Assembly: GCA_965248925.1 (NCBI GenBank)
Contig: CBDFLE010000005.1
Location: 1,664,001-1,728,000, forward strand
Origin: Candidatus Multivoradales bacterium
GTDB taxonomy: Bacteria; Acidobacteriota; Thermoanaerobaculia; Multivoradales; J023
DNA: 64,000 bases
Reading direction: 5' to 3'
Below are positions 1 through 64,000 of this stretch, piece after piece. The notes under the pieces were generated by a model, which was given only the letters and a program-made list of their open reading frames with translations, ran no database searches and was not told the DNA's origin. Each line of letters starts with the position of its first letter. The first letter of the stretch is position 1. A program made the position numbers and the translations under genes.

Positions 1-3000
1 AAGAAGAAAGGGCTACCCACGTCCCAAGTAGCATCGTCCCACTGCCCCGGCAAACGCAGGAAAACGCCTGCGTCTCCGGCATTTGCGAAGTCACGGCCGA
101 AGGGTTCGAATCCGCCGCTCCAGTTCGAGCCGCCAACACTGCTGGAAGCTAGCACCGGTGTCCCGAGGCGGTCTGCCGTAAGGTGGGTTACGCCAGTTGC
201 GGCGGTCTGGGCTACAGGCTGTCCTCCGAAGTAGAGCACTGCATTGGCCTCGGTGGCACCGGCTCGCCGTTGCAGCACACCGTCGGAACTGTAGGCCGCT
301 TCGGTTACGGCCTCAGCTGTGCAGCTACTCGCTCCCGGATCGCCCCAAGCGCTGATGTCGCCGCTTTCAAAGCCATCGCAGAAAAGAGCGTTGCCCGAAG
401 TGTCGGGCTCGCGGCCGACTGCTTGGCGTAGGTAGCTGCGACCGTCATAGAACATCGTAGAGGTGGCCTGTGCTGAAGGGTGGTCGATGGCCGATAGGCG
501 CCCAGCATCATCGAACGTGTAAGCCACCGGGTCGCCGTTCTCGTCGACGCCGATTTGGTTGCCGGCTGCGTCGAAGGTGTAGACGCGACTGCCACCTGCA
601 CCGAGGGCAATCTGGTCGAGTTTCGCGGTATTGCCGCTCGCGGCAGCGTTGGCGAGGTACTGGTAGATGTCGGTGCCGCCGTCCCGCGTCTCGCTGAGAC
701 GGTTGCCGGTTTTGTCGTACGCCCACGCTAGGTTGCCCCACGGGCCGTCGCCCTGAGTGAGGAAGTACTGGTATTCCTGGTAGGCGTAGGTGCGGTTGTT
801 CAGCGGGTCGAGCAGATCGCCGATGGCGGTGATGTTGCCGACCCCGTCGGTGGTGTAGTCCCAGTCGAGCAAGGTGCCGCCAGGGCCAACCGCTGTAATG
901 CTGGCGGGCTGATAGCGGCTGTCGTGCTGGCGGCTTTCGGTGACACCATTGCCGCGCGTCAGCTGGCGCAGTGGGCCGATGGGTTGGTAGAGGGCTCCCG
1001 TGACGATCGATTGGATGCCCTGGCCTGGCACCTCGGCATCGAGGGTCTGGTGACGGTCAGCGTGATCGAATCCGTAGAACGCTCTCACCCCACCAGGGTA
1101 CAGGATCTCGCTCTTGTTGCCGTTAGTGTCGAAGCTGTAGGCCAGCTCGCCGTCCTGCGTCATCCGCCCGAATCGATCGTATTGGAAGTCGATCGGCTGG
1201 CCATCACGTTCGATCTGAGTGAGTCGGCCGAGACTGAAGGGCACCAGCGCGTCATCGTAGGTGTAGGTCACGTCGAGGGTGTCGTCGGGGTAGTCGACCA
1301 GTGTGACCCGATCTAGCTCATCGAGGGTGCGCAGGGTGGAGATGCTGCGTGCATCGGTCGTCTCTGTGCGCTCGCCGTGCTCGTTGTACAGATGGTTGGT
1401 CACGCCAGAGACCTCGGAGGTCTCGCGGGTCAGCAAATTTCGATCGCTGTGGACGTAGCTGGTGACCGTGCCCTCTGGGTCAGTGACCGTGTTCAGATGA
1501 TCCTGAACGTCAAAGCCGTAGGTCGTCACGGCTTGGCCACCGGCCGCGCCGCCGAATGGCTGGCTGACCGTGGTCAATCGGTCGAGTGGGTCATAGCCGT
1601 AGACCGAGCTGGCTGGCGCGGTCTGGCCCGCCGATGGATGGTTCGCGTCCCACAAGCGTTCGAGGTCGCCATCGCAGTTGTAGGCATACTCGGTGATCGC
1701 CTGCTCAGGACTGCCTACGCCTTCGATCATCTGGTCGAGATGGCAACGGGTCGAGTACAGGTAATCGGTAGTCGACGCACTCGTCCAGCTCGCGCCGTCC
1801 CAACTTTGCAGTTCTTCGCGGACCCGGTGACCGAAGCCATCGAGGGTGTAGAAGGTGCGCTCGATGTGGCTGCCGAGCAGGTCATCGGGCTTACGCTCGA
1901 TCGAGACAAGTCGGCCTGCGGAATCATAGGAATATTCGATCACGTTGCCGCGCGGCAAGACGGTTTGGAAGAGGTCGCCAAAGACCGTGTAGCGCTGCTC
2001 GGTGATCAAATCCTCGGCCGGTACCGCGCCTTTCTGGATGCTGAACAGAACGCGATTGAGCGAGTCGTACTGCGTTTCGCTGGTTACCCCGTTGGGGTCG
2101 GTGACGGAGGTTCGGCGGTTGAATGGGTCGTAACCGAACAGAGTGCTGCCGATCAGCGGATCGGTACGGCTGGCCAGCACCAGGCCGCCACGGGCAGCGT
2201 CCCAGGCGCTGGTGGTGACATCGGCGGTGCCGTAGCCGGGTGGGTCGCGGTCTTCGGGTTGGCCCTCGGCGGTGTAGGTGGTCGTGGTGGTGTAGCTGAA
2301 GACCTGGCCGTCTTCTACCCCTTCGTCAATGCGGTCGCTGGCGTTGCCTTGGCCACTGAGGGTGAAGGTGGTACGGCGGAAATCTAGAGGGTTGCCGGTG
2401 GTCGAGGGACGCTCGATCTCGGTGATCAGGGCCGGGTAGGTGAGGTCGCGCTGCCAAGTGGTCTCGCGCTCCTCCGCCGTGCCCAGCGCTTCGACACGGG
2501 AGATTGCTTGGCCGTTGGCGTCGTAGGTGGTGAGCGTCGTGGTGCCGCCACCGTCGATCTGGCGAGTGGGGCGCAGGGGGTGCGCCGGATCTTCATAGAA
2601 CAGCCGGCTGTTCGGGCCAGTGCCACAGCTCGGGCAAGAGCCTTCGAGCTGCTCTAGGCGAGGCTTGCGGCTCTCGGAGTCACGGCCCAAAGTGTAGGTG
2701 GAGATCTCGCCCATTGGATCGGTGACCGTGGTCACCATCGGCAGCTGGGGATCGTCGAAGCTCATCGACCAGCGATCGACGGCGCCGGCATCGTTGAAGT
2801 TGGCCGCGCCTTTCCACATTTGCACTACATTGCCGAAAGGGTCATAGGCCCAGGAGCCCGCGATCCGCGCGCTGCTATCGGTGCCCTCCAGACTCATTCG
2901 GGTCATGTAGCCCGGCAGAGTTGGGTCATCGTAGAGGAAGGTCCAGGCGGTGCCGTCGGGTCGATCGATGCGGGTGAGGTCTTGGCCAGTGTAGGTGTAA

Positions 3001-4166
3001 CCCCAAGTTCGACTGGTGGTGCTGTCGATGCCGACTTCTGTAATCGAGTCCAGCTTGCCGCCTGCCGAGTAGGTGAAGGTCTCCGAGCGGCCATCGGGGA
3101 AGCTGACGGCGGTCAGCCGGCCAGTGCCGTCGCGGGTGGCGGTCTTGGCGTTGCCGTTGCGGTCGGTGGTCGAGGACCATAGGCCGGTGTCGTCGAATTG
3201 CATCAGGGTGCCGTCTAGATCGAGCAGGGTCCAGCCGGTCGGGGTCTTGGTCAGGGTGCGGTACTCATCGCTGGGAATCGTGCGGTCGTAGTCCCCATCC
3301 ATGTCCAAGTCCGTAAAGCGACGGAAAGTAGCGTAGCGAGTGAGCAGCCAGACGTTGCTGTCGTCGGGGTCGCGAGCGATTCTCTCGGCGTAATCGTGGC
3401 TCCAATAGCGCCCCAACTCGGCGGTGATGCCGGCTGAGCCGGGGTAGGTCGGATGGCCAACGCCTCCCGCGTGGTAGCGCAGTAGGGCGCCGGGGCCGCT
3501 CTGCGGCGGCGAGGCGCCTCCGCCTCCACCACCGGCGCTACCGCCTATTCCGCTGCCACCACCGACGCAAGAGGAGCATTCTTCATCTTCCGGGCAGCCG
3601 CTAGGCGGGGGCGGGGGTGGACAGAGGGGCGACAGGCTGAAGTCGACTACTTGGGTGGTTTCTTTCGGGCAATGGGGACAGAGGCCGAAGGCACAGGGAC
3701 AGGCGGTGGCGGTGATCGTGTAGCTGGCCATCAGGTCGCTGCAAGAGCTGGTGATGCCCCAGCTCAAGGTACCGTGATCTTCCTCGATCACCGCGCCCGA
3801 GAGACCGCAGGTGCCCAGGGTACCGCCGCCGCTGGGGGTCACCGTGACGGTGGCGAAGCTGTACAGGAAGCCCGAGGCGCTGGGATCGTTCTGGTGGTTT
3901 CCGGCGAAGTCGATCGGCACTTCGATGGTGATGGCACAGGATTCGATAGCCGGGTCGCAGCCAGCCTCGGGGGTGAAGGTGGCGCCGGAGATGACCGGCG
4001 TGTAGCAGCGGGAGCCGGTGGAGCAGTTCGAGGGTTGGTCAGCGAAGAGTCCTTGTTCGAGGTAAGTGAGGACGCCGCTGCAGGCGGTGCCGGCTTGCAG
4101 TGCTGCTGGCAGACCGAGAAGGCTGAGGAGACTGATGACGAGGAAGAGGCTTACGGATCGGATCAC
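1..4166 (-). CDS. RHS/YD-repeat protein with Sec signal peptide and Cys-rich N-terminus; 3' end lies outside the window
   Basis: Manually translated. AAGGAG RBS, then GTG at 4166 (MIRSVSLFLVISLLSLLGLPAALQA, signal-peptide-like). Many YD-type repeats. In-frame RHS core at the window edge (HLTADRLGTPVLAS...GGFEPFG...FLRLPGQWDD). No ORF-track entry terminates in this frame, consistent with an uninterrupted frame running off the edge. Confidence 0.9.
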   Translation of the reverse strand, partial: MIRSVSLFLVISLLSLLGLPAALQAGTACSGVLTYLEQGLFADQPSNCSTGSRCYTPVISGATFTPEAGCDPAIESCAITIEVPIDFAGNHQNDPSASGFLYSFATVTVTPSGGGTLGTCGLSGAVIEEDHGTLSWGITSSCSDLMASYTITATACPCAFGLCPHCPKETTQVVDFSLSPLCPPPPPPSGCPEDEECSSCVGGGSGIGGSAGGGGGGASPPQSGPGALLRYHAGGVGHPTYPGSAGITAELGRYWSHDYAERIARDPDDSNVWLLTRYATFRRFTDLDMDGDYDRTIPSDEYRTLTKTPTGWTLLDLDGTLMQFDDTGLWSSTTDRNGNAKTATRDGTGRLTAVSFPDGRSETFTYSAGGKLDSITEVGIDSTTSRTWGYTYTGQDLTRIDRPDGTAWTFLYDDPTLPGYMTRMSLEGTDSSARIAGSWAYDPFGNVVQMWKGAANFNDAGAVDRWSMSFDDPQLPMVTTVTDPMGEISTYTLGRDSESRKPRLEQLEGSCPSCGTGPNSRLFYEDPAHPLRPTRQIDGGGTTTLTTYDANGQAISRVEALGTAEERETTWQRDLTYPALITEIERPSTTGNPLDFRRTTFTLSGQGNASDRIDEGVEDGQVFSYTTTTTYTAEGQPEDRDPPGYGTADVTTSAWDAARGGLVLASRTDPLIGSTLFGYDPFNRRTSVTDPNGVTSETQYDSLNRVLFSIQKGAVPAEDLITEQRYTVFGDLFQTVLPRGNVIEYSYDSAGRLVSIERKPDDLLGSHIERTFYTLDGFGHRVREELQSWDGASWTSASTTDYLYSTRCHLDQMIEGVGSPEQAITEYAYNCDGDLERLWDANHPSAGQTAPASSVYGYDPLDRLTTVSQPFGGAAGGQAVTTYGFDVQDHLNTVTDPEGTVTSYVHSDRNLLTRETSEVSGVTNHLYNEHGERTETTDARSISTLRTLDELDRVTLVDYPDDTLDVTYTYDDALVPFSLGRLTQIERDGQPIDFQYDRFGRMTQDGELAYSFDTNGNKSEILYPGGVRAFYGFDHADRHQTLDAEVPGQGIQSIVTGALYQPIGPLRQLTRGNGVTESRQHDSRYQPASITAVGPGGTLLDWDYTTDGVGNITAIGDLLDPLNNRTYAYQEYQYFLTQGDGPWGNLAWAYDKTGNRLSETRDGGTDIYQYLANAAASGNTAKLDQIALGAGGSRVYTFDAAGNQIGVDENGDPVAYTFDDAGRLSAIDHPSAQATSTMFYDGRSYLRQAVGREPDTSGNALFCDGFESGDISAWGDPGASSCTAEAVTEAAYSSDGVLQRRAGATEANAVLYFGGQPVAQTAATGVTHLTADRLGTPVLASSSVGGSNWSGGFEPFGRDFANAGDAGVFLRLPGQWDDATWDVGSPFF

Positions 4167-4936
4167 AATAATTCTCCTTCTTAAGACAGGTAACTCAACT
4201 AGAGACAAAGGGATGTCTAGGAACTAGCCAACACGACGGCCAACGCCGAACCCTCGAACTCAAGCTAGCAACAGGAATCCACTTTCTGCCGATTTGGCTG
4301 TGAATGAGGCTATATTTCTCCGAGGTTCCAACTCTCGTAGAGGATTCTATCCCTGCCAAAGTCATATCAAGAATCGTACAATGGGCTCTGTGTCGAGCTT
4401 CAGCAGCCAGCGAACGACAGATATTTCAGTAGTCCTTTGCCCCGCTGGTCTCTACAGTCCCAGCCGGTGGTTCACCACCCCCTCGAACCCCGCCACCACT
4501 TCGATATAGCGATCGACGGACCGAGGATCGGCGCACCGCCCACCCTCCTGAATCTCACGCCGACGCCCGCAAGCGCAGCCGACGCCCGCATCCCCGGCCC
4601 GGAGGCCGCGGAATCCCCGAAAGATCGCTCCTTCGCTGATCCCTTGCCGCGTCCAGCCACGATTCGAGCGCTTTGACACCGCAGAATCGCGAGTCCAACT
4701 TCCGCAGTAAGCGCACCACTTCCGACTGCCGATCTTGCTCCGCGAATCTTGGGCCAGTTGGCCTGATAGGATCGATGGATCAGTATCGAAATACGCCAGT
4801 CTGTAGTGAATGGTATTTTTGCCGTGCATCACGGTGTGAGTTCAACAAACCCATGGAATCGGACTTAGATCAGCAGATTCCAGGTATTCCTTGCCGTGAG
4901 CGCATTCCTCTACTAGCGCCTTCGGGGTCTGCACTT

Positions 4937-5268
4937 ATGAGTTTCCTTCCTCTTCTTCGGTTTCGAGCATCACGTTTGGGTCTCCTATTCTGGCTCGCGG
5001 CTCCACTGGTGCTCCCACCTCCACTGGTCGCTGAAGACAGCGTGCTCATGGTGCAAGTCTCCCATCGGGATGGGTACCCGCTCCGGGGAGTGGGGATCGG
5101 CACTAAAGGGTCAGGGTCCATGGAAACCACTGACGGCGACGGCAAGGCTTGGATACAACTTGTCGAGGGTGTTCATCCCGGCGACCGAGTGACGCTGCTT
5201 GTGCGTTCGAAGGCACAAGATCCTTGGTTCTTCGTTCGTCCTCCAGAGGGTCGCACAAGGGTTCGGAA
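4937..5268 (+). pseudogene. 5' fragment of a secreted protein (signal peptide plus carboxypeptidase-regulatory-like beta domain) truncated by IS3
   Basis: MSFLPLLRFRASRLGLLFWLAAPLVLPPPLVAE followed by VQVSHRDGYPLRGVGI...TTDGDGKA. The frame runs directly into the IS terminal repeat at 5269. Confidence 0.6.
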
Positions 5269-5303
5269 TGTGTCAATGAAAGTGAGACACTTTCTTCTGG
5301 GAA

Positions 5304-6425
5304 TTAGTACGGAATCGGTAGTGGCTCCGGCACCATCGCTTTCAGCGAGGGCGCGCAGCCAGGGGTCTCGCCTGGTGCGTCGTTGTGTACGCGGTGTGTC
5401 ACTACGTTCTCGGTATCGACTGGGTCAGTGCTGGCGGCGGTGGTCGGCGGGTTGATCCAGACCTTGTCACTGGGCTCCGGCAAAGCCGGCGCTCGCCGCT
5501 TGAAGCGGCTTGGATGAGCGGCTGAGGCGGCGGCGAGGACTTCTCGACGTTGCTCCAGTACTGAGGCCGTGAGGCCGTAGTGGACGGTCTCTGGCGTCAA
5601 CAAGCCGAGTCCTGTGTGGTAGTGCTGCGTGTTGTACCAGCCGATGGACGAGCGGCAGAATGCTCGTGCATCTTCCAGTGATCCGAAGCGGTCGGGAAAG
5701 CTCGGATGGTACTTGAGCGTCTTGAACTGAGCCTCAGAGAACGGATTGTCGTTGCTCGTGTAGGGCCGGTTCAGCGACCGTGTCATCCCGAGATCGGCCA
5801 GCAGTAGAGCCACTGGCTTGGATGTCATGCTCGAACCGCGGTCCGAGTCCAAGGTAAGTCGATCTCGCTCAACACCTTGCTTCTCAACACTGTCGGCGAT
5901 CAACCGCTTCGCGAGTCCTCCGGACTCGCGGGAGGCGAGCATCCAGCCGACGATGTAGCGGCTGAAGACGTCCAGAATTACGTAAAGGTAGTAGTAGGTC
6001 CACTTCACCGGGCCCTTGAGCTTGGTGATGTCCCACGACCACACCTCGTTCGGCCCTGTGGCCAGCAGTTCGGGCTTGGTGTAGTTGGGATGACGCCGCT
6101 GACGGCGTCGCTCGCGCAGCTCGCCCTCAGACTCCAGGACCCGGTACATGGTGCGCACCGAGCAGATATGGCGCTGGTCCTCGTCCAGCAGCGCCGCCCA
6201 GACTTGACGCGGCGAGCGGTCGACGAAGCGCTCCGAGTGCAACACATCGAGGACCTCCTGGCGTTCAGCGGGCGTCAATGCCAGCGGCGGTCGAGGCCGC
6301 GTCGATAGCTGCGGCCCTGCGCTCTGCTGCCGACGGCGGCGATAGAAAGTGGCTCTGGGGACCGCCAAGGCGACGCAGGCTGCTTGCACCCCCACCGTCT
6401 CGGCCAGCGGCGCCACAGCGCTCAT
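5304..6425 (-). CDS. IS3-family transposase OrfB (DDE integrase core)
   Basis: Motifs WSWDIT, DSDRGSSM and NPFSEAQFKTLK (D-D-E), plus WYNTQHYHTGL. ATG at 6425. Confidence 0.92.
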   Translation of the reverse strand: MSAVAPLAETVGVQAACVALAVPRATFYRRRRQQSAGPQLSTRPRPPLALTPAERQEVLDVLHSERFVDRSPRQVWAALLDEDQRHICSVRTMYRVLESEGELRERRRQRRHPNYTKPELLATGPNEVWSWDITKLKGPVKWTYYYLYVILDVFSRYIVGWMLASRESGGLAKRLIADSVEKQGVERDRLTLDSDRGSSMTSKPVALLLADLGMTRSLNRPYTSNDNPFSEAQFKTLKYHPSFPDRFGSLEDARAFCRSSIGWYNTQHYHTGLGLLTPETVHYGLTASVLEQRREVLAAASAAHPSRFKRRAPALPEPSDKVWINPPTTAASTDPVDTENVVTHRVHNDAPGETPGCAPSLKAMVPEPLPIPY

Positions 6426-6450
6426 GACTGGCTCTCGCTCGGCTCGATCC

Positions 6451-6834
6451 CTAGCAGCCGGGAAAGTTTTTTTGGACATCGATGATCGTCTCGGCTTTGT
6501 ACAGCTGATGCTTGAGCCGAGCATTCTCACGCTCAAGCTCCGCGACGCGGCGGGCCTCGGCAGAGACCGGTCGACGCTTGCGACCACGCTTCTTCGACAA
6601 ACCGGCCAGAGCACTGGCATCGCGTTGCTGGCGCCACTTCGATAGGAGTGAGGAATACAGACCCTCCCGGCGAAGCAGGGCGCCAATCTCGCCGGCTTTG
6701 CTACAGGCGTCGGCGGCCTGGACGATGCTCAGCTTGTACGACGCGCTGTACCGCCGCCGCTTCGCCTTCTCAGTTACCTCGGGATCTGGTCGGTCAGCAC
6801 TCATATCTCGCAGCTCGTGGCTTGGACTCGCCAT
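6451..6834 (-). CDS. IS3-family transposase OrfA (HTH plus coiled coil)
   Basis: RRRYSASYKLSIVQAADAC...GEIGALLRREGLYSSLLSKWRQQR; GGAGAG RBS before ATG 6834; A7 run near the 3' end. Confidence 0.88.
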   Translation of the reverse strand: MASPSHELRDMSADRPDPEVTEKAKRRRYSASYKLSIVQAADACSKAGEIGALLRREGLYSSLLSKWRQQRDASALAGLSKKRGRKRRPVSAEARRVAELERENARLKHQLYKAETIIDVQKNFPGC

Positions 6835-7038
6835 GGTGTTTGCTCTCCACGCCCTCACTAATTTATCGGTACGGGAGTGTCTCACCTACATTGGCACAGA
6901 GGGAAGCCGCGAGCGCCTGCCCCCGACATCACAAGCGACAAGCAGTCAAATTCGGGATCACCTGCCCACCGCACCCCCGGCGGGCCGACCAGTAAAGGTC
7001 CAGGCCCCCGCAGACGGGGCCTGAACCGTTTAACCTAC

Positions 7039-8052
7039 TCAGCGCTCAACGCGCAACCGATATTCACCTTCGCTGCCGACCATGCCTTCGACCCGGACGA
7101 AGTAGCGCCCGGTCGCCAGGTTGGCCTCGAAGGCGAAGTTCTCTCCCTCCCCGCCGCCGTCCGCCGAAGCAAGCCGCCGCCCGCGGGCGTCGTAAAGGGT
7201 GCCGAAGGTGTCGGTAGTCCCAGCGGTCGAGATCCGCACCCTCTGCGCCCGGTTCAGCACCAGGGAGTAGTAGTCCCGATCGTCCTTCCGCGGCGCCTCG
7301 AGCCTGGCCAGGAACGAGCCGCCAAGGCGCAGCGGAATGGCACAGCGCATCAAGTCGTTGGCCGGCTCGGCGGCACAGCCGCAACCGCCCTGGCCGCTCT
7401 TGGGTAGGATCTCGGACTCTTCAGCTTCCGTATCGTCGCCTGACTCTCCATCTTTGAAGAAGGCCAGCTCGACGGAGCCGCAGGCCGCAGGGTCCTTGGG
7501 CAGGATCTCGGACTCTTCAGCTTCCGTGTCGTCGCCTGACTCGCCATCTTTGGGCAGGATCTCGGACTCTTCAGCTTCGGTGTCGTCACCTGACTCTCCG
7601 TCCTTCGGAGGTTCCTGCGAGGCTGGAAAATAACGGGTGACCAGCCGCACCGGCTTCTTCTCACCACGCTCGGAGGTCTGCACCAGCCCCAGTCGCAGGT
7701 GAACCGTGCCGGGCTCACGGACTTCAATCAGGCCACTGTCGAAGCTCCAGTCGGCGATCGAGGCGGCAGCACCGCAAGGGGTCGGCCAAAGCTCCCACCA
7801 GGCACCAAGCTGGTGCGGGTCGGTGTCGTCCACTTCAACGGTGAGCCACCCAGGCTCGGCAACGACGACACCCACCAGGCTGCTTTCGGCTGACTGATCG
7901 GAGAATTCCCAAGTGTGGGGTTGATCGACCTCGAGGGGCTCAAGATCGGGGCAAGGCAGTGGGCTGCGCGAGGCGGATGCAGCCGTGAAGTGGCCCGCCG
8001 CCAGCAGGGCGGCAGAGATAGTGGTAGAAACGAGAAAACGGGAGAGTGACAT
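7039..8052 (-). CDS. Secreted protein with acidic repeats and a C-terminal PPC (pre-peptidase C-terminal)-like domain
   Basis: AGGAGG RBS and ATG 8052; signal peptide ending ...FTAASA; C-terminus DRDYYSL...DTFGTLYD.RG..LASADGGGEGENF...GRYFVRVEG...GEYRL is typical of PPC domains. Confidence 0.8.
   Translation of the reverse strand: MSLSRFLVSTTISAALLAAGHFTAASASRSPLPCPDLEPLEVDQPHTWEFSDQSAESSLVGVVVAEPGWLTVEVDDTDPHQLGAWWELWPTPCGAAASIADWSFDSGLIEVREPGTVHLRLGLVQTSERGEKKPVRLVTRYFPASQEPPKDGESGDDTEAEESEILPKDGESGDDTEAEESEILPKDPAACGSVELAFFKDGESGDDTEAEESEILPKSGQGGCGCAAEPANDLMRCAIPLRLGGSFLARLEAPRKDDRDYYSLVLNRAQRVRISTAGTTDTFGTLYDARGRRLASADGGGEGENFAFEANLATGRYFVRVEGMVGSEGEYRLRVER
7402..7605 (-). repeat. Three 54-bp coding repeats encoding KDGESGDDTEAEESEILP
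   Basis: Copies at 7552-7605, 7498-7551 (tandem) and 7402-7455. The peptides are identical and the DNA differs only at synonymous positions. Confidence 0.95.
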
Positions 8053-8288
8053 GGTTCGTGTCCTCCTCGTGGGCCTTTGGCCCGGTACGAATGGAGACCC
8101 GGATAGCTCCGGGCCAGTTCGGTTTCGAGGAAGGTCACGAGGCGCCTCGTTCGACCTCCATGTAGGGCTAACGTTCAGTCGGCTGTCGGTGGCTGTTTTT
8201 GCTCGAGATCGAGCATCTGAGCTGCCTGCGGGCGGTTCCGAGAGAGCCCGAAACAAGCTTTTCTGCTGCGCTATACTGCGCGCTCACG

Positions 8289-8897
8289 ATGAGCACCGAT
8301 GCAAACGAGATTGCCAGCCTCCTGGAGGCCTGGAGCCGGGGAGAGATGCGGGCCCTGGATCGGCTGGTGCCGCTGGTCTTTGACGATCTGCACACCATGG
8401 CTCGACGTTTTTTCCTGCGTGAATCCAACATCCACACCTTGCAACCGACGGCTCTGGTCAGCGAGGTCTACTGCAAGCTGCGTGGGCAAGAGCGGGTGCA
8501 GTTCGAGACGCCGGCCGAGTTCTTTGGCTTCGCCGCGGAGCTCATGCGCCATTTCCTAGTCGACTACGCGCGCAAGAAGAAGGCGGTCAAACGCGGTGGC
8601 AAGGAGTCTCCGGTGTCACTGGAAGCGGGGCTCGAGAACCTGCTCTCAGCGGGGTCCCCGTCGAGCACCCAGATCATCGACCTCCACCGCGCCCTCGACG
8701 AGCTAGCCAAGATCTGTCCACGCCAGGCGCGGGTGGTCGAGCTGCGCTTTTTTGTCGGCCTGCTGGTCGAAGAAGTCGCCGACGTGCTGGATGTATCGGA
8801 AGCCACTATCAAGCGAGAATGGAGAACCGCCAAGTTGTGGCTCACCAGGCAACTTTCACAACCACCGCCCGCTAGCAGGTTGGACCCGGACGTTTGA
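8289..8897 (+). CDS. ECF sigma-70 factor of the Ser/Thr-kinase-associated type
   Basis: LLEAWSRGE..ALDRLVPLVFDDLH..A, HTLQPTALVSEVY, region 4 QARVVELRFFVGL.VEEVA.VLDVSEATIKREWRTAK. ATG 8289 preferred over the track start at 8199. Confidence 0.92.
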   Translation: MSTDANEIASLLEAWSRGEMRALDRLVPLVFDDLHTMARRFFLRESNIHTLQPTALVSEVYCKLRGQERVQFETPAEFFGFAAELMRHFLVDYARKKKAVKRGGKESPVSLEAGLENLLSAGSPSSTQIIDLHRALDELAKICPRQARVVELRFFVGLLVEEVADVLDVSEATIKREWRTAKLWLTRQLSQPPPASRLDPDV

Positions 8898-8966
8898 TCT
8901 CCAGATCTGCGAGGGCACGCTAGTTAAAGCGAAGGTCTTTTCCCTTTCCATCTCGTTGGATGCCTG

Positions 8967-11429
8967 ATGACTCGAGACCGGTGGTTCGAAATAAAACCCC
9001 TGTTGGAAGAACTCCTCGACCTGGCGCCTGAGGGCCAGCGGAGCTTTCTTGAAAATCGCTGCGGCGACGATCTTGAGTTGCGGAATGAACTCGAGGACTA
9101 TCTCTCGATCGAGGATCACGAGCTTGAGTTTCTCGAGCAACCACTGATCGACCTGGTTGCCGGTCGGGACCCGCAACAGCGCGTCGGCGAGCGTATCGGC
9201 TCCTTCGAGCTCACTAGCGAGCTCGCCCGCGGTGGCATGGGCGTGGTTTACCGGGCCAAACGGGTTGAAGGCGGCTTCGAGCAGGATGTCGCCGTCAAGA
9301 TCCTCAAGCGGGGCTACGATACCGGCGACTTCATCCGCCGCGCGCGCCAGGAGCGGCGGATCCTGGCACGCCTCGATCACCCCCACATCGCTCGCCTGCT
9401 CGATGGCGGCGCTACCGAAGACGGCCTTCCCTACCTGGTGATGGAGCTGGTCGAAGGCGATGGGCTCGACCTCTACTGCACCGAACATACCCTCGACCTC
9501 GAGCAACGGCTGCAGCTCTTTCTCCAGATCTGCAAAGTAGTCCAGCTGGCGCACAGCAACCTGATCGTGCATTGCGATCTCAAGCCCTCGAACATCCTGG
9601 TGACGGCCGATGGCCAGCCCAAGTTGCTCGACTTCGGCATTGCCAAGGTGCTGCACGAGGATTTCGAGACCCGCACCCTCGCCCTGCGCCTGGGAACCCC
9701 GGGCTATGCCAGCCCCGAGCAGCTCGCCGGCGGAAACCTATCCACCGCCACCGATATCTACGCTCTAGGCGGCCTCTTGCACCTGCTGATCGCCGGCCAG
9801 ACACCTCGCCAACCGAAGGACCAGAACGACCGTCTGACCGGGCCTTTAGAGGCCCTTGATCGACGCATCGCCGAGAGCCCACAACAGAGTCCCGAGCTGG
9901 CTGCCTGGCGCGCTTCGCTGCGCACCGCCGCCGGTGACCTGGATGCGATCGTGCGCAAGGCGATGTCGTGGAGTCCCGGCTCACGTTACGGATCCGCCAG
10001 TGAGCTGGCCGATGATCTCCGAAGACACCTCGAACGGCGTCCGATCTCTGCCAAACCTTACAGCTGGTGGGAAGATCTCAAGCTGACCGCGCGCCGTCGC
10101 CGGCGAGAGCTGTGGATCGCTGCGGTGATTCTCGGGCTCCTCGGAAGCGCTGGAATGGTCGGTTTGCGGCTCTGGCTCGGAGCCCGCCTCAACGCCACCC
10201 GGGCCGAAGAATCGATCAGCGCTTACCTCGAGATCCTCGAGCTGGTCGATCCGGCGAGCGACGAGCCCAAGGCCGAAGCGATTCGCACCGCCTTGGCCAA
10301 GATCGAACGGGTCAAGACCCTAAGTGACCCGCTCGCCAGGGCGCTGCTCTCCGATCGCCTGGGCCGCTGGCTGTTGCACAACGAGTATTACGAGGATGCC
10401 CACCCCTTGCTCGAAGAGGCCCTGGAGCTGCGCCGGCGGCATCGACCTGGGGAGTGGGCACCGATCGCCGCCAGCTTCAACAACCTGGCACTCTGCGAGA
10501 AGAGAATGGGCAATCTGGAGCGCGCGGTGAAGTACTTCGCTCACAGTCGGGAACTCTACGATCAGCATCAGCACCAGGAGTCGTTCGATCGCGGCAACTA
10601 CCTCAATGTGCTGAACAACCTCGCCCGCGCCAGAGAAACGCTCGGCCAGCTCGCACAAGCAGAGACACTCGACCGGCAAGTTCTCCGTGGAATGATCGAA
10701 CACCACGGTGAAGACAGTCGCCAAGCAACGAAATCGCGCGCCAACCTGGGTCAGCTGCTGGTTCGTATGGGTCACTTAGTCGCAGCGGAGCCGCTGCTAC
10801 AGCGGGTGCTCGAACTCCGACTGCGAGATCTAGGAGCAGGCGCAGAGAAGACCGTGACGGCAAGGTCGCACCTGGCTACGCTGTGGCTCAACCGCGGCGA
10901 AACCGGCCCTTCCCTCGAGGCCTATCGTTCGATTCTCAGCCAGCGATCGAAAACCTACCCTGCGATCCATCCGAAAGTCGCCACCAGTCAAGCTGCCCTG
11001 GCCCGGGCCCTGCTCGAGCGGGGCCGACCGGCGGACCTCGAAGAAGCCGAGCAGCTCTGTCGCGAAGCGCTCACAACTTATCGGTTGCGGAACTTATCGA
11101 ACACCGAGAATGGCCTGTGGACCCAACGCCATCTGGCGGCGGTACGCCTGGCTAGGGGTGACGCTCGCGAAGCCGAAGAGATCGTGCGCTCGGTTCTCGA
11201 AGACGAAACCTGGACCGCGCGAGGCAGCTGGCGTGGTGCCGAGCTGCGGAGTCTCCTGGGCGCCTGCTTATTGGCTCGGGGTGCCTACCAGGAAGCGCGT
11301 CCCCTGCTGCAGGAGAGCTGGAACTTGATCACCGAGATCAAGGGTGAGACCTCCCTCGACAGCCGCACCGCTCTCAGTCGCTGGCAGCTCTGGCAAGCAG
11401 CCGCGGCTGGCCGTTCGGGCGGCTCGTAG
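8967..11429 (+). CDS. Membrane Hanks-type Ser/Thr protein kinase with C-terminal TPR repeats
   Basis: GGMGVVY, VAVK, HCDLKPSN, DFG, GTPGYASPE and DIYALG; one TM segment (LWIAAVILGLLGSAGMVGL); repeated NNLA/NLG TPR units. Confidence 0.95.
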   Translation: MTRDRWFEIKPLLEELLDLAPEGQRSFLENRCGDDLELRNELEDYLSIEDHELEFLEQPLIDLVAGRDPQQRVGERIGSFELTSELARGGMGVVYRAKRVEGGFEQDVAVKILKRGYDTGDFIRRARQERRILARLDHPHIARLLDGGATEDGLPYLVMELVEGDGLDLYCTEHTLDLEQRLQLFLQICKVVQLAHSNLIVHCDLKPSNILVTADGQPKLLDFGIAKVLHEDFETRTLALRLGTPGYASPEQLAGGNLSTATDIYALGGLLHLLIAGQTPRQPKDQNDRLTGPLEALDRRIAESPQQSPELAAWRASLRTAAGDLDAIVRKAMSWSPGSRYGSASELADDLRRHLERRPISAKPYSWWEDLKLTARRRRRELWIAAVILGLLGSAGMVGLRLWLGARLNATRAEESISAYLEILELVDPASDEPKAEAIRTALAKIERVKTLSDPLARALLSDRLGRWLLHNEYYEDAHPLLEEALELRRRHRPGEWAPIAASFNNLALCEKRMGNLERAVKYFAHSRELYDQHQHQESFDRGNYLNVLNNLARARETLGQLAQAETLDRQVLRGMIEHHGEDSRQATKSRANLGQLLVRMGHLVAAEPLLQRVLELRLRDLGAGAEKTVTARSHLATLWLNRGETGPSLEAYRSILSQRSKTYPAIHPKVATSQAALARALLERGRPADLEEAEQLCREALTTYRLRNLSNTENGLWTQRHLAAVRLARGDAREAEEIVRSVLEDETWTARGSWRGAELRSLLGACLLARGAYQEARPLLQESWNLITEIKGETSLDSRTALSRWQLWQAAAAGRSGGS

Positions 11430-12039
11430 CCCTCCTTGGTGCTTCCTTGACCCCTGCCCGGCCGGAACTGCGCTGAGCATAGGGAAGCGCCTCACAAAAA
11501 GGAGATCGAAAGGGATGGCGCTTCAAGGGCGACGTCCTTCCGGGCTCTGTGTAGGTCCTTTCTGAAGGGGGGCGGAGGGGCGCGCCCAATCCTTGGCACC
11601 GGGATTGTGTGCCGGTGCTCGTGCCTGCCAAGGCTTCCCTTCGACACCTCTCTCCTCGCGGACCCATCGCTCGATGGCCTTGACAGCCCCTGCGCGCCGA
11701 CAGGGCAGGGATATGCCGAGGGGATGGCCGAAAAAGGCTGGGGCTGAAGTCAGACTCCGTGGCTGCCGGCGGTACCAACCTGTTACGCCTCGTTGACGCC
11801 TCGTTGACGCCTCGCCGGCAGAAGGTGCCAGAGCACAGACTCCGATCGACCCACGCCAAACCCAGATGGACCGCGGCCGTTCAAGCTACCCCAAGCGCCG
11901 AGCACCCGCTTCTGTTGCATCTGTGAGACTGGCCAGTGAACTTCCATAGACTCGATCCCTCAGCGCTAAGACGACCCGTTCGACGCCATCTGCAGAAGCT
12001 ACGAGACCCGCCGCAAGAACGACTGCTTTACACCAAACA

Positions 12040-12362
12040 CTAGCGGCTCTGCTGAGCCGCCAACAATGCCGTCGTGACACACCGCCTGATACGCCCGTAG
12101 TGGTAACCCCTGCGGGCATCGCTGCGGTCGTAGCAAGAGCAACCCAGGGCCTCCTCAAGCTCTTCTTCAAGTACTACGTGAAGTGCTTCGCGGATCCAAG
12201 ATTGAAGCAAGGAGTTCAGATCGCGACGAAACGCGAGGACCGGGTCGCCGCTCGTAGTAGCTTCCTGCATGGCGTAGCCTCCTTTCGCCGTCGTGGCGAA
12301 GTCTCTCTCTGAGCCGAAGTTACGCCCTTTCTGCATTTTCTACAGGACTCGGGACAGGTCCT
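12040..12362 (-). mobile_element. IS256-family remnant (left end plus truncated transposase N-terminus)
   Basis: AGGAGG plus ATG 12270 gives IREALHVVLEEELEEALG...YDRSDARRGYHYG, matching the IS256 transposase N-terminus, but it stops after ~76 aa. The upstream end GACCTGTCCCGAGTCCTGTAG resembles an IS256 terminus. Confidence 0.6.
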
Positions 12363-12623
12363 CATTTGGAAGATAGTCACCGAAGTTCTCAAATGAATGA
12401 CCACGACAATGACCCGTATTAACGGCTGTTTCCGCTTCAATATCTGTATGGCCCTTCACCAGCGAGTAGCGATGTGAACAAACTGGGGGATGAGTGACCA
12501 GACTGCGTGACAGGCCGTTGAGGTGCCAAGGTGTCGACCATGAAGACAGCTCTGGTCTGTGATCTCTACTGCTCCCGGATGGCCAATATCGAGAGCTGGC
12601 CATTCGTCTTTGGAGCGCAGGGT

Positions 12624-13865
12624 ATGAGCGACGCCCGGCCAGAGGTTCTTCCACCGACTTCGATTCTGCTGATGGTCAGCATCGGCCTCATGGTTCTCGC
12701 GCTCGTGCTGTGGAGCCTGAGGGCCCGCTGGTTCTCGATTCTCCTGCGTGACCGCTTGGCGATGAACGTCTGCATGGCATTCGCCGGAAGCATCTTCATC
12801 ATTACTTTACTGACCCACTATTTCGAAACTGCCGAGAACCAGAACTTCACCAATTTCTACGAGTCCTTTTGGTCGATCACAGTCTTTATCTTCAGCGGGC
12901 TCGAAGATCGAGGCCCACAAACGCCAGGCGGACGGTTCAGCGCCACCCTCGGGTTGTTGCTCGGCCCCCTCTTCTTCGCCTTCATTACCGGCTGGCTGGC
13001 CAAAATACTGATCTTTTCGGAGAAACGCATGCCGCAGCATCTGCGAGACCACTACTTGATCCTCAACTGGAACTCCCGGGCCATTGACATCGCTCGCCAG
13101 TTGCACCATCCGTTGATCAAGGCGCGCGAAGGCAATGTGGTAATTGTGGTGCTTACAGATGACGAGAGTCTGAGCGTGAAACAGCTCAAGGAGGCTGGCA
13201 CCGGCTCTGATAAAGTCTTTGAAGATTTTTACCTCTGCGTCGGCGATCCAACCAAGGAGCACGCACTGCGCAATGCCAATGCCCACGATGCTAGAACGGT
13301 GCTAATCCTCGCCGATGAGCGCGCCGACTCTCATGCTGATGAGAACACAATCCGCTCCGTGGTCATGCTGCGCCGCCTCGCACGCCAGCAAAGGCTCGAC
13401 TCGATGCATGTGGTGGCGGAGCTGATCAATCCGGACAATGTAGAGGTACTCAACGAGGTGGGAAAGAACTTTCCGGGTCTTCTGGAACAAATCTCCGGTC
13501 TGCAAATTCGTACCTGCCTGATGGCCCAGGCGGCGCTCAATCCGGGAGCCATCGACTTCTATTCCGACTTGCTGCAGGTGACCAGTGACACCAACGAGGT
13601 CTACGTGCGACCGATTCCGGAATCGGTGGTTGGCACCAGCTTTCGCGACTTCGGCGCACTGATTTTGAGTGTTAGCACCAGTCAGCCGATGATCGCCGTC
13701 GGTGTCCAGCGAAGAACCAGCGGCAGAGCCAGAATTTTCTGCAACCCCCGCGACGGTGAGCCCGGAGCTGTACTGGGTCCGAACGACCAGATGGTGCTGC
13801 TCGCCTACGAACCGCCGCCGCAGGATGTTCTGCTGCAGCTTGCCAGTGGCGCCGACCATGGCTGA
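12624..13865 (+). CDS. Ion-channel protein: TM-pore-TM plus RCK/TrkA-N domain, non-canonical filter
   Basis: GGAG plus ATG 12624; pore helix FYESFWSITVFIFSGLEDRGPQTPGGR; RCK motifs HYLILNWN, GDPTKEHALRNANAHDARTVLILAD and HVVAEL. Confidence 0.85.
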   Translation: MSDARPEVLPPTSILLMVSIGLMVLALVLWSLRARWFSILLRDRLAMNVCMAFAGSIFIITLLTHYFETAENQNFTNFYESFWSITVFIFSGLEDRGPQTPGGRFSATLGLLLGPLFFAFITGWLAKILIFSEKRMPQHLRDHYLILNWNSRAIDIARQLHHPLIKAREGNVVIVVLTDDESLSVKQLKEAGTGSDKVFEDFYLCVGDPTKEHALRNANAHDARTVLILADERADSHADENTIRSVVMLRRLARQQRLDSMHVVAELINPDNVEVLNEVGKNFPGLLEQISGLQIRTCLMAQAALNPGAIDFYSDLLQVTSDTNEVYVRPIPESVVGTSFRDFGALILSVSTSQPMIAVGVQRRTSGRARIFCNPRDGEPGAVLGPNDQMVLLAYEPPPQDVLLQLASGADHG

Positions 13866-16614
13866 AGCGCTCGGCAGGCGCCGGCGTCGAATTGCCGAGC
13901 TGGCTTGGCTGGTCTTGCTGACTACGGTCCTCGGCTCCCTCCCCCTGCAAGCCCAGGGTCCAGGATTGCTGCAACCCCGCGAGGCCCAATTCGTATTCGT
14001 AGTCGACGATTCCGGGAGCATGTCCTTAGCAAAGTACGGACGAAATGATCCTGATCGACTGGCAGTATTCGCGGTGCGGGCATTGCTAGGGGTGCTCGAC
14101 GATAGGGACTGGGCAAGTATTGTCCGCCTCAATGGCCCCCGGGAGAACGAGCAATCTCCACCCCTGGCTCCCCTGGACCCGAATCACCGGCAGCGCTTGA
14201 AGAAGGTTCTCGACCTGGGCGGCAGCTTGGCGGCTTATCGCGGCCAGGTAACTCCGTGCCGGAGCGCGTTGGAGGATGCCAGGGAGCTTCTCGATGGGGC
14301 AGATCGAGCCAACACCTCGCAGGTTCTCATCTTCCTCAGCGATGGCCGGTGCACGCCGGGTGACGAAGAGCAAGTCGGCGGATTCCTCGATGGTCTGCGA
14401 TCCAATGAGGCTAGCGGCGGGCGATTTCAGTTCTATTTGTTGCGCTTTCAGGGAACGCAGCCAGCCCCCGAGCTGGAGCGCTTGGCGAAACTCACCGGCG
14501 GCGCCACTATCGAACTTAGAAGAGGCGACCCAACGAGGATTCTGCACGCCTTCGCACAAGCTCTGTCGCGCTCACAGGGCTACGAATCACAGATTCTCAA
14601 TGCCAGCAACTCCCTACTTCCGGCCCATCGTGGCGCACGTCGAGTAAGGCTGCTTGCGGTAGTCCCCGGAGAGGCCACTGAAGCGCTGGAAATTCGCCTC
14701 GCCGACCTCCAGGGCAATCCTATTAGAGTAACCACTATCGATCAGGCGCCGCATCATTACCTACCCGGAGGCCGAGAGTATCGCTTCGTGTCAGCTGAGT
14801 ACCGCCCCACCGGCGAGCCAGCTCGAGTTCAGGTCTTCGGCGCCGGTGACGCTTGGGACCTGGTCGCTCTGCCAGAGTATCGACTGAGAACAACCTTGGA
14901 TCTGCATCGGGGCCGCTGCGGTGCTAGCGGCCGACTTCTCGAGAGCAACACTCTGACCGCCGGGACCGATCTCTGTGCCGTCATCCGGCTGGTCAATTCT
15001 CGCAACCAAGCGGTGGGGCAAGATGTCACCCAAGGGAAACTCCGCGGAGTTCTCGAGATCTCTTCACCCCAACAGGGACCGCCCGTCGAGGTGAGCGCCA
15101 CCCCTTCCGATACCCGCGAGACTCGATTCGAACTCGACCTGCAAGCGCTAACAGAGGGCTACCACGCCCTCAGGGCAGCGGTGTACTTGTCTCCATCGGA
15201 CGGCGGCGAGCCCCGCACCCTACCGGCTCGCCCGCGCACTTTGCAGGCAGTCGACAGGGCGATCGAGGCGACACCAGGCGCGGTCGCGTTTGGCCAGGTA
15301 TTTCCAGGGCATGAGAGCACCGTGATGATGTCGCTAGCGGGTCGTTTTTCTGAGTCAGAAGCTCAGCTTGAGGTTCGCCGAGCCGACAAGGTCCCGACCT
15401 GCATCAACTTGAGCTTCGCCGGCCAACCGCTTGGCGTGCCTATACGGGTGCTCCCCAACCAGAAGTATCCGCTGGTCCTGCGGGTAGCCGAGAGCTGCGC
15501 TGAGGAGGAAGTCGCACCGTTCAGCTCGCAGTTGGTGGTGCGGATTCCCGAGTTACCGGCAGGTGGAGAGCTGACGGTGCCACTCACCTGGCGTCTCGAC
15601 AGCACGGTCCACCTCGGCAATGTCTTGAATCTAAGACTCAATGCCGGCGAGCTGAAGCAGGGTGAAGTGCCAGCACCGGTCGGGCTGGAAAGAGGCGACT
15701 ATCGGGCCCGCCTCGAGATAGTCCAGCCGCCGGGTGGCAAGCGATCTCAGAGCTTGCTCCTCGGTTTCCGTGGCGGGCGCCGAGAAGCGTCTACGCTGCT
15801 CGGAGAAGACGGAAAACCGCGCCTGAAAATGCCCGCCCCCTTTGGACCAGAAGACCCTATTCGACTACTGGCCCAAGCACGTCCGTGCTGCGGCGGCGGG
15901 CTCTACCACAGTCGCCTGCGGTTGACGCCGGTGGACGGTGGCCAAGCCCACGCGGTACCGATCGAAATCCTGGTCTCTGACGATTGGTGGGCCTGCTACC
16001 GCTCCTGGGTGTTGGCCGGCCTGCTCGGGTTGGTCGTGGCACTCGTTGTCTACTATGTTCTGAGCATGTTCACTCACAGTAGCTTCCTCAAACGCGAACA
16101 ACTGATGACCTCCCTACTGCCGCTGCGCTGGCCAGAGTATGGCGGCAAGCCACAGCCAGCGGCGCGCCGCCGGGGAGACAGGGAAGTGGTCGAGGACATG
16201 ATTCTGATGGATTTTCGTTGGCATCATCGAGCGCTCAACTGGCTTCAAGCCAATCCGCTGGCCTTCGGCCTACCCGGCAAGCGCTACCGCGAGACCCTCG
16301 AACTACAACTGAGCCAGCAGCTAGACGGCTCCACGGTCGAGCTAGTGCCCGAACGCGACGTGGTTGGGAGATTGACAAAAGTCAAGAACATCGAGAAGTG
16401 GGAGCAAGGCAGACTATTCCTTCTCACCGAAGGCGGGGTCGCCTTCTATGCCGTGCGCGGCGAGGAGGGCACCCTCGGCGTTCTCAAGCCCGAAGGTTGG
16501 AGCGGCAGAGGGGACCTCAAGATCGAGCGGATGAAAAAAGGACATCGGTTGATTCACAGAGACGCAAATCAGGAACACCAGGCCAGAGGGGTCGCCGGAT
16601 GGGTGCTCGGCTAG
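13858..16614 (+). CDS. Surface-exposed von Willebrand factor A domain protein with C-terminal TM anchor and cytoplasmic tail
   Basis: ATG 13858 overlaps the upstream stop; signal peptide ending ...LPLQAQ; MIDAS motifs FVVDDSGSM, TP and IFLSDG; beta-rich middle region; TM WVLAGLLGLVVALVVYYVL. Confidence 0.88.
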   Translation: MAEALGRRRRRIAELAWLVLLTTVLGSLPLQAQGPGLLQPREAQFVFVVDDSGSMSLAKYGRNDPDRLAVFAVRALLGVLDDRDWASIVRLNGPRENEQSPPLAPLDPNHRQRLKKVLDLGGSLAAYRGQVTPCRSALEDARELLDGADRANTSQVLIFLSDGRCTPGDEEQVGGFLDGLRSNEASGGRFQFYLLRFQGTQPAPELERLAKLTGGATIELRRGDPTRILHAFAQALSRSQGYESQILNASNSLLPAHRGARRVRLLAVVPGEATEALEIRLADLQGNPIRVTTIDQAPHHYLPGGREYRFVSAEYRPTGEPARVQVFGAGDAWDLVALPEYRLRTTLDLHRGRCGASGRLLESNTLTAGTDLCAVIRLVNSRNQAVGQDVTQGKLRGVLEISSPQQGPPVEVSATPSDTRETRFELDLQALTEGYHALRAAVYLSPSDGGEPRTLPARPRTLQAVDRAIEATPGAVAFGQVFPGHESTVMMSLAGRFSESEAQLEVRRADKVPTCINLSFAGQPLGVPIRVLPNQKYPLVLRVAESCAEEEVAPFSSQLVVRIPELPAGGELTVPLTWRLDSTVHLGNVLNLRLNAGELKQGEVPAPVGLERGDYRARLEIVQPPGGKRSQSLLLGFRGGRREASTLLGEDGKPRLKMPAPFGPEDPIRLLAQARPCCGGGLYHSRLRLTPVDGGQAHAVPIEILVSDDWWACYRSWVLAGLLGLVVALVVYYVLSMFTHSSFLKREQLMTSLLPLRWPEYGGKPQPAARRRGDREVVEDMILMDFRWHHRALNWLQANPLAFGLPGKRYRETLELQLSQQLDGSTVELVPERDVVGRLTKVKNIEKWEQGRLFLLTEGGVAFYAVRGEEGTLGVLKPEGWSGRGDLKIERMKKGHRLIHRDANQEHQARGVAGWVLG

Positions 16615-16659
16615 GCATCCCATGAACAAGCCTATTTCACGAAATAGAGAGGTTGTGCT

Positions 16660-19600
16660 ATGGCTAGGAATCGTAAATTGATCGTCGACGAGTTATTGAC
16701 CAAACCGAGCGGTGTTTGCCCGATGCTGTTCGTCGGACTAGGAGGGGCCGGTTGTCAAATAGTCGACCGGGTGGCCACGCACCTTCGCCGCAGGTCGGAT
16801 TTCGGCGAGCGCTACCAGGATTTGATCAAGTTCGCAATGGTCGACTCCAACGTCAACGACCTCGAAGGATATCGAGAGGTAGCAGACGCCACCTTTCTTA
16901 TCAGTGACTTCGAGAAAGAGGAGTACGCAAATCTGGCCTCAGGCAAGAGCTTTCTCGAGCCCGACACCTACTTCACCCAGTGGGTTCCGCCCGACTACCG
17001 CTTTCGTTCCGGAGATACCTCCGGCGCTGGTCAGATCAGGATCGAGTCACGCCTTGGGATCTACTACCAAATGAAGCATAGGGATTTCGTACAACGATTC
17101 CGACGGCTATTGGAGGATCTCAAGTCGCACGAGCACGGCCATCGTAAGCTCGACTCCAACGAAATCCGTATCGTTCTGTGCTACTCGATTGCCGGCGGCA
17201 CCGGCTCCGGCTGCCATCTCCCCCTGGCATACATGCTGCGAGATCAGGCGGCTGAGCTGGGACAGCCGGCGATCATTGGAGTAGCAGTCCTGCCGGCGGT
17301 TTTCGAGGACAAAGTGGGAGTCAACAAAGATGGCATCTTCGCCAACGGCTATGCCGCTCTGAAAGAAACCGAGCACCTGATGAAGCTAGGGGCACCTGAC
17401 TCACGGTTCTTTCCCAAAGACGGCCTCCCCTTACACTACAACCCTGCCGACTCGTCAAAGAAGATCGTCTCCGAACGCCCATTTGATTTTCTTTACTTGA
17501 TCGACAAGCCGGAGTCGTTCAGCGTTCCCGAACCAGTCGACGCCGCCGCCGACGGTCTTTACCTACAGTTTTTCTCACCCCTTTACGGCGCCCAACAGTC
17601 GGACTACGACAATTACACGCAGTACCAGCGCTTCCTTGTCCCGGAGGACTTCGAGGAGCGAGGCATCGTCGGCTTCTCCACCTTCTATGGTTCCTTTGGT
17701 TGCGCCGTCCTTCTCGTCCCGGTTCAGGGACTGGTGGAGTACTGCAGCCAGGCGGCGGCCCTGTCTCTAATCCGCGCCAGTTTTCTCGGTGAGATCCCCG
17801 GCGATCCCAACTACGAGATTCTACGTATTGATCCGGACCCATTCTACGAAGTCCGCGAGAGCGACGAGGAAGAAGCGCAGGTCGTCCGGGCCGCTGAGAT
17901 CGCCAATCAGCCCCAGAAACACCGCCGAGATCTGCTTTTCGACAAGCTCTTTTGCAAACGAGTGCGACTGCTGGCAGCCTGCGAGTATCAGGCGGAGAAA
18001 GACGGCCGCTTCCGTGGCATATTCCGCCACGGGCACTTCCTGGGCTCAATCCCCAAGACCAACGGCAACGTGGTTTACGACCCCGAGATCTATGGCGATG
18101 AGGAACGCCGCGAGCGCGACATAGTCGGCGGCAAGCTCAGAGTCTCAATCGGCGGAATCGTGCTGCCGGCACTGGTCGGATTGCCGAATGAAGACCCGGG
18201 CCTGCTCAATCAGGCGCAGCAAGCAATCCAGACCTTCAAGCCACCCAAGCCACGCCGCGAAATGCGAGTGACACAGCTCAGAGGGCGCGCCGCGGGGTGG
18301 CGCGACGACTTCAAGCGCGAGGGCTTGCGGCGGCTCCGCGAAGGCTACAACGAGGGTGCGGTCCGGGTACCAGGCATGGACCAGATGGTGGAGCTCGAGT
18401 TCCTCCGCCGCGAGGCCGGTGAAGTCGAACTCACCGCCAAGCGGTACGCCGTACTCGCGATCCTCGACGCTGTCGATTGGCACCAGCAACCGCCGGACGA
18501 CCTGGACGAAAGCTTCGACATCCCAAATAAGAAAGCCAAGATCAAGCCCGACGATGAGCTCATCGAGAACATCATCTCCCAAGCCCGGGATATGGCCTTT
18601 CAGGAAGTTCGCAGGGAATTCCTTGGCCGTCTCGGCGAACTTCGCAAAGCCCTCGATGGCTACGCCACGGAGATGCGCGACCTGGAGCGCGGCTCAACCC
18701 ATCTAGCGCGCGAATACAGCCGCAAGCTGGAACGCTTGCAAGACCACGGCGAGGAGTCCGCAAACCAGTATGTGCTCGACGCAGAAGCGCTGCAGGGCGA
18801 AGACAATCGCCGCTTCTGGGACTTTTACTTCGAAGACAAGATCGCCACGCTGCCCGAGTTCTCGCTGAGCAACAGGCGGGTGCAGCAGATTCTCAGTGAC
18901 ATGGTCATCGTGCTCTCCCAACGAGGGGACCGTGGCACTAGCACCTCAAGGCTGGAAAAGCTCTTCTCAGCGCTGCGCCAATACGCCCACGATCTATTGG
19001 AAAAGCGCATCGGCGGCGATCCGCACTCTCCAGACGAAGCACTGCGCGAGGGGCTCACTCTTTCCGACGCCCTCGAGCTTGAGATCATCTACCGGGCACT
19101 CTATCGCAGCCATGTCGAGGCGGTACGGGGCAAGGGCGAGAAAGTTGTCCGAGAAATTCTGTCCGAATACCGGGCGCTACCCAAAGAGCGTCAGGTCAAC
19201 TTTGGAGACCTCCATCACCAGGACTATCTACGTGACAAGATCCGCCGTGTAGTCCGTGAGAAGGCTTCGCTACTCTGCGTCTACGACCGTTCCAAAGATC
19301 AGCATGGAGGAGTGCGTCCGGACCATGTCTTTCTTGGCGCCATCGACGCCAATTTCAAGAACAGCAACATCGCGGATGCTCTGCGCGGCGCCGATATCGC
19401 CGACCTGAAGTGGGTATCGGGCAGCTGGCACAACGCCAAAGAGATCATCTTCTACAGCGCGGTGCTCAACGTGCCGCTCTACACCTTCGGTCGACTCGAC
19501 AGGATGAAGCACTTCTATGACAGCTTCCGCGGCCAGAAGCGGCGCTCGAAGGCACTGCACATCGATCAGAATTGGGAAGGTGAAAAGCTGCACGATCTTG

Positions 19601-20484
19601 ACCCCGGCACTCTCAAAGAAAAGCACCGCCAGAAGCGAGTCCGCGACCAGATCATCAATTTCACCGCCCTGTTGCGCAGCCAGCATCCGCGAATCGGTGA
19701 AAAGGGCGTCAACTGCATCCTGCGCCGACAAGGGCGCTACTTGCTTCTCGATCCGGGTTGTTCAGAACTGCCGGAAGATCATGACAGTGGTTTCATCAAC
19801 CTCGGTGACACGCTAGCTGACGCGATCCAACGACTCCCTGAAGTGCTGGGCGGCGAACGCATCAAGTTCAGAGACTATCGCGATTCGCTGCACGGCGTGC
19901 GCAACGGAATGGCTCCGGAGCTACTCTTCAAGATCGGTAGCCTGCCCTTCAAGTGGCGCCTGCAGTACGAGGACTTGCGCAACCACTATGGACACCAGCG
20001 CTCTATCGATCAGCTTGAGATCCTCAAGGATCTCAAGGATTCATATTCCCGCTTGCGTGAGGCGCTCGAAGACCTGCTGAAAGAGCTGCGCAACCGGCAG
20101 CTGGAGAGCCGCACTCGCAACGAGGACTTCACCGTCTATAGACCAAAGTCAGAACAAAAGAAGCTTGCAATCAAGCGAGCCACCGAAGCGCTGACCCAAA
20201 GTATCCAGATGCTATCGGTGTTCCACGAACGCTGGAGCAAACTGGAGGACCCCAAGCAGGTTCCCAGAGCACCTAAGTCTTTCAAATCCCTATTCAAGCC
20301 ATTGGATCAAACACGGCTGAACAAGATGATCGTCCAGCTGCGGGACGGCGATCCCTCGGAAGGCCCTGAGGGTCCGACTGGATCCGTGCATTCCAAGGTC
20401 CACCCTTCGGACACCGACCAGCCAGCCGGCGAAACAGAGGAATCTGAGCGGGATTTCGAGGAGCGGACCTCCTCCTCCACATGA
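16660..20484 (+). CDS. Tubulin/FtsZ-like GTPase (Tubulin_2 / FtsZl type) with a long helical C-terminal region, 1274 aa
   Basis: GAGG RBS; FVGLGGAG (T1), VDSN (T2), GAGQIR (T3), YSIAGGTGSG (tubulin signature), VLP..FE and ANGYAALKE. Confidence 0.9.
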   Translation: MARNRKLIVDELLTKPSGVCPMLFVGLGGAGCQIVDRVATHLRRRSDFGERYQDLIKFAMVDSNVNDLEGYREVADATFLISDFEKEEYANLASGKSFLEPDTYFTQWVPPDYRFRSGDTSGAGQIRIESRLGIYYQMKHRDFVQRFRRLLEDLKSHEHGHRKLDSNEIRIVLCYSIAGGTGSGCHLPLAYMLRDQAAELGQPAIIGVAVLPAVFEDKVGVNKDGIFANGYAALKETEHLMKLGAPDSRFFPKDGLPLHYNPADSSKKIVSERPFDFLYLIDKPESFSVPEPVDAAADGLYLQFFSPLYGAQQSDYDNYTQYQRFLVPEDFEERGIVGFSTFYGSFGCAVLLVPVQGLVEYCSQAAALSLIRASFLGEIPGDPNYEILRIDPDPFYEVRESDEEEAQVVRAAEIANQPQKHRRDLLFDKLFCKRVRLLAACEYQAEKDGRFRGIFRHGHFLGSIPKTNGNVVYDPEIYGDEERRERDIVGGKLRVSIGGIVLPALVGLPNEDPGLLNQAQQAIQTFKPPKPRREMRVTQLRGRAAGWRDDFKREGLRRLREGYNEGAVRVPGMDQMVELEFLRREAGEVELTAKRYAVLAILDAVDWHQQPPDDLDESFDIPNKKAKIKPDDELIENIISQARDMAFQEVRREFLGRLGELRKALDGYATEMRDLERGSTHLAREYSRKLERLQDHGEESANQYVLDAEALQGEDNRRFWDFYFEDKIATLPEFSLSNRRVQQILSDMVIVLSQRGDRGTSTSRLEKLFSALRQYAHDLLEKRIGGDPHSPDEALREGLTLSDALELEIIYRALYRSHVEAVRGKGEKVVREILSEYRALPKERQVNFGDLHHQDYLRDKIRRVVREKASLLCVYDRSKDQHGGVRPDHVFLGAIDANFKNSNIADALRGADIADLKWVSGSWHNAKEIIFYSAVLNVPLYTFGRLDRMKHFYDSFRGQKRRSKALHIDQNWEGEKLHDLDPGTLKEKHRQKRVRDQIINFTALLRSQHPRIGEKGVNCILRRQGRYLLLDPGCSELPEDHDSGFINLGDTLADAIQRLPEVLGGERIKFRDYRDSLHGVRNGMAPELLFKIGSLPFKWRLQYEDLRNHYGHQRSIDQLEILKDLKDSYSRLREALEDLLKELRNRQLESRTRNEDFTVYRPKSEQKKLAIKRATEALTQSIQMLSVFHERWSKLEDPKQVPRAPKSFKSLFKPLDQTRLNKMIVQLRDGDPSEGPEGPTGSVHSKVHPSDTDQPAGETEESERDFEERTSSST

Positions 20485-23400
20485 CTCACCCCAGCCTTGT
20501 CTACCCGGCCCCCTCGCTGGTAGTGGGGATGGGCCGCTTCGGCCTCGCCGTGCTCGAGAGGCTAGGGGAGGATTGGAAGCAGCTGCGGCTATCCGGGGCA
20601 GATCAGTCGCTCAGGAACCTGCGCCTGATCTGGCTACACTCCCAAGGCGAAACCGAGGACTGCTGGCGCCAGGAGGAAGAAAAAGAGCTGAGGATTGCGA
20701 GGTACATCAAGGACGGAGATCTGCCCACGATCGCACTTGACTTCGTCGCCCTCCGCACTCTGGGACTGATTCGCTATCACCATGGTGCTTACCAGATAGC
20801 GGTGCCACAAGATCGGGGCCCGGTCAGGGTTAGCGACCTACTTCTAGAGGGCAGCGATCGCCGAGACTCAGGGCAGCACGACGGGGATAGGGAAGACCCG
20901 AGGAACCGCAAGAAGGAAGCCGAGCAATTCGTCCGACGGCGATTCTTCGACTGGCAGGATCTCGATCCTGACCCCCTCCATGCCGCCGAGATTCTGCGCC
21001 GCAAGGCAGAGCGCGAGAGTCCTTTGCACCAGTTCATTGCACCGTTGATTAATCGTATTCGGCAGGGACACAGCCCGTGGATCCTGCTGGCTGCAATCCA
21101 GCGTTGCAGTAGCTTGGCCTCAGGCCGCGACCCGGCGCCGTGGCGCTGGGTCCGGCAGGCACTTAGCGGCCACCCGCCTGGGCCGACCAGCATTCCGGCG
21201 CCAACAATCGACCAAGCGCGCCAGCAGCATCGCGACTACGACAAGCTACTCGACAGTCTGGCGCCACCCGCACTGAGCATCGAGGGCAAGCACCAAGAAG
21301 TCAACTATAACCTCTCTAACCTCTCTGCCGATCCCTTAGACGGAAATGGCTGGGAGTTCGCTGAGTCCGAGATCATCGTACCGGCCAACTTCCATCCCGC
21401 CAGCGACGACCCCGAAACCCCGATCGATCCCTTCCACCTACTCAACGAGGACTGGCAAGCTACCGGCTGGGCAACTGACCTGGAAGAAGAGAACGAGCAA
21501 CCCTTCAAGACTCTTAGAGTCAGCCATTTTCGGCTCGGGCTCTTCGATCATTCCGCTACCGCTCACAGCGAAGAGAAAAGCCTCTCCGAGCACCTCGGAC
21601 AGCGCCTGAGGCTACTCGCCGACTTGCTCCACAAGGGACTTGTCCGCCTGTGGGTAGACCTGAAGCGGGAGCAGGTCGAGGAATTCAGCCCGCTGCCCCA
21701 GCTGCAGCGGCACGAGGCTGCTGAGGAAGCTCTGCAACAGAGCTTGAAAATGCTGGACGAACTCCTGATCCGGCCCCTTCATGAAGAAGATGGGGGGCCG
21801 GAACAGGATCACGAGCAGGAAGCTGGCCCACGCGACATCGATCTCCTCGCCGACCGGCCGACTCGCTTTCTGCGGTCTCTGATCTTCGACCCCGAGCCTC
21901 GGGCCTGGGAAGAGAGTGCTCTCGAGCGACGTCTCGCGGCCCTTGGCTTGGCCGATTCCGCAAATCGACCGCCGGCGCCTCGTTCCTTGCTGCAACAAGT
22001 CGCCTTCTGTCGCCACGAGCAACCGCGGGACAGTCTGCGCAAAGTTCTCAATCGAGAGGTTCGCGACCTACTTGATTTCTCATACTTGGCCGAATATCGC
22101 AAGAAGGCGACCCGAACACCACCGCGGCTGACTGTCTTCGTGGTCGGCGATATGAGCGAGCCCTTCGCCCGACAGAAGATGACCGAAGTGCTACGTGACA
22201 TCCACTCCGAGCTGCTACGCTCCTTCAGCTCGATGTTTGAGCTACATCGCGAGGGTTTCGATCGCGCTCTGTCGGTTGTGCCTATTCTGTGGATGCCCCA
22301 TCCAGCAGATCCCTTCGGCGGCGAGCCCCTGGAGAAAACCCGCTTGGAGGAAGCGGCGATCATCGATTCCGTTCACCGTGTGCGCCGGTGGGTAGAATCG
22401 GTACTACCAGGCTCGCGACGGCGAATCTCGCAGATCTTTATCAATGGCAGGGTCACCGACAACGCGGTACTGACTCTTCGCGACAGCATCCAACAGACTC
22501 GGGACTTTCTCTCCTTTCAGATTCGCAACGACCTGTCGCGCGACGACTGGCTCAGACGCACCGCGGTAGGCCCAGGGGGAGACGATCTATTCGCCTCTTT
22601 CGCCTGTTGCGAGATCGAGTTCCCAGCCGAGCGGGCGCGTGAGTATCTGGCCAATCGTTTGGTCAGAGAGTGCCTCCACCGCCTCCGTGGGGAGCCCAGC
22701 TCGGAGTCGCCGAAGGTGGCCCGCTCACTGGCCCCGCCAGCAAAGAAAGAACTGGTGGAGGCGGCCAGCTCGGACTTGGAAGAGAACACCAAGAGGCGCG
22801 CTCGAAGGCTGCTGACCCAAGTCTGGGAAGCTCTGCCCGGCAAGGCCAAGGAGAATCGTTGCCTATCCCGCCGACAGGTGTTGGATGCCTTCGATGACGC
22901 CTTCGAGCAGAGACTGTGGCAGGGCGTGTTGAGCCTGTGGCGCGATCTCACCCAACGCTGCGGGCGCATGGACGCCTTGATCGACGATCTCCGCTGCCAA
23001 GTCTCGGTCAAGCTCCACCAGACCTTGCCAGAGATTCGCCAGGACAGTGACAACGACATCCATCGAGTCAGCGATCAGGGCCTGCCGGCAATGTTGTCGC
23101 GGATCGGAGATCGGCGGCGCGAAGCTTTCGCTGTTCTTCAGCAAACGGAAAAAGAGCGCCGTCGAAATGAGCAGAACTGCCAACGCCATCGAGCGCCCTC
23201 ACGCCGCCAGCTGCAGCATGCTAGGGATGAAGTGGTGGTAGCGGCAGAGAACAAGCCAGACTGCGGCCCCCAGCGTCTAGGAGTGACGATCTGGGTCCTG
23301 CTGTTGCCTGCGACCTCTGCCCTGCCCGTCGCAGGCCTGGCCTCGAGCCTCGGCGAGTTCTGGGCACTGCTGGCCAGTGCCGGAGTGACAACGGTTTTGG

Positions 23401-24509
23401 CCAGCGGCCTGCTACGACTTCACACCCGCTATTTCCATCGTCGCCTGCGAGCCTGTATCGAGATGTTGGAAAATTCCGTCCAGCATCTGGTCGCCGGTAG
23501 TGACGGCACCGAGTTGCAGGACCAGCAACCCTCCTTGCGCTCGTTTTTCGAGATGAGGCTCCAGCTCACCGCAGCGCTGGCACGACGTGGCTACGCGCTG
23601 CACACCTACCAGCAAGCGGCAACGGACGAGGGCCTCGGTCAGCGGCTGCGAGAGAGCATCGATATTCAGCAGCACTGCATGCTGCGCCGTGCCGAAGAAC
23701 TCGGTGTACGACCGGCACCACCGGGTTCACAAGCCCGCGACGACCTGCGCGACATCTTCGTTCGCCGAGTCGGCGAGCGGATGGCGAAGCTGATCGATCC
23801 GAATCACCTGATGGAGTACTACCGCAGCCGAGTACGCCCGAACGAATTGCCGGTAGTCGATTTCCTCGACCAAAGCGGCGGACTGAGCGACTGGCGTAAG
23901 ACTGCCAGTCTGTCCGACACCGAGTCGCTAATGGGCTACGGCCGCGAACTCTTTGCTACCGTAGCGAACCATCCAATCACTGAGCTCGACTACTTCTCCG
24001 AAGTGGTCGGCAAGCACCTTCAGGACTTTGTCCGGCGCAACTACTCGAATCTTGGTTTTGGCGCCAAGTTCCTGGGCTACGAAGGGCTAGATCCAGACGG
24101 CGTGCGACTCGCCGCGGACGCTTCGTTAGTAGCGGATGGGCCGCTGCTAGCGGCCTACGACCAAGTCGAAGAGGAGTTCGATTCTAGCCCAAGAGACTCT
24201 CGCGACCTTTACCACCAACGACCTCGAAGCTTGGACCGCTTGATGGCAGGCATCCGTCCCAACGCGGCCTACATGTTCTCCCTAGTGCAGGGAGTGAGAG
24301 CGCACAGCGTACACAACCTGAAGCGTTTCGAGTCATTTCACGACCGCTCCGTGGAAGGCTCCAGAAATGGCCAAGCAATCCACCTACTGAGTGGCAATGA
24401 AGTTCTTGGAATGGAGCTACTGAAGAAGATCCGCAAGAATCAGCAGCCATCTAGCGACAACGGTGACTTGATAGAGGACGACCGGGAGAGCGACAGTGAA
24501 CTGGTCTGA
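20481..24509 (+). CDS. Degenerate tubulin-like protein with a predicted TM hairpin, 1342 aa
   Basis: ATGA overlap with the upstream gene; N-terminal PSLVVGMGRFGLAVLERL (T1-like); VFVVGDMSEP where the signature loop is expected, with no GGTGSG; coiled-coil-like region; hydrophobic hairpin GVTIWVLLLP...WALLASAGVTTVLASGLL. Confidence 0.6.
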   Translation: MTHPSLVYPAPSLVVGMGRFGLAVLERLGEDWKQLRLSGADQSLRNLRLIWLHSQGETEDCWRQEEEKELRIARYIKDGDLPTIALDFVALRTLGLIRYHHGAYQIAVPQDRGPVRVSDLLLEGSDRRDSGQHDGDREDPRNRKKEAEQFVRRRFFDWQDLDPDPLHAAEILRRKAERESPLHQFIAPLINRIRQGHSPWILLAAIQRCSSLASGRDPAPWRWVRQALSGHPPGPTSIPAPTIDQARQQHRDYDKLLDSLAPPALSIEGKHQEVNYNLSNLSADPLDGNGWEFAESEIIVPANFHPASDDPETPIDPFHLLNEDWQATGWATDLEEENEQPFKTLRVSHFRLGLFDHSATAHSEEKSLSEHLGQRLRLLADLLHKGLVRLWVDLKREQVEEFSPLPQLQRHEAAEEALQQSLKMLDELLIRPLHEEDGGPEQDHEQEAGPRDIDLLADRPTRFLRSLIFDPEPRAWEESALERRLAALGLADSANRPPAPRSLLQQVAFCRHEQPRDSLRKVLNREVRDLLDFSYLAEYRKKATRTPPRLTVFVVGDMSEPFARQKMTEVLRDIHSELLRSFSSMFELHREGFDRALSVVPILWMPHPADPFGGEPLEKTRLEEAAIIDSVHRVRRWVESVLPGSRRRISQIFINGRVTDNAVLTLRDSIQQTRDFLSFQIRNDLSRDDWLRRTAVGPGGDDLFASFACCEIEFPAERAREYLANRLVRECLHRLRGEPSSESPKVARSLAPPAKKELVEAASSDLEENTKRRARRLLTQVWEALPGKAKENRCLSRRQVLDAFDDAFEQRLWQGVLSLWRDLTQRCGRMDALIDDLRCQVSVKLHQTLPEIRQDSDNDIHRVSDQGLPAMLSRIGDRRREAFAVLQQTEKERRRNEQNCQRHRAPSRRQLQHARDEVVVAAENKPDCGPQRLGVTIWVLLLPATSALPVAGLASSLGEFWALLASAGVTTVLASGLLRLHTRYFHRRLRACIEMLENSVQHLVAGSDGTELQDQQPSLRSFFEMRLQLTAALARRGYALHTYQQAATDEGLGQRLRESIDIQQHCMLRRAEELGVRPAPPGSQARDDLRDIFVRRVGERMAKLIDPNHLMEYYRSRVRPNELPVVDFLDQSGGLSDWRKTASLSDTESLMGYGRELFATVANHPITELDYFSEVVGKHLQDFVRRNYSNLGFGAKFLGYEGLDPDGVRLAADASLVADGPLLAAYDQVEEEFDSSPRDSRDLYHQRPRSLDRLMAGIRPNAAYMFSLVQGVRAHSVHNLKRFESFHDRSVEGSRNGQAIHLLSGNEVLGMELLKKIRKNQQPSSDNGDLIEDDRESDSELV

Positions 24510-27500
24510 GGCCGCCGTGTTCGGCTATTTTTCGCTGGCTCTGTATCGGTTGGCGAGCCTGCCCGGCCACTATCTATTCATCTTGGTGGTCGTGCTGCTG
24601 GCAATCCCGTACACGACCGCCCACCTGCTGCAAGGCTGGCTGGTGAAGCGGCTTCGCGCTCGGCCCCTGAGACTTGCCCCGCTTGGGCGCGTGGAAGCGG
24701 CTCTGTCGATCATCGCACCGCTGGCTCTAGCCTATTTTCTGCTCGAGTGGATAGTACGCACCATCCGTACCTGGCTACTGCATCGACGCCAGGGGAAGAC
24801 GGCCGCAACGGCCGATTCGCCTGGCCTCGGCCACCGCGGGTTCTACATGCCTTCGATAAGAGTGCCGACCTTGGGCCCGACCTTCTTGCTAGCCGGGGTA
24901 ATCATCAGCGTTTTCTATTGGTCAGGCCGACTAGTGGACCCGTTGCTCGCCCGCGCCAGCGGCCTCAGCGCAGGCCATTCATTCTGGCAGCTCCTATTCC
25001 TTGGCCGCCGGCCGGAGTTCGCCTGGTTAAGCCCTCTCGAGGAACAGCCGCGGGTAACACTGGTGCTGAGCCTGGTCTTTTGGCTAGTAGTCTGGTGGAG
25101 TGCAGGTAACCTGCTGCGCGGCATACGCTATCGCTCGCTTCTGCAGCGCAATCACGGCGACATTCCTCAACCGCGGGTTGAAGCTCAGGAACCACGGTGG
25201 GCCACTTGGTTCGGCGTTGTCGACCTGATCCAGCCCGGCAGGAGCTACCGTCGCTGGGCATCGTGGATGCTGAGCACCATCATCGTGCTCCTATTGCTGG
25301 CCTACTCGACCCTGGACCGCAACATTGGAGGAGTGTCACCATCGGCCTTGGCGTTGGCGACCGTGGTGACACTCTCCTGGGTGTTGCACCTGCGCCTGCA
25401 CGGTTTTGCCACCCAGCACGAGACCGAGGTCGACGGCCAACGGGATTCCACCACGAAGAGGCCCGCGGGTTGGCCGGAAGTAGCAGCCGAACTCGGCCGT
25501 CTCTATGGTTGCGCCGCTCCTATTCCGCTCTTCGAGCGTGCCGTCGCACCTTTGCCACTGTCTGCCCCAGCTGGGCAGGCCTCAACCGTCTCGCCGCTGG
25601 TCGTCGAGCTGCTCGCAGGGGCAGACCAGGAGTCCACCCCTCGCCTGAATACGTTGCAGAAAAGGGTGCTGGAATGCATCTCTCTGCTTGGTTTCGTGCA
25701 ACTCCCAGCGCCAGTGGAAGGAGACGAGTTGATCCTGACCGGCTTCGGCGCCCAGCAAATCGAAGATCGCAGTGGCTTGGTAGAACGCCACCAGATCGTG
25801 CTCGCGCCCGAGGGCAGCGGCAAGACTACCCTGGCAATTCTAGCCGCCGCCAACCACGCGCTAACCCACGCCCGGGCAACCCTGATCGTTACCCGTTCGG
25901 AAAACCAGGCAGAGCTGCTCACCGCGCACATCCGCGCTACTGTCGAGCCATCCACTATGCGCTGGAACCTGCGCCTGCGACAGCTGGGGCGAGACTTCGC
26001 CAGCGACTTGAGCCGCGACATCATCCCCGACTTGGTAGTGGTGAGCCTGGAGCAGCTGGTCACCGGCCTTCTCGACAACCACGAGGTCTACATCCCATTT
26101 CTGCGCCACGTCGGCTTGGTGGTGGTGGACGATGTCGAATCCTACGCCGGCGCGGTGGAGATCCATGCCCAACTCGCTTTCCGTCGGCTTCAGCTGCTGT
26201 TCCGCCAACTCAGCGATGTCGAGTACCTAGGGGATGAAAACGCTCCCCTGATGCTGGTGCTTGGTGTCGATTCGATGAAACAAACCGCCAGTTGGGCGCA
26301 AAGCCTATGCGGTATCCAGGCTTCGATCCACACCTTCTCAGACCAGCACTCTACGGCATCTGTGAGCGAGGGCGACAGCCCACCGTGCCAGCAACAGCTG
26401 GGCTACCGCTTTTCAGATCTGCGGACAGACTCGGGGCGCCCGCTGACCGCGGCCGAAGTCGTCGGAGTCTGTGAGGCGCTGCGGGTGCCTTGGCTTTACC
26501 GACCTGCTGGTGATGGCAGACGCCACGCTGGCCGAGGGCCGCTACTGCTCAACCAAGAGCCCAGCCACGCCTGCGCCACTCCCGGCGACGCTTGCGTGGT
26601 CCTCCTGGAAGGGCGTTGGAGCGAAGTTCGCCGGGAGCTGCGCCGGCTCCGCTGGGCGGGCGCCGACAGCGGACGCAAGGAAGTTTGCTTCTTGACTGTG
26701 GTTGGGTGCGAAGAGCAGCAGGCCTGCGAGACGCTCGATCCAGCCTTCGGCTTGGCCCCTGGCGATGAACGCGAGGAACTCACCGACCTCAGCGAACAAC
26801 TGATCACACTGCCGCTACCGATTGTCCGACCTCCCTCGACTCTGGCCGTGCAATCCCATCTCCTATCCGACCTGCTACAACAGTGGATCGAGGTCAAAGA
26901 TCTGGTGGATACCTTCGGCGGTACCGTAGTGCAGTCACTTCGCCGCCTCAACCGTCAGGGCATGCTTTTCATCGAAGAGCGCTGCGACGTCAAGCCGGAG
27001 CGCAAGGAATATGAGGCCAAGGTCTACCTCCGTGCCACCGCGGCTTCGCTCCAAGACGAGACAGCAGGGGAAGCAGGCAAGGGCATCATCGAACTTGCTC
27101 AGTACGACAAGGTGCGGCAAGTTGAGCTGGTGTCACCCCAGGCAGTAAGGGTGCGAAACCGCTCCGATCACACCCAACTAGGCTGGGTAGAGGCCCGCAG
27201 CGCTAGTGCGGTCTACTACCCCGGACGGATTCTCGAGGACGCCCGTGGACGCTTCGTGGTGGTCAGCCGCAGGGATGAGGGAGAATTGATTGCGGATGTC
27301 GAGGTCGAGCCGGTCCTGCACGCTGACATTTCCAGTCCACGACGTCGCTTCGAGGTCGACGTGGACACCGCGATTGAACTCCCCTCCTACCCCTTGTTCA
27401 AGCTCGAACCGGTGCTATTAGGGCAGGACCCGGTCGAGGTCGGGCTGCAACCCGTTACAGCGCGGCTGAGAATGATCGGCTTCTACCGTCTTGATCGCTA

Positions 27501-28293
27501 CAGCGGTGAAGTGCAATCGAGGGAGATTCTTCGCTCACCTGGCAGCGGCTCGGTCGCCAGTAGCATCCTCGGCGGCAGCCTGCAAACTACCGCTCTCGTG
27601 CTCAACCCAAACCCGGCAAAGACCAGTCCTGGAACACCGCAGCTGAACTTCGGCGAAGCACGCTTGCTGTGCGCCCTGTTGCGCTACTTGCTGCCCATGG
27701 TCTATCGCGACACTCGGGATCATTTCGAAGTCGCTCTAGTGATCGCCGGCCTGACGGTGGAGACCGAGCAAGAGCCACCACGCTGGGACGCTCCCCTTCA
27801 AGCCCAAGACCGGATCTTCATCCTTGACTTGCAGCAAGGTGGCAACGGCATTGCACGGGCGATATTCCGCGATGGCTTGGAGCTTCTGTTTCGCTTCTGC
27901 CGCCACTTCCTGGAAACCGTCGAGGGCTTCAGCCGTTTGCAGCGACTCTATGACCATTGGGGGCATGCCGACGAGATATTGCAAGACGGACGGCGCGGTC
28001 AGAACCCGGAAACAGAGACGGTTGCTGCTGAACACCATCGGGGAGCCAACCAGGTGCTTACCGAGACTGAGCAAGAAGCCAGTGATCAGGAGACAGACGA
28101 TCAGGACCGAACCGACCGCACGGAGCCGCCGGGACACGCCCCTCGATGTTCACCCTTGGTGGCACGTCGAGACGGCCTACTTGACTGGCTCGCCAGCCGC
28201 CTGCACCCCGAGCCACAGCCCAGATCTAGGCCCAGGCCGGAACCTACAGCACCGGAGTCCGAGTCGGCTGACAATTCAGAGGAGGTAAGATGA
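24496..28293 (+). CDS. Polytopic membrane protein fused to a degenerate SF2 (MrfA/DUF1998-like) helicase
   Basis: About 6-7 hydrophobic segments in the first 300 aa; LNTLQ (Q motif), APEGSGKT (Walker A), VVVDDVESYAG (motif II variant), YPGRI and IFILDLQQGGNGIA (DUF1998-like). Confidence 0.75.
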   Translation: MNWSEAAVFGYFSLALYRLASLPGHYLFILVVVLLAIPYTTAHLLQGWLVKRLRARPLRLAPLGRVEAALSIIAPLALAYFLLEWIVRTIRTWLLHRRQGKTAATADSPGLGHRGFYMPSIRVPTLGPTFLLAGVIISVFYWSGRLVDPLLARASGLSAGHSFWQLLFLGRRPEFAWLSPLEEQPRVTLVLSLVFWLVVWWSAGNLLRGIRYRSLLQRNHGDIPQPRVEAQEPRWATWFGVVDLIQPGRSYRRWASWMLSTIIVLLLLAYSTLDRNIGGVSPSALALATVVTLSWVLHLRLHGFATQHETEVDGQRDSTTKRPAGWPEVAAELGRLYGCAAPIPLFERAVAPLPLSAPAGQASTVSPLVVELLAGADQESTPRLNTLQKRVLECISLLGFVQLPAPVEGDELILTGFGAQQIEDRSGLVERHQIVLAPEGSGKTTLAILAAANHALTHARATLIVTRSENQAELLTAHIRATVEPSTMRWNLRLRQLGRDFASDLSRDIIPDLVVVSLEQLVTGLLDNHEVYIPFLRHVGLVVVDDVESYAGAVEIHAQLAFRRLQLLFRQLSDVEYLGDENAPLMLVLGVDSMKQTASWAQSLCGIQASIHTFSDQHSTASVSEGDSPPCQQQLGYRFSDLRTDSGRPLTAAEVVGVCEALRVPWLYRPAGDGRRHAGRGPLLLNQEPSHACATPGDACVVLLEGRWSEVRRELRRLRWAGADSGRKEVCFLTVVGCEEQQACETLDPAFGLAPGDEREELTDLSEQLITLPLPIVRPPSTLAVQSHLLSDLLQQWIEVKDLVDTFGGTVVQSLRRLNRQGMLFIEERCDVKPERKEYEAKVYLRATAASLQDETAGEAGKGIIELAQYDKVRQVELVSPQAVRVRNRSDHTQLGWVEARSASAVYYPGRILEDARGRFVVVSRRDEGELIADVEVEPVLHADISSPRRRFEVDVDTAIELPSYPLFKLEPVLLGQDPVEVGLQPVTARLRMIGFYRLDRYSGEVQSREILRSPGSGSVASSILGGSLQTTALVLNPNPAKTSPGTPQLNFGEARLLCALLRYLLPMVYRDTRDHFEVALVIAGLTVETEQEPPRWDAPLQAQDRIFILDLQQGGNGIARAIFRDGLELLFRFCRHFLETVEGFSRLQRLYDHWGHADEILQDGRRGQNPETETVAAEHHRGANQVLTETEQEASDQETDDQDRTDRTEPPGHAPRCSPLVARRDGLLDWLASRLHPEPQPRSRPRPEPTAPESESADNSEEVR

Positions 28294-29465
28294 GGAGACC
28301 TCGGGGTAGCCGGCTGCGGCCAGCAGCCTGTAGCGCAGTCCTGATGATCTTGACCAGCGGCTGTGGGTATTTCGAGCAACTGTTGGGCGAACTACCCTTG
28401 GAGGTCGATCCGCGCCGCATCTTTCTGGTCGCGAGGTCGCAATCCTTGGCCAACGGCCAAGCTGAGCCGATATTCGGTGCTGCCAGCGAGCTCTGGGGAT
28501 TCGACCCTTGTGCAGGCTCGGCGGACAAGTTTAGGGGCCGATTGCGGCTCGCTAGCCTGTTCACCGCTGAGCTACCGTCAGACCAAGGCTGGGTACCGGC
28601 CGAGTCGCCCCAAGCAACAATCCTGGTCCACTACCGCGACGGATCGCCAGTGCCGACCGCCTACGTCTATGCAGAAAAGATCGGTGCTGGCGGTGCAGCA
28701 ACCAACTCACACCCCTTCCTGGAGCGGCTGGACCAACGCCTCACTCTGCCAAACCTACCCGGTCTCAGAGAGCTGCATTTAGACACTGGAAGGTCAGCAA
28801 TCTCCACCGCGGTGCAGCCGATTCAACGGAGCGCAGAGAAGCCCGTCGAAGCCAGGCTGACGACTTCGACCAGGGACTCCTCAGCCAGCGGGCTGGCGCA
28901 ATCGAACGCACTGACTGTGCCATCGGACAGCAAGCAGGGGAGATTACCGCAGCCACCAACGGCCAACAACACGATCTCTACGCGGCCCAAGGATGGCAAC
29001 CAGCGACAGACCGACCAGGCCGACACCCTGGCAGTCGGCTACAGATCACGAAGAGGATCCTTCTCCGGCTGGAAGTGGATCGGGACCTGTGCGCCGTCCG
29101 GGCCCCTAGCGGACGCTTGGCTCGAGCCATCGACTCTGACGACGACAACGGCTGCCACCGACAGACCATTTCTGCGTTTGGCCAGGAGTGAAGGCCAATG
29201 GCGTTTGAGTCCTGGCGACGAGGCTCTACCCGCTCTGCAGGTCCTGGCGACCGTGACCATGCAAGGTCGACCCAACTACGGCATCAGGCTAGCGATGGTC
29301 TGTAGGATGGGCCCTGACTGTCAGGACGCGCCGACATTGGCCCGCCTGATCGGTTCGCTGCGAGCAACACCGAACTCCAGCAGCTTTGGTGACCGTGGTT
29401 GGCCACAGCGAGATCTGCAGGAACTAGCCACAGACGTGGGAATCGAGCTAGCGCCGATGCACTAG
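28290..29465 (+). CDS. Putative lipoprotein of unknown function
   Basis: ATGA overlap and GGAGG RBS; basic N-terminus, hydrophobic stretch and lipobox LTSG-C. Confidence 0.7.
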   Translation: MRRPRGSRLRPAACSAVLMILTSGCGYFEQLLGELPLEVDPRRIFLVARSQSLANGQAEPIFGAASELWGFDPCAGSADKFRGRLRLASLFTAELPSDQGWVPAESPQATILVHYRDGSPVPTAYVYAEKIGAGGAATNSHPFLERLDQRLTLPNLPGLRELHLDTGRSAISTAVQPIQRSAEKPVEARLTTSTRDSSASGLAQSNALTVPSDSKQGRLPQPPTANNTISTRPKDGNQRQTDQADTLAVGYRSRRGSFSGWKWIGTCAPSGPLADAWLEPSTLTTTTAATDRPFLRLARSEGQWRLSPGDEALPALQVLATVTMQGRPNYGIRLAMVCRMGPDCQDAPTLARLIGSLRATPNSSSFGDRGWPQRDLQELATDVGIELAPMH

Positions 29466-29511
29466 CCAAGCAACTCTCCAGATGCGGAGTCCATAGCGAC
29501 AAGCATGAAGG

Positions 29512-30066
29512 CTAGCCCAAGATGTCGCTACTCGAGATGCCGACACACAAGCCGACGATTCCCACTGCCAGACTGATCCATGACACCCATCTCTGGCGCC
29601 GCTGGGTCTCTGTCCGTTCTAGAACCATTGCCTTGAGCTGACGGCACAGCGGCTGCAGCAAGGCAGCGCTGTCAGGCATCTTCTCCTGTATTTGCAGTAG
29701 GTGAAAGCGAATTTCGTCCGGCAGGCCCTGGAAAGGTTCTTCGGTCTCTAACTCCCTAAGTGAGCACTTCAACTTGTGGACATAGCCCTCCGTGACCTCG
29801 TCGCTATCAATCCACGCATCGCTGAGGAGATCCTCGAGAGAAGTCTTGATACTGGTCAGAGAAACACGACGGGAACGACCGATTATCTGGATGTCTTCCA
29901 AGCTCAGGTCTTTCGTCTCCAGGGCTTTCTTTAGAGCCTCGCGAAAAAGACCGATTTCGTGTGGTCGATCTTTGCGTTCCTTGACCTCGGCCAAGAATGT
30001 GCCGAAGCCGACTGCTAGACCGAGTGCCAAGCCCAGTAAGATGGCAATAAAATATATTGTCTCCAT
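29512..30066 (-). CDS. Hypothetical membrane protein (N- and C-terminal TM, helical middle)
   Basis: 184-aa ORF with natural composition; hydrophobic termini YFIAILLGLALGLAVGFG and WISLAVGIVGLCVGI. Confidence 0.7.
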   Translation of the reverse strand: METIYFIAILLGLALGLAVGFGTFLAEVKERKDRPHEIGLFREALKKALETKDLSLEDIQIIGRSRRVSLTSIKTSLEDLLSDAWIDSDEVTEGYVHKLKCSLRELETEEPFQGLPDEIRFHLLQIQEKMPDSAALLQPLCRQLKAMVLERTETQRRQRWVSWISLAVGIVGLCVGISSSDILG

Positions 30067-30089
30067 GGTCTAGATCCCACTGCTGTGAG

Positions 30090-30836
30090 CTAGGAGGCGA
30101 ACTGGTCTCGGCCGCCTTGCATCAAAAAATTCAGAGAATAGTCAGCCGGATCGAACAACAGCTCTTTGTGCGGACGTAGCTGCCGACGAATGCCAGCAGT
30201 CAACGTCTCAGTGTCGAGGTCTCCCTTCTCGATCACATAAAGGATAACAACCCGACGCTGCCGACTAGTGTCACCAGCTGAGTACGGACCATCTTCGCAT
30301 TGGTGACCTTTGAACTGTCCCAGATTGACCACGTAGTAGTTCCGCTGTCGATCGTCTGGCCTCCCTTGCTGAGCCCACAGCTTGAGCATCTCCGCCCTAT
30401 TGCCGGCAAGTTCCTCGTTGCGGATCTTGGACCCCTCACACGAGGCCATACCGATCGAGACCACGTCCTTGGCCTTTGCCAACAGATGGCCGAGATGGGT
30501 CTTCAGATACTTGGATACGCTATGCGGCTGGCCGCCGGGATCGACGACCGCGTCGGCGCTATCCATCTCCCAGCGTAGCTCTTGAGTCAGGATCAAGACC
30601 TGGAAAACCAGCTCACCCTCCGCCAACTGGTAGACCCTATGATGCTTCCCGCTTTCCACCACCGTGAACGACTCCGACACAGATTGAAGTGGAACTGGAA
30701 TCGCCGATGACAAGTCGCTCCCAGCACCAGGCTGAATCGCACTCGCCACCAACGGTTGACCGACGATGGTAACTACTGCACCAGCGATTCCACTAATCAC
30801 AGCATTGACAATATTTGTAGTAGAGAAAGGTCGCAT
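30090..30836 (-). CDS. Membrane-anchored OmpA-like peptidoglycan-binding domain protein
   Basis: N-terminal hydrophobic anchor; SIGMASCEGSKIRNEELAGNRAEML...QRRVVIL matches the OmpA C-terminal G.AS..G....N..L...RA...RRV pattern. Confidence 0.65.
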   Translation of the reverse strand: MRPFSTTNIVNAVISGIAGAVVTIVGQPLVASAIQPGAGSDLSSAIPVPLQSVSESFTVVESGKHHRVYQLAEGELVFQVLILTQELRWEMDSADAVVDPGGQPHSVSKYLKTHLGHLLAKAKDVVSIGMASCEGSKIRNEELAGNRAEMLKLWAQQGRPDDRQRNYYVVNLGQFKGHQCEDGPYSAGDTSRQRRVVILYVIEKGDLDTETLTAGIRRQLRPHKELLFDPADYSLNFLMQGGRDQFAS

Positions 30837-31317
30837 GGCAGCAATGTGGTACCTCCGGCAAGAAATCTATGCTGCCCGGTAGCAGCACCGACCCCAAAAC
30901 CAGTCCTGGAAAAGAGAAAGTCGCTCCTCTAGGAAGAGCGAAATCCGCAGCTAAGAGGGATCAGAACGAACGGATGGAGTTCAGACAGAAGGGGAAACTG
31001 CATTCGCTGGCCAGGCGCCAACAGAAGGCCTTTCTAGCACCAAAAAAGTCGAACTCGTCGTTCGTTGCACTCGATCGACCCGAGTACAGACAAGACAACG
31101 CAGCGGTCTTCAACTACCTGGACGGACTCTGAAATCTTCGCCACTTGGCCATCGGCTACTTAGCCCGACGCAGTTCGGGGTTGCAACCTGGATCCCTTGG
31201 GGCAAAGAGCTATGAAGGCTGCTGCGCCCGCGGCACCGGGGCAGACTCAATCCTCGAAGGGTGTAGGTCGGCTGGTCGCGGGCTCAGCACCGCGGTGCAG
31301 CGCTTGCTCAAGAAGCG

Positions 31318-31500
31318 CTATTCGCCGAGCTGCTTCTGCACCCGCCCGAGGTTGAACTTAGCCTTCGGATCGTCTGGCTTGAAGGCAACCGCAGCGGCGA
31401 AGGACTCGGCGGCAGCGCGATAGTCATGACAAAGAGAGGCCTGGATACCGGCGGTCAGCAAGACGTCGAATTGGTCGTCAATCGAGACTTCCGCGGTCTT
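31318..31500 (-). pseudogene. Possible remnant encoding one TPR-like helix pair
   Basis: FDVLLTAGIQASLCHDYRAAAESFAAAVAFKPDDPKAKFNLGRV is TPR-like; the upstream part of the ORF does not look coding. Confidence 0.3.
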
Positions 31501-31988
31501 GGCGGCCGCCGAAGGCGGCACCGAGGGCCGATCAGGTCTGCCGTTGGCGCGGCGCCTCCCTGAATCACTTCCGGGGTCCAGCCTACTGTCAGCTCTTGGG
31601 TCCCCCCACCCGCAGCGCCGGAAAAACTTCGTGGCGAGCCGGCTCAGAACGGCGGCTGCTCGGACCCAGGACCTGGAGACCCGAGAGGCCGATCTGGCGT
31701 TCCCCCGGAATGGTGTTAAGCGCCCGCACTGAGATCTCACTGATCGGTTGATAGAGAATCGCTTCCAAGGAGCCTGTGAGCGTTGTCTTGCCGACCCGCC
31801 CTGTTGACTGGCCACTATTAAGGCAATTCCCACGTCTAAGTTTCTCCCTTCGGTCCCACGCCTGACCAAAGACGCATCGAGGCCCGATTCGACTTGAGCG
31901 ACCCGACGCATTCAATTACGCCCGTCGCCTGCCGAGCGGCTCATGGGGCAGCCTCCCAATCGCCGCTCCTGAAGTGAATTCGAGGTCG

Positions 31989-32861
31989 CTAAGGCCAGCG
32001 AAGACCGCTGCGAAGTTGACCGAGAAAGGACTTTGGAAAGCTCTCATCTCCGGGAAATCCAAGCTCGATATCGCGTCCATCGGAGGGTACGCAGGCGGTG
32101 CCAAACAGGTAGTCCCAGAGGCTGAGAGTCAAACCGTAGTTGATGCCATAAGACCGACCCTCAGGCAATCGCTTGACATGATGCCAAATGTGCATTTGCG
32201 GACTATTAAAAATATACTTCAACGGCCCGAGAGGCAGGCGTAGGTTCGAGTGATTGAAATGGCCCACCGCCAGAGTGAAGATGTGGACGATGAAAAAATC
32301 ATCGATACCGAAGCCAATCATCGCCAGAGGGATGTACTCCAGCGTGCGATAGACAACATTTTCCATCCAGTGATAGCGCAAGTGGGCGGCGAAGCCCATC
32401 TGCTCGACCGAGTGATGCACCTGGTGGAATCGCCACAGAAAGGGACTGCGATGCAGCAGTCTGTGGACATTCCACTGCACGAAATCGCGCACCAAAAACA
32501 GGATCAGCAACTGCACCCAAACCCCCCAGCCGCCAATCTCGATCGCCACCAGATTGCGGACTCCCAGCAGCGCCAGAAAATCGCTGAACAGACTGACCGC
32601 GACCTCAGCAGCCGCGTTGTAGATCACCAGCGAAAAGAGGAAGACATTAAAGAACATATAAAAGGCATCGAGCCAAAAATCCTTACGGAATCTGGCCTGC
32701 TGCTGGCGCCACGGCCGCGCCAGTTCGAGGCCAAAGAACAGCACCGAGATGGCGATCAGCCAGAGCAAGTAGTTCTTGGCGTGCAGCTGAGTGATCTCGC
32801 CCCAGAGGTAATGGGAATAGTCGCCATAGCCGGTAAGAAAAATTTGCCAGTACCTCTCCAC
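31989..32861 (-). CDS. Sterol desaturase / fatty acid hydroxylase superfamily membrane di-iron enzyme
   Basis: His boxes HRLLH, FHQVHHS, HFNHSN and HIWHH; NYG...WDYLFGT. Confidence 0.92.
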   Translation of the reverse strand: MERYWQIFLTGYGDYSHYLWGEITQLHAKNYLLWLIAISVLFFGLELARPWRQQQARFRKDFWLDAFYMFFNVFLFSLVIYNAAAEVAVSLFSDFLALLGVRNLVAIEIGGWGVWVQLLILFLVRDFVQWNVHRLLHRSPFLWRFHQVHHSVEQMGFAAHLRYHWMENVVYRTLEYIPLAMIGFGIDDFFIVHIFTLAVGHFNHSNLRLPLGPLKYIFNSPQMHIWHHVKRLPEGRSYGINYGLTLSLWDYLFGTACVPSDGRDIELGFPGDESFPKSFLGQLRSGLRWP

Positions 32862-32908
32862 GGCCTCTCCCTATTGGCGGCGAGAATTATCATTCAGCGG
32901 CCCTGTGA

Positions 32909-34039
32909 TCAGCGGTCGCCCTGCCGCGGTTCGAGATCGGCCAGCGCGAGGGTCTCCGCCAATACCGTGTCGCCCTCCAGATCGCGCACTTCTAGCTGCA
33001 CCGTGCCGGCAGACCAATCGATGGCGATGGCACCGTAGTTCTCGGCAAGATAAGTCGGCCCGAGGCGTTGGGGTCCGGGCTCCTCCTCGATGTCGTCGAC
33101 CACCAGATTCAAGGCACTGGAGGTGATTTCGTAGAGGGAGTAGTTGATGGCCTCGTCGTGGCGGTAGATGCCGGCCCGGTGGCGATCTCCAGAGAGCAAA
33201 ATCACCCCCCCGGCGCCGGATTCCTGCAGGACAGTGTAGAGACGCTGTCGTTCCGTCGGCAGGGTTCGCCAGGCTTCCCAACCATGGCCCTCGGCGAGCA
33301 CTTGGATAGACGAAACCAACAAACGCACCTCCGCTGGCTGCCGTAGCTGCTGCCGTAGCCAGGCCCACTGCGCGTCGCCCAGCATGGTCTTGGCGGGATC
33401 CTCGTCCGGAACGTAGCGCTCCCGGCCCGGCCCTCGCGGATCCGCCCGCCGCAGCGGTGAGCGGAAAAAGCGAGTGTCGAGGAGTATGATCTGCACCCGC
33501 CGCCCTTCGGGGCCAAGGATCGCCGAGTCATAGACCCCGGGACGCTGAGCACTGGCGGCGGCGCTCGGAATCTCCCAGAACTCTTCGAACAGCTGCTCCG
33601 CCCCTTCCCGGCTCGGAAAGTCGGCTCCGGCGTCATTGAGGCCGTAGTCGTGATCGTCCCACACCGCCATCACCGGAGTGGACTGCCGCAGCGCGCTCAG
33701 CTCTGCGGATTGCCCCTGCTGGGCGTAGGCTTGGCGCAGGGGATTCAGGTCGTCGAGCTGGTCGCGATCAACATCTCCGTAAACATTGTCGCCGAGAAAA
33801 AGGAAGAGCTGAAAAGCCTCTTCGCTCACCGTCTCGAGAATCGGCTGAGGAAAACCCTGATGCAGGCAAGAGCCGAAGCCGATGTGGGTTAGCTCCGCAG
33901 AAGCATCAACCGACGGCGGCGCCGCCAGGTCTCCTTCGGGATCGGCATCGGGACCGGCGGTGGAAACACAGCCGATCAAGGAGACGAGACACAGAACGCT
34001 CAACCAGGACCAAGCCACTTGGGCACCGCTGTATTGCAT
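32909..34039 (-). CDS. phoD: PhoD-family alkaline phosphatase (lipoprotein)
   Basis: FGSC, LGDNVYGD, WDDHDYG, LDTR, LGDAQWAWL and LSGDRH; lipobox LIGC. Confidence 0.9.
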   Translation of the reverse strand: MQYSGAQVAWSWLSVLCLVSLIGCVSTAGPDADPEGDLAAPPSVDASAELTHIGFGSCLHQGFPQPILETVSEEAFQLFLFLGDNVYGDVDRDQLDDLNPLRQAYAQQGQSAELSALRQSTPVMAVWDDHDYGLNDAGADFPSREGAEQLFEEFWEIPSAAASAQRPGVYDSAILGPEGRRVQIILLDTRFFRSPLRRADPRGPGRERYVPDEDPAKTMLGDAQWAWLRQQLRQPAEVRLLVSSIQVLAEGHGWEAWRTLPTERQRLYTVLQESGAGGVILLSGDRHRAGIYRHDEAINYSLYEITSSALNLVVDDIEEEPGPQRLGPTYLAENYGAIAIDWSAGTVQLEVRDLEGDTVLAETLALADLEPRQGDR

Positions 34040-34120
34040 GGCCCTATTGTAGCGCCGGGTCCTGCCTCAACGCAAAATTGCTCCCCGCCTTCTCTACTCC
34101 GGCGATTCACCGGTCAGCCA

Positions 34121-35791
34121 TCACTCGACTCTGCCCGATCCCAATGCGGTCGGGTTGTCGAGATCCAGCGGCGCCAGCTCCGGTTCAGTATCCGGATCGA
34201 AGACCCACAGCCTGCGGCCGGCAAAGAGAGTCAGTAGCGAGGCAGTGGAATCTGTCCCAAGATCCGCCGCCCACAACACCGGCGCCTGCAAATCCTGGAA
34301 ATTGTAGACCGCTGCTGATTTGGGATTTACCAGAATCAGATGCTCACCACCCTGTGCTTGCAGCTGACGGGTTATCCGCGCCTGACGCATGAAATACTCG
34401 CCCGGATGATGGCGCAAGGCCGGCAGCTGGAGGGCGAAGGAAGCGACCTCGATCAACAGAGCCGCGCCGAGCAATGCCCACCCCTGGCGAAACCAAGTCG
34501 GTGGCCGCAAGCTGAGGTTGCGCAACGCGGCCAACCCGAGAATCATCAGCGGCGCGGCCATCGGTGCCGAGTAGTGCGGAAAATAGAAATGGACGATCGC
34601 GTGACTGCCACCTACCAACAGAGACGAAACTACTAGCAGGCGGTAGCGCCGCGTCGCCCACAGCCGCGGCAAGCTGAGCAAGATAGCCAGCAGCAAGGCC
34701 GGCCCGAGCAAGAAATACCCGGCTTTCATTGCTCGCTTATAGAGGTAGAGCGCCGACTGTCGCCACCAGCCGCGGCGCTCCGCCGCCGGAACCTCCACAT
34801 CTACCCACGACATGCGGTGTTCGCTGCGGATCCAGCGCTGCCAGACGAACTCACCAGCCACCGGCCGATCCTGCTCGTACTGCTGGTGGGCAAAGCGGGT
34901 CACGGAACCAGTGGTGCGGAAGTTGTAGTAACCGAGAAAGACCAACGTCGCCGCCCCGACCAGAGCCAACGGAAGCCCTGCTCGCAAACCCGCCGCGGCG
35001 TTGCTCACCGTCCTCCTCCACCACCAGAAAACCAACCAGATCAACAGCGGCAGCGCAACCCAGAAGCCCTCCCACGGCCGGGTGACGGCGAGTATCGCCA
35101 AGCCACCTGCCAGGGCCGGCAAATTGCGCACCGTGCCACCCTGTGGTGAGGAGCAGAAGTGCCGACCCAATCCGCCGAACACCAAGGCACCACCGATGGC
35201 GGCCACCGAACCACCCCAATAACTGTTGTTCCAATAGCTGCCGACCGCCAAGCGCAACAAGACCAGCACCGCGGCCAGCAGGGCCCAGCGCCGCGGCAAC
35301 CAACCGCGCACGCACCAAGTCATGGAGGCGGCCAACAGACCCGCTGAGATCATCAACGCGATTCCCGGATGGCCGAGTCCAAAGCCGAGCGCCAACATCA
35401 AGCCCTGGCCGGGAGGGTACTTGCCGGCATAGACCGGAGTCGCCAGCACCTGCTCCGGCACCAGAGCCAAGTGAGGGGCAGGCGGGTTGACCAGCTGGCC
35501 ACTCGCGAAGGTTTCTCCCATCACCAGATATGCAGCGGCGTCATCCGTGCCGAGCACCGGAAAACCATAAAAAGCAGTGATCAGCGCACAACCGATAAAG
35601 CCGATTACGCCGGCCAACACCACCAACTTGGTATCCGACCGCAGCCGGCCAGCCACGGAGGTCAGCAGAGAGAGCGGCAACCGCGACGACCGTCCGCCGC
35701 GGATCGTAGAGACGATCACCAACACGGCGAGCAAAGTGCACTCGACAAGCGGCACCAAGCCGCTCGGGAAGGTAGCACTTGGATTCTCCAT
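34121..35791 (-). CDS. Polytopic membrane protein, GT-C glycosyltransferase-like
   Basis: About 12 TM segments; DDAAAY after the first helices; KYPPG and TRPWE motifs typical of ArnT/PMT-like proteins. Confidence 0.65.
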   Translation of the reverse strand: MENPSATFPSGLVPLVECTLLAVLVIVSTIRGGRSSRLPLSLLTSVAGRLRSDTKLVVLAGVIGFIGCALITAFYGFPVLGTDDAAAYLVMGETFASGQLVNPPAPHLALVPEQVLATPVYAGKYPPGQGLMLALGFGLGHPGIALMISAGLLAASMTWCVRGWLPRRWALLAAVLVLLRLAVGSYWNNSYWGGSVAAIGGALVFGGLGRHFCSSPQGGTVRNLPALAGGLAILAVTRPWEGFWVALPLLIWLVFWWWRRTVSNAAAGLRAGLPLALVGAATLVFLGYYNFRTTGSVTRFAHQQYEQDRPVAGEFVWQRWIRSEHRMSWVDVEVPAAERRGWWRQSALYLYKRAMKAGYFLLGPALLLAILLSLPRLWATRRYRLLVVSSLLVGGSHAIVHFYFPHYSAPMAAPLMILGLAALRNLSLRPPTWFRQGWALLGAALLIEVASFALQLPALRHHPGEYFMRQARITRQLQAQGGEHLILVNPKSAAVYNFQDLQAPVLWAADLGTDSTASLLTLFAGRRLWVFDPDTEPELAPLDLDNPTALGSGRVE

Positions 35792-35929
35792 CTTGAGAGC
35801 TTAGCTCACTGCGAAGCGAGAGACGCTGCGAGGCCTCGGGCCAGCAGCAAACCGGCCTGCACATCATTCGCGGGCAGATCGGTGAAAGCGGCTGCCAAGA
35901 CAGAGGACTCCAAGACAGCGCCGGGCTGG

Positions 35930-38900
35930 CTAGCCACCGCTACTCAGATCGAGCAGGTCGTGGACGGTCTCGAGGGCCGCTGCGACCGAGTCTTCGAGCC
36001 GCAGGTCGAAGCGGGCTTCGAGCTCACCGATCAACTCGACACGAGTCAGGGAATCAACACCAAGATCGGCCAACCGATCTTCGCCGCGGAGCAAGTCGGC
36101 ACGGCTGTGGGTGAGGCGGGCAAGACACTCGATGACTACAGCTTCGGCCGCACTTCGTTCTTCGGCCATGGGCGGCGGTGACGGTGCAACCTGGCTGCTA
36201 CCCCGCTCCCCAGCCAGCAGCGCGGCACGTAGCACCGCCCGTTTGACCTTCATGGTGGTGGTCTTGGGCAGCTCTCCGCGCCAAAACTCGATGCCGGCGA
36301 TCTGCTGGTAGCTCGGAATCTCGCTGGAGCGGGTCGCGATGGCCGCCCGAATACCATCCTCACTGGCACCAACCGCGGCCACCACCAGAGCGGTCAGCCG
36401 CTCGCCGCCAGCAGCGCCTGGAAGGCCCAAAATTACTAATTCGGCAACTCCTGGCAACTCGCGATAGCGCGCTTCGACCTCTTCGGGGTAGATATTCTTG
36501 CCAGCGCTGGTGACGATGACATCCTTGCTGCGGCCCGAGATGTGGAGGTAGCCATCGTCATCGAAGAAACCGATATCGCCGGTGTTCAGCCAATCACCAT
36601 CCATCACTTCGGAGGTAGCCTCGGGGTTCTGGTAGTAACCGGCCATAACGTTGGCGCCGCGTACCCACACTTCGCCAGCGCCAGGTGCCACCCCAATAGC
36701 ATCCTCAGCGGGCGGGCGCAGCACGATCTCGACCCCTGGCAAGCGCTGACCGACCGAGCCAAAACGGATGCTGTCCCACGGATTGACGGTCAGCACCGGG
36801 CTAGTCTCGGTCATGCCATAGCCCTCGGCGACTTTGAAGCCCATCAGCTGGAAACTGCGGCCAAGACTAGGTTCGAGAGCCGAGCCGCCACTGGCGATGC
36901 GGCGCAGAGAACCACCGAATCGCCGGTGTACTTTGGCAAAAATCCGATGACCGTTCGCTCCATTCTGGCGTCGGCTCAGAGCGAAGAGGACTTTGAAGAT
37001 CAGCTTCAATACCGGGCCGCCGGCGTCCACGCTCTGGCGGATTCCGCCGTGCAGCAACTCCAGCAGGCGTGGCACAGCGACCAAGACTGTCGGCTGAGTA
37101 GTGTTCATCATCCAACTGATCTCGGCCGGCTTGATCTCCGCCACATAGCTGATGGTGCTGCCCCCAGCCAGCGGCACCAACAACCCAACCATCTGCTCGA
37201 ACACATGATGGATCGGCAACACCGACAGTAGGCGTTCGCGGGTCAGCTGCATCAGCGGCAGCAGATCGCGTACGTTTGCCAGGTAGTTGCCATGGGTCAG
37301 CGGCACTGCTTTGGGCGCCAGGGTGGTGCCGCTGGTGAAGATGATGCTGGCCAGATCACCAGCCTCGCCAACCACTGGCAACGATGCAGCGCCAGCAAGC
37401 GGTCCAACATCCGGCTCGGGCACAAAAGGGGCCGCCAGGGTGACCACCGGGCAGCCAGGCTGCACCGACCCATCCGCGAGGCTCGCCACCAGACCTGGCG
37501 CGGCACAGATCAACTTGGCCCCGACCAGCCGCGCCGCTTGCACCATTTCCACTGCCGGCCACTGTGGATCAATCGGCACGGTGGTGGCCCCCAGGCGGTG
37601 GGTGGCGAAGGTCGTCAGAACCCACTCGGGACAGCCGCTCGACCACAACACCAATCGATCGCCAGGTCCGATACCGAGGTCGTTCAGCCGCAGCGCCACG
37701 TTGGCGCAAGCCTCGAGGGCCTGCCGATAGTTGTAGCGCAGCCACTGCCCTTGGCGATGGATTTGAAAAGCCATCACCCGCGGATAGACCTCGGCGGTGG
37801 CGGCAAAGAGTTCGAACAAAGTGCTGGCTGAAGCTGCATGCCCGACCGCCCGAGCGATGATCTCAGTCGCCGACTGCCGGGGCTCTAGCTCGACCTTGGG
37901 CGCCCCGCTAGCAGCTCGCAAGGCAAAACGCACCAAACCTGGAATGTGAACCTCGGCAATGTAGGAATGCCAGTCGAGAGCAGCTATATCGAAAGGAAAC
38001 ACAGCTTGATCGGCAGCCGACAACCGCTGCCACAGCTGCTGGGTGCGGGCATCGTCGTAACCAGCACCGGGGCCCAGGTAAGGCCGGTAGACCGCCAACA
38101 AGTGGATCAGGTGGTCGAGCGCCCGCTCACCACTGGCCAACGCCAGCCGATTCGGCGAAGTGCGCCGACGCGGCACCCAGCGGGCCAAACGCCGCAGTCG
38201 CCGACGACGCTTGATGAGCCTCTGGCGGTAGACCTCCGGCGCAGTGAAACGAGCCTCGCCAGGTACGATGGGCTGGCCGTCTTGATCGCGCAGCGGCACA
38301 CGGGCGAATCCTTGCCGAGCGTGAGCCATCAAAACACCCAGAGTGATCGGATTGCGTCGCGAGCCCAGCTGGTAGACCGGAATCTCAGCATCCGCCGCCG
38401 CCTCATCGAGCCGTCGCGGCAAGGCGGATAGGGCGGCAATCAGGGCATTGACTATGAAATCGACCGGGATCATCTCCAGCGCCACGTCCGCACTGCCGGG
38501 GAACTCCTCCGTCCGACCGCGACCATAGGCCACTAACAACGGATCCGACACCCGCACCGCTTCAATCCAGCCGGGAATCGGCTCGGTGCAGCGCTCTCGA
38601 CAATCGCTGGCCGCAAAATGGCCAGCGGCACGGCCCCCTGGTGGCGCACCAGCAGACGTTCGCCAAGCGCTTTGGTCAGGGTGTAGATGTCGTTGAAAGC
38701 AAAACACTTAGCTTGCTCCGAGCCGGCCGCCACCCAAGCACTGTCAGCAGTCTCCCCGCGCTGGCGCAGGGTCAAGCACGCTGCTTCGAGAGCGGCCAGG
38801 GCGGAATCGAGGTCGAGTGCCTCTGCGCCTACCGCCCGCTCCTCGATGAGACCTTCGCGACGGCCACTGACAAAGCAGGTCGAGACTTGCAGCAGTGGCA

Positions 38901-39378
38901 CGTCGCCAGCCGCGCGAGCCAGCTCCAGCGTGCGCGAAGTTCCGCGAACGTTGATCGCCAGCGAACGATCGAGGCGCTCGTCGAAAGTCACCGTGGCAGC
39001 ACTGGCCACCACCCGGTCAACCCGCTGACAAAGCTCGGCGTAGGCCCGCGGATCGAGGCCAAATCGGTCTTGGTCGAGATCGCCAGCCAAAGCAGTGATC
39101 TTGGCCGCGGCGAAGGTTGGCCAATGCTCGTCATAGCGGGCCCGCAGCCGAGCCATGATCGGCGCCGCCAGAATCTCCTCTTGCAAGCGCTGCTGCGCGT
39201 CGCGATCCTGAGAAGACCGGATCAAAAGAATCAGCTGTGACACCCCCGGCACCGACCACAGCAGCTTCTCCACCAGGACTTTGCCGAGAAAGCCGGTGGC
39301 GCCGGTGATGAAGAGGCACTGGCCGTCGAGTGACGAGGCGATTGCCATCGATCTCGGCGCTGCTGTCGCTGATTTCAC
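35930..39378 (-). CDS. Fatty acyl reductase - acyl-CoA synthetase - ACP multidomain enzyme (ElbD-like), frameshifted near 38588
   Basis: AAGGAG plus GTG 39378; ITGATGFLGK and YTLTK (extended SDR). LRPAIVES continues as EPIPGWIE in another frame. FTSGTT, GYGMTE, TGD and GRSKD (AMP-binding); LGVDSL (ACP). Confidence 0.88.
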
Positions 39379-39727
39379 AGGGACTCCTTTGCCAGCGATG
39401 CTATCCCGCTGTGGCAGAGGCAGAGACCGGTGCGGGTAGGAATGGCTCCAAAATCGCTCCCCGCTGGCAGAGCGAGACCGCTGAAAACCAACTTGGCAAC
39501 TTCGCGCGGCTCGATATCGCGTTCGAGCTTCTTACTCTTCGTCCCGCCAGGGACGTCACACCATAGTGAGGGATTTCAATCCCTCGTGGCGACTCGCCAT
39601 GATTCGCTGGGCGCAAGCTCCGGAACCCCGCAAGTGATTGAAATCACTCGCTGAATCATGGCGTCCCTGCCGGGACGGGGACGCTACGCACCCCAAGGTT
39701 GCGCGCAGCGCCGGCTTCGGCCCTCGC

Positions 39728-40561
39728 CTAAAGAAGGGTGAAGAACTCACCCAACAGGCGGCCGATCTCCTCGGGACGCTCTGCTTGCAGGAAGTGGCCG
39801 CAGTCCTCCAGGACGGTGACTCCGGCTTGTGGGAGATCACGCTTAACCCGCGCCATGGTGCGCGCCACGTCGGGCAGAATCCGGTCGCGGCCGCCGTAGA
39901 CGATTCGCACCGGCACTTCGAGACCAGGCAGTTTGGCGGCGATCTCCGCGAATCCTTTGGGACTCAGATGGGTGCCGGTCGCCACCAGCGCCTGGCGAGC
40001 TTGCGAGCTTGCGAATGGGGCTCGCACACCGGCCAATACATCGTCAGTGATATTTCGCCGGTCGCTGACACCGATCTTCATCGCCCGTCCCAGTCCCCAA
40101 GGGCTGGTCAGCAACGAGCGTAGGCCCGGCAAGCGCAATGAAAGGACAAAGAGGATCACCGCCCACGAAGGCTTGGGATAGATCAAGGTATTGAGCAAGG
40201 CAAGACGCCCCAAGCGCTCGGGCCGCTGGCAGGCCCAGTAGAGGCCCAGCGGTCCACCCAGGTCATGCACCGCTAACCCGATCCGTTGCATACCGAGGGC
40301 AGCGACGAAACCATCGAGAATCTTGGCGTAGTAACGAAAGCTGTAGGAGACATCGAGCGGCTTGTCCGAACGCCCGAATCCAGGAAGATCCAGCGCCAGC
40401 ACGCGGTTGCCCGCGGCCATCGGTGGCATCACCTTGCGCCAAAGAAAAGACGAGGTTGGCCAGCCATGCAACAGCAGCACTGGCTCTCCTTGGCCCGCCT
40501 CCAGGTAGTGCAGGCGGAGGCCCTCGACAGTGACAAAACGGCTGCTCGGTTGTTCACTCAT
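39728..40561 (-). CDS. Alpha/beta hydrolase (haloalkane dehalogenase / epoxide hydrolase-like)
   Basis: LHGWPTSS, DLPGFGRS, HDLGG (Asp nucleophile) and GHFLQ. Confidence 0.9.
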   Translation of the reverse strand: MSEQPSSRFVTVEGLRLHYLEAGQGEPVLLLHGWPTSSFLWRKVMPPMAAGNRVLALDLPGFGRSDKPLDVSYSFRYYAKILDGFVAALGMQRIGLAVHDLGGPLGLYWACQRPERLGRLALLNTLIYPKPSWAVILFVLSLRLPGLRSLLTSPWGLGRAMKIGVSDRRNITDDVLAGVRAPFASSQARQALVATGTHLSPKGFAEIAAKLPGLEVPVRIVYGGRDRILPDVARTMARVKRDLPQAGVTVLEDCGHFLQAERPEEIGRLLGEFFTLL

Positions 40562-40592
40562 CTTGAGCCGATGTGACTGCCATCACCGGCGC

Positions 40593-42202
40593 TCAGCCCG
40601 CGGCCGGCTCGGCCATGCTGAGCGAAGCCGGCGCCGCCTTGCCCAAGCCGACGAAGGGCTCGATCACCGGCGGCTGGCGGCTGATCTCGGGCTCCCAATA
40701 GTTCTCAGTCTCGTACAGGCAGCGGATCTGAGCGTAACTAAACATCGACATCATCACCATGGTGCCGGCTTCGGGTTTCTCGGCCAATGCCAAGGAGATG
40801 GTCCTCCACATCTGCCGCTCACGCGGACCGAGGCCGATCACCTTGCGAATCACGCCGCTGGCCTGGACCTCGATGGGACGCGGCTTGTGGGGGGTGTAGC
40901 CGGCCTTGAAGGGCCCCCGCTGGGGACCGAGACGCTCGATCATCGCTACCATTCGCTGGCCGAAGCTCTCTGGCTCGTAGAGCCGATTGCCTAACCACTT
41001 GAGGCCGCTGAACAGATCTTCCGGCCGCATCAGGACCGGCAGGATGTTGGTGTTCCACACTCCCTGGGTCTCGGAACTGCCTTCGGTGACCAACCGCCCG
41101 TCAGCTTTCATGCGGTCAAAGAGGGGCGTCGCCGCCGGCGCTACCAAGGCACCGAGGGTGAAGATCGGAACCGGGTTCCGCATCGCAAAGTCATACTGCA
41201 TCTGGAAGATGTTCGGCCCATCGTGGTCGAAACCAACGATCATTCCGCCGGTGACCGAAATCCCATGATCAAGGAAGATCTGCACTTGCTCGACCAGGTC
41301 TATACCCACGTTCTGCCGTTTGCCGGTCTCTTTCAGGCTCTCTTCGTTGGGGGTCTCGATGCCAATGAAAACTCGGGTGAGGCCGGCTTCGCCGCACAAT
41401 TCCATGATCTCTGAATCGCGGGCAGCGTCGATCGACACTTGGGTGTGGAAAGCCACCGGGCCGTCGGGGCGCTTGACGTTCCAGTCGCGCAGCGCCGCCA
41501 TCACATTCTTGGCCCGCTTGCGGTACACGGTAAAGTTGTCGTCGGCCAAGAAGACGGTGCGGAAACCGGTGGCATAGAGCACATCCAGCTCCGCAATGAT
41601 TGATCTACAGACTTGTGGCGCTGCTTGCGCCCCAAATACTGGATCACATCGCAGAATTCACACTCGAAGGGGCATCCCCGCGAGGTCTGCAAACAACCCG
41701 AAAGAATGCGGGAATTAGGATAGAGGTCGAAACGCGGCAGCGGTGAAGTCTCGAGATCGGGCTTCTCGGCGGTGTATTCGGCCTGCCAAGTGCCTTGCTC
41801 CAGGTCGGCAAAGAAGTCCTCGGCGATCGCCTCCAGCTCGCCAATCACCAGCACGTCACAATGACCCCGCACCGCCTCGGGCGACAGCGAGGCATGCGGA
41901 CCGCCGATCAGCACCGTCTTGCCGCGACGGCGGAACTCGTCCGCCACCTCGTTCATCCTCTGTCCTTGAATGACCTTGCCGGTGATGCCGATGAAATCGG
42001 CGTCGGTGTCGAAGTCGATCGGCTCGACATGCTCCTCACAAACCGTCACTTGCCAGTCGCTGGGGGCCAGGGCGGCGACGGTCACGGTGGCCAGGTCGGC
42101 GATCGCCTGCGCCGGGTCGTAGCCCCAGCGAGCGAAGGACTCGGCACCGAAATAACTAGGAGAAGCTGGGCAAGGGTTGATCAAGTACAGAGATTTTGAC
42201 AC
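40593..42202 (-). CDS. Cobalamin-binding radical SAM enzyme, frameshifted near 41600
   Basis: N-terminal B12 domain (IGGPHAS); SRGCPFECEFC; DDNF, IGIET and GMIVGFDHD. Adding one A at CAA(A)TC restores KSVDQIIAELDVLY. Confidence 0.9.
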
Positions 42203-42891
42203 CTAATACTCTCCTAAAGCGCGCACCGCGCATCTCGAAAGACGGCGGCGGGCGGCGGGTTATGCCCCTCCGAGGGGTCAAAGACCATCCCCAACCGGGA
42301 CGGCGAGCCAAAACTAGAGCGGATCCATCTTTACTCTACACCAGTCGACAAATCGGGCCGGTTCTTCGATTCTGGCCGATATCGGCGCTCTCCGCGGGCA
42401 GGAGCTGAATCCTGACCCCGCCGGAGCACTGGAGGCTCTATGCAGCACCCGCAGCCAGAATCCAAGGAAGACATCCAGGGGCAGATTTTGACCACCGGCG
42501 GGCCAATAGCCTCTTGCTGATTGAGGCGATCAGAGTTCGGGGCATGCCATGCGCCCTGTCGGGCCGCGGCAACAGAGATGTCTCTCACCCATTCGCCCAC
42601 TAGCCCGACAACCGCGGCTGGCAGCTCGCCAAGCGGGCCTAAGTACTCCGCCGGAAACCGCCTGTTCGTTCTTTCGCACAGTCTTAATTCAAGTCTCCGG
42701 AGATTCGTCCAATTCTATGTAAATGTTTCATTAAAAAAGGCTAATTGGATTCATTCTTTTGGAATTTTGATCCACAGAAAAAACTGTGTCTAATCGATGA
42801 AAAAAGTCAGTCTTGCGGGAAACACTCACCAGCGCAATCCGTTATATCGATGACTGGGTATGGTCCATTGATTTGCGAAGTGAGGTGCTAA

Positions 42892-43836
42892 ATGTTCGCT
42901 CTGCGCTCGGTTCTGTTTGCTCTGCCGGCTCTGTTTGTCTTCGTCTTCGTCGGCGTCAGCGTCAGCTTCAACTTCCCTCTCTCCGCCGCCAACGAAACCC
43001 CACCCCTGAGAATCTACACCGCCGAGCGAGTCTACGGTCCCTTCACCCTCGCCAGCGAGCAGCTGCAGCAACGGCCAGGAGGGATCAAGCCGGTTCCTTT
43101 CGAAGAAGCGACCTGGCTGGTCGGCTACTCCGCCGAGATACTCGACCCTCAAGGAGTTCCCCTTTCCCAAGATATGCAGTGCCACACCATGCTGATGAAA
43201 GGCGCTGCAACTCAAGGGAGCCACCACCGGATGAACTCGCGGCCATTCAAGGGAATCTATTCGGATGGCTACACCCCCGAAATCAGGCTACCTGAGGGAT
43301 TCGGTATCTACTTCGAGGGCGGCGAAACAGTTGATTTGATCCCGATGTTTAATAATCGGCATGCCAAGCAGGTCTCTGCTGCGGTGCGGGTACAGACCCA
43401 CTTTATCCTCGCCGCGGAACTGGAACAGCCGCTGACCCCTCTGTACTCGACTATCCAATCGGTCGCCGCCCCCCACCTCTACCACGTGGCTGCGGGCAAA
43501 GATGTCCGCGAACTCGAATTCACCCTTCCCTACGCTGGCCGCATCCATGCCATGGGCGTGCACATCCACCCCTATGGCCGGTCGATTGAGCTGATCGACC
43601 TCGAGCACGACCAGACCCTCTGGAACTCGGTCGGCGAAGTTGATGCAGACGGCAGACTGATCGCCATGCCCTTCTTCTCCAGTTCAATGGGTATTCCCTT
43701 CGAATCCGGCCAACGCTTTCTGCTCCGGGCCACCTACGACAACGTCACTTCTCAAGAGCAAGACGCCATGGCCGGCCTGTTCATGTTTTTCAGCACCCCG
43801 GACGGCAAACCTCCGGCCATCCACGGCGCCCACTAG
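42892..43836 (+). CDS. Secreted type-II copper monooxygenase (PHM/DBH)-like protein
   Basis: Signal peptide; HAMGVHIHPYG (H-x-H) and YDN...DAM (Met ligand) in the C-terminal domain; CH and HH in the N-terminal domain. Confidence 0.6.
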   Translation: MFALRSVLFALPALFVFVFVGVSVSFNFPLSAANETPPLRIYTAERVYGPFTLASEQLQQRPGGIKPVPFEEATWLVGYSAEILDPQGVPLSQDMQCHTMLMKGAATQGSHHRMNSRPFKGIYSDGYTPEIRLPEGFGIYFEGGETVDLIPMFNNRHAKQVSAAVRVQTHFILAAELEQPLTPLYSTIQSVAAPHLYHVAAGKDVRELEFTLPYAGRIHAMGVHIHPYGRSIELIDLEHDQTLWNSVGEVDADGRLIAMPFFSSSMGIPFESGQRFLLRATYDNVTSQEQDAMAGLFMFFSTPDGKPPAIHGAH

Positions 43837-43874
43837 TCCATCCAGCGCCAGCTAAGCCAGACCGGCTGGACCAG

Positions 43875-45071
43875 CTAGAAAGTGTAGCTGGTCCACAGCC
43901 ACAGTTTGTCAGTGTCGGCTGAGAAATCATCAGCCTGATAGAACGCCGCTTTGGCGCCAAAGCTCTGCCCCCAGGAAGCGCCGAAGGTGAGTCGCAAGTC
44001 GAGTTCGGAGCCGTAGTCGAGACTACGGCTCTCGGCGGAGAAGTCATGGTAAATCGCTTTCCAGGCAATCTTCCGAATATCTCCCGAGATTGCCAGATAG
44101 AAATCTTCCAAACCCGCCGGCGGCGTGGCGAGGAACTTGTCCGCCCAACCGTTCCACTTGTGCAGCGTAGCAAGCGGCGTCGTAAAGCGCCCGCCAGCAC
44201 CGCCCTCCAGGCTCTCGAAACCGGCTTGCAACGTCCAGCCAGCGAGCCGGCCGCCAAGCACCGTGTGTTGGTAGCTGGCGTCGATCTCCCCAGGATGATC
44301 TCCGGTTTCCCGCTGCTCGGCGATCTCGACCTCGAAGAAACACTCGACCTCGCCAAACTTTCGCTGGCCGGTGAGTTCGAACCCATGGGTCGCGGTCGAC
44401 AGAGCTGCATCTGCCAAGCGGTCAAAATCTAGCGAGTAGACATAGACCCGCAGCTTGAACTGCGGCAGCTTGAAAGCGCCGTCGAGCAGATGGCTCGACA
44501 TCGGCTTGTGATCACCCAAAATGCGATGTACTTCGTCGAGATAGCGGTAGGTGAAGCTCACCCGATCATTGAAGGCGTGGGTCAACCCAAAGTGATCGAA
44601 GCTCTGATGGTTCTGCCGCCAACCCACCGGCCCAATGAAGCGCTGATCGGCTACCGCGATCTCCTGTCTCCCCACATCTACACGGGTAGATCCGCGGGCG
44701 AATCGCAAGTAGGCCTGGTTGATCTCCGTCGAGCGCGGATCGGCCACCACTGGGCGATCCGCGGCATTGTTAGCCGGGTTGCCTCCAAGGTCATTGAACA
44801 AACCACGGGAGCCCACCTCGGTCGAGTTCTCGGCCTCCAAGACCAAGCTGAAGCCACGGAACGGCTGGCTGTGATAGCCCAGCGTGGAGCGCAAGGTGGA
44901 AGACCGCCCATCTTTATCAAAGCGATCGTCCTCGACATTCTCAAACCGATAGCGCAGTTTGATCTTCACCTCACCGCTCTTCAAAGCCGCCGCCAGAGTG
45001 GCCGGCGGCTTGTCCTCCGCCACCGCCACGCTGGCTAGAAGGCCCAACCTGAATCCACTCAGCAACATCAC
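43875..45071 (-). CDS. Outer-membrane beta-barrel of the alginate-export family
   Basis: LRYRFENV, EINQAYL, VGRQ....DQRFIG.VGWRQN.QSFD, TLHKWNGWADKF and C-terminal ...WTSYTF. Start position uncertain. Confidence 0.85.
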   Translation of the reverse strand: MMLLSGFRLGLLASVAVAEDKPPATLAAALKSGEVKIKLRYRFENVEDDRFDKDGRSSTLRSTLGYHSQPFRGFSLVLEAENSTEVGSRGLFNDLGGNPANNAADRPVVADPRSTEINQAYLRFARGSTRVDVGRQEIAVADQRFIGPVGWRQNHQSFDHFGLTHAFNDRVSFTYRYLDEVHRILGDHKPMSSHLLDGAFKLPQFKLRVYVYSLDFDRLADAALSTATHGFELTGQRKFGEVECFFEVEIAEQRETGDHPGEIDASYQHTVLGGRLAGWTLQAGFESLEGGAGGRFTTPLATLHKWNGWADKFLATPPAGLEDFYLAISGDIRKIAWKAIYHDFSAESRSLDYGSELDLRLTFGASWGQSFGAKAAFYQADDFSADTDKLWLWTSYTF

Positions 45072-45141
45072 GCTCAGCCACAGAGCTTTCGTTGTTAGCT
45101 CATAGGACGTGGGTCGGCGAATCAGTCTCACGCTACTACTC

Positions 45142-46794
45142 TCACGGCCCTTCAGCCGTACCACCCTGGCCATAACGCTCCTCCATTTTCTTGCGGATAG
45201 CGCGCATTTGTAATTCGGCGCCTTCCTCGTACCACGCATGCTCGGGACGGGCAAGGATCCCGTCGATCACCGCGTCCACCGCCCGCGCCGCCGCCCCATC
45301 GCCACCAGTGCGACCGTGGCGGGTGATCTCGCGAGCTTCCGGAATCAACTCCATATAGAACCGCTCAGCGACCTCGAACATGCCGTGCCAGTGGGTGTAG
45401 TCGGGCGCCATCATCGAGGCGCCGTGGCGCGCCCGGCGACCTTCGTGGTGCCAGAGGTAGAACCAAGTCCACTCGATCGGCTCGTCGAATTGGGTCGAAG
45501 TGATCAAACCCTGCTGCCGCAATGCCACCATGATCGCCTGCCCCGGCTTAGCGAATTTCTCGTTGTAAAGAATCAGCAGGTCGTCGTACTGCTCGTAGAA
45601 AGCATTGGCAAAACTCGGCGTGTGGCAGTGTGAACACACCGCCTTCATTCGATTGCGCTTAGCCTCGGCGGTGTCGACAATCGCGTTGGCGCGCTCCTCC
45701 GGGTCGAGGGTCTTGACAATGTTGCCCTCGGCGTCAGTATCCATCACCAAGCTCACCGGTGGCCGGTTGGTCCAGGAGATGCGCTGCCCCGGATCGTGGG
45801 TGATCTTGCCGCCATTGCGGCTGTGGCCCGACAGGTGGCAAGTCGCGCAGGTCGGCGCCGCCGAATAGTCCTCGCCCAGCACCCAACTGTCGCCATCCAG
45901 GTTGAGTTCATCCTTGAGATCGCGATAGGCGACGCCGTGCTTGCTCTCCTCGTAGATCTCCTTCTGAGGATGATCCGGTCCGAGGTGGCACTTGCCGCAG
46001 TTCTCGGGCTGGCGCGCGCGCCGCGGGGAGAAGTCGTGACGGCTGTGGCAGGCCGAGCAAGAGCCCCGTGAGCCGTCCATGTTGAGCCGGCCGATACCGG
46101 TGTTGGGCCAGGTGCTGGAGGCGAATAGGGGTCGGCCGTCAGCATCGCGAAGAATCTGCGCCACGGCTTCCGTGGCGGTGGGCAGCCCATTCTCGTCAGG
46201 CAGAAAATCGGTCACGTCCAGGCGACCGCCATCGACCGACTGGAAGGCCACTTTCGAGCCATGGCACTGCTGGCAGCCGGAAGCCGCGCTGGCCAGCCCG
46301 TCTACCACCTGCACCGCCTTTCCAGGGGTCGGTGAATGGGGACTGAATGGCACTCGCGACCCCTCGACAGTCTCGGCCAGGAAATTGTCCAGCGAGTTGA
46401 GAATATCCCCCGCCTTGGCGTGGTGGCTGCCTTGAAACTCGGCCGCTACTTCACCATGACAGCGACCGCAATCGCGGGGAGTGACGATAGCGGCGATATG
46501 GTTGCCATAGTGGTCAAAACCATCGACATCGCCGGCCTGGGCTTCGTGGCATTCGAAGCACGCAACCCCGGAGATCGCATGCTGGCTACCCTGCCAATGT
46601 TCGAGAATGCCGGGCGTGGTCTCACCATGACAATCTACACAGGCCCGCGAACTGGCCGGCACCGCCACATGATGCTCGACCACTCCCAATTCCACTCGAC
46701 GGCGAGAGATTTCCATCCACTGCACCAACACCAACGACAGCAGGAAAAGCAGCGCCAAGGCGGCGATGATGAAGCGTTTCTGATTCAGAGTCAT
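45142..46794 (-). CDS. Octaheme hydroxylamine oxidoreductase-family cytochrome c, N-terminally anchored
   Basis: Eight CxxCH motifs (CVDCH, CFECH, CGRCH, CQQCH, CSACH, CGKCH, CATCH, CSHCH); HLGPDHPQ.EIY.ESKHG; helical C-terminus WHHEGRRARHGASMMAPDYTHWHG. Confidence 0.9.
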   Translation of the reverse strand: MTLNQKRFIIAALALLFLLSLVLVQWMEISRRRVELGVVEHHVAVPASSRACVDCHGETTPGILEHWQGSQHAISGVACFECHEAQAGDVDGFDHYGNHIAAIVTPRDCGRCHGEVAAEFQGSHHAKAGDILNSLDNFLAETVEGSRVPFSPHSPTPGKAVQVVDGLASAASGCQQCHGSKVAFQSVDGGRLDVTDFLPDENGLPTATEAVAQILRDADGRPLFASSTWPNTGIGRLNMDGSRGSCSACHSRHDFSPRRARQPENCGKCHLGPDHPQKEIYEESKHGVAYRDLKDELNLDGDSWVLGEDYSAAPTCATCHLSGHSRNGGKITHDPGQRISWTNRPPVSLVMDTDAEGNIVKTLDPEERANAIVDTAEAKRNRMKAVCSHCHTPSFANAFYEQYDDLLILYNEKFAKPGQAIMVALRQQGLITSTQFDEPIEWTWFYLWHHEGRRARHGASMMAPDYTHWHGMFEVAERFYMELIPEAREITRHGRTGGDGAAARAVDAVIDGILARPEHAWYEEGAELQMRAIRKKMEERYGQGGTAEGP

Positions 46795-46818
46795 CGGTCA
46801 GATCTCCAGAAATACGAA

Positions 46819-47868
46819 CTAGTGGGCAACCAAGCCTTCCCACACCGTCAATGCAAGGATGGTCAAAACAGCCACGATTCCGATCCAGACGCTGGCTTCG
46901 GCATATTTAGTACGGCGGCGGATAAAGGCATCAATAAACGGCCAAACAAACATGATGAAGACCACCAAGCCTGTCGACAGAAGGGCAAAAGTGCCCGAGA
47001 ACAATTTCAGCCAGCGAAAAGCGACATAGAAGAACCACTCGGGCTTAATCACCTCGGGAGTGATCAGCGGATTGGCTTTGGGACCCAGAGTGGCGGGCAA
47101 GACGGTAGCCAAGACCGACAGCACAATCATCAGTCCCAAGCCGAGAATCAGCTCGGTGTAGAGATGGTCGGGAAAGAAATTGAATGATTTCTTTTCGCCT
47201 TCATCTCCCTCAAAGTGCAGTTCGGTGATGCCTTGCAGGCGAATCAAGGCGATGTGGATGCCGATCAATAAAATCAGCAGCATCGGCAGCACCGCCGCGT
47301 GGAGGATGAAAAAACGTGGCAAAGTGCGGACGTTGTATTCCTCACCGCCGAGCAACAGCTGCTTGATAAAGCCTCCCACCCAGGGCACGCTGGCGGCCAT
47401 GTTGGCGGCCACCGTCGCCCCCCAATAGCTGAGTTGCTCGTAGACCAAGCTGTAACCGGTGAAGCCCAGCATCAACACGGCGATCAGCATCGACATGCCG
47501 ACCATCCAGTTGAGCTCTCGCGGCTGGCGGTAAGCGCCGGTGAAATAAACCCGCATCTGGTGCAGGATGACGGCGGCGATCATCAAGGTAGCCGCCCATT
47601 TGTGCAACCCGCGCAAGTACCAGCCAAAGGCCGCATCCTCGGTGATGTAACGCACCGCCTCGTAGGCCGTGCCCGGTGCCGGTTGGTAGTAGACCGCCAG
47701 CGAGATGCCGGTGACGATCAACACCACGAAGAGGTATGCCGGGGTGCCCCCGAGGGCAAACCACCAGCGCTTGAGATGATTGGGTACGGGCTCGTTGGTG
47801 AGCTCCCGCAGCTGCTCGCCGGAAATCGGCACGCGCTGGCGGAACCACTCACTGATCGCGCTGAGCAT
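46819..47868 (-). CDS. petB: Cytochrome b of a Rieske/cytochrome b complex (fused b plus subunit IV-like)
   Basis: RGLHKW, LHQMRVY, GYSL..EQLSYWG, RFFILH...H and the Qo motif IKPEWFF. ATG 47868 overlaps the Rieske stop. Confidence 0.93.
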   Translation of the reverse strand: MLSAISEWFRQRVPISGEQLRELTNEPVPNHLKRWWFALGGTPAYLFVVLIVTGISLAVYYQPAPGTAYEAVRYITEDAAFGWYLRGLHKWAATLMIAAVILHQMRVYFTGAYRQPRELNWMVGMSMLIAVLMLGFTGYSLVYEQLSYWGATVAANMAASVPWVGGFIKQLLLGGEEYNVRTLPRFFILHAAVLPMLLILLIGIHIALIRLQGITELHFEGDEGEKKSFNFFPDHLYTELILGLGLMIVLSVLATVLPATLGPKANPLITPEVIKPEWFFYVAFRWLKLFSGTFALLSTGLVVFIMFVWPFIDAFIRRRTKYAEASVWIGIVAVLTILALTVWEGLVAH

Positions 47869-48455
47869 CAGGACCGCCGCCCAGCCGCCGCTGAGCCACA
47901 AGGACCGCAACCCGCGGCCGCGGCCGGCACCGCCGCCAAGAGATCAGGAGGAGCCTGAATGAACAGCAGCCCCCGATCGACCCGCAGTGGAAACTGCAAC
48001 AACGCCTGCCCGGCATCGGCCGGCGGACCTGCGATCGCCTTGCCCTCGGCGGTGAAGACCCCGTTGTGACAAGGGCAGAAGAAGCGATCGTTCTGAGCCT
48101 GCCAATGCACTTGACAGCCAAGGTGGGGGCAGGTGCTCGACAAGGCGATGAAGTCTGCTGCGGCAGCCCTGGTCCCGCGGCGGGTGATGTGCACCGGGCT
48201 ACCGCTGGGTAAGTTGAAGGGCAGCGACTCCCCCGGTGCGATGCGCGCCGCCTCGCGGACGAACAACCAACTCTTGTCCGCCGGCTTCGCCGGGTACAAG
48301 AAACGGCCGATCACAGCCGCCAGCGTGCCATAGGCCATTAGCAAGCCACCCGCCATGGTCAGCGACGACAGCCAGGTCAAGAAAGTCCGTCGGTCTTGGC
48401 CGCCAGCCACCTGGGCTTCGGTCGCTCGAGTCTCGAGATCATGATCGTCGCTCAT
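47868..48455 (-). CDS. Rieske 2Fe-2S subunit with Tat signal/anchor
   Basis: DRRTFL; CPHLGC and CPCHNG; GGAG plus ATG 48455. Confidence 0.93.
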   Translation of the reverse strand: MSDDHDLETRATEAQVAGGQDRRTFLTWLSSLTMAGGLLMAYGTLAAVIGRFLYPAKPADKSWLFVREAARIAPGESLPFNLPSGSPVHITRRGTRAAAADFIALSSTCPHLGCQVHWQAQNDRFFCPCHNGVFTAEGKAIAGPPADAGQALLQFPLRVDRGLLFIQAPPDLLAAVPAAAAGCGPCGSAAAGRRS

Positions 48456-48612
48456 CCGCAACTCCTGCTGGGCACGGCTCACCGGGCAACCTCAAGGCAA
48501 CCATGAGCAGCACTAAAAGAATGCAGCGATCTTGCGGAACCCAGCCGCCCGCTACCACGGTCTTGCGGGTAGTTGAGCGAACTTCAGCGGGTGGGCTCCG
48601 CCGCTTGCGCAG

Positions 48613-48628
48613 CCACCCCCGAAGGTAG
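48613..48628. promoter_or_regulatory. Candidate palindromic regulator site CCACC-N6-GGTAG upstream of the Rieske operon
   Basis: Imperfect inverted repeat; similar 16-mers at 50727, 51194, 60620 and 60677. Confidence 0.35.
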
Positions 48629-48641
48629 GAGGCAGGGACTC

Positions 48642-49283
48642 TCAGCTGGCGACGATGCCGTGGCGCAAGGCATGGCTCACCACCTGAGCGCGGTTGTGCA
48701 GATGCAGCTTGTCGAGGATGTTGCGAACGTGGAATTTGACCGTGTTCTCGCTGATCCCCAGATGCTTGGCTAGCTCGCGATTGGTGGTGACCCCGGCCAC
48801 CATCGCCTCCAGCACTTCCAACTCACGGGCGGTCAGGGCGTCCGGGTCCTTGTCTGCCACCGCTTGCCTAGGGTTGGCGAATTCGCTCAACAGCTTGCGC
48901 GCCAGCAGTGGAGTCAGCGCCGGTTCGCCCCGTAACACTCCTTCGAGCAAGGGGAAAAAGCGGTCGGCTTCGAGGTCTTTGAGCAAATAGCCTTCGGCAC
49001 CAGACTTGATAGCCTCGAACAGATCCTCGTCTTCGTGGGAAGCGGTCAGCACCACCACCTTGACCTGCGGCAACTCGGCACTGATCAAGCGGGTGGCGGC
49101 CAGCCCGTTCATCTCCGGCATGGCGAGGTCCATCAGCACGATATCGGGCTTGAGGCGCTGCGCCAACTCGAACGCTTCGCGGCCGTTACTAGCCTCGCCA
49201 ACGACTTGCAACCCGCGGGCACTGAGCAGGCTCTTCAAACCATCGCGAAACAGCACATGGTCATCTGCGATCAGCAATCTCAT
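48642..49283 (-). CDS. NarL/LuxR-family response regulator
   Basis: MRLLIADDH, LMDLAMP, GYLLK and LTARELEVL...ISENTVKFHVRNIL.KL. True start 49283. Confidence 0.95.
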   Translation of the reverse strand: MRLLIADDHVLFRDGLKSLLSARGLQVVGEASNGREAFELAQRLKPDIVLMDLAMPEMNGLAATRLISAELPQVKVVVLTASHEDEDLFEAIKSGAEGYLLKDLEADRFFPLLEGVLRGEPALTPLLARKLLSEFANPRQAVADKDPDALTARELEVLEAMVAGVTTNRELAKHLGISENTVKFHVRNILDKLHLHNRAQVVSHALRHGIVAS

Positions 49284-49291
49284 CCGTTCAC

Positions 49292-50641
49292 CTACTTCGT
49301 AGAGCGTCCGCGCAACAGCGGGTAGAAAACCTCCACCCGGGTGCCTTCGCCAGGACGCGATTTGAGCTTCAGCTTGGCGCCGATCGCTTCGGCGCGCTCG
49401 CGCATGGTCGCCAGGCCAAAGCGCGGCATTTGGCTGCGGCCCAGGGCGGCGGGATCGAACCCTACCCCGCGATCCGCCACCACGATCAAGATACCGTCGC
49501 CACGATGCTCGACCACCACCTCGGCCTGCTGTGCGCCGGAGTGTTTGCGCACATTGGCCAGCGCCTCCTGCAGGATCCGCAACAGCTGCAACTCGATATC
49601 GGTGGTCAGCCCCGGCACTTCCTCGGCCCGCAGTTCGACGGTGATGCCCGACTGATCCTGCCATGCCTCGATGTGGTGGCGAACGGTGTCGCCGAAGCCA
49701 GTCTCACCGTCGGTAATGGTGCGCAGGCCGAGAATACCCTCTCGAACGTCGGCATAGACCTCGCGCGCGGCCTTGGCCAGATCCCCTAAGTGCTGGCGCG
49801 CCTCCTCGCTACGCCCCGAGCGCAACAGCTCTTCCACCGCTTGGGCCTTGGTGTTGACGTAGGCCAGCACCTGCGCCTGGCCATCGTGCATCTCATGGGC
49901 CAGCCGCAGCCGCTCCTGCGCCACCGCCAGCGTGCCTACCTGAGCGTGTAGATGAGCATTGTCGACCGCGATCCCGGCCTGGCTGGCGAAGCGCGCCAAG
50001 GTGTCCTCCTCCTCGGCCGAGAACGGCTCTCCGTCGAGCTTTTGCGATAGGTAGAGATTGCCGCGAAACGGTCCGCTGCAAACCACCGGCACCGCCAGCA
50101 ACGACTGCATGGCCGGATGATCGGCGGGAAAGCCGCAAGAGCGCGCGTCGGTACCGATTTCGTCAACCCGCAAACACTGCCCTTGGCGCAGGGATACTCC
50201 CAGTAATCCCCTGCCGACCGGCAGATCGCCAATACGCTGCCGCTCCTGCTCGCCAACTCCGGTGGTGACGAAGCTGCGAATCGCGCCTTCATCGTCGTAG
50301 ACCGCCAGGGCGCCATAGTGAGTGCTGATCAGGTTGCAAGCTAGGTCGACGATCTTCTGCAATACCAGATCGAGGGATAGCTCCGAAGATATTTCCAAAC
50401 TGGCACCCCGCAGCGCCACCAGCTCACGGTTCTGGCGTTGAAGCTGGTGCTGCATCTCGTCGATCAGAGCAAAAACAAAGCCATAAAAGAACACCGCGCC
50501 AAGCAATACAACCCCATCCATCAGCAGCCGTCCCTGCCACGATCCAAGCACCGACGCGAAGGCGTAGCGGGCATACTCCAGCACACCGACAAAGACGATC
50601 GGCGCAAGCATGGCGAGCCATTTGAGACGGCGAAAACTCAC
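49292..50641 (-). CDS. Sensor histidine kinase (2 TM, GAF, HisKA_3, HATPase)
   Basis: GAF region HYGALAV...GRGLLG...GFP.DHPAMQSLL.VP; ERLRLAHEMHD; QEALANVRKHS, DRGVGF and GLATMRERA. Confidence 0.93.
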   Translation of the reverse strand: MSFRRLKWLAMLAPIVFVGVLEYARYAFASVLGSWQGRLLMDGVVLLGAVFFYGFVFALIDEMQHQLQRQNRELVALRGASLEISSELSLDLVLQKIVDLACNLISTHYGALAVYDDEGAIRSFVTTGVGEQERQRIGDLPVGRGLLGVSLRQGQCLRVDEIGTDARSCGFPADHPAMQSLLAVPVVCSGPFRGNLYLSQKLDGEPFSAEEEDTLARFASQAGIAVDNAHLHAQVGTLAVAQERLRLAHEMHDGQAQVLAYVNTKAQAVEELLRSGRSEEARQHLGDLAKAAREVYADVREGILGLRTITDGETGFGDTVRHHIEAWQDQSGITVELRAEEVPGLTTDIELQLLRILQEALANVRKHSGAQQAEVVVEHRGDGILIVVADRGVGFDPAALGRSQMPRFGLATMRERAEAIGAKLKLKSRPGEGTRVEVFYPLLRGRSTK

Positions 50642-50726
50642 GACGGTCGAAGACCTCCGGCGGCGGGTCGATAGAAATAGCGTCTACTCGGAAAGCTATT
50701 CGATGCTAGCACGTCGAGTCTTTCTC

Positions 50727-50742
50727 CCACCCGCCGAGGTGG
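50727..50742. promoter_or_regulatory. Candidate palindromic regulator site CCACC-N6-GGTGG in the divergent promoter region
   Basis: Perfect 6-bp arms CCCACC/GGTGGG between the divergent kinase and DUF2892 genes. Confidence 0.35.
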
Positions 50743-50862
50743 GCAGAAACCCTACCCTAGAGGCCGTTTCCTCAAGCTTGCTAAGCGCGAGATCATCCGC
50801 TCAGGATGCTCGGATGCTCATATCGGCCGGCAAAATTTGTCTCTTATGAAGTTCAACCGCAA

Positions 50863-51060
50863 ATGAAGTTCAACAACACAGGATCCGGCGAGCGGCTGGC
50901 TCGCATTCTCATCGGCATCTTGCTGTTGGCGATCGGCTGGCGAGCCGAAGTGGGTTCGTGGTCATTGCCACTGCGGGTCTTCGCCCTCTACCCGCTGGTC
51001 ACCGGCCTGGCGGGTTGGTGTCCGATCTACTCCTTGTTGCGTATCGGCGCCCGGCGTTAG
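50863..51060 (+). CDS. DUF2892 / YgaP-like small membrane protein
   Basis: N.G..ER.ARI.IG...L.TGL.GWCPIY.LL.I pattern. Confidence 0.85.
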   Translation: MKFNNTGSGERLARILIGILLLAIGWRAEVGSWSLPLRVFALYPLVTGLAGWCPIYSLLRIGARR

Positions 51061-51354
51061 GCGCAAGGAGGCTCGCTGGCGGCTAGATCTTCCAGTGGCT
51101 GCCAGAATTCGACCCAGACAACCTAGCTCTCGAGTCACAGCCGCTTAGTTCTCACCGTAGTTAGCGCTGGCGCAAGTCCTCACGACCCACTTCCCGCCTG
51201 CCGGGGTGGGCAGCTTCTCTCTAGTTGTCCGCCGTCGGGATGGGCGAGCCCACCCGACAGAGCTTGCCCATACCACCCTGAAGGCTGTTGTTGCTCGATC
51301 GGCTGGCGCCCATGATTACCGCCGGATGATCGAAATATCGCCAGGGGAGAACCG

Positions 51355-51771
51355 ATGCGACCTATCACTGTCGCCGAGTTGATGAGCCGCGAGCTGATCA
51401 CTGTCGGCGCCGACGATACGCTGGCCGTGCTGCGCGACAAGATGTACGCCAATCACATTCGCCACATTCCAGTGATCGATCAGCGAGGTGGTTTGGTGGG
51501 CCTGGTTTCGCACCGTGACCTGCTGCGCAACACGTTGATGGAAAGACGGCAAATTTCGCAGTATGTCGAGGATTCAATCCTAGAAGAATTGGTCGTCAGC
51601 GAAGTGATGACCACCGAACTAGAGATTGCTACCCCAAGAACTAATGTGCGCACTGCCGCTCGCATCATGCTGAACAAGAAACTCGGCTGCTTGCCGGTGG
51701 TCGAAGGCACTCATCTGGTCGGAATCCTCACCGAAGCCGACTTTCTCCGAGCCGCGCTCTACGAGGACTAG
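51355..51771 (+). CDS. CBS-pair domain protein
   Basis: IRHIPVID...LVGLVSHRDL and LGCLPVVE...LVGILTEADF; GGAG RBS. Confidence 0.92.
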   Translation: MRPITVAELMSRELITVGADDTLAVLRDKMYANHIRHIPVIDQRGGLVGLVSHRDLLRNTLMERRQISQYVEDSILEELVVSEVMTTELEIATPRTNVRTAARIMLNKKLGCLPVVEGTHLVGILTEADFLRAALYED

Positions 51772-51813
51772 CCGGGCCGGGCGCTGATCGAAGAGGCGGA
51801 GGATTACACAACA

Positions 51814-53064
51814 ATGAAAAACCTGGTGGTACTAGGATCCGGAACCGCCGGAACAATTGTTGCCAATCGGCTACAAGAGAGGCTCCCCAGCGACTGGTCA
51901 ATTCGGGTGGTCGACGCTGAGGCTCAACACCTTTATCAACCTGGGCTGTTGTTCCTACCCTTCGGTGCCCGCGACGAAGCCATGATGGTGCGTCCTCGGC
52001 GCCGCACTCTTGCCGGTGACGTCCAATGACTGCACGGCAAGGTCGAGGCGGTTGATCCCGACAGCCGGCAAGTAGTGCTGGCAGATGGCTCGAAACTAGC
52101 CTACGACCTGTTGGTGATCGCCAGCGGCGCGCAAACCCGACCGGGCGAGACCGAGGGCATGCTCGGAGCCCACTGGCGCCAGTCGGTGCACGATTTCTAC
52201 ACTCTCGACGGGCACAGCGCCTGCGCCAGGCGCTGCCGATTTTGACGGTGCAGGCTGCTGCTGAATATTGTCGAGATGCCGATCAAATGCCCGGTGGCGC
52301 CGCTTGAATTCCTCTTTCTGGCTGACGCCTATTTTACCCAACGCGGAATTCGTGACCGGGTGGAGTTGATCTACGCTACCCCCCTCAATGGCGCTTTCAC
52401 CAAACCGGTAGCCGCCCACCACCTGGGGGCGATGCTGGAACAGAAAGGGATCAAGGTCGAGAGTGAATACAACACCGGTGAGGTTGATGGAGACGCCCGG
52501 ATCCTGACGTCGTGGGATGAGCGCGAGCTTGCCTACGACCTGCTGGTCACCGTCCCCACCCACATGGGCGCGCCGTTTGTCGAGGCTTCTGGCCTCGGCA
52601 ATGAGCAGGCCTTTGTACCCACCGAACCGCACAGTCTGTTCGCCAAAGGGCACGACAACATTCTAGTGCTCGGCGACGCTACCGATCTGCAGAGTTCCAA
52701 GGCCGGCTCTGTGGCTCACTTTCAGAGTGAAGTGATCGTCGAGAATGTCCTGCGGACCCTCCGCGGCGACAGCCCGGTCGAGGAATTCGATGGCCACTCC
52801 ACCTGCTTTATTGAAAGCGGTTTCGGCAAAGCCCTGCCGATCGACTTCAACTACGAGACCGAACCCCTGCCAGGCAAGTTTCCGCTGCCCTGGCTGGGAC
52901 CAATGACCCTGCTCGAGGAAAGCCGCCGCAATCACTGGGGCAAGCTCGCCTTTCGTTGGGTCTACTGGAACATGCTGCTGCCCGGCCGGCCGCTGCCCAT
53001 TTCGGGCCGCATGTCGATGTTGGGAAAACGTAGCGATCCAACCACTGTTCAAGCGAATGCTTGA
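51814..53064 (+). pseudogene. sqr: Sulfide:quinone oxidoreductase / FCSD-family flavoprotein, disrupted in this assembly
   Basis: VLGSGTAG, HLYQPG, YDLLVIASG, IKCPVAPLEF, LGDA...SKAGS and FDGHSTCF. In-frame TGA at 52027 and three apparent 1-nt G deletions at ~52213-52250. Confidence 0.85.
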
Positions 53065-53082
53065 TTGACCAGAAGGTGTACC

Positions 53083-53418
53083 GTGTCCAGCCAACAAACC
53101 GTGACTGTCCAGCAATACGCTGGCGCAGATGTCGAGGTCGACGGCGAAGGATTCCTCACCGATAGCGGCGAATGGAAGCCGGAAATCGCGCGCGCCATCG
53201 CTGAGACCGTCGGCATCGAAACGTTGACCACCGAGCATTGGCAGGTCGTCGATTACTGCCGCAAAGATGCCGATGAGCAAGGCCAGCCGCCCGGCTTACG
53301 CCGCATCTCCAAGTTCTCAGGAGTCACCATGAAAACCCTCTACCAACTCTTCCCCAAGGGCCCCGGCAAGCTGGCGGCAAGGATTTCCGGTCTGGCCAAA
53401 CCCAAGGGTTGTATTTGA
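53083..53418 (+). CDS. tusE: TusE/DsrC-family sulfur relay protein (single C-terminal Cys, TusE type)
   Basis: DGEGFL...W...IA, LTTEHWQVV and LFPKGP...AARISGLAKPKGCI. The second DsrC cysteine is absent. Confidence 0.88.
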   Translation: MSSQQTVTVQQYAGADVEVDGEGFLTDSGEWKPEIARAIAETVGIETLTTEHWQVVDYCRKDADEQGQPPGLRRISKFSGVTMKTLYQLFPKGPGKLAARISGLAKPKGCI

Positions 53419-53431
53419 AGGAACAAGAACC

Positions 53432-53978
53432 ATGAGTACACCAAATCTCGTAGAGCAAGCTAGCAGCGGGGCGCAACCCTCCGAGCTGCATCTCGCAGAG
53501 CAGCAGCCACGGCCCAAGGCGATCGAGCACATTGCCATCATCTGCTCGAAGGGCAGCCTCGACATGGCCTATCCGGGCCTGATTCTGGCCAATGCCGCCC
53601 GCATGACGGGCATCGACGCGGCTCTCTTCTTCACCTTCTGGGGCCTCGACATCGTCACCGAGAAGACCATCGACAAGCTGCATGTGCCAACCGTGGGCAA
53701 CCCGTCGATGCATGTACCCACCCTGCTCGGTGGGCTACCGGGCAGGGAGAGCCTGGCCACCCTGATGATGAAGTAAAGACATGGAGCACCTCGAAATCCC
53801 GCCGGTACGTGAGCTGATCGAGATGCTCAGCGACGCTGGCGCCCACCTTTTCGGCTGCCGCATGGCGATGGATATTTTCAAACGCAAACGCGAGGACCTG
53901 GTACCGCAGGTCGAAGAAGTCATCTCAGCGATGGATTTCTACGACAAGGCTGCCGGCGCTCAGATCCTCTTCATCTAG
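53432..53978 (+). pseudogene. DsrE2/DrsE-like sulfur carrier, split by an apparent 1-nt insertion
   Basis: SKGSLDMAYP.LILA..A, FFTFWGL and GCRMAMD. Removing T53774 converts AAG TAA AGA CAT into KKDMEHL and joins the two ORFs. Confidence 0.85.
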
Positions 53979-54084
53979 GAGTCTTCCAGAAGACCCTGGA
54001 GCTTGCTATAAGATCGGCGTGTCGTCGGCGACCCGTCGGCGCCGATCAACGACAGCTAGCAGGTCCCTGCTTGGAGAGTTCCGC

Positions 54085-55557
54085 ATGCCGCCTGAGACAA
54101 CAACCCCTACACCGGCAGCCGCCACCGCCAACCTGGGAGATCAGCCGCCGCCCGCGGCCGCCGACGCGACGAACCGATGGCCAGCGTTCTGCGAGGCCAA
54201 CCCCGGCTTCCAGGAGACTGACATTCTCGATCGTTTGCGGCAGCGCGACTTCAGCCGACTCGACGCCGAGAAACACGTCTACCTCGACTACACCGGTGGC
54301 GGACTGTACGGCGACTGGCAGATTCGCCAGCACATGGCGTTGCTGCTACGCCAAGTGCTGGGCAATCCGCACTCCTCCAACCCGACCTCCTCGGTGGCGA
54401 CGGAGATGGCGGAACGTTGCCGCCGCCATGTACTCGACTACTTCGGTGCCTCGCCCGAGCAGTACGCGGTCATCTTCACCGCCAACGCCAGCCAGGCGCT
54501 CAAGCTAGTCGGTGAGTCCTACCCTTTTGGCCCCGGCGACCGCTTCCTGCTCACCTTCGACAATCACAACTCGGTCAACGGCATCCGCGAGTACGATCGG
54601 GTGCGCGGCGCACAAACCACCTATGTGCCGCTGGTTCCTCCCGACCTGCGAGTCGACCCAGAGACCCTTGATCGCTATCTGGCGGAAGCCGACCCCAGCG
54701 CCAACAATCTCTTCGCATTTCCGGCACAGTCGAACTTCTCCGGCGTCCAACACCCCTTGTCTTGGATCGAACGAGCTCAGTCCCGCGGCTGGGATGTGCT
54801 GCTCGACGCCGCTGCTTTCGTGCCTACCAACAGGCTCGACTTGGCAGCGCTGCGCCCCGACTATGTCGCGCTGTCCTTCTACAAGATGTTCGGCTACCCG
54901 ACCGGCGTCGGTGCTCTGATCGCCAGTCACCGGGCCTTGGCCAAACTGGACCGACCTTGGTTTGCCGGCGGCACCATCTCAGTCGCCTCGGTGCAGGCTG
55001 ACAGCCATGTGCTGGCGGCGGGCGCGGAGGCCTTCGAGGACGGCACCCTTAACTACACCAGCCTTCCGGCGGTCGACCTCGGTCTCGACTTGCTGGACAA
55101 GGTTGGGATTGATTTGGTGCATCAGCGGGTGCAAGCCCTTGCCGCTTGGTTGCTCGATGGCCTGTTGGCGATGCGCCACCACAATGGCGAACTACTGGTG
55201 CGCATCTACGGGCCGCCAACGACCGTCGACCGCGGCGCCACAATCGCTTTTAACTTCTGCGACCCGGACGGCGGAGTGCTGGAGCAAGACGAGATCGAAG
55301 CTCGAGCGACCGCCCAGAACATCTCCTTGCGGACCGGCTGCTTCTGCAATCCCGGCGCCGGCGAGCAGGCCTTCGGACTGTCCCGGCAGCAGATCGTCAG
55401 CTGTCTCCACGACACCGAGCAGTGCATGACCTACGAAGATTTCCGCCGCTGCGTCGACTCCGACTCGACCGGCGCGGTGCGCATCTCCCTCGGCTTGGTC
55501 AGTTCTTTCGAAGACGTCGAGACCTTCCTCTCCTTTACCAAAACCTTTCTCGAGTAG
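54085..55557 (+). CDS. Class-V PLP aminotransferase (cysteine desulfurase / Moco sulfurase N-domain-like)
   Basis: YLDYTGG, GNPHS, DNHNSV, LDAAA, SFYKMFGYPTGVG and LRTGCFCNPG; GGAG plus ATG 54085. Confidence 0.9.
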   Translation: MPPETTTPTPAAATANLGDQPPPAAADATNRWPAFCEANPGFQETDILDRLRQRDFSRLDAEKHVYLDYTGGGLYGDWQIRQHMALLLRQVLGNPHSSNPTSSVATEMAERCRRHVLDYFGASPEQYAVIFTANASQALKLVGESYPFGPGDRFLLTFDNHNSVNGIREYDRVRGAQTTYVPLVPPDLRVDPETLDRYLAEADPSANNLFAFPAQSNFSGVQHPLSWIERAQSRGWDVLLDAAAFVPTNRLDLAALRPDYVALSFYKMFGYPTGVGALIASHRALAKLDRPWFAGGTISVASVQADSHVLAAGAEAFEDGTLNYTSLPAVDLGLDLLDKVGIDLVHQRVQALAAWLLDGLLAMRHHNGELLVRIYGPPTTVDRGATIAFNFCDPDGGVLEQDEIEARATAQNISLRTGCFCNPGAGEQAFGLSRQQIVSCLHDTEQCMTYEDFRRCVDSDSTGAVRISLGLVSSFEDVETFLSFTKTFLE

Positions 55558-55599
55558 CAGCCACCCAAAGAGCCCGCGTTGGAAGTCAGACGCAGGCGG

Positions 55600-56703
55600 T
55601 CACCAGGTCTTCTTCCAACCCCCAAGAACGGCACGAATCGGCCATGGACTCGGCTTCCACCGCTCAGCCGGCCATGGATGGGTCGGGCGGCGGGGGAAGC
55701 GGCTCAACTCGGAGCACCTCAGAAACGGCTGCCAATACTTGGTGAACATCTCCTCGAGGTGCTCTTCCTTGAAAAAGTCGCTATGCTCGAAATTCTCCTG
55801 CGGCAGGTTGACAAGAGCCGAGGCGGCGTTCGGTAGTTCGTCGTCCCATCCGCCCGGCGAGTCGAAGCCGCGGTGCCCGGAAGGTCCCGCGTCGGGCACT
55901 CCAAAGTGTGCCCACGGGATCACTGAGTCCTCGGTCCCATAATGATTGAGTACCCCTTCGACCTGCCCGCGGCGGAAAAGGGTCGCCCAGTCGAAATCGG
56001 GGCGTAGCGCGCTCCCGAGCAGAATTAGACGTCCGATCTTGAGCTTCGGATGGCTGTGGAGAGCGTGACCAATGAGCCAGGTGCCAAAGCTATGAGCGAT
56101 GACGTCAGGTTTGGTCTTGCCAATCACTTGGCGCACTTTCTGCTCGGCGATATGCAGCGTCTTGACGACCGTCTCGACCATCCGGCGCTGGCGGCACTTG
56201 ACGGTCACTCCCAGCGTCCTAAAACCGTATTTCTGGATACGCACCGGCACCATCCGGCCGTAGGACATTGATACGTTCCAACTGAACTCTTCCTGCCACT
56301 CGCCACGCGACAACATGCCATGCAAGGCATAGAGCCAGCCCACATGCCGACGCTCGAACCCGGCACGCCGAATCGCCACGACATGAATCGGTCCCGAATG
56401 GCCCTCGTCGGTGAAACTGTGTTGCTGGGACGCACACAGGTCGCCAATCGGCTTTTGATCTTGTTGCTCTTGGCAGATCGGGCACTTCCAGAACTCCGCC
56501 TCGAGATCGCACCAGACGGTCGAAGCCAGCTCCTTGAGCATTTTGACCGCGACCTCGGCCGGCCGATCGAGGTTGTCGGCGATCGGCCATCGCACCACAC
56601 TTTCGTTGTCGAGATCCACCGGCTCAATGCCGTCGCCCAGCCTTCGCAACTTGATCAGCCACTCGTCCGGATAACGCCCTTTGAGATTGTCGATCACATT
56701 CAT
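55600..56703 (-). CDS. Alpha/beta-fold serine hydrolase with an unknown N-terminal region
   Basis: LHGM..RGEWQ, IAHSFGT (nucleophile elbow), LILLGS, EDSVI, GPSG..GF and FEHSDFF. Confidence 0.72.
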   Translation of the reverse strand: MNVIDNLKGRYPDEWLIKLRRLGDGIEPVDLDNESVVRWPIADNLDRPAEVAVKMLKELASTVWCDLEAEFWKCPICQEQQDQKPIGDLCASQQHSFTDEGHSGPIHVVAIRRAGFERRHVGWLYALHGMLSRGEWQEEFSWNVSMSYGRMVPVRIQKYGFRTLGVTVKCRQRRMVETVVKTLHIAEQKVRQVIGKTKPDVIAHSFGTWLIGHALHSHPKLKIGRLILLGSALRPDFDWATLFRRGQVEGVLNHYGTEDSVIPWAHFGVPDAGPSGHRGFDSPGGWDDELPNAASALVNLPQENFEHSDFFKEEHLEEMFTKYWQPFLRCSELSRFPRRPTHPWPAERWKPSPWPIRAVLGGWKKTW

Positions 56704-57764
56704 CGTACGCCGTCCAGAGTGAGTAAGATGTCCCAGACATCCTCGCGGTCGAGCTCGCTGCCGATCCGGATTCGGCTCTTTGAAGGATAGAGGTGGACGC
56801 GGGTTAGGCGCGAACTGCGGCGGTCAGGATCGGCATTGAAACCGAACTCGCCGGCCGACGCTTCGAAATCTTCTCGTAGGGCCTTCTTCGAGATCGTTCT
56901 GCGCACATCCATGACCGCCGGAGGCAGCGCCCCTGGGGCCGTATTGGTGAACTGCACCGCGGCTCGCTGGTGGGTGAGCTTGGTGGCACGGACCTGATAG
57001 CGCCCCGCTGCTTCGTTCTTGTTGACGACCGCGGAGTCCACCTTCTTGATCAGATCCGACAACTGCCAGGCCCTACCGGCAATCGATCCCAAGTTCCCAC
57101 TGCCGACGGCCACCTTGCCCAAATCGGCCCAAGCCTGCTGGACGGCGCCCGCGTGATCGCTGGTCCTCACGCCTTGGCGCACGAACAAGGCGGCAAGCGC
57201 CCGACGGCTGTCGCGGGGAGCGAGTAGAGCAAAACGGGTCACGATCCGCCCCGGTTGCAGGCGAAAGGCGTCGAAGCGATAGACGTCTCCTTCGATCTCC
57301 TTGCGTTCAATATCCTGCGACGTGTCGCGGACCCAGCCCGGCACCCCCATGTGCCACTCGAAGATCAGCGCCCGCGCGTCGTCGTCGAAGAAGACGCGAG
57401 TGAGTTCGGTCTTGGGCGGAAAGAGGTTCGAGTTGGGAGCGTCCCAGAACTTGGTGAGGCCATTGTTGCGAATCAGTTTCTTAGCAGCGTTCTCGGAACC
57501 GAAATTGGCCCTCGCGGCGAAGGCTTTCGGTACTTCGAACGGGTAGATATGCTGGTTCCCCCACCCTTCGACCTTATCGATCCAATCGTCGAGAATCTTT
57601 GCAGTGAGTTTCCCGCTGTCGATGGCTTTCTTAAGCAATGCCTCGAACTGATCCTTGTTGGCACCAGCACCGAGATTCTTGCTGCGCAGCAACTCACGGA
57701 TGAAGACGTTACCCTGTTTCAACACGATGTGATCGATACGTTCGTATAATTCATTCTCCGACAC
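56700..57764 (-). CDS. Hypothetical cytoplasmic protein
   Basis: 354-aa ORF with AGGAGG RBS and GTG start; ATGA coupling to the hydrolase gene; no motif recognised. Confidence 0.75.
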   Translation of the reverse strand: MSENELYERIDHIVLKQGNVFIRELLRSKNLGAGANKDQFEALLKKAIDSGKLTAKILDDWIDKVEGWGNQHIYPFEVPKAFAARANFGSENAAKKLIRNNGLTKFWDAPNSNLFPPKTELTRVFFDDDARALIFEWHMGVPGWVRDTSQDIERKEIEGDVYRFDAFRLQPGRIVTRFALLAPRDSRRALAALFVRQGVRTSDHAGAVQQAWADLGKVAVGSGNLGSIAGRAWQLSDLIKKVDSAVVNKNEAAGRYQVRATKLTHQRAAVQFTNTAPGALPPAVMDVRRTISKKALREDFEASAGEFGFNADPDRRSSRLTRVHLYPSKSRIRIGSELDREDVWDILLTLDGVR

Positions 57765-57861
57765 AGCTGAGCCCTCCTAATGCTTCTACAGCGCAAACCT
57801 TATTGTGAATCCCCCACTCGAATATGGGACGATCCTGATCCCTGGTGGAAAAAACCTCTCC

Positions 57862-58584
57862 TCAACCCATCAGCCGACTCAGAAAATCACCAATCCAGTA
57901 GGCCAGAGCCGCGGCCCCGCCGCCGATCAATAGAGTCCCCAAGCCAGCCTTCCACCAGGGTTCTACCGACCACCGGCTGCGGGCACAGCCGATGGCAAAG
58001 AACACCAGGCCGGTCATCACGGTGGCTATCGCGAAGGGATGTGCAGAGCCAATCAGGTAGGGCAGCAAGGGCACAACTCCGCAGAGCTGAAAAGCGACAA
58101 AGGTACTCCAGCCAGCCAGCCACGGCGAGCGCACCTCGCCGGGCAAGCCATACTCCTCGCGCAGCATGGCACCGACCCAACGCTCGCGATCGGCGGTGAT
58201 CGCCGCCACCACCTGCGCCAGCTCCTCACCTTCCAGACCTTTGGCGGCGAAGATTTGGCGAATCTCCTCCCGTTCACCGTCTGGATTGTGCTCTATATGG
58301 CGCAGCTCGACGCGGCGCAGATGCTCCAATTCGTCCAACTCAGCGCGGGTTGCCGAATAGTTGCCGGCGGCCATTGAGAAACCATCAGCGACCAGATTGG
58401 CTACGCCGAGAATTACGATCAGCCGCGACTCAAGATCGGCGCCGGCAACCCCCGAGACTATGGCGAAGGTGGTGACCGCGCCATCGATACCGCCATAGAT
58501 CCAATCGCGCAGGTAGCTCAGCCGCGGGCCGGCGGCCAGGCGCTGGCTAATCGCTTCCGGAGTGTGCTCGTGTTCCATTTTCAT
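57862..58584 (-). CDS. VIT1/CCC1-family Fe/Mn transporter
   Basis: YLRDWIYGGIDGAVTTFAIVSG, ANLVADGFSMAAGNY and EREEIRQIF..KG. Confidence 0.93.
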   Translation of the reverse strand: MKMEHEHTPEAISQRLAAGPRLSYLRDWIYGGIDGAVTTFAIVSGVAGADLESRLIVILGVANLVADGFSMAAGNYSATRAELDELEHLRRVELRHIEHNPDGEREEIRQIFAAKGLEGEELAQVVAAITADRERWVGAMLREEYGLPGEVRSPWLAGWSTFVAFQLCGVVPLLPYLIGSAHPFAIATVMTGLVFFAIGCARSRWSVEPWWKAGLGTLLIGGGAAALAYWIGDFLSRLMG

Positions 58585-58655
58585 CGCTAGTTCCCTCTCG
58601 CCCGCAACCGGGCCGCCAGCCAACGCCGGTGAGAGAACTCCGGTGGGAGAACTCG

Positions 58656-60551
58656 CTACAGCCCCGCGGCCACCGCCCGCAGCAGATCGCGCTCGGTGAG
58701 GATACCCACTAGTCGCTGATCAGCAACTACCAGCAAGCAGCCGCCGCCGCTGTCGAGCACCAATTGTAAAGCCTGGCGCCATGGCACTTCGGGGGCAACT
58801 CGAGGAGGATCACGGTCCATGATCGTTTCGACCGCCACCGACTCGGCACCACTCTCAGCCGTCCGCCGCTGCTGCAAGCGGAGCAAGGCTCGGTGCGACA
58901 CCAAGCCCACCAACTGGCCGCCGGTGGTCTCCACCGGCACATGGCGAAAGTGCTTCCAACTCATCAGCCGGGTCGCCAGATCGACCACGTCATGGGGTCG
59001 CACGGTGAACAGATCTGTAGTCATTATGTCAGCCACGGTTGAAGCCTGTAAGGCCACCGCGATAGTGGCTGGTTCGAGAGGTGGCCAGGCATGGACCGGC
59101 TCGCCACTCTGCTGATGGCTGATCATCGCTTCCACCAGCCGCGCCGCCCGCGCGTCGAGGGCAGTCCGCGGGTCGAGAGAGGCGACCGCGTCGAGAAGCC
59201 ACCGGGCGCCCGTGCGGCGCGACTCCACTCGTGCTTCGACAGTCCCCAGATAGCGATCTACATCCTCTTCCGGCACTGCGATCGAGCTTAGGCCACGACG
59301 GGCGATCGGCAGCAACTCCTCAAGTAGTAGCTGGCGAGCACCGATGCGTCGGCCATCGAGCCAACTGAGTCGCGCGCCCAGACTCTGGCGAGCAGCGTTA
59401 ACGAAATTGCCCTTGGCGGCATCGAACAACATCCGCGACGGAATCTCGGCGCTGCTCTCGTCGAGCCCGACCATCAGACCGTAAAACAGGGCCGCGTTGG
59501 CAACTTCGTCGAGCACCGTCGGTCCGGCGGGCAGCACCCGGTTCTCAATCCGTAGATGGGCCACTCCGTCGGCCACGCCGTAGCAAGGGCGATTCCAGCG
59601 CCACACGGTGCCGTTGTGCAACATCAGCGCCGACAACTTGGGAGCCTCACCTCGCTCCACCCGCTCCAGCGGCGGTGGGTCGAGTTCCCGGCTGAGCATT
59701 ACTGGAAAACGCGCCGCGGCATCCTGAAAGAGCTCTAGAACAGACTCGTCTACCCAACCGTTGCCGAAAGTCACCCTTGGCGCCCGCCCACGCTCCCGAG
59801 CGGCACCCGAGCGGGCATCGACCGAACGCTCGAACAGTGCCACTCGGGTCTCATGCCAAAGACGTTTACCGAGCAGCAAGGGTGAATTGGCCGCCGCTGC
59901 CAGCAGCGGAGCGGTGATCAGTTGGGCCAGGTTATAACGCCGCGCAAAATCCTCAGGCCCCACCTGCAAGTGCAGCTGGAAGCTGGTGTTGGCGGCCTCG
60001 AACATGACGTTGTCGGAACTCAGTTCCAACTCGTCGACACCGCGAATGAAGATCGAAAAACTACCCTCGCCGAGAGCCAGCAAAGCTTCGTTGAGCTGGT
60101 GATAGCGAGGCATCGGAGTCATGAACTTCAGACTCAAATCCTCGCGCCGCAAACTAGGCAGAATACCGGTGAGCAAGACCCGTGCGCCCTCCTCCCGAGC
60201 ACCCGAGTTCACTTCGGCGACAACCGCAACGAGTTCATTCTCCAACTGCCGCAGGAAGGACCCGCCGAGCCGCTGCGGGTCAAGATTGGCTTCGAGGTTG
60301 AAGACAGCCAGTTCAGTGGTGAGGCGGGGGTCTTGACAGCCTTCCAACACCGCCAACGAAGCCCCCGCTGGCCGACCACCGCTATCGACCAGGGTCATCT
60401 CCTGTTCAGCACCAATCCGCCGCACCCCGGTCTCGAACATCCCGCGGCGCAGCATCGATTCGAGCGCTTCGAGGTCGGCCAACACCGCCTGGGTGAAGTC
60501 GCGTATCTCTTCCGGATCATTGCCGGTGCGTGTTTCGTGGTGACCCATCAA
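58656..60551 (-). CDS. Glutamate-cysteine ligase (GCS2)-family protein with a C-terminal CBS pair
   Basis: IGAEQE, ELAVFNLE.N, SFQLHLQ, ANSP, WRWNRP.Y and HLRIENR.LPAGP; CBS motifs FRHVPV and LVGILTERDL. Confidence 0.88.
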   Translation of the reverse strand: MMGHHETRTGNDPEEIRDFTQAVLADLEALESMLRRGMFETGVRRIGAEQEMTLVDSGGRPAGASLAVLEGCQDPRLTTELAVFNLEANLDPQRLGGSFLRQLENELVAVVAEVNSGAREEGARVLLTGILPSLRREDLSLKFMTPMPRYHQLNEALLALGEGSFSIFIRGVDELELSSDNVMFEAANTSFQLHLQVGPEDFARRYNLAQLITAPLLAAAANSPLLLGKRLWHETRVALFERSVDARSGAARERGRAPRVTFGNGWVDESVLELFQDAAARFPVMLSRELDPPPLERVERGEAPKLSALMLHNGTVWRWNRPCYGVADGVAHLRIENRVLPAGPTVLDEVANAALFYGLMVGLDESSAEIPSRMLFDAAKGNFVNAARQSLGARLSWLDGRRIGARQLLLEELLPIARRGLSSIAVPEEDVDRYLGTVEARVESRRTGARWLLDAVASLDPRTALDARAARLVEAMISHQQSGEPVHAWPPLEPATIAVALQASTVADIMTTDLFTVRPHDVVDLATRLMSWKHFRHVPVETTGGQLVGLVSHRALLRLQQRRTAESGAESVAVETIMDRDPPRVAPEVPWRQALQLVLDSGGGCLLVVADQRLVGILTERDLLRAVAAGL

Positions 60552-60714
60552 CCAACCTAGGTAGCCATCTCAATATTCCAAGGTAGCGCTGAAACTAGCT
60601 CTACTTACCCGTCAAGGCCACACCCTAAAAGGCGGTATCTCTCGGCCCCGTCCGCGCCCCGGCATGGGAGCCCGAACTACCTTGGCGGGCGGGAACGTGA
60701 AGCGCCAGTTGGCG

Positions 60715-62622
60715 TCAAGAGGCTAACAAATGCTCCAGGAAGGCAGCCGCCTGATCGTTGTCTGGCTCGAGGCTGAGTGCCTGGCGATAAGCTCGCGCGG
60801 CTTCCGCGGGCTCTTCGAGCCGTTCTAAGACCCGCCCCAGATAGACCCAGGCGACAGGGAAATTGGGGCGCAGCTCAACCGCCTGGCGGAGCGCCGCGGC
60901 CGCTTCCTCGAAACGCCCCAAGGCGGCCAGCACCAACCCTTGATTAAACAGCGGCTCCGGGCGGCCCCCAGCAGTGGCCAACGACAGCTTCAGATCCGCC
61001 AACGCACCTTCTTTATCCTCCAGTTGGACGCGGGCAATGGCCCGCCAATCCCGGGCCGACACCAGCTCTGGCCACACCTCCAGAGTCGCCGTCGCCACCG
61101 CGGCCGCCGCAGCGAAGTTCCCCACTCCGAGCAAGCCCTTGATCAGGTCGAGTTGCGGCTCTGGCGAATCCAGCTGCTGGCCTGGCAGGACCGCGGCCAA
61201 GTAGCGAGTCGCAGCAGCGCTGCCACCAGCGCGAATCACCGCACTCGCCCGGTAGATGCCGTCCAGCTCAGCATTGGAACCTGGCAGCGGCCGGATCAAC
61301 TCGGCTTCGGTCAGAATCGGCACCGTCTCCTCCAGCTCGGCGAGCAGTTCTTCGCCGCCGGGTCGACGACGGATGAGATGGTCTGTCATCACCACCTGCA
61401 CGACATCCTGAGTCCGCCGCCGAGACATGTGGCAAGCGGCACAATCGTCTGCCGCCACCGCCGGCAGGTCGACCCCGTCAGCCATCGACGACAGGGCGCA
61501 AGCCGCCGCCTGATGGCAGGAGAGACAGGCGTCGCGATAGTGCGCCTTGCGCGCGGCCGGCGCCACCTTGCGATGGGGATCGTGGCAGCGACTACAGCTC
61601 AGCTCGCCCGGCGGCGATTGCCTGAAGCAAGCACTCTGCTCTAACCGGTAAGGATGATGATTGATCTCGAAACGCTGTTCCCGGCTTCTATCTTGCTCAT
61701 CGACATCGAGCAACGCCAAGTAATCGGTCAGAGGTTCACCAGGGCGGAAGGAGTAGATCGAGCGACCAAAACGACGTACTCCAGCGAGCACCACGGAGGG
61801 TTGGAAATGGCAGCCATAGCAAATGTCAGCCGCCAGCCGCGGCGCCAACTTCGCCGGATTGACGATGGTCGAGCGCGCCGCTTCGCTAGCGCCCGAGACC
61901 GCTGCACGCAAGTGTTCAGCACCGGGGCCGTGGCAACGCTGGCAACCGATCCCCTGTGGCAGGTCCAGCGGAAAAGTCTGCGCCATGGCATAGGCATCGC
62001 TGCCGCTGGCAACCTCCGGATAGGCGTTGTGGCAGAACATGCACTCATGCCGCACCCGTCGTTCCAGGCCGGCATGATCAGCCGAGTCAAACCCCGGCGC
62101 CATCCCCCACTTCGCCCCCTGGCTGTACCAGGCCAGAGGCAGCTGGTAGAGCTCGCCGCCAGGGTCGTGGATCAGATAGAGGCGCGAGGTATGACCCGAA
62201 CCGAGAATCCAATCGACCTCGACCTCGTAGGGATGCAGCCGCTGGCCATCGCTGTCGACTCGGTAGCGCTCGAAAAACAGCCGCTCCCCCTGGCGTCGCA
62301 TGCGGTAATAGCGCTGTGAGGGCTGGTGGTAGAACGGCTCGGCGGTGAAATCCTCGATCATCCGCTCAGCGCTGGGCCGAAAAAAACTCTGCGCCATGCC
62401 GACCTCTTGAAAGGCGCTGTAGATCTCCGAATGACAGCTGGCACAGGCGCGATCGGGTACATAGCCGGGGGCCGCGCCGACGCTGACCGGGATACCCCTT
62501 TGCGCCAGCACATCCCCCGAGGGGGCCCGGCAGCCAGCGCTCAGCAGCGCGACCGCCACTAGCAATGCAGCCGCCGCCTGCCTTGCAAGGCGACTCGTCG
62601 AGGGCTGGTCGATGAGGGACAA
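60715..62622 (-). CDS. Exported heptaheme cytochrome c with C-terminal TPR repeats
   Basis: Seven CxxCH motifs (CASCH, CMFCH, CQRCH, CYGCH, CSRCH, CLSCH, CAACH); TDH.I; TPR tail; possible lipobox LSAGC. Confidence 0.88.
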   Translation of the reverse strand: MSLIDQPSTSRLARQAAAALLVAVALLSAGCRAPSGDVLAQRGIPVSVGAAPGYVPDRACASCHSEIYSAFQEVGMAQSFFRPSAERMIEDFTAEPFYHQPSQRYYRMRRQGERLFFERYRVDSDGQRLHPYEVEVDWILGSGHTSRLYLIHDPGGELYQLPLAWYSQGAKWGMAPGFDSADHAGLERRVRHECMFCHNAYPEVASGSDAYAMAQTFPLDLPQGIGCQRCHGPGAEHLRAAVSGASEAARSTIVNPAKLAPRLAADICYGCHFQPSVVLAGVRRFGRSIYSFRPGEPLTDYLALLDVDEQDRSREQRFEINHHPYRLEQSACFRQSPPGELSCSRCHDPHRKVAPAARKAHYRDACLSCHQAAACALSSMADGVDLPAVAADDCAACHMSRRRTQDVVQVVMTDHLIRRRPGGEELLAELEETVPILTEAELIRPLPGSNAELDGIYRASAVIRAGGSAAATRYLAAVLPGQQLDSPEPQLDLIKGLLGVGNFAAAAAVATATLEVWPELVSARDWRAIARVQLEDKEGALADLKLSLATAGGRPEPLFNQGLVLAALGRFEEAAAALRQAVELRPNFPVAWVYLGRVLERLEEPAEAARAYRQALSLEPDNDQAAAFLEHLLAS

Positions 62623-62985
62623 CTAGCGACTTCTCCGTGGTCCGAGCATGGCCCGATTGTGCCACGAACCGGGTCCCAGAAAAGAGTGGCACCTTGTTCG
62701 GGTGCGAGTGCGGTTCTTTGGTGATTGCCAATACCGGCTAGAGTTCACAAAGTCGCCCAATCCGCCGATAGCACCTCTGCCTGTTCTAACACCGTCCGGG
62801 TAGCCTTCTCTTGCTTGTCCAGCCACGAAGAGGGTGGCACCTCGTTCGGCACCAAGTGCGGAATTTCATCGCGGCGACTGATCTCAAAAAATTTATTCAC
62901 TTCGGACGGATTCTACGCTTTTCGAGATAGGGCCAAACAGGAGCCCGCTGTTTCTATCCTCAGCTCGAGAATAAGGAGTTCAAGA

Positions 62986-63726
62986 ATGCGTCGGAGAATC
63001 CTCGCTACTGCCCTCTCAACCATGTTGATGTTGCTACCCATGAGCACCGCGTTGGCAGCCGGCACTGCCAGCCGTGGCTTCGACATCCAACCCAGTACTT
63101 GTCCTGCGCCAGATGCCGATATCGTTCCGGTCGAGAAAAAACTGGCCCGCCTGCTGGCCACACCCTTCGTGCCTCTGACCCAGGAAAACGTCGCCGAGAC
63201 CACCGATGCGGTGCTCGGCGCCGACATCCTGACCAACGAGCAAACCGTGATCATTCAGTCCTATCAGGACTACATGTTTGGCAGCCTGTCGGCCGATAGT
63301 CGCGACGTCATGGACGCCTTCCAACAAGAGGCCGAGATGCTCGGTGTGCTACCGCACGAGATCGACGAGCGCTCCGCGGAATTCCAGATCCCCCTCACCG
63401 ATCCGCGCTGGGGTGCCTTTGAGATCGAAGCCCAGACCCTATTTGAGTCCCTACCAGCGACTCGCCAAGCCAACGAGCAGAGCCGTTTCTTCATCTTCGG
63501 AGCGGTCACTATCCTCGCCATCATTGCCTGTGACTTCAAAATTCAGGCCTGCGCCACCGATGTGGCCGATGCCCTGGAAGATTGCGTCGAAGGGCGTCTC
63601 TGCGACGACGATGAATGCGTTGACAAAGATTGCTGTGCTTCAAAAGCCGCCAACGACATCAAGAATTGCCTCATCACCTGCGGTCTGAACGGCCCCGACG
63701 GCGACTATAAGAACTGCTGCGAGTAG
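62986..63726 (+). CDS. Secreted protein with an acidic helical region and a Cys-rich C-terminal domain
   Basis: AAGGAG plus ATG 62986; signal peptide ending ...STALA; 11 Cys in the last ~65 aa. Confidence 0.75.
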   Translation: MRRRILATALSTMLMLLPMSTALAAGTASRGFDIQPSTCPAPDADIVPVEKKLARLLATPFVPLTQENVAETTDAVLGADILTNEQTVIIQSYQDYMFGSLSADSRDVMDAFQQEAEMLGVLPHEIDERSAEFQIPLTDPRWGAFEIEAQTLFESLPATRQANEQSRFFIFGAVTILAIIACDFKIQACATDVADALEDCVEGRLCDDDECVDKDCCASKAANDIKNCLITCGLNGPDGDYKNCCE

Positions 63727-64000
63727 CCTACCTACAGCAACATCCAAGCCCCCGAAGCGACTCACTCAGCTTCTGAGAAACGCCCCTTCGGGGAACCCAT
63801 TCACACCCTGCGAGGCTCTGCCAGCAGGGTGTTTCTGCCTCAGCTGCTCCCACCAACCCAAGCGTCGACAAAACGGCATGAGTCGGCAACGTCCCCTCCC
63901 CGAAGAGGCTGGCACAACAGCTACAGCCACAGGCACCTCGTTGCTCGTTTGGGTCATAGGGCGCTCGGCAGCTAGATCAACCGGAGCTTGGTGTGCGCCG

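What the first reader, a model, noticed from the sequence alone, without database searches (positions are those of the whole stretch)
12624..29465. Six-gene envelope-spanning tubulin-like system: channel + vWA + active and degenerate tubulin pair + membrane pseudo-helicase + lipoprotein
Seen in sequence: six co-oriented genes over ~17 kb. Four of the five junctions overlap (13858/13865, ATGA at 20481, 24496/24509, ATGA at 28290), and five of the six products are predicted to be membrane-bound. Established: FtsZ-like (FtsZl/Tubulin_2) families were described computationally in operons with vWA proteins and proposed to remodel membranes (Makarova and Koonin 2010). I know of no experimental characterisation. 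Inference: this version has no TRAFAC GTPase or kinase inside the operon and instead couples an ion channel and a TM-fused helicase-like protein. It could be an adhesion- or contact-triggered trans-envelope machine, in which an outer vWA sensor signals to a membrane-tethered GTP-dependent polymer, used for membrane remodelling, cell-cell interaction or conflict/defence. This is the best candidate for an undescribed system in the window.
Basis: partly seen in the sequence, partly recalled or inferred. Interest (0 to 1): 0.88.

Follow-up and report, generated by a model that had tools for sequence, protein, structure and literature searches.

The report
Tubulin pair with membrane-anchored helicase operon
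A rare, conserved bacterial gene cluster joins an outward-facing adhesion-type sensor, a working tubulin-like GTPase, a degenerate membrane-anchored tubulin look-alike and a membrane-anchored DNA-helicase-like motor, a combination not found described in the papers searched and whose function is still untested.

Summary
The six co-oriented genes and their overlapping junctions are real. The conserved unit is smaller than six genes. In 32 related loci, the Tubulin_2 gene, the 1342-aa unknown and the helicase-like gene are adjacent wherever the contig allows. The vWA gene is present in 24 of 28 loci with upstream sequence. The RCK channel (2 of 32) and the lipoprotein (3 of 32) are lineage-specific.

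A predicted structure supports the "degenerate tubulin": the 17 best of 48,161 PDB chains are all tubulin/FtsZ proteins, Z 11.1-14.5, and the GGTGSG signature is missing. The "pseudo-helicase" is a 6-TM-anchored MrfA/YprA-type helicase (Foldseek E 6.4e-24). Its Walker A and B motifs are kept and its zinc cluster is lost, so "pseudo" is not shown.

This is a new variant of the FtsZl1-vWA operons of Makarova and Koonin (2010). It lacks the GTPases of the tubulin-vWA conflict systems of Kaur et al. (2020). My best guess (0.4) is an envelope-triggered conflict system. Function is untested. Cultured Bradymonadales carry it.

The parts
13858..16614 (+). vWA sensor protein (918 aa). It has a signal peptide, an extracytoplasmic vWA domain with a complete MIDAS site, a Cys-rich beta-rich ectodomain, one TM (about aa 718-736) and a conserved cytoplasmic tail ending in AGWxVG.
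   Evidence: Pfam VWA_2 E 3e-5. D50, S52, S54, T132 and D162 are invariant in 23 orthologues, as are nine cysteines, W795, N799, P800 and the C-terminal A913 G914 W915. Hydropathy. Present in 24 of 28 related loci that have upstream sequence.
16660..20484 (+). FtsZl1/Tubulin_2 GTPase (1274 aa). The N-terminal tubulin-like domain (aa 23-371) keeps its nucleotide motifs. It is followed by about 900 aa of unassigned, largely conserved sequence and has no TM.
   Evidence: Pfam Tubulin_2 E 1.6e-44. G26, G28, G29, G31 and A178-G179-G180-T181-G182-S183-G184 are invariant in 10 orthologues. 49.5-76% identity to the window protein across the full-length matches. Present in 31 of 32 loci.
20481..24509 (+). 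Degenerate tubulin-fold protein (1342 aa). The tubulin/FtsZ-like domain spans aa 9 to about 732 and carries a large insertion. It is followed by a helical region, a TM hairpin (aa 933-978) and a conserved C-terminal domain.
   Evidence: No Pfam, NCBIfam or PADLOC family. AF2 model of aa 1-930, pLDDT 76.3. VIA-align wide search: ranks 1-17 of 48,161 chains are all tubulin/FtsZ/CetZ/TubZ/PhuZ, Z 11.1-14.5. All 50 listed rows of the second look are tubulin superfamily, Z 13.4-14.8. GxGxxG is kept (G16, G18, G21 invariant in 32 sequences) but the G-box position reads VVGDMSEPF.
24496..28293 (+). Membrane-anchored MrfA/YprA-like SF2 helicase (1265 aa). It has six predicted TM segments (aa 19-297), then RecA1, RecA2, a helical region, beta-rich domains and a DUF1998-like end without the four-Cys cluster.
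   Evidence: Pfam DEAD E 5.2e-6. AF2 model of aa 310-1175, pLDDT 82.0, pTM 0.85. Foldseek best hit is MrfA 6znp_A, E 6.4e-24, TM 0.53/0.60 over 922 columns; the next family, Hel308, is at 4.8e-9. Walker A (APEGSGKT) and Walker B (VVDDVE) residues are conserved. Present in 28 of 28 loci with downstream sequence.
28290..29465 (+). Putative lipoprotein (391 aa), coupled to the helicase gene by an ATGA overlap. It is an add-on of this lineage.
   Evidence: Translation. No family. Homologue found in 3 of 32 loci (L026, L027, L052) and in L018.
12624..13865 (+). RCK-domain channel-like protein (413 aa). It overlaps the vWA start by 8 nt here but is not a conserved member of the system.
   Evidence: Pfam Slo-like_RCK E 1.1e-6 and TrkA_N E 3.6e-6. 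Three hydrophobic segments. Homologue found in 2 of 32 related loci: L037 on the opposite strand, and a 99-aa piece in L038.
30090..30836 (-). 248-aa protein of an unnamed family that travels with the system. Here it runs convergent to the operon and is preceded by a 184-aa two-TM protein at 29512-30066.
   Evidence: tblastn finds it in 9 of 32 loci. In 5 of them it lies directly upstream of vWA on the same strand, with spacing from a 19-nt overlap to a 7-nt gap. Conserved motifs in alignment A6. No Pfam family in any of 10 members at a meaningful E-value.
29512..30066 (-). 184-aa protein with two hydrophobic segments, lying between the 248-aa gene and the end of the operon. Its link to the system is weak.
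   Evidence: Hydropathy. No Pfam family. Homologue found in 2 of 32 loci (L027, L028), next to the 248-aa gene.

Best explanation
The core is a conserved four-gene module at the inner membrane.

1. A vWA protein exposes an intact metal-dependent ligand-binding site on the outer face of the membrane. One helix and a conserved tail pass to the cytoplasm.
2. A soluble FtsZl1 tubulin-like GTPase keeps all its nucleotide motifs.
3. A paralogue-like tubulin-fold protein has lost the GTP signature and is tied to the membrane by a helical hairpin.
4. A six-TM-anchored MrfA/YprA-type helicase completes the set.

Proposed mechanism (inferred, not shown): ligand binding or envelope disturbance at the vWA ectodomain is passed through the membrane. 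The degenerate tubulin then nucleates or caps GTP-dependent assembly of the active tubulin at that spot. The assembly recruits or switches on the anchored helicase, which engages single-stranded or entering DNA at the membrane. In most orthologues, but not in this window, the helicase also carries a transglutaminase-like C-terminal domain.

The most likely biological role is conflict or defence against invading DNA (phage or other mobile elements). In logic it resembles envelope-sensing systems that hand over to a cytoplasmic helicase.
For: Shown:
- The four genes stay adjacent. Tubulin is present in 31 of 32 loci, helicase in 28 of 28 loci with downstream sequence, and vWA in 24 of 28 loci with upstream sequence.
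- Spacing is tight: a median of 2.5 nt between tubulin and gene 4, and 23 nt between gene 4 and the helicase.
- The MIDAS site is complete and invariant in 23 sequences.
- The G-box and T1 motifs of gene 3 are invariant.
- Gene 4 has the tubulin/FtsZ fold without the G-box.
- Gene 5 has MrfA architecture with the P-loop Lys and Walker B conserved.

Bearing on a conflict role:
- Occurrence is patchy. Full-length orthologues of at least 50% identity occur in 10 of 40 relatives searched, and in 4 of 8 genomes of one genus.
- The system is present in two phyla, and the Myxococcota/Bradymonadales rows form a single clade among Acidobacteriota clades.
- The periphery varies: the channel, the lipoprotein, the 248-aa gene, and gain or loss of the transglutaminase-like end, which is fused in 14 of the 32 loci.
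- The outward-facing vWA protein is the least conserved part (29-61% identity) and the tubulin the most conserved (49.5-76%).
[quoted passage not shown] 2025 preprint, sections 5 and 7 read).
- Tubulin-vWA gene sets have been argued to be conflict systems (Kaur et al. 2020, section 29 read).
- Another Tubulin_2 operon in a relative (L058) carries trypsin, PEGA and FGE-sulfatase genes. These are the effector and sensor types named in that paper.
- An RHS-repeat gene and transposases lie upstream in the window.
Against: - No PADLOC model matches any of the six proteins beyond a P-loop stretch.
- No nuclease or other obvious killing effector is present in this window's version.
- The nearest solved helicase is the repair enzyme MrfA, and no DISARM or Druantia helicase is among the listed Foldseek rows.
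- Gene 4 has no relative on 72,556 plasmids. Gene 3 has only one weak match among 50,697 phage records.
- Downstream neighbours are lipid-metabolism genes, not a defence island.
- The tubulin is very conserved for a defence gene (mean column identity 67%).
- The family is confined to a few lineages: 121 representatives among 1.84 billion. That could equally fit a lineage-specific piece of cell biology.
- Homology of gene 4 to gene 3 is not seen by profile comparison. The pairing idea therefore rests on a predicted fold and on adjacency.
- There are no expression or interaction data.
Confidence: 0.4

Rival explanations
1. A lineage-specific cytoskeletal and membrane-remodelling apparatus, as Makarova and Koonin proposed for FtsZl1 operons. 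The tubulin pair shapes or buds the inner membrane at sites marked by the vWA protein. The helicase-like ATPase serves as a membrane-bound motor or scaffold, not as a DNA enzyme.
For: - This is the proposal of Makarova and Koonin 2010 for FtsZl1-vWA operons with many membrane proteins (passages read).
- Four of the six proteins have TM segments.
- The tubulin and gene 4 are strongly conserved.
- There are no defence-model hits.
- Motif-VI-like arginines of the helicase vary between orthologues, and the window protein reads RLRWAGADS where most read RLxRAGxRF. That would fit a relaxed or altered ATPase role.
Against: - The whole OB-CON-DUF1998-like canopy of a DNA helicase is retained and modelled with high confidence. 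Strongly conserved motifs lie in it, such as YYPGRIF. This is hard to explain without a nucleic-acid substrate.
- Occurrence is patchy even within a genus, which argues against a core cell-biological role.
Confidence: 0.2
2. A DNA transport machine for uptake, export or partition at the membrane. The six-TM domain and the helicase pull single-stranded DNA through or along the membrane. The tubulin-like polymer positions or moves the DNA, as TubZ or PhuZ do. The vWA ectodomain acts as the outside receptor.
For: - A DNA-helicase architecture is fused to a polytopic membrane domain.
- Gene 4's fold also matches tubulin-family polymers that move DNA, TubZ and PhuZ.
- From recall only: membrane-associated DEAD-box ComFA drives DNA import in competent Gram-positive bacteria.
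Against: - No competence, pilus, secretin or relaxase families were found in the six ORFs or the flanking genes scanned.
- The membrane domain has no recognisable relative (no usable hit).
- The system is not found on plasmids.
Confidence: 0.15
3. An adhesion or contact apparatus for cell-cell interaction or predation. vWA binds a surface ligand on prey or kin, and the cytoskeletal pair transmits force or signal.
For: - The MIDAS site is intact and faces outward.
- Carriers include Bradymonadales (Lujinxingia vulgaris, Bradymonas sediminis), which I recall to be predatory bacteria.
- An RHS-repeat gene lies nearby in the window.
Against: - Most carriers are Thermoanaerobaculia MAGs of unknown lifestyle.
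- Four Myxococcota loci, including the cultured L. vulgaris TMQ2, lack the vWA gene next to the other three genes.
- The helicase is left unexplained.
Confidence: 0.1

Closest known systems
FtsZl1 (Tubulin_2)-vWA operons of Makarova and Koonin 2010 (PMC2875224; passages read)
   Same: A Tubulin_2-family GTPase with a long non-tubulin C-terminal part sits next to a vWA protein with an intact MIDAS site, a signal peptide and a TM. It is surrounded by uncharacterised membrane proteins. Distribution is patchy.
   Different: The operons described there often carry protein kinases, diverged P-loop GTPases or OmpA-like proteins. None was detected in these six ORFs. The word 'helicase' does not occur in that paper's main text. 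Its unnamed families A1-A2 and B1-B9 are listed only in supplements that I could not open, so genes 4 and 5 may or may not be among them.
GAP1-N2 GTPase-centric tubulin/vWA conflict systems of Kaur, Burroughs, Iyer and Aravind 2020 (PMC7159879; section 29 read)
   Same: Tubulin-domain proteins with coiled-coil or helical tails are combined with membrane-bound vWA proteins whose vWA domain is extracellular. The Firmicutes versions have two tubulin genes. The authors interpret them as membrane-proximal conflict systems that assemble cytoskeleton-like complexes.
   Different: Those systems are built around one or two TRAFAC GTPases with zinc ribbons and an FNIII-repeat protein, sometimes with HSP70 and GrpE. 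None of these is present here. They have no YprA-like helicase ('DUF1998' has 0 occurrences). They were reported in Actinobacteria and Firmicutes, not in Acidobacteriota or Bradymonadales.
MrfA/YprA family of DUF1998 helicases (Roske et al. 2021, search listing only; Bell et al. 2025 preprint, sections 5 and 7 read)
   Same: The predicted cytoplasmic part of gene 5 superposes on MrfA over RecA1, RecA2 and the C-terminal canopy. The paralogous protein in relatives hits Pfam MZB.
   Different: - It has six N-terminal TM segments.
- The four-Cys zinc cluster is absent.
- Walker B reads DDVE instead of DEAH.
- There is no MrfB nuclease, methyltransferase or other partner known from DISARM, Druantia, Dpd or ARMADA.
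- 'Tubulin', 'vWA' and 'transmembrane' have 0 occurrences in the main text of the YprA survey. Its supplementary tables were not visible.
Alpha/beta-tubulin and BtubA/B type heterodimers (recalled; BtubA, Asgard AtubA/B and gamma-tubulin appear among the fold matches)
   Same: Two adjacent tubulin-fold genes, one with full nucleotide motifs and one altered. This suggests a heterotypic longitudinal contact, capping or nucleation.
   Different: Here the second member has lost the G-box altogether, carries a roughly 430-aa insertion and is membrane-anchored. No interaction has been shown, and profile comparison finds no sequence similarity between the two.
Zorya anti-phage system (mechanism recalled, not read here; only a search listing mentioning Zorya was seen)
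   Same: An analogy of logic only: an envelope-embedded sensor passes a signal inward to recruit a cytoplasmic helicase-type effector near the site of DNA entry.
   Different: No homologous components. Zorya uses a MotAB-like ion-driven motor and a nuclease/helicase pair, and has no tubulin or vWA protein.

Membership tests
FtsZ/tubulin superfamily, Tubulin_2 (FtsZl1) family: gene 3 | Match to the family profile above the curated cut-off | tested here: met
   PF13809 E 1.6e-44, 153.1 bits against a cut-off of 27, covering profile positions 1-355 of 356. The same gene is found by a genome search with the family, E 2.0e-45.
FtsZ/tubulin superfamily, Tubulin_2 (FtsZl1) family: gene 3 | Glycine-rich T1 loop and the GGTGSG-type T4 signature for GTP binding | tested here: met
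   G26, G28, G29, G31 and A178-G179-G180-T181-G182-S183-G184 are invariant in 10 orthologues. The naming of the loops is from recall.
FtsZ/tubulin superfamily, Tubulin_2 (FtsZl1) family: gene 3 | GTP-dependent polymerisation | not testable with these tools
   Needs purified protein.
FtsZ/tubulin superfamily: gene 4 | Tubulin/FtsZ fold (nucleotide-binding domain plus the start of the second domain) | tested here: met
   The model has pLDDT 76.3. In the search of 48,161 chains that does not rely on Foldseek, ranks 1-17 are all tubulin/FtsZ/CetZ/BtubA/TubZ/PhuZ, with Z 11.1-14.5, 144-232 residues aligned and rmsd 2.8-4.6 A. SDR Rossmann proteins follow at Z 10.7 or lower. Foldseek alone gave no hit at E <= 0.001, though tubulins headed its list.
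FtsZ/tubulin superfamily: gene 4 | GTP-binding signature (G-box) | tested here: not met
   The stretch after the matching strand reads VVGDMSEPF. D557 and E560 are at least 90% conserved and F562 is invariant in 32 orthologues. There is no GGTGSG.
FtsZ/tubulin superfamily: gene 4 | Detectable sequence similarity to tubulin-family profiles | tested here: not met
   No Pfam hit. hhalign against the gene 3 family gave probability 0.7%. Domain-wise, the best result was E 0.0056 at probability 6.5%. A profile search of PDB sequences found no tubulin.
FtsZl1-vWA operon (Makarova and Koonin 2010) | FtsZl1 gene adjacent to a vWA gene with an intact MIDAS site in a predicted operon | tested here: met
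   There is a 45-nt gap in the window. The pair is adjacent in 24 of 28 loci with upstream sequence. The MIDAS residues are invariant.
GAP1-N2 GTPase-centric conflict system (Kaur et al. 2020) | One or two TRAFAC-clade GTPases with N-terminal zinc ribbons, plus an FNIII-repeat component | tested here: not met
   No GTPase, zinc-ribbon or FNIII family was found in the six ORFs with Pfam or NCBIfam at E <= 0.1. Gene 6 has no recognisable family, so a very diverged component cannot be excluded.
YprA/MrfA (DUF1998) helicase family: gene 5 | RecA1-RecA2 core followed by the OB-CON-DUF1998 canopy | tested here: met
   Foldseek to MrfA 6znp_A gives E 6.4e-24, TM 0.53/0.60 and 922 columns, 15 orders of magnitude better than the next family. 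The model has pLDDT 82.0 and pTM 0.85.
YprA/MrfA (DUF1998) helicase family: gene 5 | Four-cysteine zinc cluster of DUF1998/MZB | tested here: not met
   No Pfam MZB hit for the window protein. The only invariant Cys in 25 orthologues of the cytoplasmic part is C659, which lies in the RecA2 region. Bell et al. note that Dpd helicases lost the cluster too.
YprA/MrfA (DUF1998) helicase family: gene 5 | Helicase motifs I and II compatible with ATP hydrolysis | tested here: inconclusive
   A437, P438, E439 and G442 are invariant, and K443 and T445 are at least 90% conserved. D545, D546 and E548 are at least 90% conserved, but the motif reads DDVE and not DExH. R713 is invariant in the motif-VI-like helix, while the flanking arginines vary and are W and D in the window protein. 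Activity needs an assay.
Known anti-phage defence systems in PADLOC-DB v2 | Match of any component to a defence-system model | tested here: not met
   The best match is a 58-residue P-loop stretch of gene 5 to a DRT-associated helicase model, E 2.3e-5. All other matches have E >= 0.015.

The most novel reading that the evidence does not exclude
A cytoskeleton-based immune relay. An outward-facing vWA receptor detects an invader at the envelope. A membrane-anchored pseudo-tubulin then seeds a local polymer of an active tubulin-like GTPase. This polymer switches on a helicase embedded in the same membrane, which seizes DNA as it enters the cell. That would be the first bacterial defence in which a tubulin pair is the signal transducer, and the first membrane-integral member of the YprA helicase family.
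Probability: 0.25. Interest if true: 0.85.

Novelty: new variant of a known kind. Interest (0 to 1): 0.62.

Why it matters
FtsZl1 proteins are the least understood branch of the tubulin/FtsZ superfamily. I found no experimental work on them in the library searches made here.

This operon gives that branch a defined and testable partner set. It has a degenerate, membrane-tethered second tubulin, which would be a prokaryotic counterpart of active/inactive tubulin pairs. It also has a membrane-integral YprA-type helicase, from a family now known to be central to several anti-phage systems.

If the parts act together, the system would link cytoskeletal GTPase assembly to nucleic-acid handling at the membrane. 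It would also extend the YprA family to a new cellular location.

The system occurs in cultured Bradymonadales: Bradymonas sediminis and Lujinxingia vulgaris TMQ2. Genetics and imaging are therefore feasible.

Tried and rejected
- **Sequence homology of gene 4 to gene 3.** hhalign of the two ortholog alignments gave probability 0.7%. Domain-wise local hhalign gave at best E 0.0056 at probability 6.5% for the N-terminal 120 residues. My eye-read similarity of the two C-terminal domains was not supported (E 0.12) and I drop it.
- **Profile searches of PDB sequences.** The gene 3 and gene 4 alignments gave nothing useful. The gene 5 alignment gave only a weak Brr2 P-loop hit.
- **Complex prediction.** I tested the vWA cytoplasmic tail against the gene 3 GTPase domain and the gene 4 C-terminal domain. 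The result was no support (score 0.00) and the controls were not run. This is no evidence either way. The pair I most wanted to test, the gene 3 domain with the gene 4 tubulin-like domain, exceeds the 1000-residue limit without cutting out the insertion, which I did not do.
- **Expression.** No RNA holder is listed for the stretch. The four runs listed all come from one sample and are kept as contigs, so I did not lay reads.
- **ESM Atlas.** For the 248-aa protein, the nearest clusters are unnamed. An OmpA-family cluster appears only at rank 12 with score 0.88. A Pfam scan of 10 members found no OmpA and a PDB profile search found nothing. My OmpA-like reading of its motif is therefore an unconfirmed lead. 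For the gene 5 membrane domain there was no usable hit.
- **Kinase as part of the system: rejected.** It lies 1.2 kb upstream and is separated by a probable transposase remnant. Kinase matches occur in the flanks of only 2 of 32 loci.
- **Mobile-element carriage.** Gene 4 has no plasmid match. Gene 3 has one weak phage-record match.
- **More distant Tubulin_2 loci of relatives (L058-L063).** They share nothing detectable by tblastn with the closest paralogous operon (L024) apart from the tubulin domain. The one locus scanned (L058) is a different operon type.
- **Base composition.** It gives no sign of a foreign island.
- **Promoter and terminator scans.** They were no better than shuffles.
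- **Supplements.** Those of Makarova and Koonin 2010 (families A1-A2 and B1-B9), Kaur et al. 2020 and Bell et al. 2025 were not visible. They may already list genes 4 and 5.

Full report
**What is in the sequence.**
Six + strand ORFs occupy 12624-29465.
- ATG 13858 lies inside the end of the first gene (stop at 13865).
- ATGA overlaps occur at 20481 and 28290.
- GTG 24496 lies 14 nt before the stop at 24509.
- There is a 45-nt gap with a purine-rich stretch before the ATG at 16660.

Pfam results:
- Gene 1: RCK/TrkA_N domains.
- Gene 2: VWA_2, E 3e-5, just under the cut-off.
- Gene 3: Tubulin_2, E 1.6e-44.
- Gene 5: DEAD, E 5.2e-6.
- Genes 4 and 6: nothing.

NCBIfam adds nothing above its cut-offs. 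PADLOC gives only a 58-residue P-loop match. A hydropathy scan finds three hydrophobic segments in gene 1, a signal peptide plus one TM in gene 2, a hairpin at aa 933-978 in gene 4, and six segments in the first 300 residues of gene 5. It finds no convincing TM in gene 3. Gene 6 starts with a hydrophobic stretch ending in Cys.

**Which genes belong together.**
Relatives of the window's genome were searched with gene 3.
- 18 of 41 genomes gave a match.
- Only 10 of the 40 other genomes gave a full-length match at 50% identity or more. In one genus that was 4 of 8.
- The remaining matches are paralogues at about 30-34% identity over the tubulin domain.

A pattern search of 185,579 species genomes with the gene 4 alignment returned 32 loci. 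By record title these are mostly Thermoanaerobaculia and other Acidobacteriota MAGs. There is also a Myxococcota/Bradymonadales group that includes the cultured Lujinxingia vulgaris TMQ2.

tblastn of the window's proteins against these 32 loci gave the counts below.

| Gene | Loci with a match | Comment |
|---|---|---|
| Gene 3 (tubulin) | 31 of 32 | The missing one is a 3-kb contig |
| Gene 5 (helicase) | 28 of 32 | The four without end inside or just after gene 4 |
| Gene 2 (vWA) | 24 of 32 | See next paragraph |
| Gene 6 (lipoprotein) | 3 of 32 | Also in L018, |
| Gene 1 (RCK) | 2 of 32 | One on the opposite strand, one a 99-aa piece |

Of the eight loci without a vWA match, four begin inside or after the tubulin gene. 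The other four (L042, L044, L054, L055, all Myxococcota) have 3-6 kb of upstream sequence and still show no match, even with Myxococcota vWA queries.

Spacing is tight and conserved. The median is 51 nt between vWA and tubulin, 2.5 nt between tubulin and gene 4, and 23 nt between gene 4 and gene 5. In the five loci where the 248-aa gene lies just upstream of vWA on the same strand, the spacing runs from a 19-nt overlap to a 7-nt gap.

The conserved unit is therefore tubulin + gene 4 + gene 5, nearly always with vWA and often with the 248-aa protein. The channel and the lipoprotein are peculiar to this lineage. In this genome the channel gene probably is co-transcribed, given its 8-nt overlap.

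**Gene 2.**
In 23 orthologues the MIDAS residues (D50, S52, S54, T132, D162) are invariant. So are nine cysteines, the TM region and a cytoplasmic tail with invariant W795, N799, P800, G804 and a terminal AGW. The vWA domain and a long Cys-rich region are therefore outside the cytoplasm, and a conserved tail is inside. Identity to the window protein is 29-61%, the lowest of the four core proteins.

**Gene 3.**
The glycine-rich first loop and the AGGTGSG signature are invariant in 10 orthologues, as are many other positions of the domain. Mean column identity is 67% and the protein is 49.5-76% identical across two phyla. The 900 residues after the domain have no family. Makarova and Koonin describe the usual FtsZl1 build as a tubulin-like domain, a coiled coil and a helical C-terminal domain.

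**Gene 4.**
No sequence method ties it to tubulin. A model of residues 1-930, built from 32 orthologues, has pLDDT 76.3.
- Foldseek gave no hit at E <= 0.001, but tubulins, gamma-tubulin, OdinTubulin, PhuZ and FtsZ fill much of its list.
- VIA-align on those candidates put only tubulin-superfamily chains in its 50 listed rows. Z was 13.4-14.8, with 183-233 residues aligned, rmsd 3.1-4.6 A and model range 9 to about 732.
- The search that does not depend on Foldseek ranked CetZ, FtsZ, BtubA, alpha/beta-tubulin, Asgard tubulin, gamma-tubulin, PhuZ and TubZ in places 1-17 of 48,161 chains, at Z 11.1-14.5. Short-chain dehydrogenases follow at Z 10.7 and below.

The margin over generic Rossmann folds is 1-4 Z units, so the call is good but not beyond doubt. 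The match runs into the second tubulin domain (chain residues up to about 350), which dehydrogenases lack.

The first Gly loop survives (G16, G18, G21 invariant in 32 sequences). Where the G-box should be, the protein reads VVGDMSEPF. About 430 residues are inserted between the first strands and this point. After residue 740 come long helices, the TM hairpin and a strongly conserved C-terminal domain.

The family is rare. There are 121 representatives at E <= 0.001 among 1.84 billion, and 157 clusters at 90% identity. All 120 clusters listed lack a Pfam domain, and where they are named they are called hypothetical. One is from Bradymonas sediminis.

**Gene 5.**
A model of residues 310-1175 has pLDDT 82.0 and pTM 0.85. 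It matches the DUF1998 helicase MrfA with E 6.4e-24 over 922 columns. The next family, Hel308, stands at 4.8e-9.

In 15 orthologues the Walker A stretch APEGSGKT is conserved: A437, P438, E439 and G442 are invariant, and K443 and T445 are at least 90% conserved. The Walker B stretch VVDDVE is also conserved, with D545, D546 and E548 at 90% or more. One orthologue (L039) has lost the lysine.

A motif-VI-like helix holds the invariant R713. The two arginines that most orthologues have after it (RLxRAGxRF) are W and D in the window protein and its nearest relatives. My mapping of this helix to motif VI is an inference from the model's secondary structure. The four-Cys cluster that names DUF1998 is absent.

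So this is a diverged, membrane-integral YprA-family protein. Whether it still hydrolyses ATP or moves on DNA is open, and 'pseudo-helicase' is not established.

Fourteen of the 32 related loci carry a C-terminal extension of about 350 aa on this protein. One of four long orthologues scanned hits Transglut_core weakly (E 0.0069, below the cut-off). Its Cys is present in 3 of the 5 long forms aligned. The window protein lacks this extension, and no separate copy lies in the window.

**Wider pattern.**
The closest paralogous Tubulin_2 operon in relatives (L024, L025) reads vWA, vWA, Tubulin_2, then an unassigned protein of about 840 aa that begins with a similar Gly-rich strand-loop. Next comes a protein of about 1000 aa with a Pfam MZB hit (E 5e-4).
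- That MZB protein aligns to the C-terminal half of gene 5, including the YPGRIF and GG-G motifs, at hhalign probability 49-64%.
- The 840-aa protein shows weak similarity to distant members of the gene 4 family.

The quartet of vWA, tubulin, second tubulin-like protein and YprA-like protein thus seems to be an operon type with at least two deep branches. This rests on 2 of 2 loci of that paralogue. Six more distant Tubulin_2 loci share only the tubulin domain with it by tblastn. The one scanned (L058) is a different type, with zinc ribbons, trypsin, PEGA and FGE-sulfatase-TPR genes. These are components named by Kaur et al. for their GTPase-centric conflict systems.

**Context and evolution.**
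Upstream of the system lie:
- an RHS-repeat gene that runs off the window;
- an rve-type transposase and a PPC-domain protein;
- a Ser/Thr kinase with TPR repeats;
- a 98-aa ORF with a weak match to the start of Mutator-family transposases (E 0.0017).

Downstream lie the convergent 184-aa and 248-aa genes, then lipid-metabolism and respiratory genes. Base composition is unremarkable.

In a tree of 29 full-length gene 3 proteins, the seven Myxococcota/Bradymonadales rows form one clade (support 100). It sits among several Acidobacteriota clades on an unresolved backbone. The window groups with L026-L028 (100) and then L052 (99). The tree is unrooted, so no direction of transfer can be read from it.

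**How it most likely works.**
Shown: the parts, their topology, their motifs, their folds (predicted) and their conserved adjacency.

Inferred:
- The vWA ectodomain is the input.
- Gene 4 anchors and seeds or caps a polymer of gene 3 at the membrane.
- Gene 5 is the output, acting on nucleic acid at the membrane.

I rate a conflict or defence role at 0.4, for four reasons:
- Occurrence is patchy.
- The periphery and the helicase end vary.
- The helicase family has a record in DISARM, Dpd, Druantia and ARMADA.
- Tubulin-vWA sets have already been read as conflict systems.

Against this reading:
- No known defence model matches.
- The window's version has no nuclease or other effector.
- MrfA, a repair enzyme, is the nearest solved relative.
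- The system is not carried on plasmids or phages.
- The neighbourhood is not a defence island.
- The tubulin is highly conserved.

The rivals are membrane remodelling (0.2), DNA transport (0.15) and adhesion or predation (0.1). The remainder is unassigned.

**Novelty.**
The kind, FtsZl1 with vWA, has been known computationally since 2010, and related tubulin-vWA sets were re-read as conflict systems in 2020. As far as I could check, three things are new:
- the identification of gene 4 as a degenerate, membrane-anchored tubulin-fold partner;
- the identification of gene 5 as a membrane-integral YprA/MrfA-type helicase;
- their invariable pairing with the FtsZl1 gene.

Full-text searches for DUF1998 + vWA + tubulin found 0 papers. 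Searches for tubulin-like + helicase + von Willebrand + defense system also found 0. MrfA/DUF1998/transmembrane/tubulin returned nothing relevant. The YprA survey does not contain the words tubulin, vWA or transmembrane in its main text. I therefore file this as a new variant of a known kind.

Noticed in passing
window 8967-11429 (+): An 820-aa Ser/Thr protein kinase with one TM and TPR repeats (Pkinase E 1.6e-39, TPR_12 E 5.7e-28). It lies 1.2 kb upstream on the same strand. Kinase-domain matches occur in the flanks of only 2 of 32 related loci, so it is probably not part of the system.
   Followed up: partly
window 12040-12336 (-): A 98-aa ORF with a weak match to the N-terminus of Mutator/IS256-type transposases (PF00872 E 0.0017, below the cut-off). 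It is probably an IS remnant marking the upstream edge of the cluster.
   Followed up: partly
window 3-4208 (-) and 5304-6686 (-): An RHS-repeat protein (over 1402 aa, running off the window start; RHS_repeat E 2.2e-34) and an rve-type integrase/transposase (E 2.1e-22) lie upstream. This suggests a variable region.
   Followed up: no
L029-L032, L035, L037, L038, L043, L045, L046, L049, L051, L053, L056 (3' end of the gene 5 orthologue): Fourteen of the 32 related loci carry a C-terminal extension of about 350 aa on the helicase, with a GDCDSKS-type motif. There is a weak Transglut_core hit in 1 of 4 scanned (E 0.0069). The Cys is missing in 2 of the 5 long forms aligned. The extension is absent from the window and its nearest relatives.
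   Followed up: partly
L024 1112-14745 and L025 735-14622: A paralogous operon in relatives reads two vWA genes, Tubulin_2, an unassigned protein of about 840 aa with a Gly-rich start, and a protein of about 1000 aa with Pfam MZB (E 5e-4). The MZB protein aligns to the C-terminal half of gene 5 at hhalign probability 49-64%.
   Followed up: partly
L058 3983-19830 (-): A third kind of Tubulin_2 operon in a same-order genome. The tubulin is fused to double zinc ribbons, and the operon also has a trypsin-like peptidase, a PEGA-domain protein and a TPR-FGE-sulfatase protein.
   Followed up: no
L042, L044, L054, L055 (upstream of the tubulin gene): Four Myxococcota loci, including cultured Lujinxingia vulgaris TMQ2, have no detectable vWA gene upstream. 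In L055 the space holds a 667-aa ORF and smaller ORFs with no Pfam family.
   Followed up: partly
G000 contig C6 1281695-1282219 (-), locus L002: The window's own genome has a second, weak Tubulin_2 match (E 3.5e-5, below the cut-off, profile positions 2-177) in an 812-aa open frame.
   Followed up: no
G020 contig C2 381829-385620 (locus L010/L021): In this relative the tubulin gene and gene 4 lie in the same frame, separated by a single TGA (open frame 2646 aa with 1 TGA inside the match).
   Followed up: no
window 31989-41582 (-) and 45142-47910 (-): Downstream genes include a fatty-acid hydroxylase, a PhoD-like phosphatase, an AMP-binding/PP-binding enzyme with a separate NAD_binding_4 reductase, an alpha/beta hydrolase and a radical SAM protein. 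Further on lie a multi-haem cytochrome and a cytochrome b.
   Followed up: no
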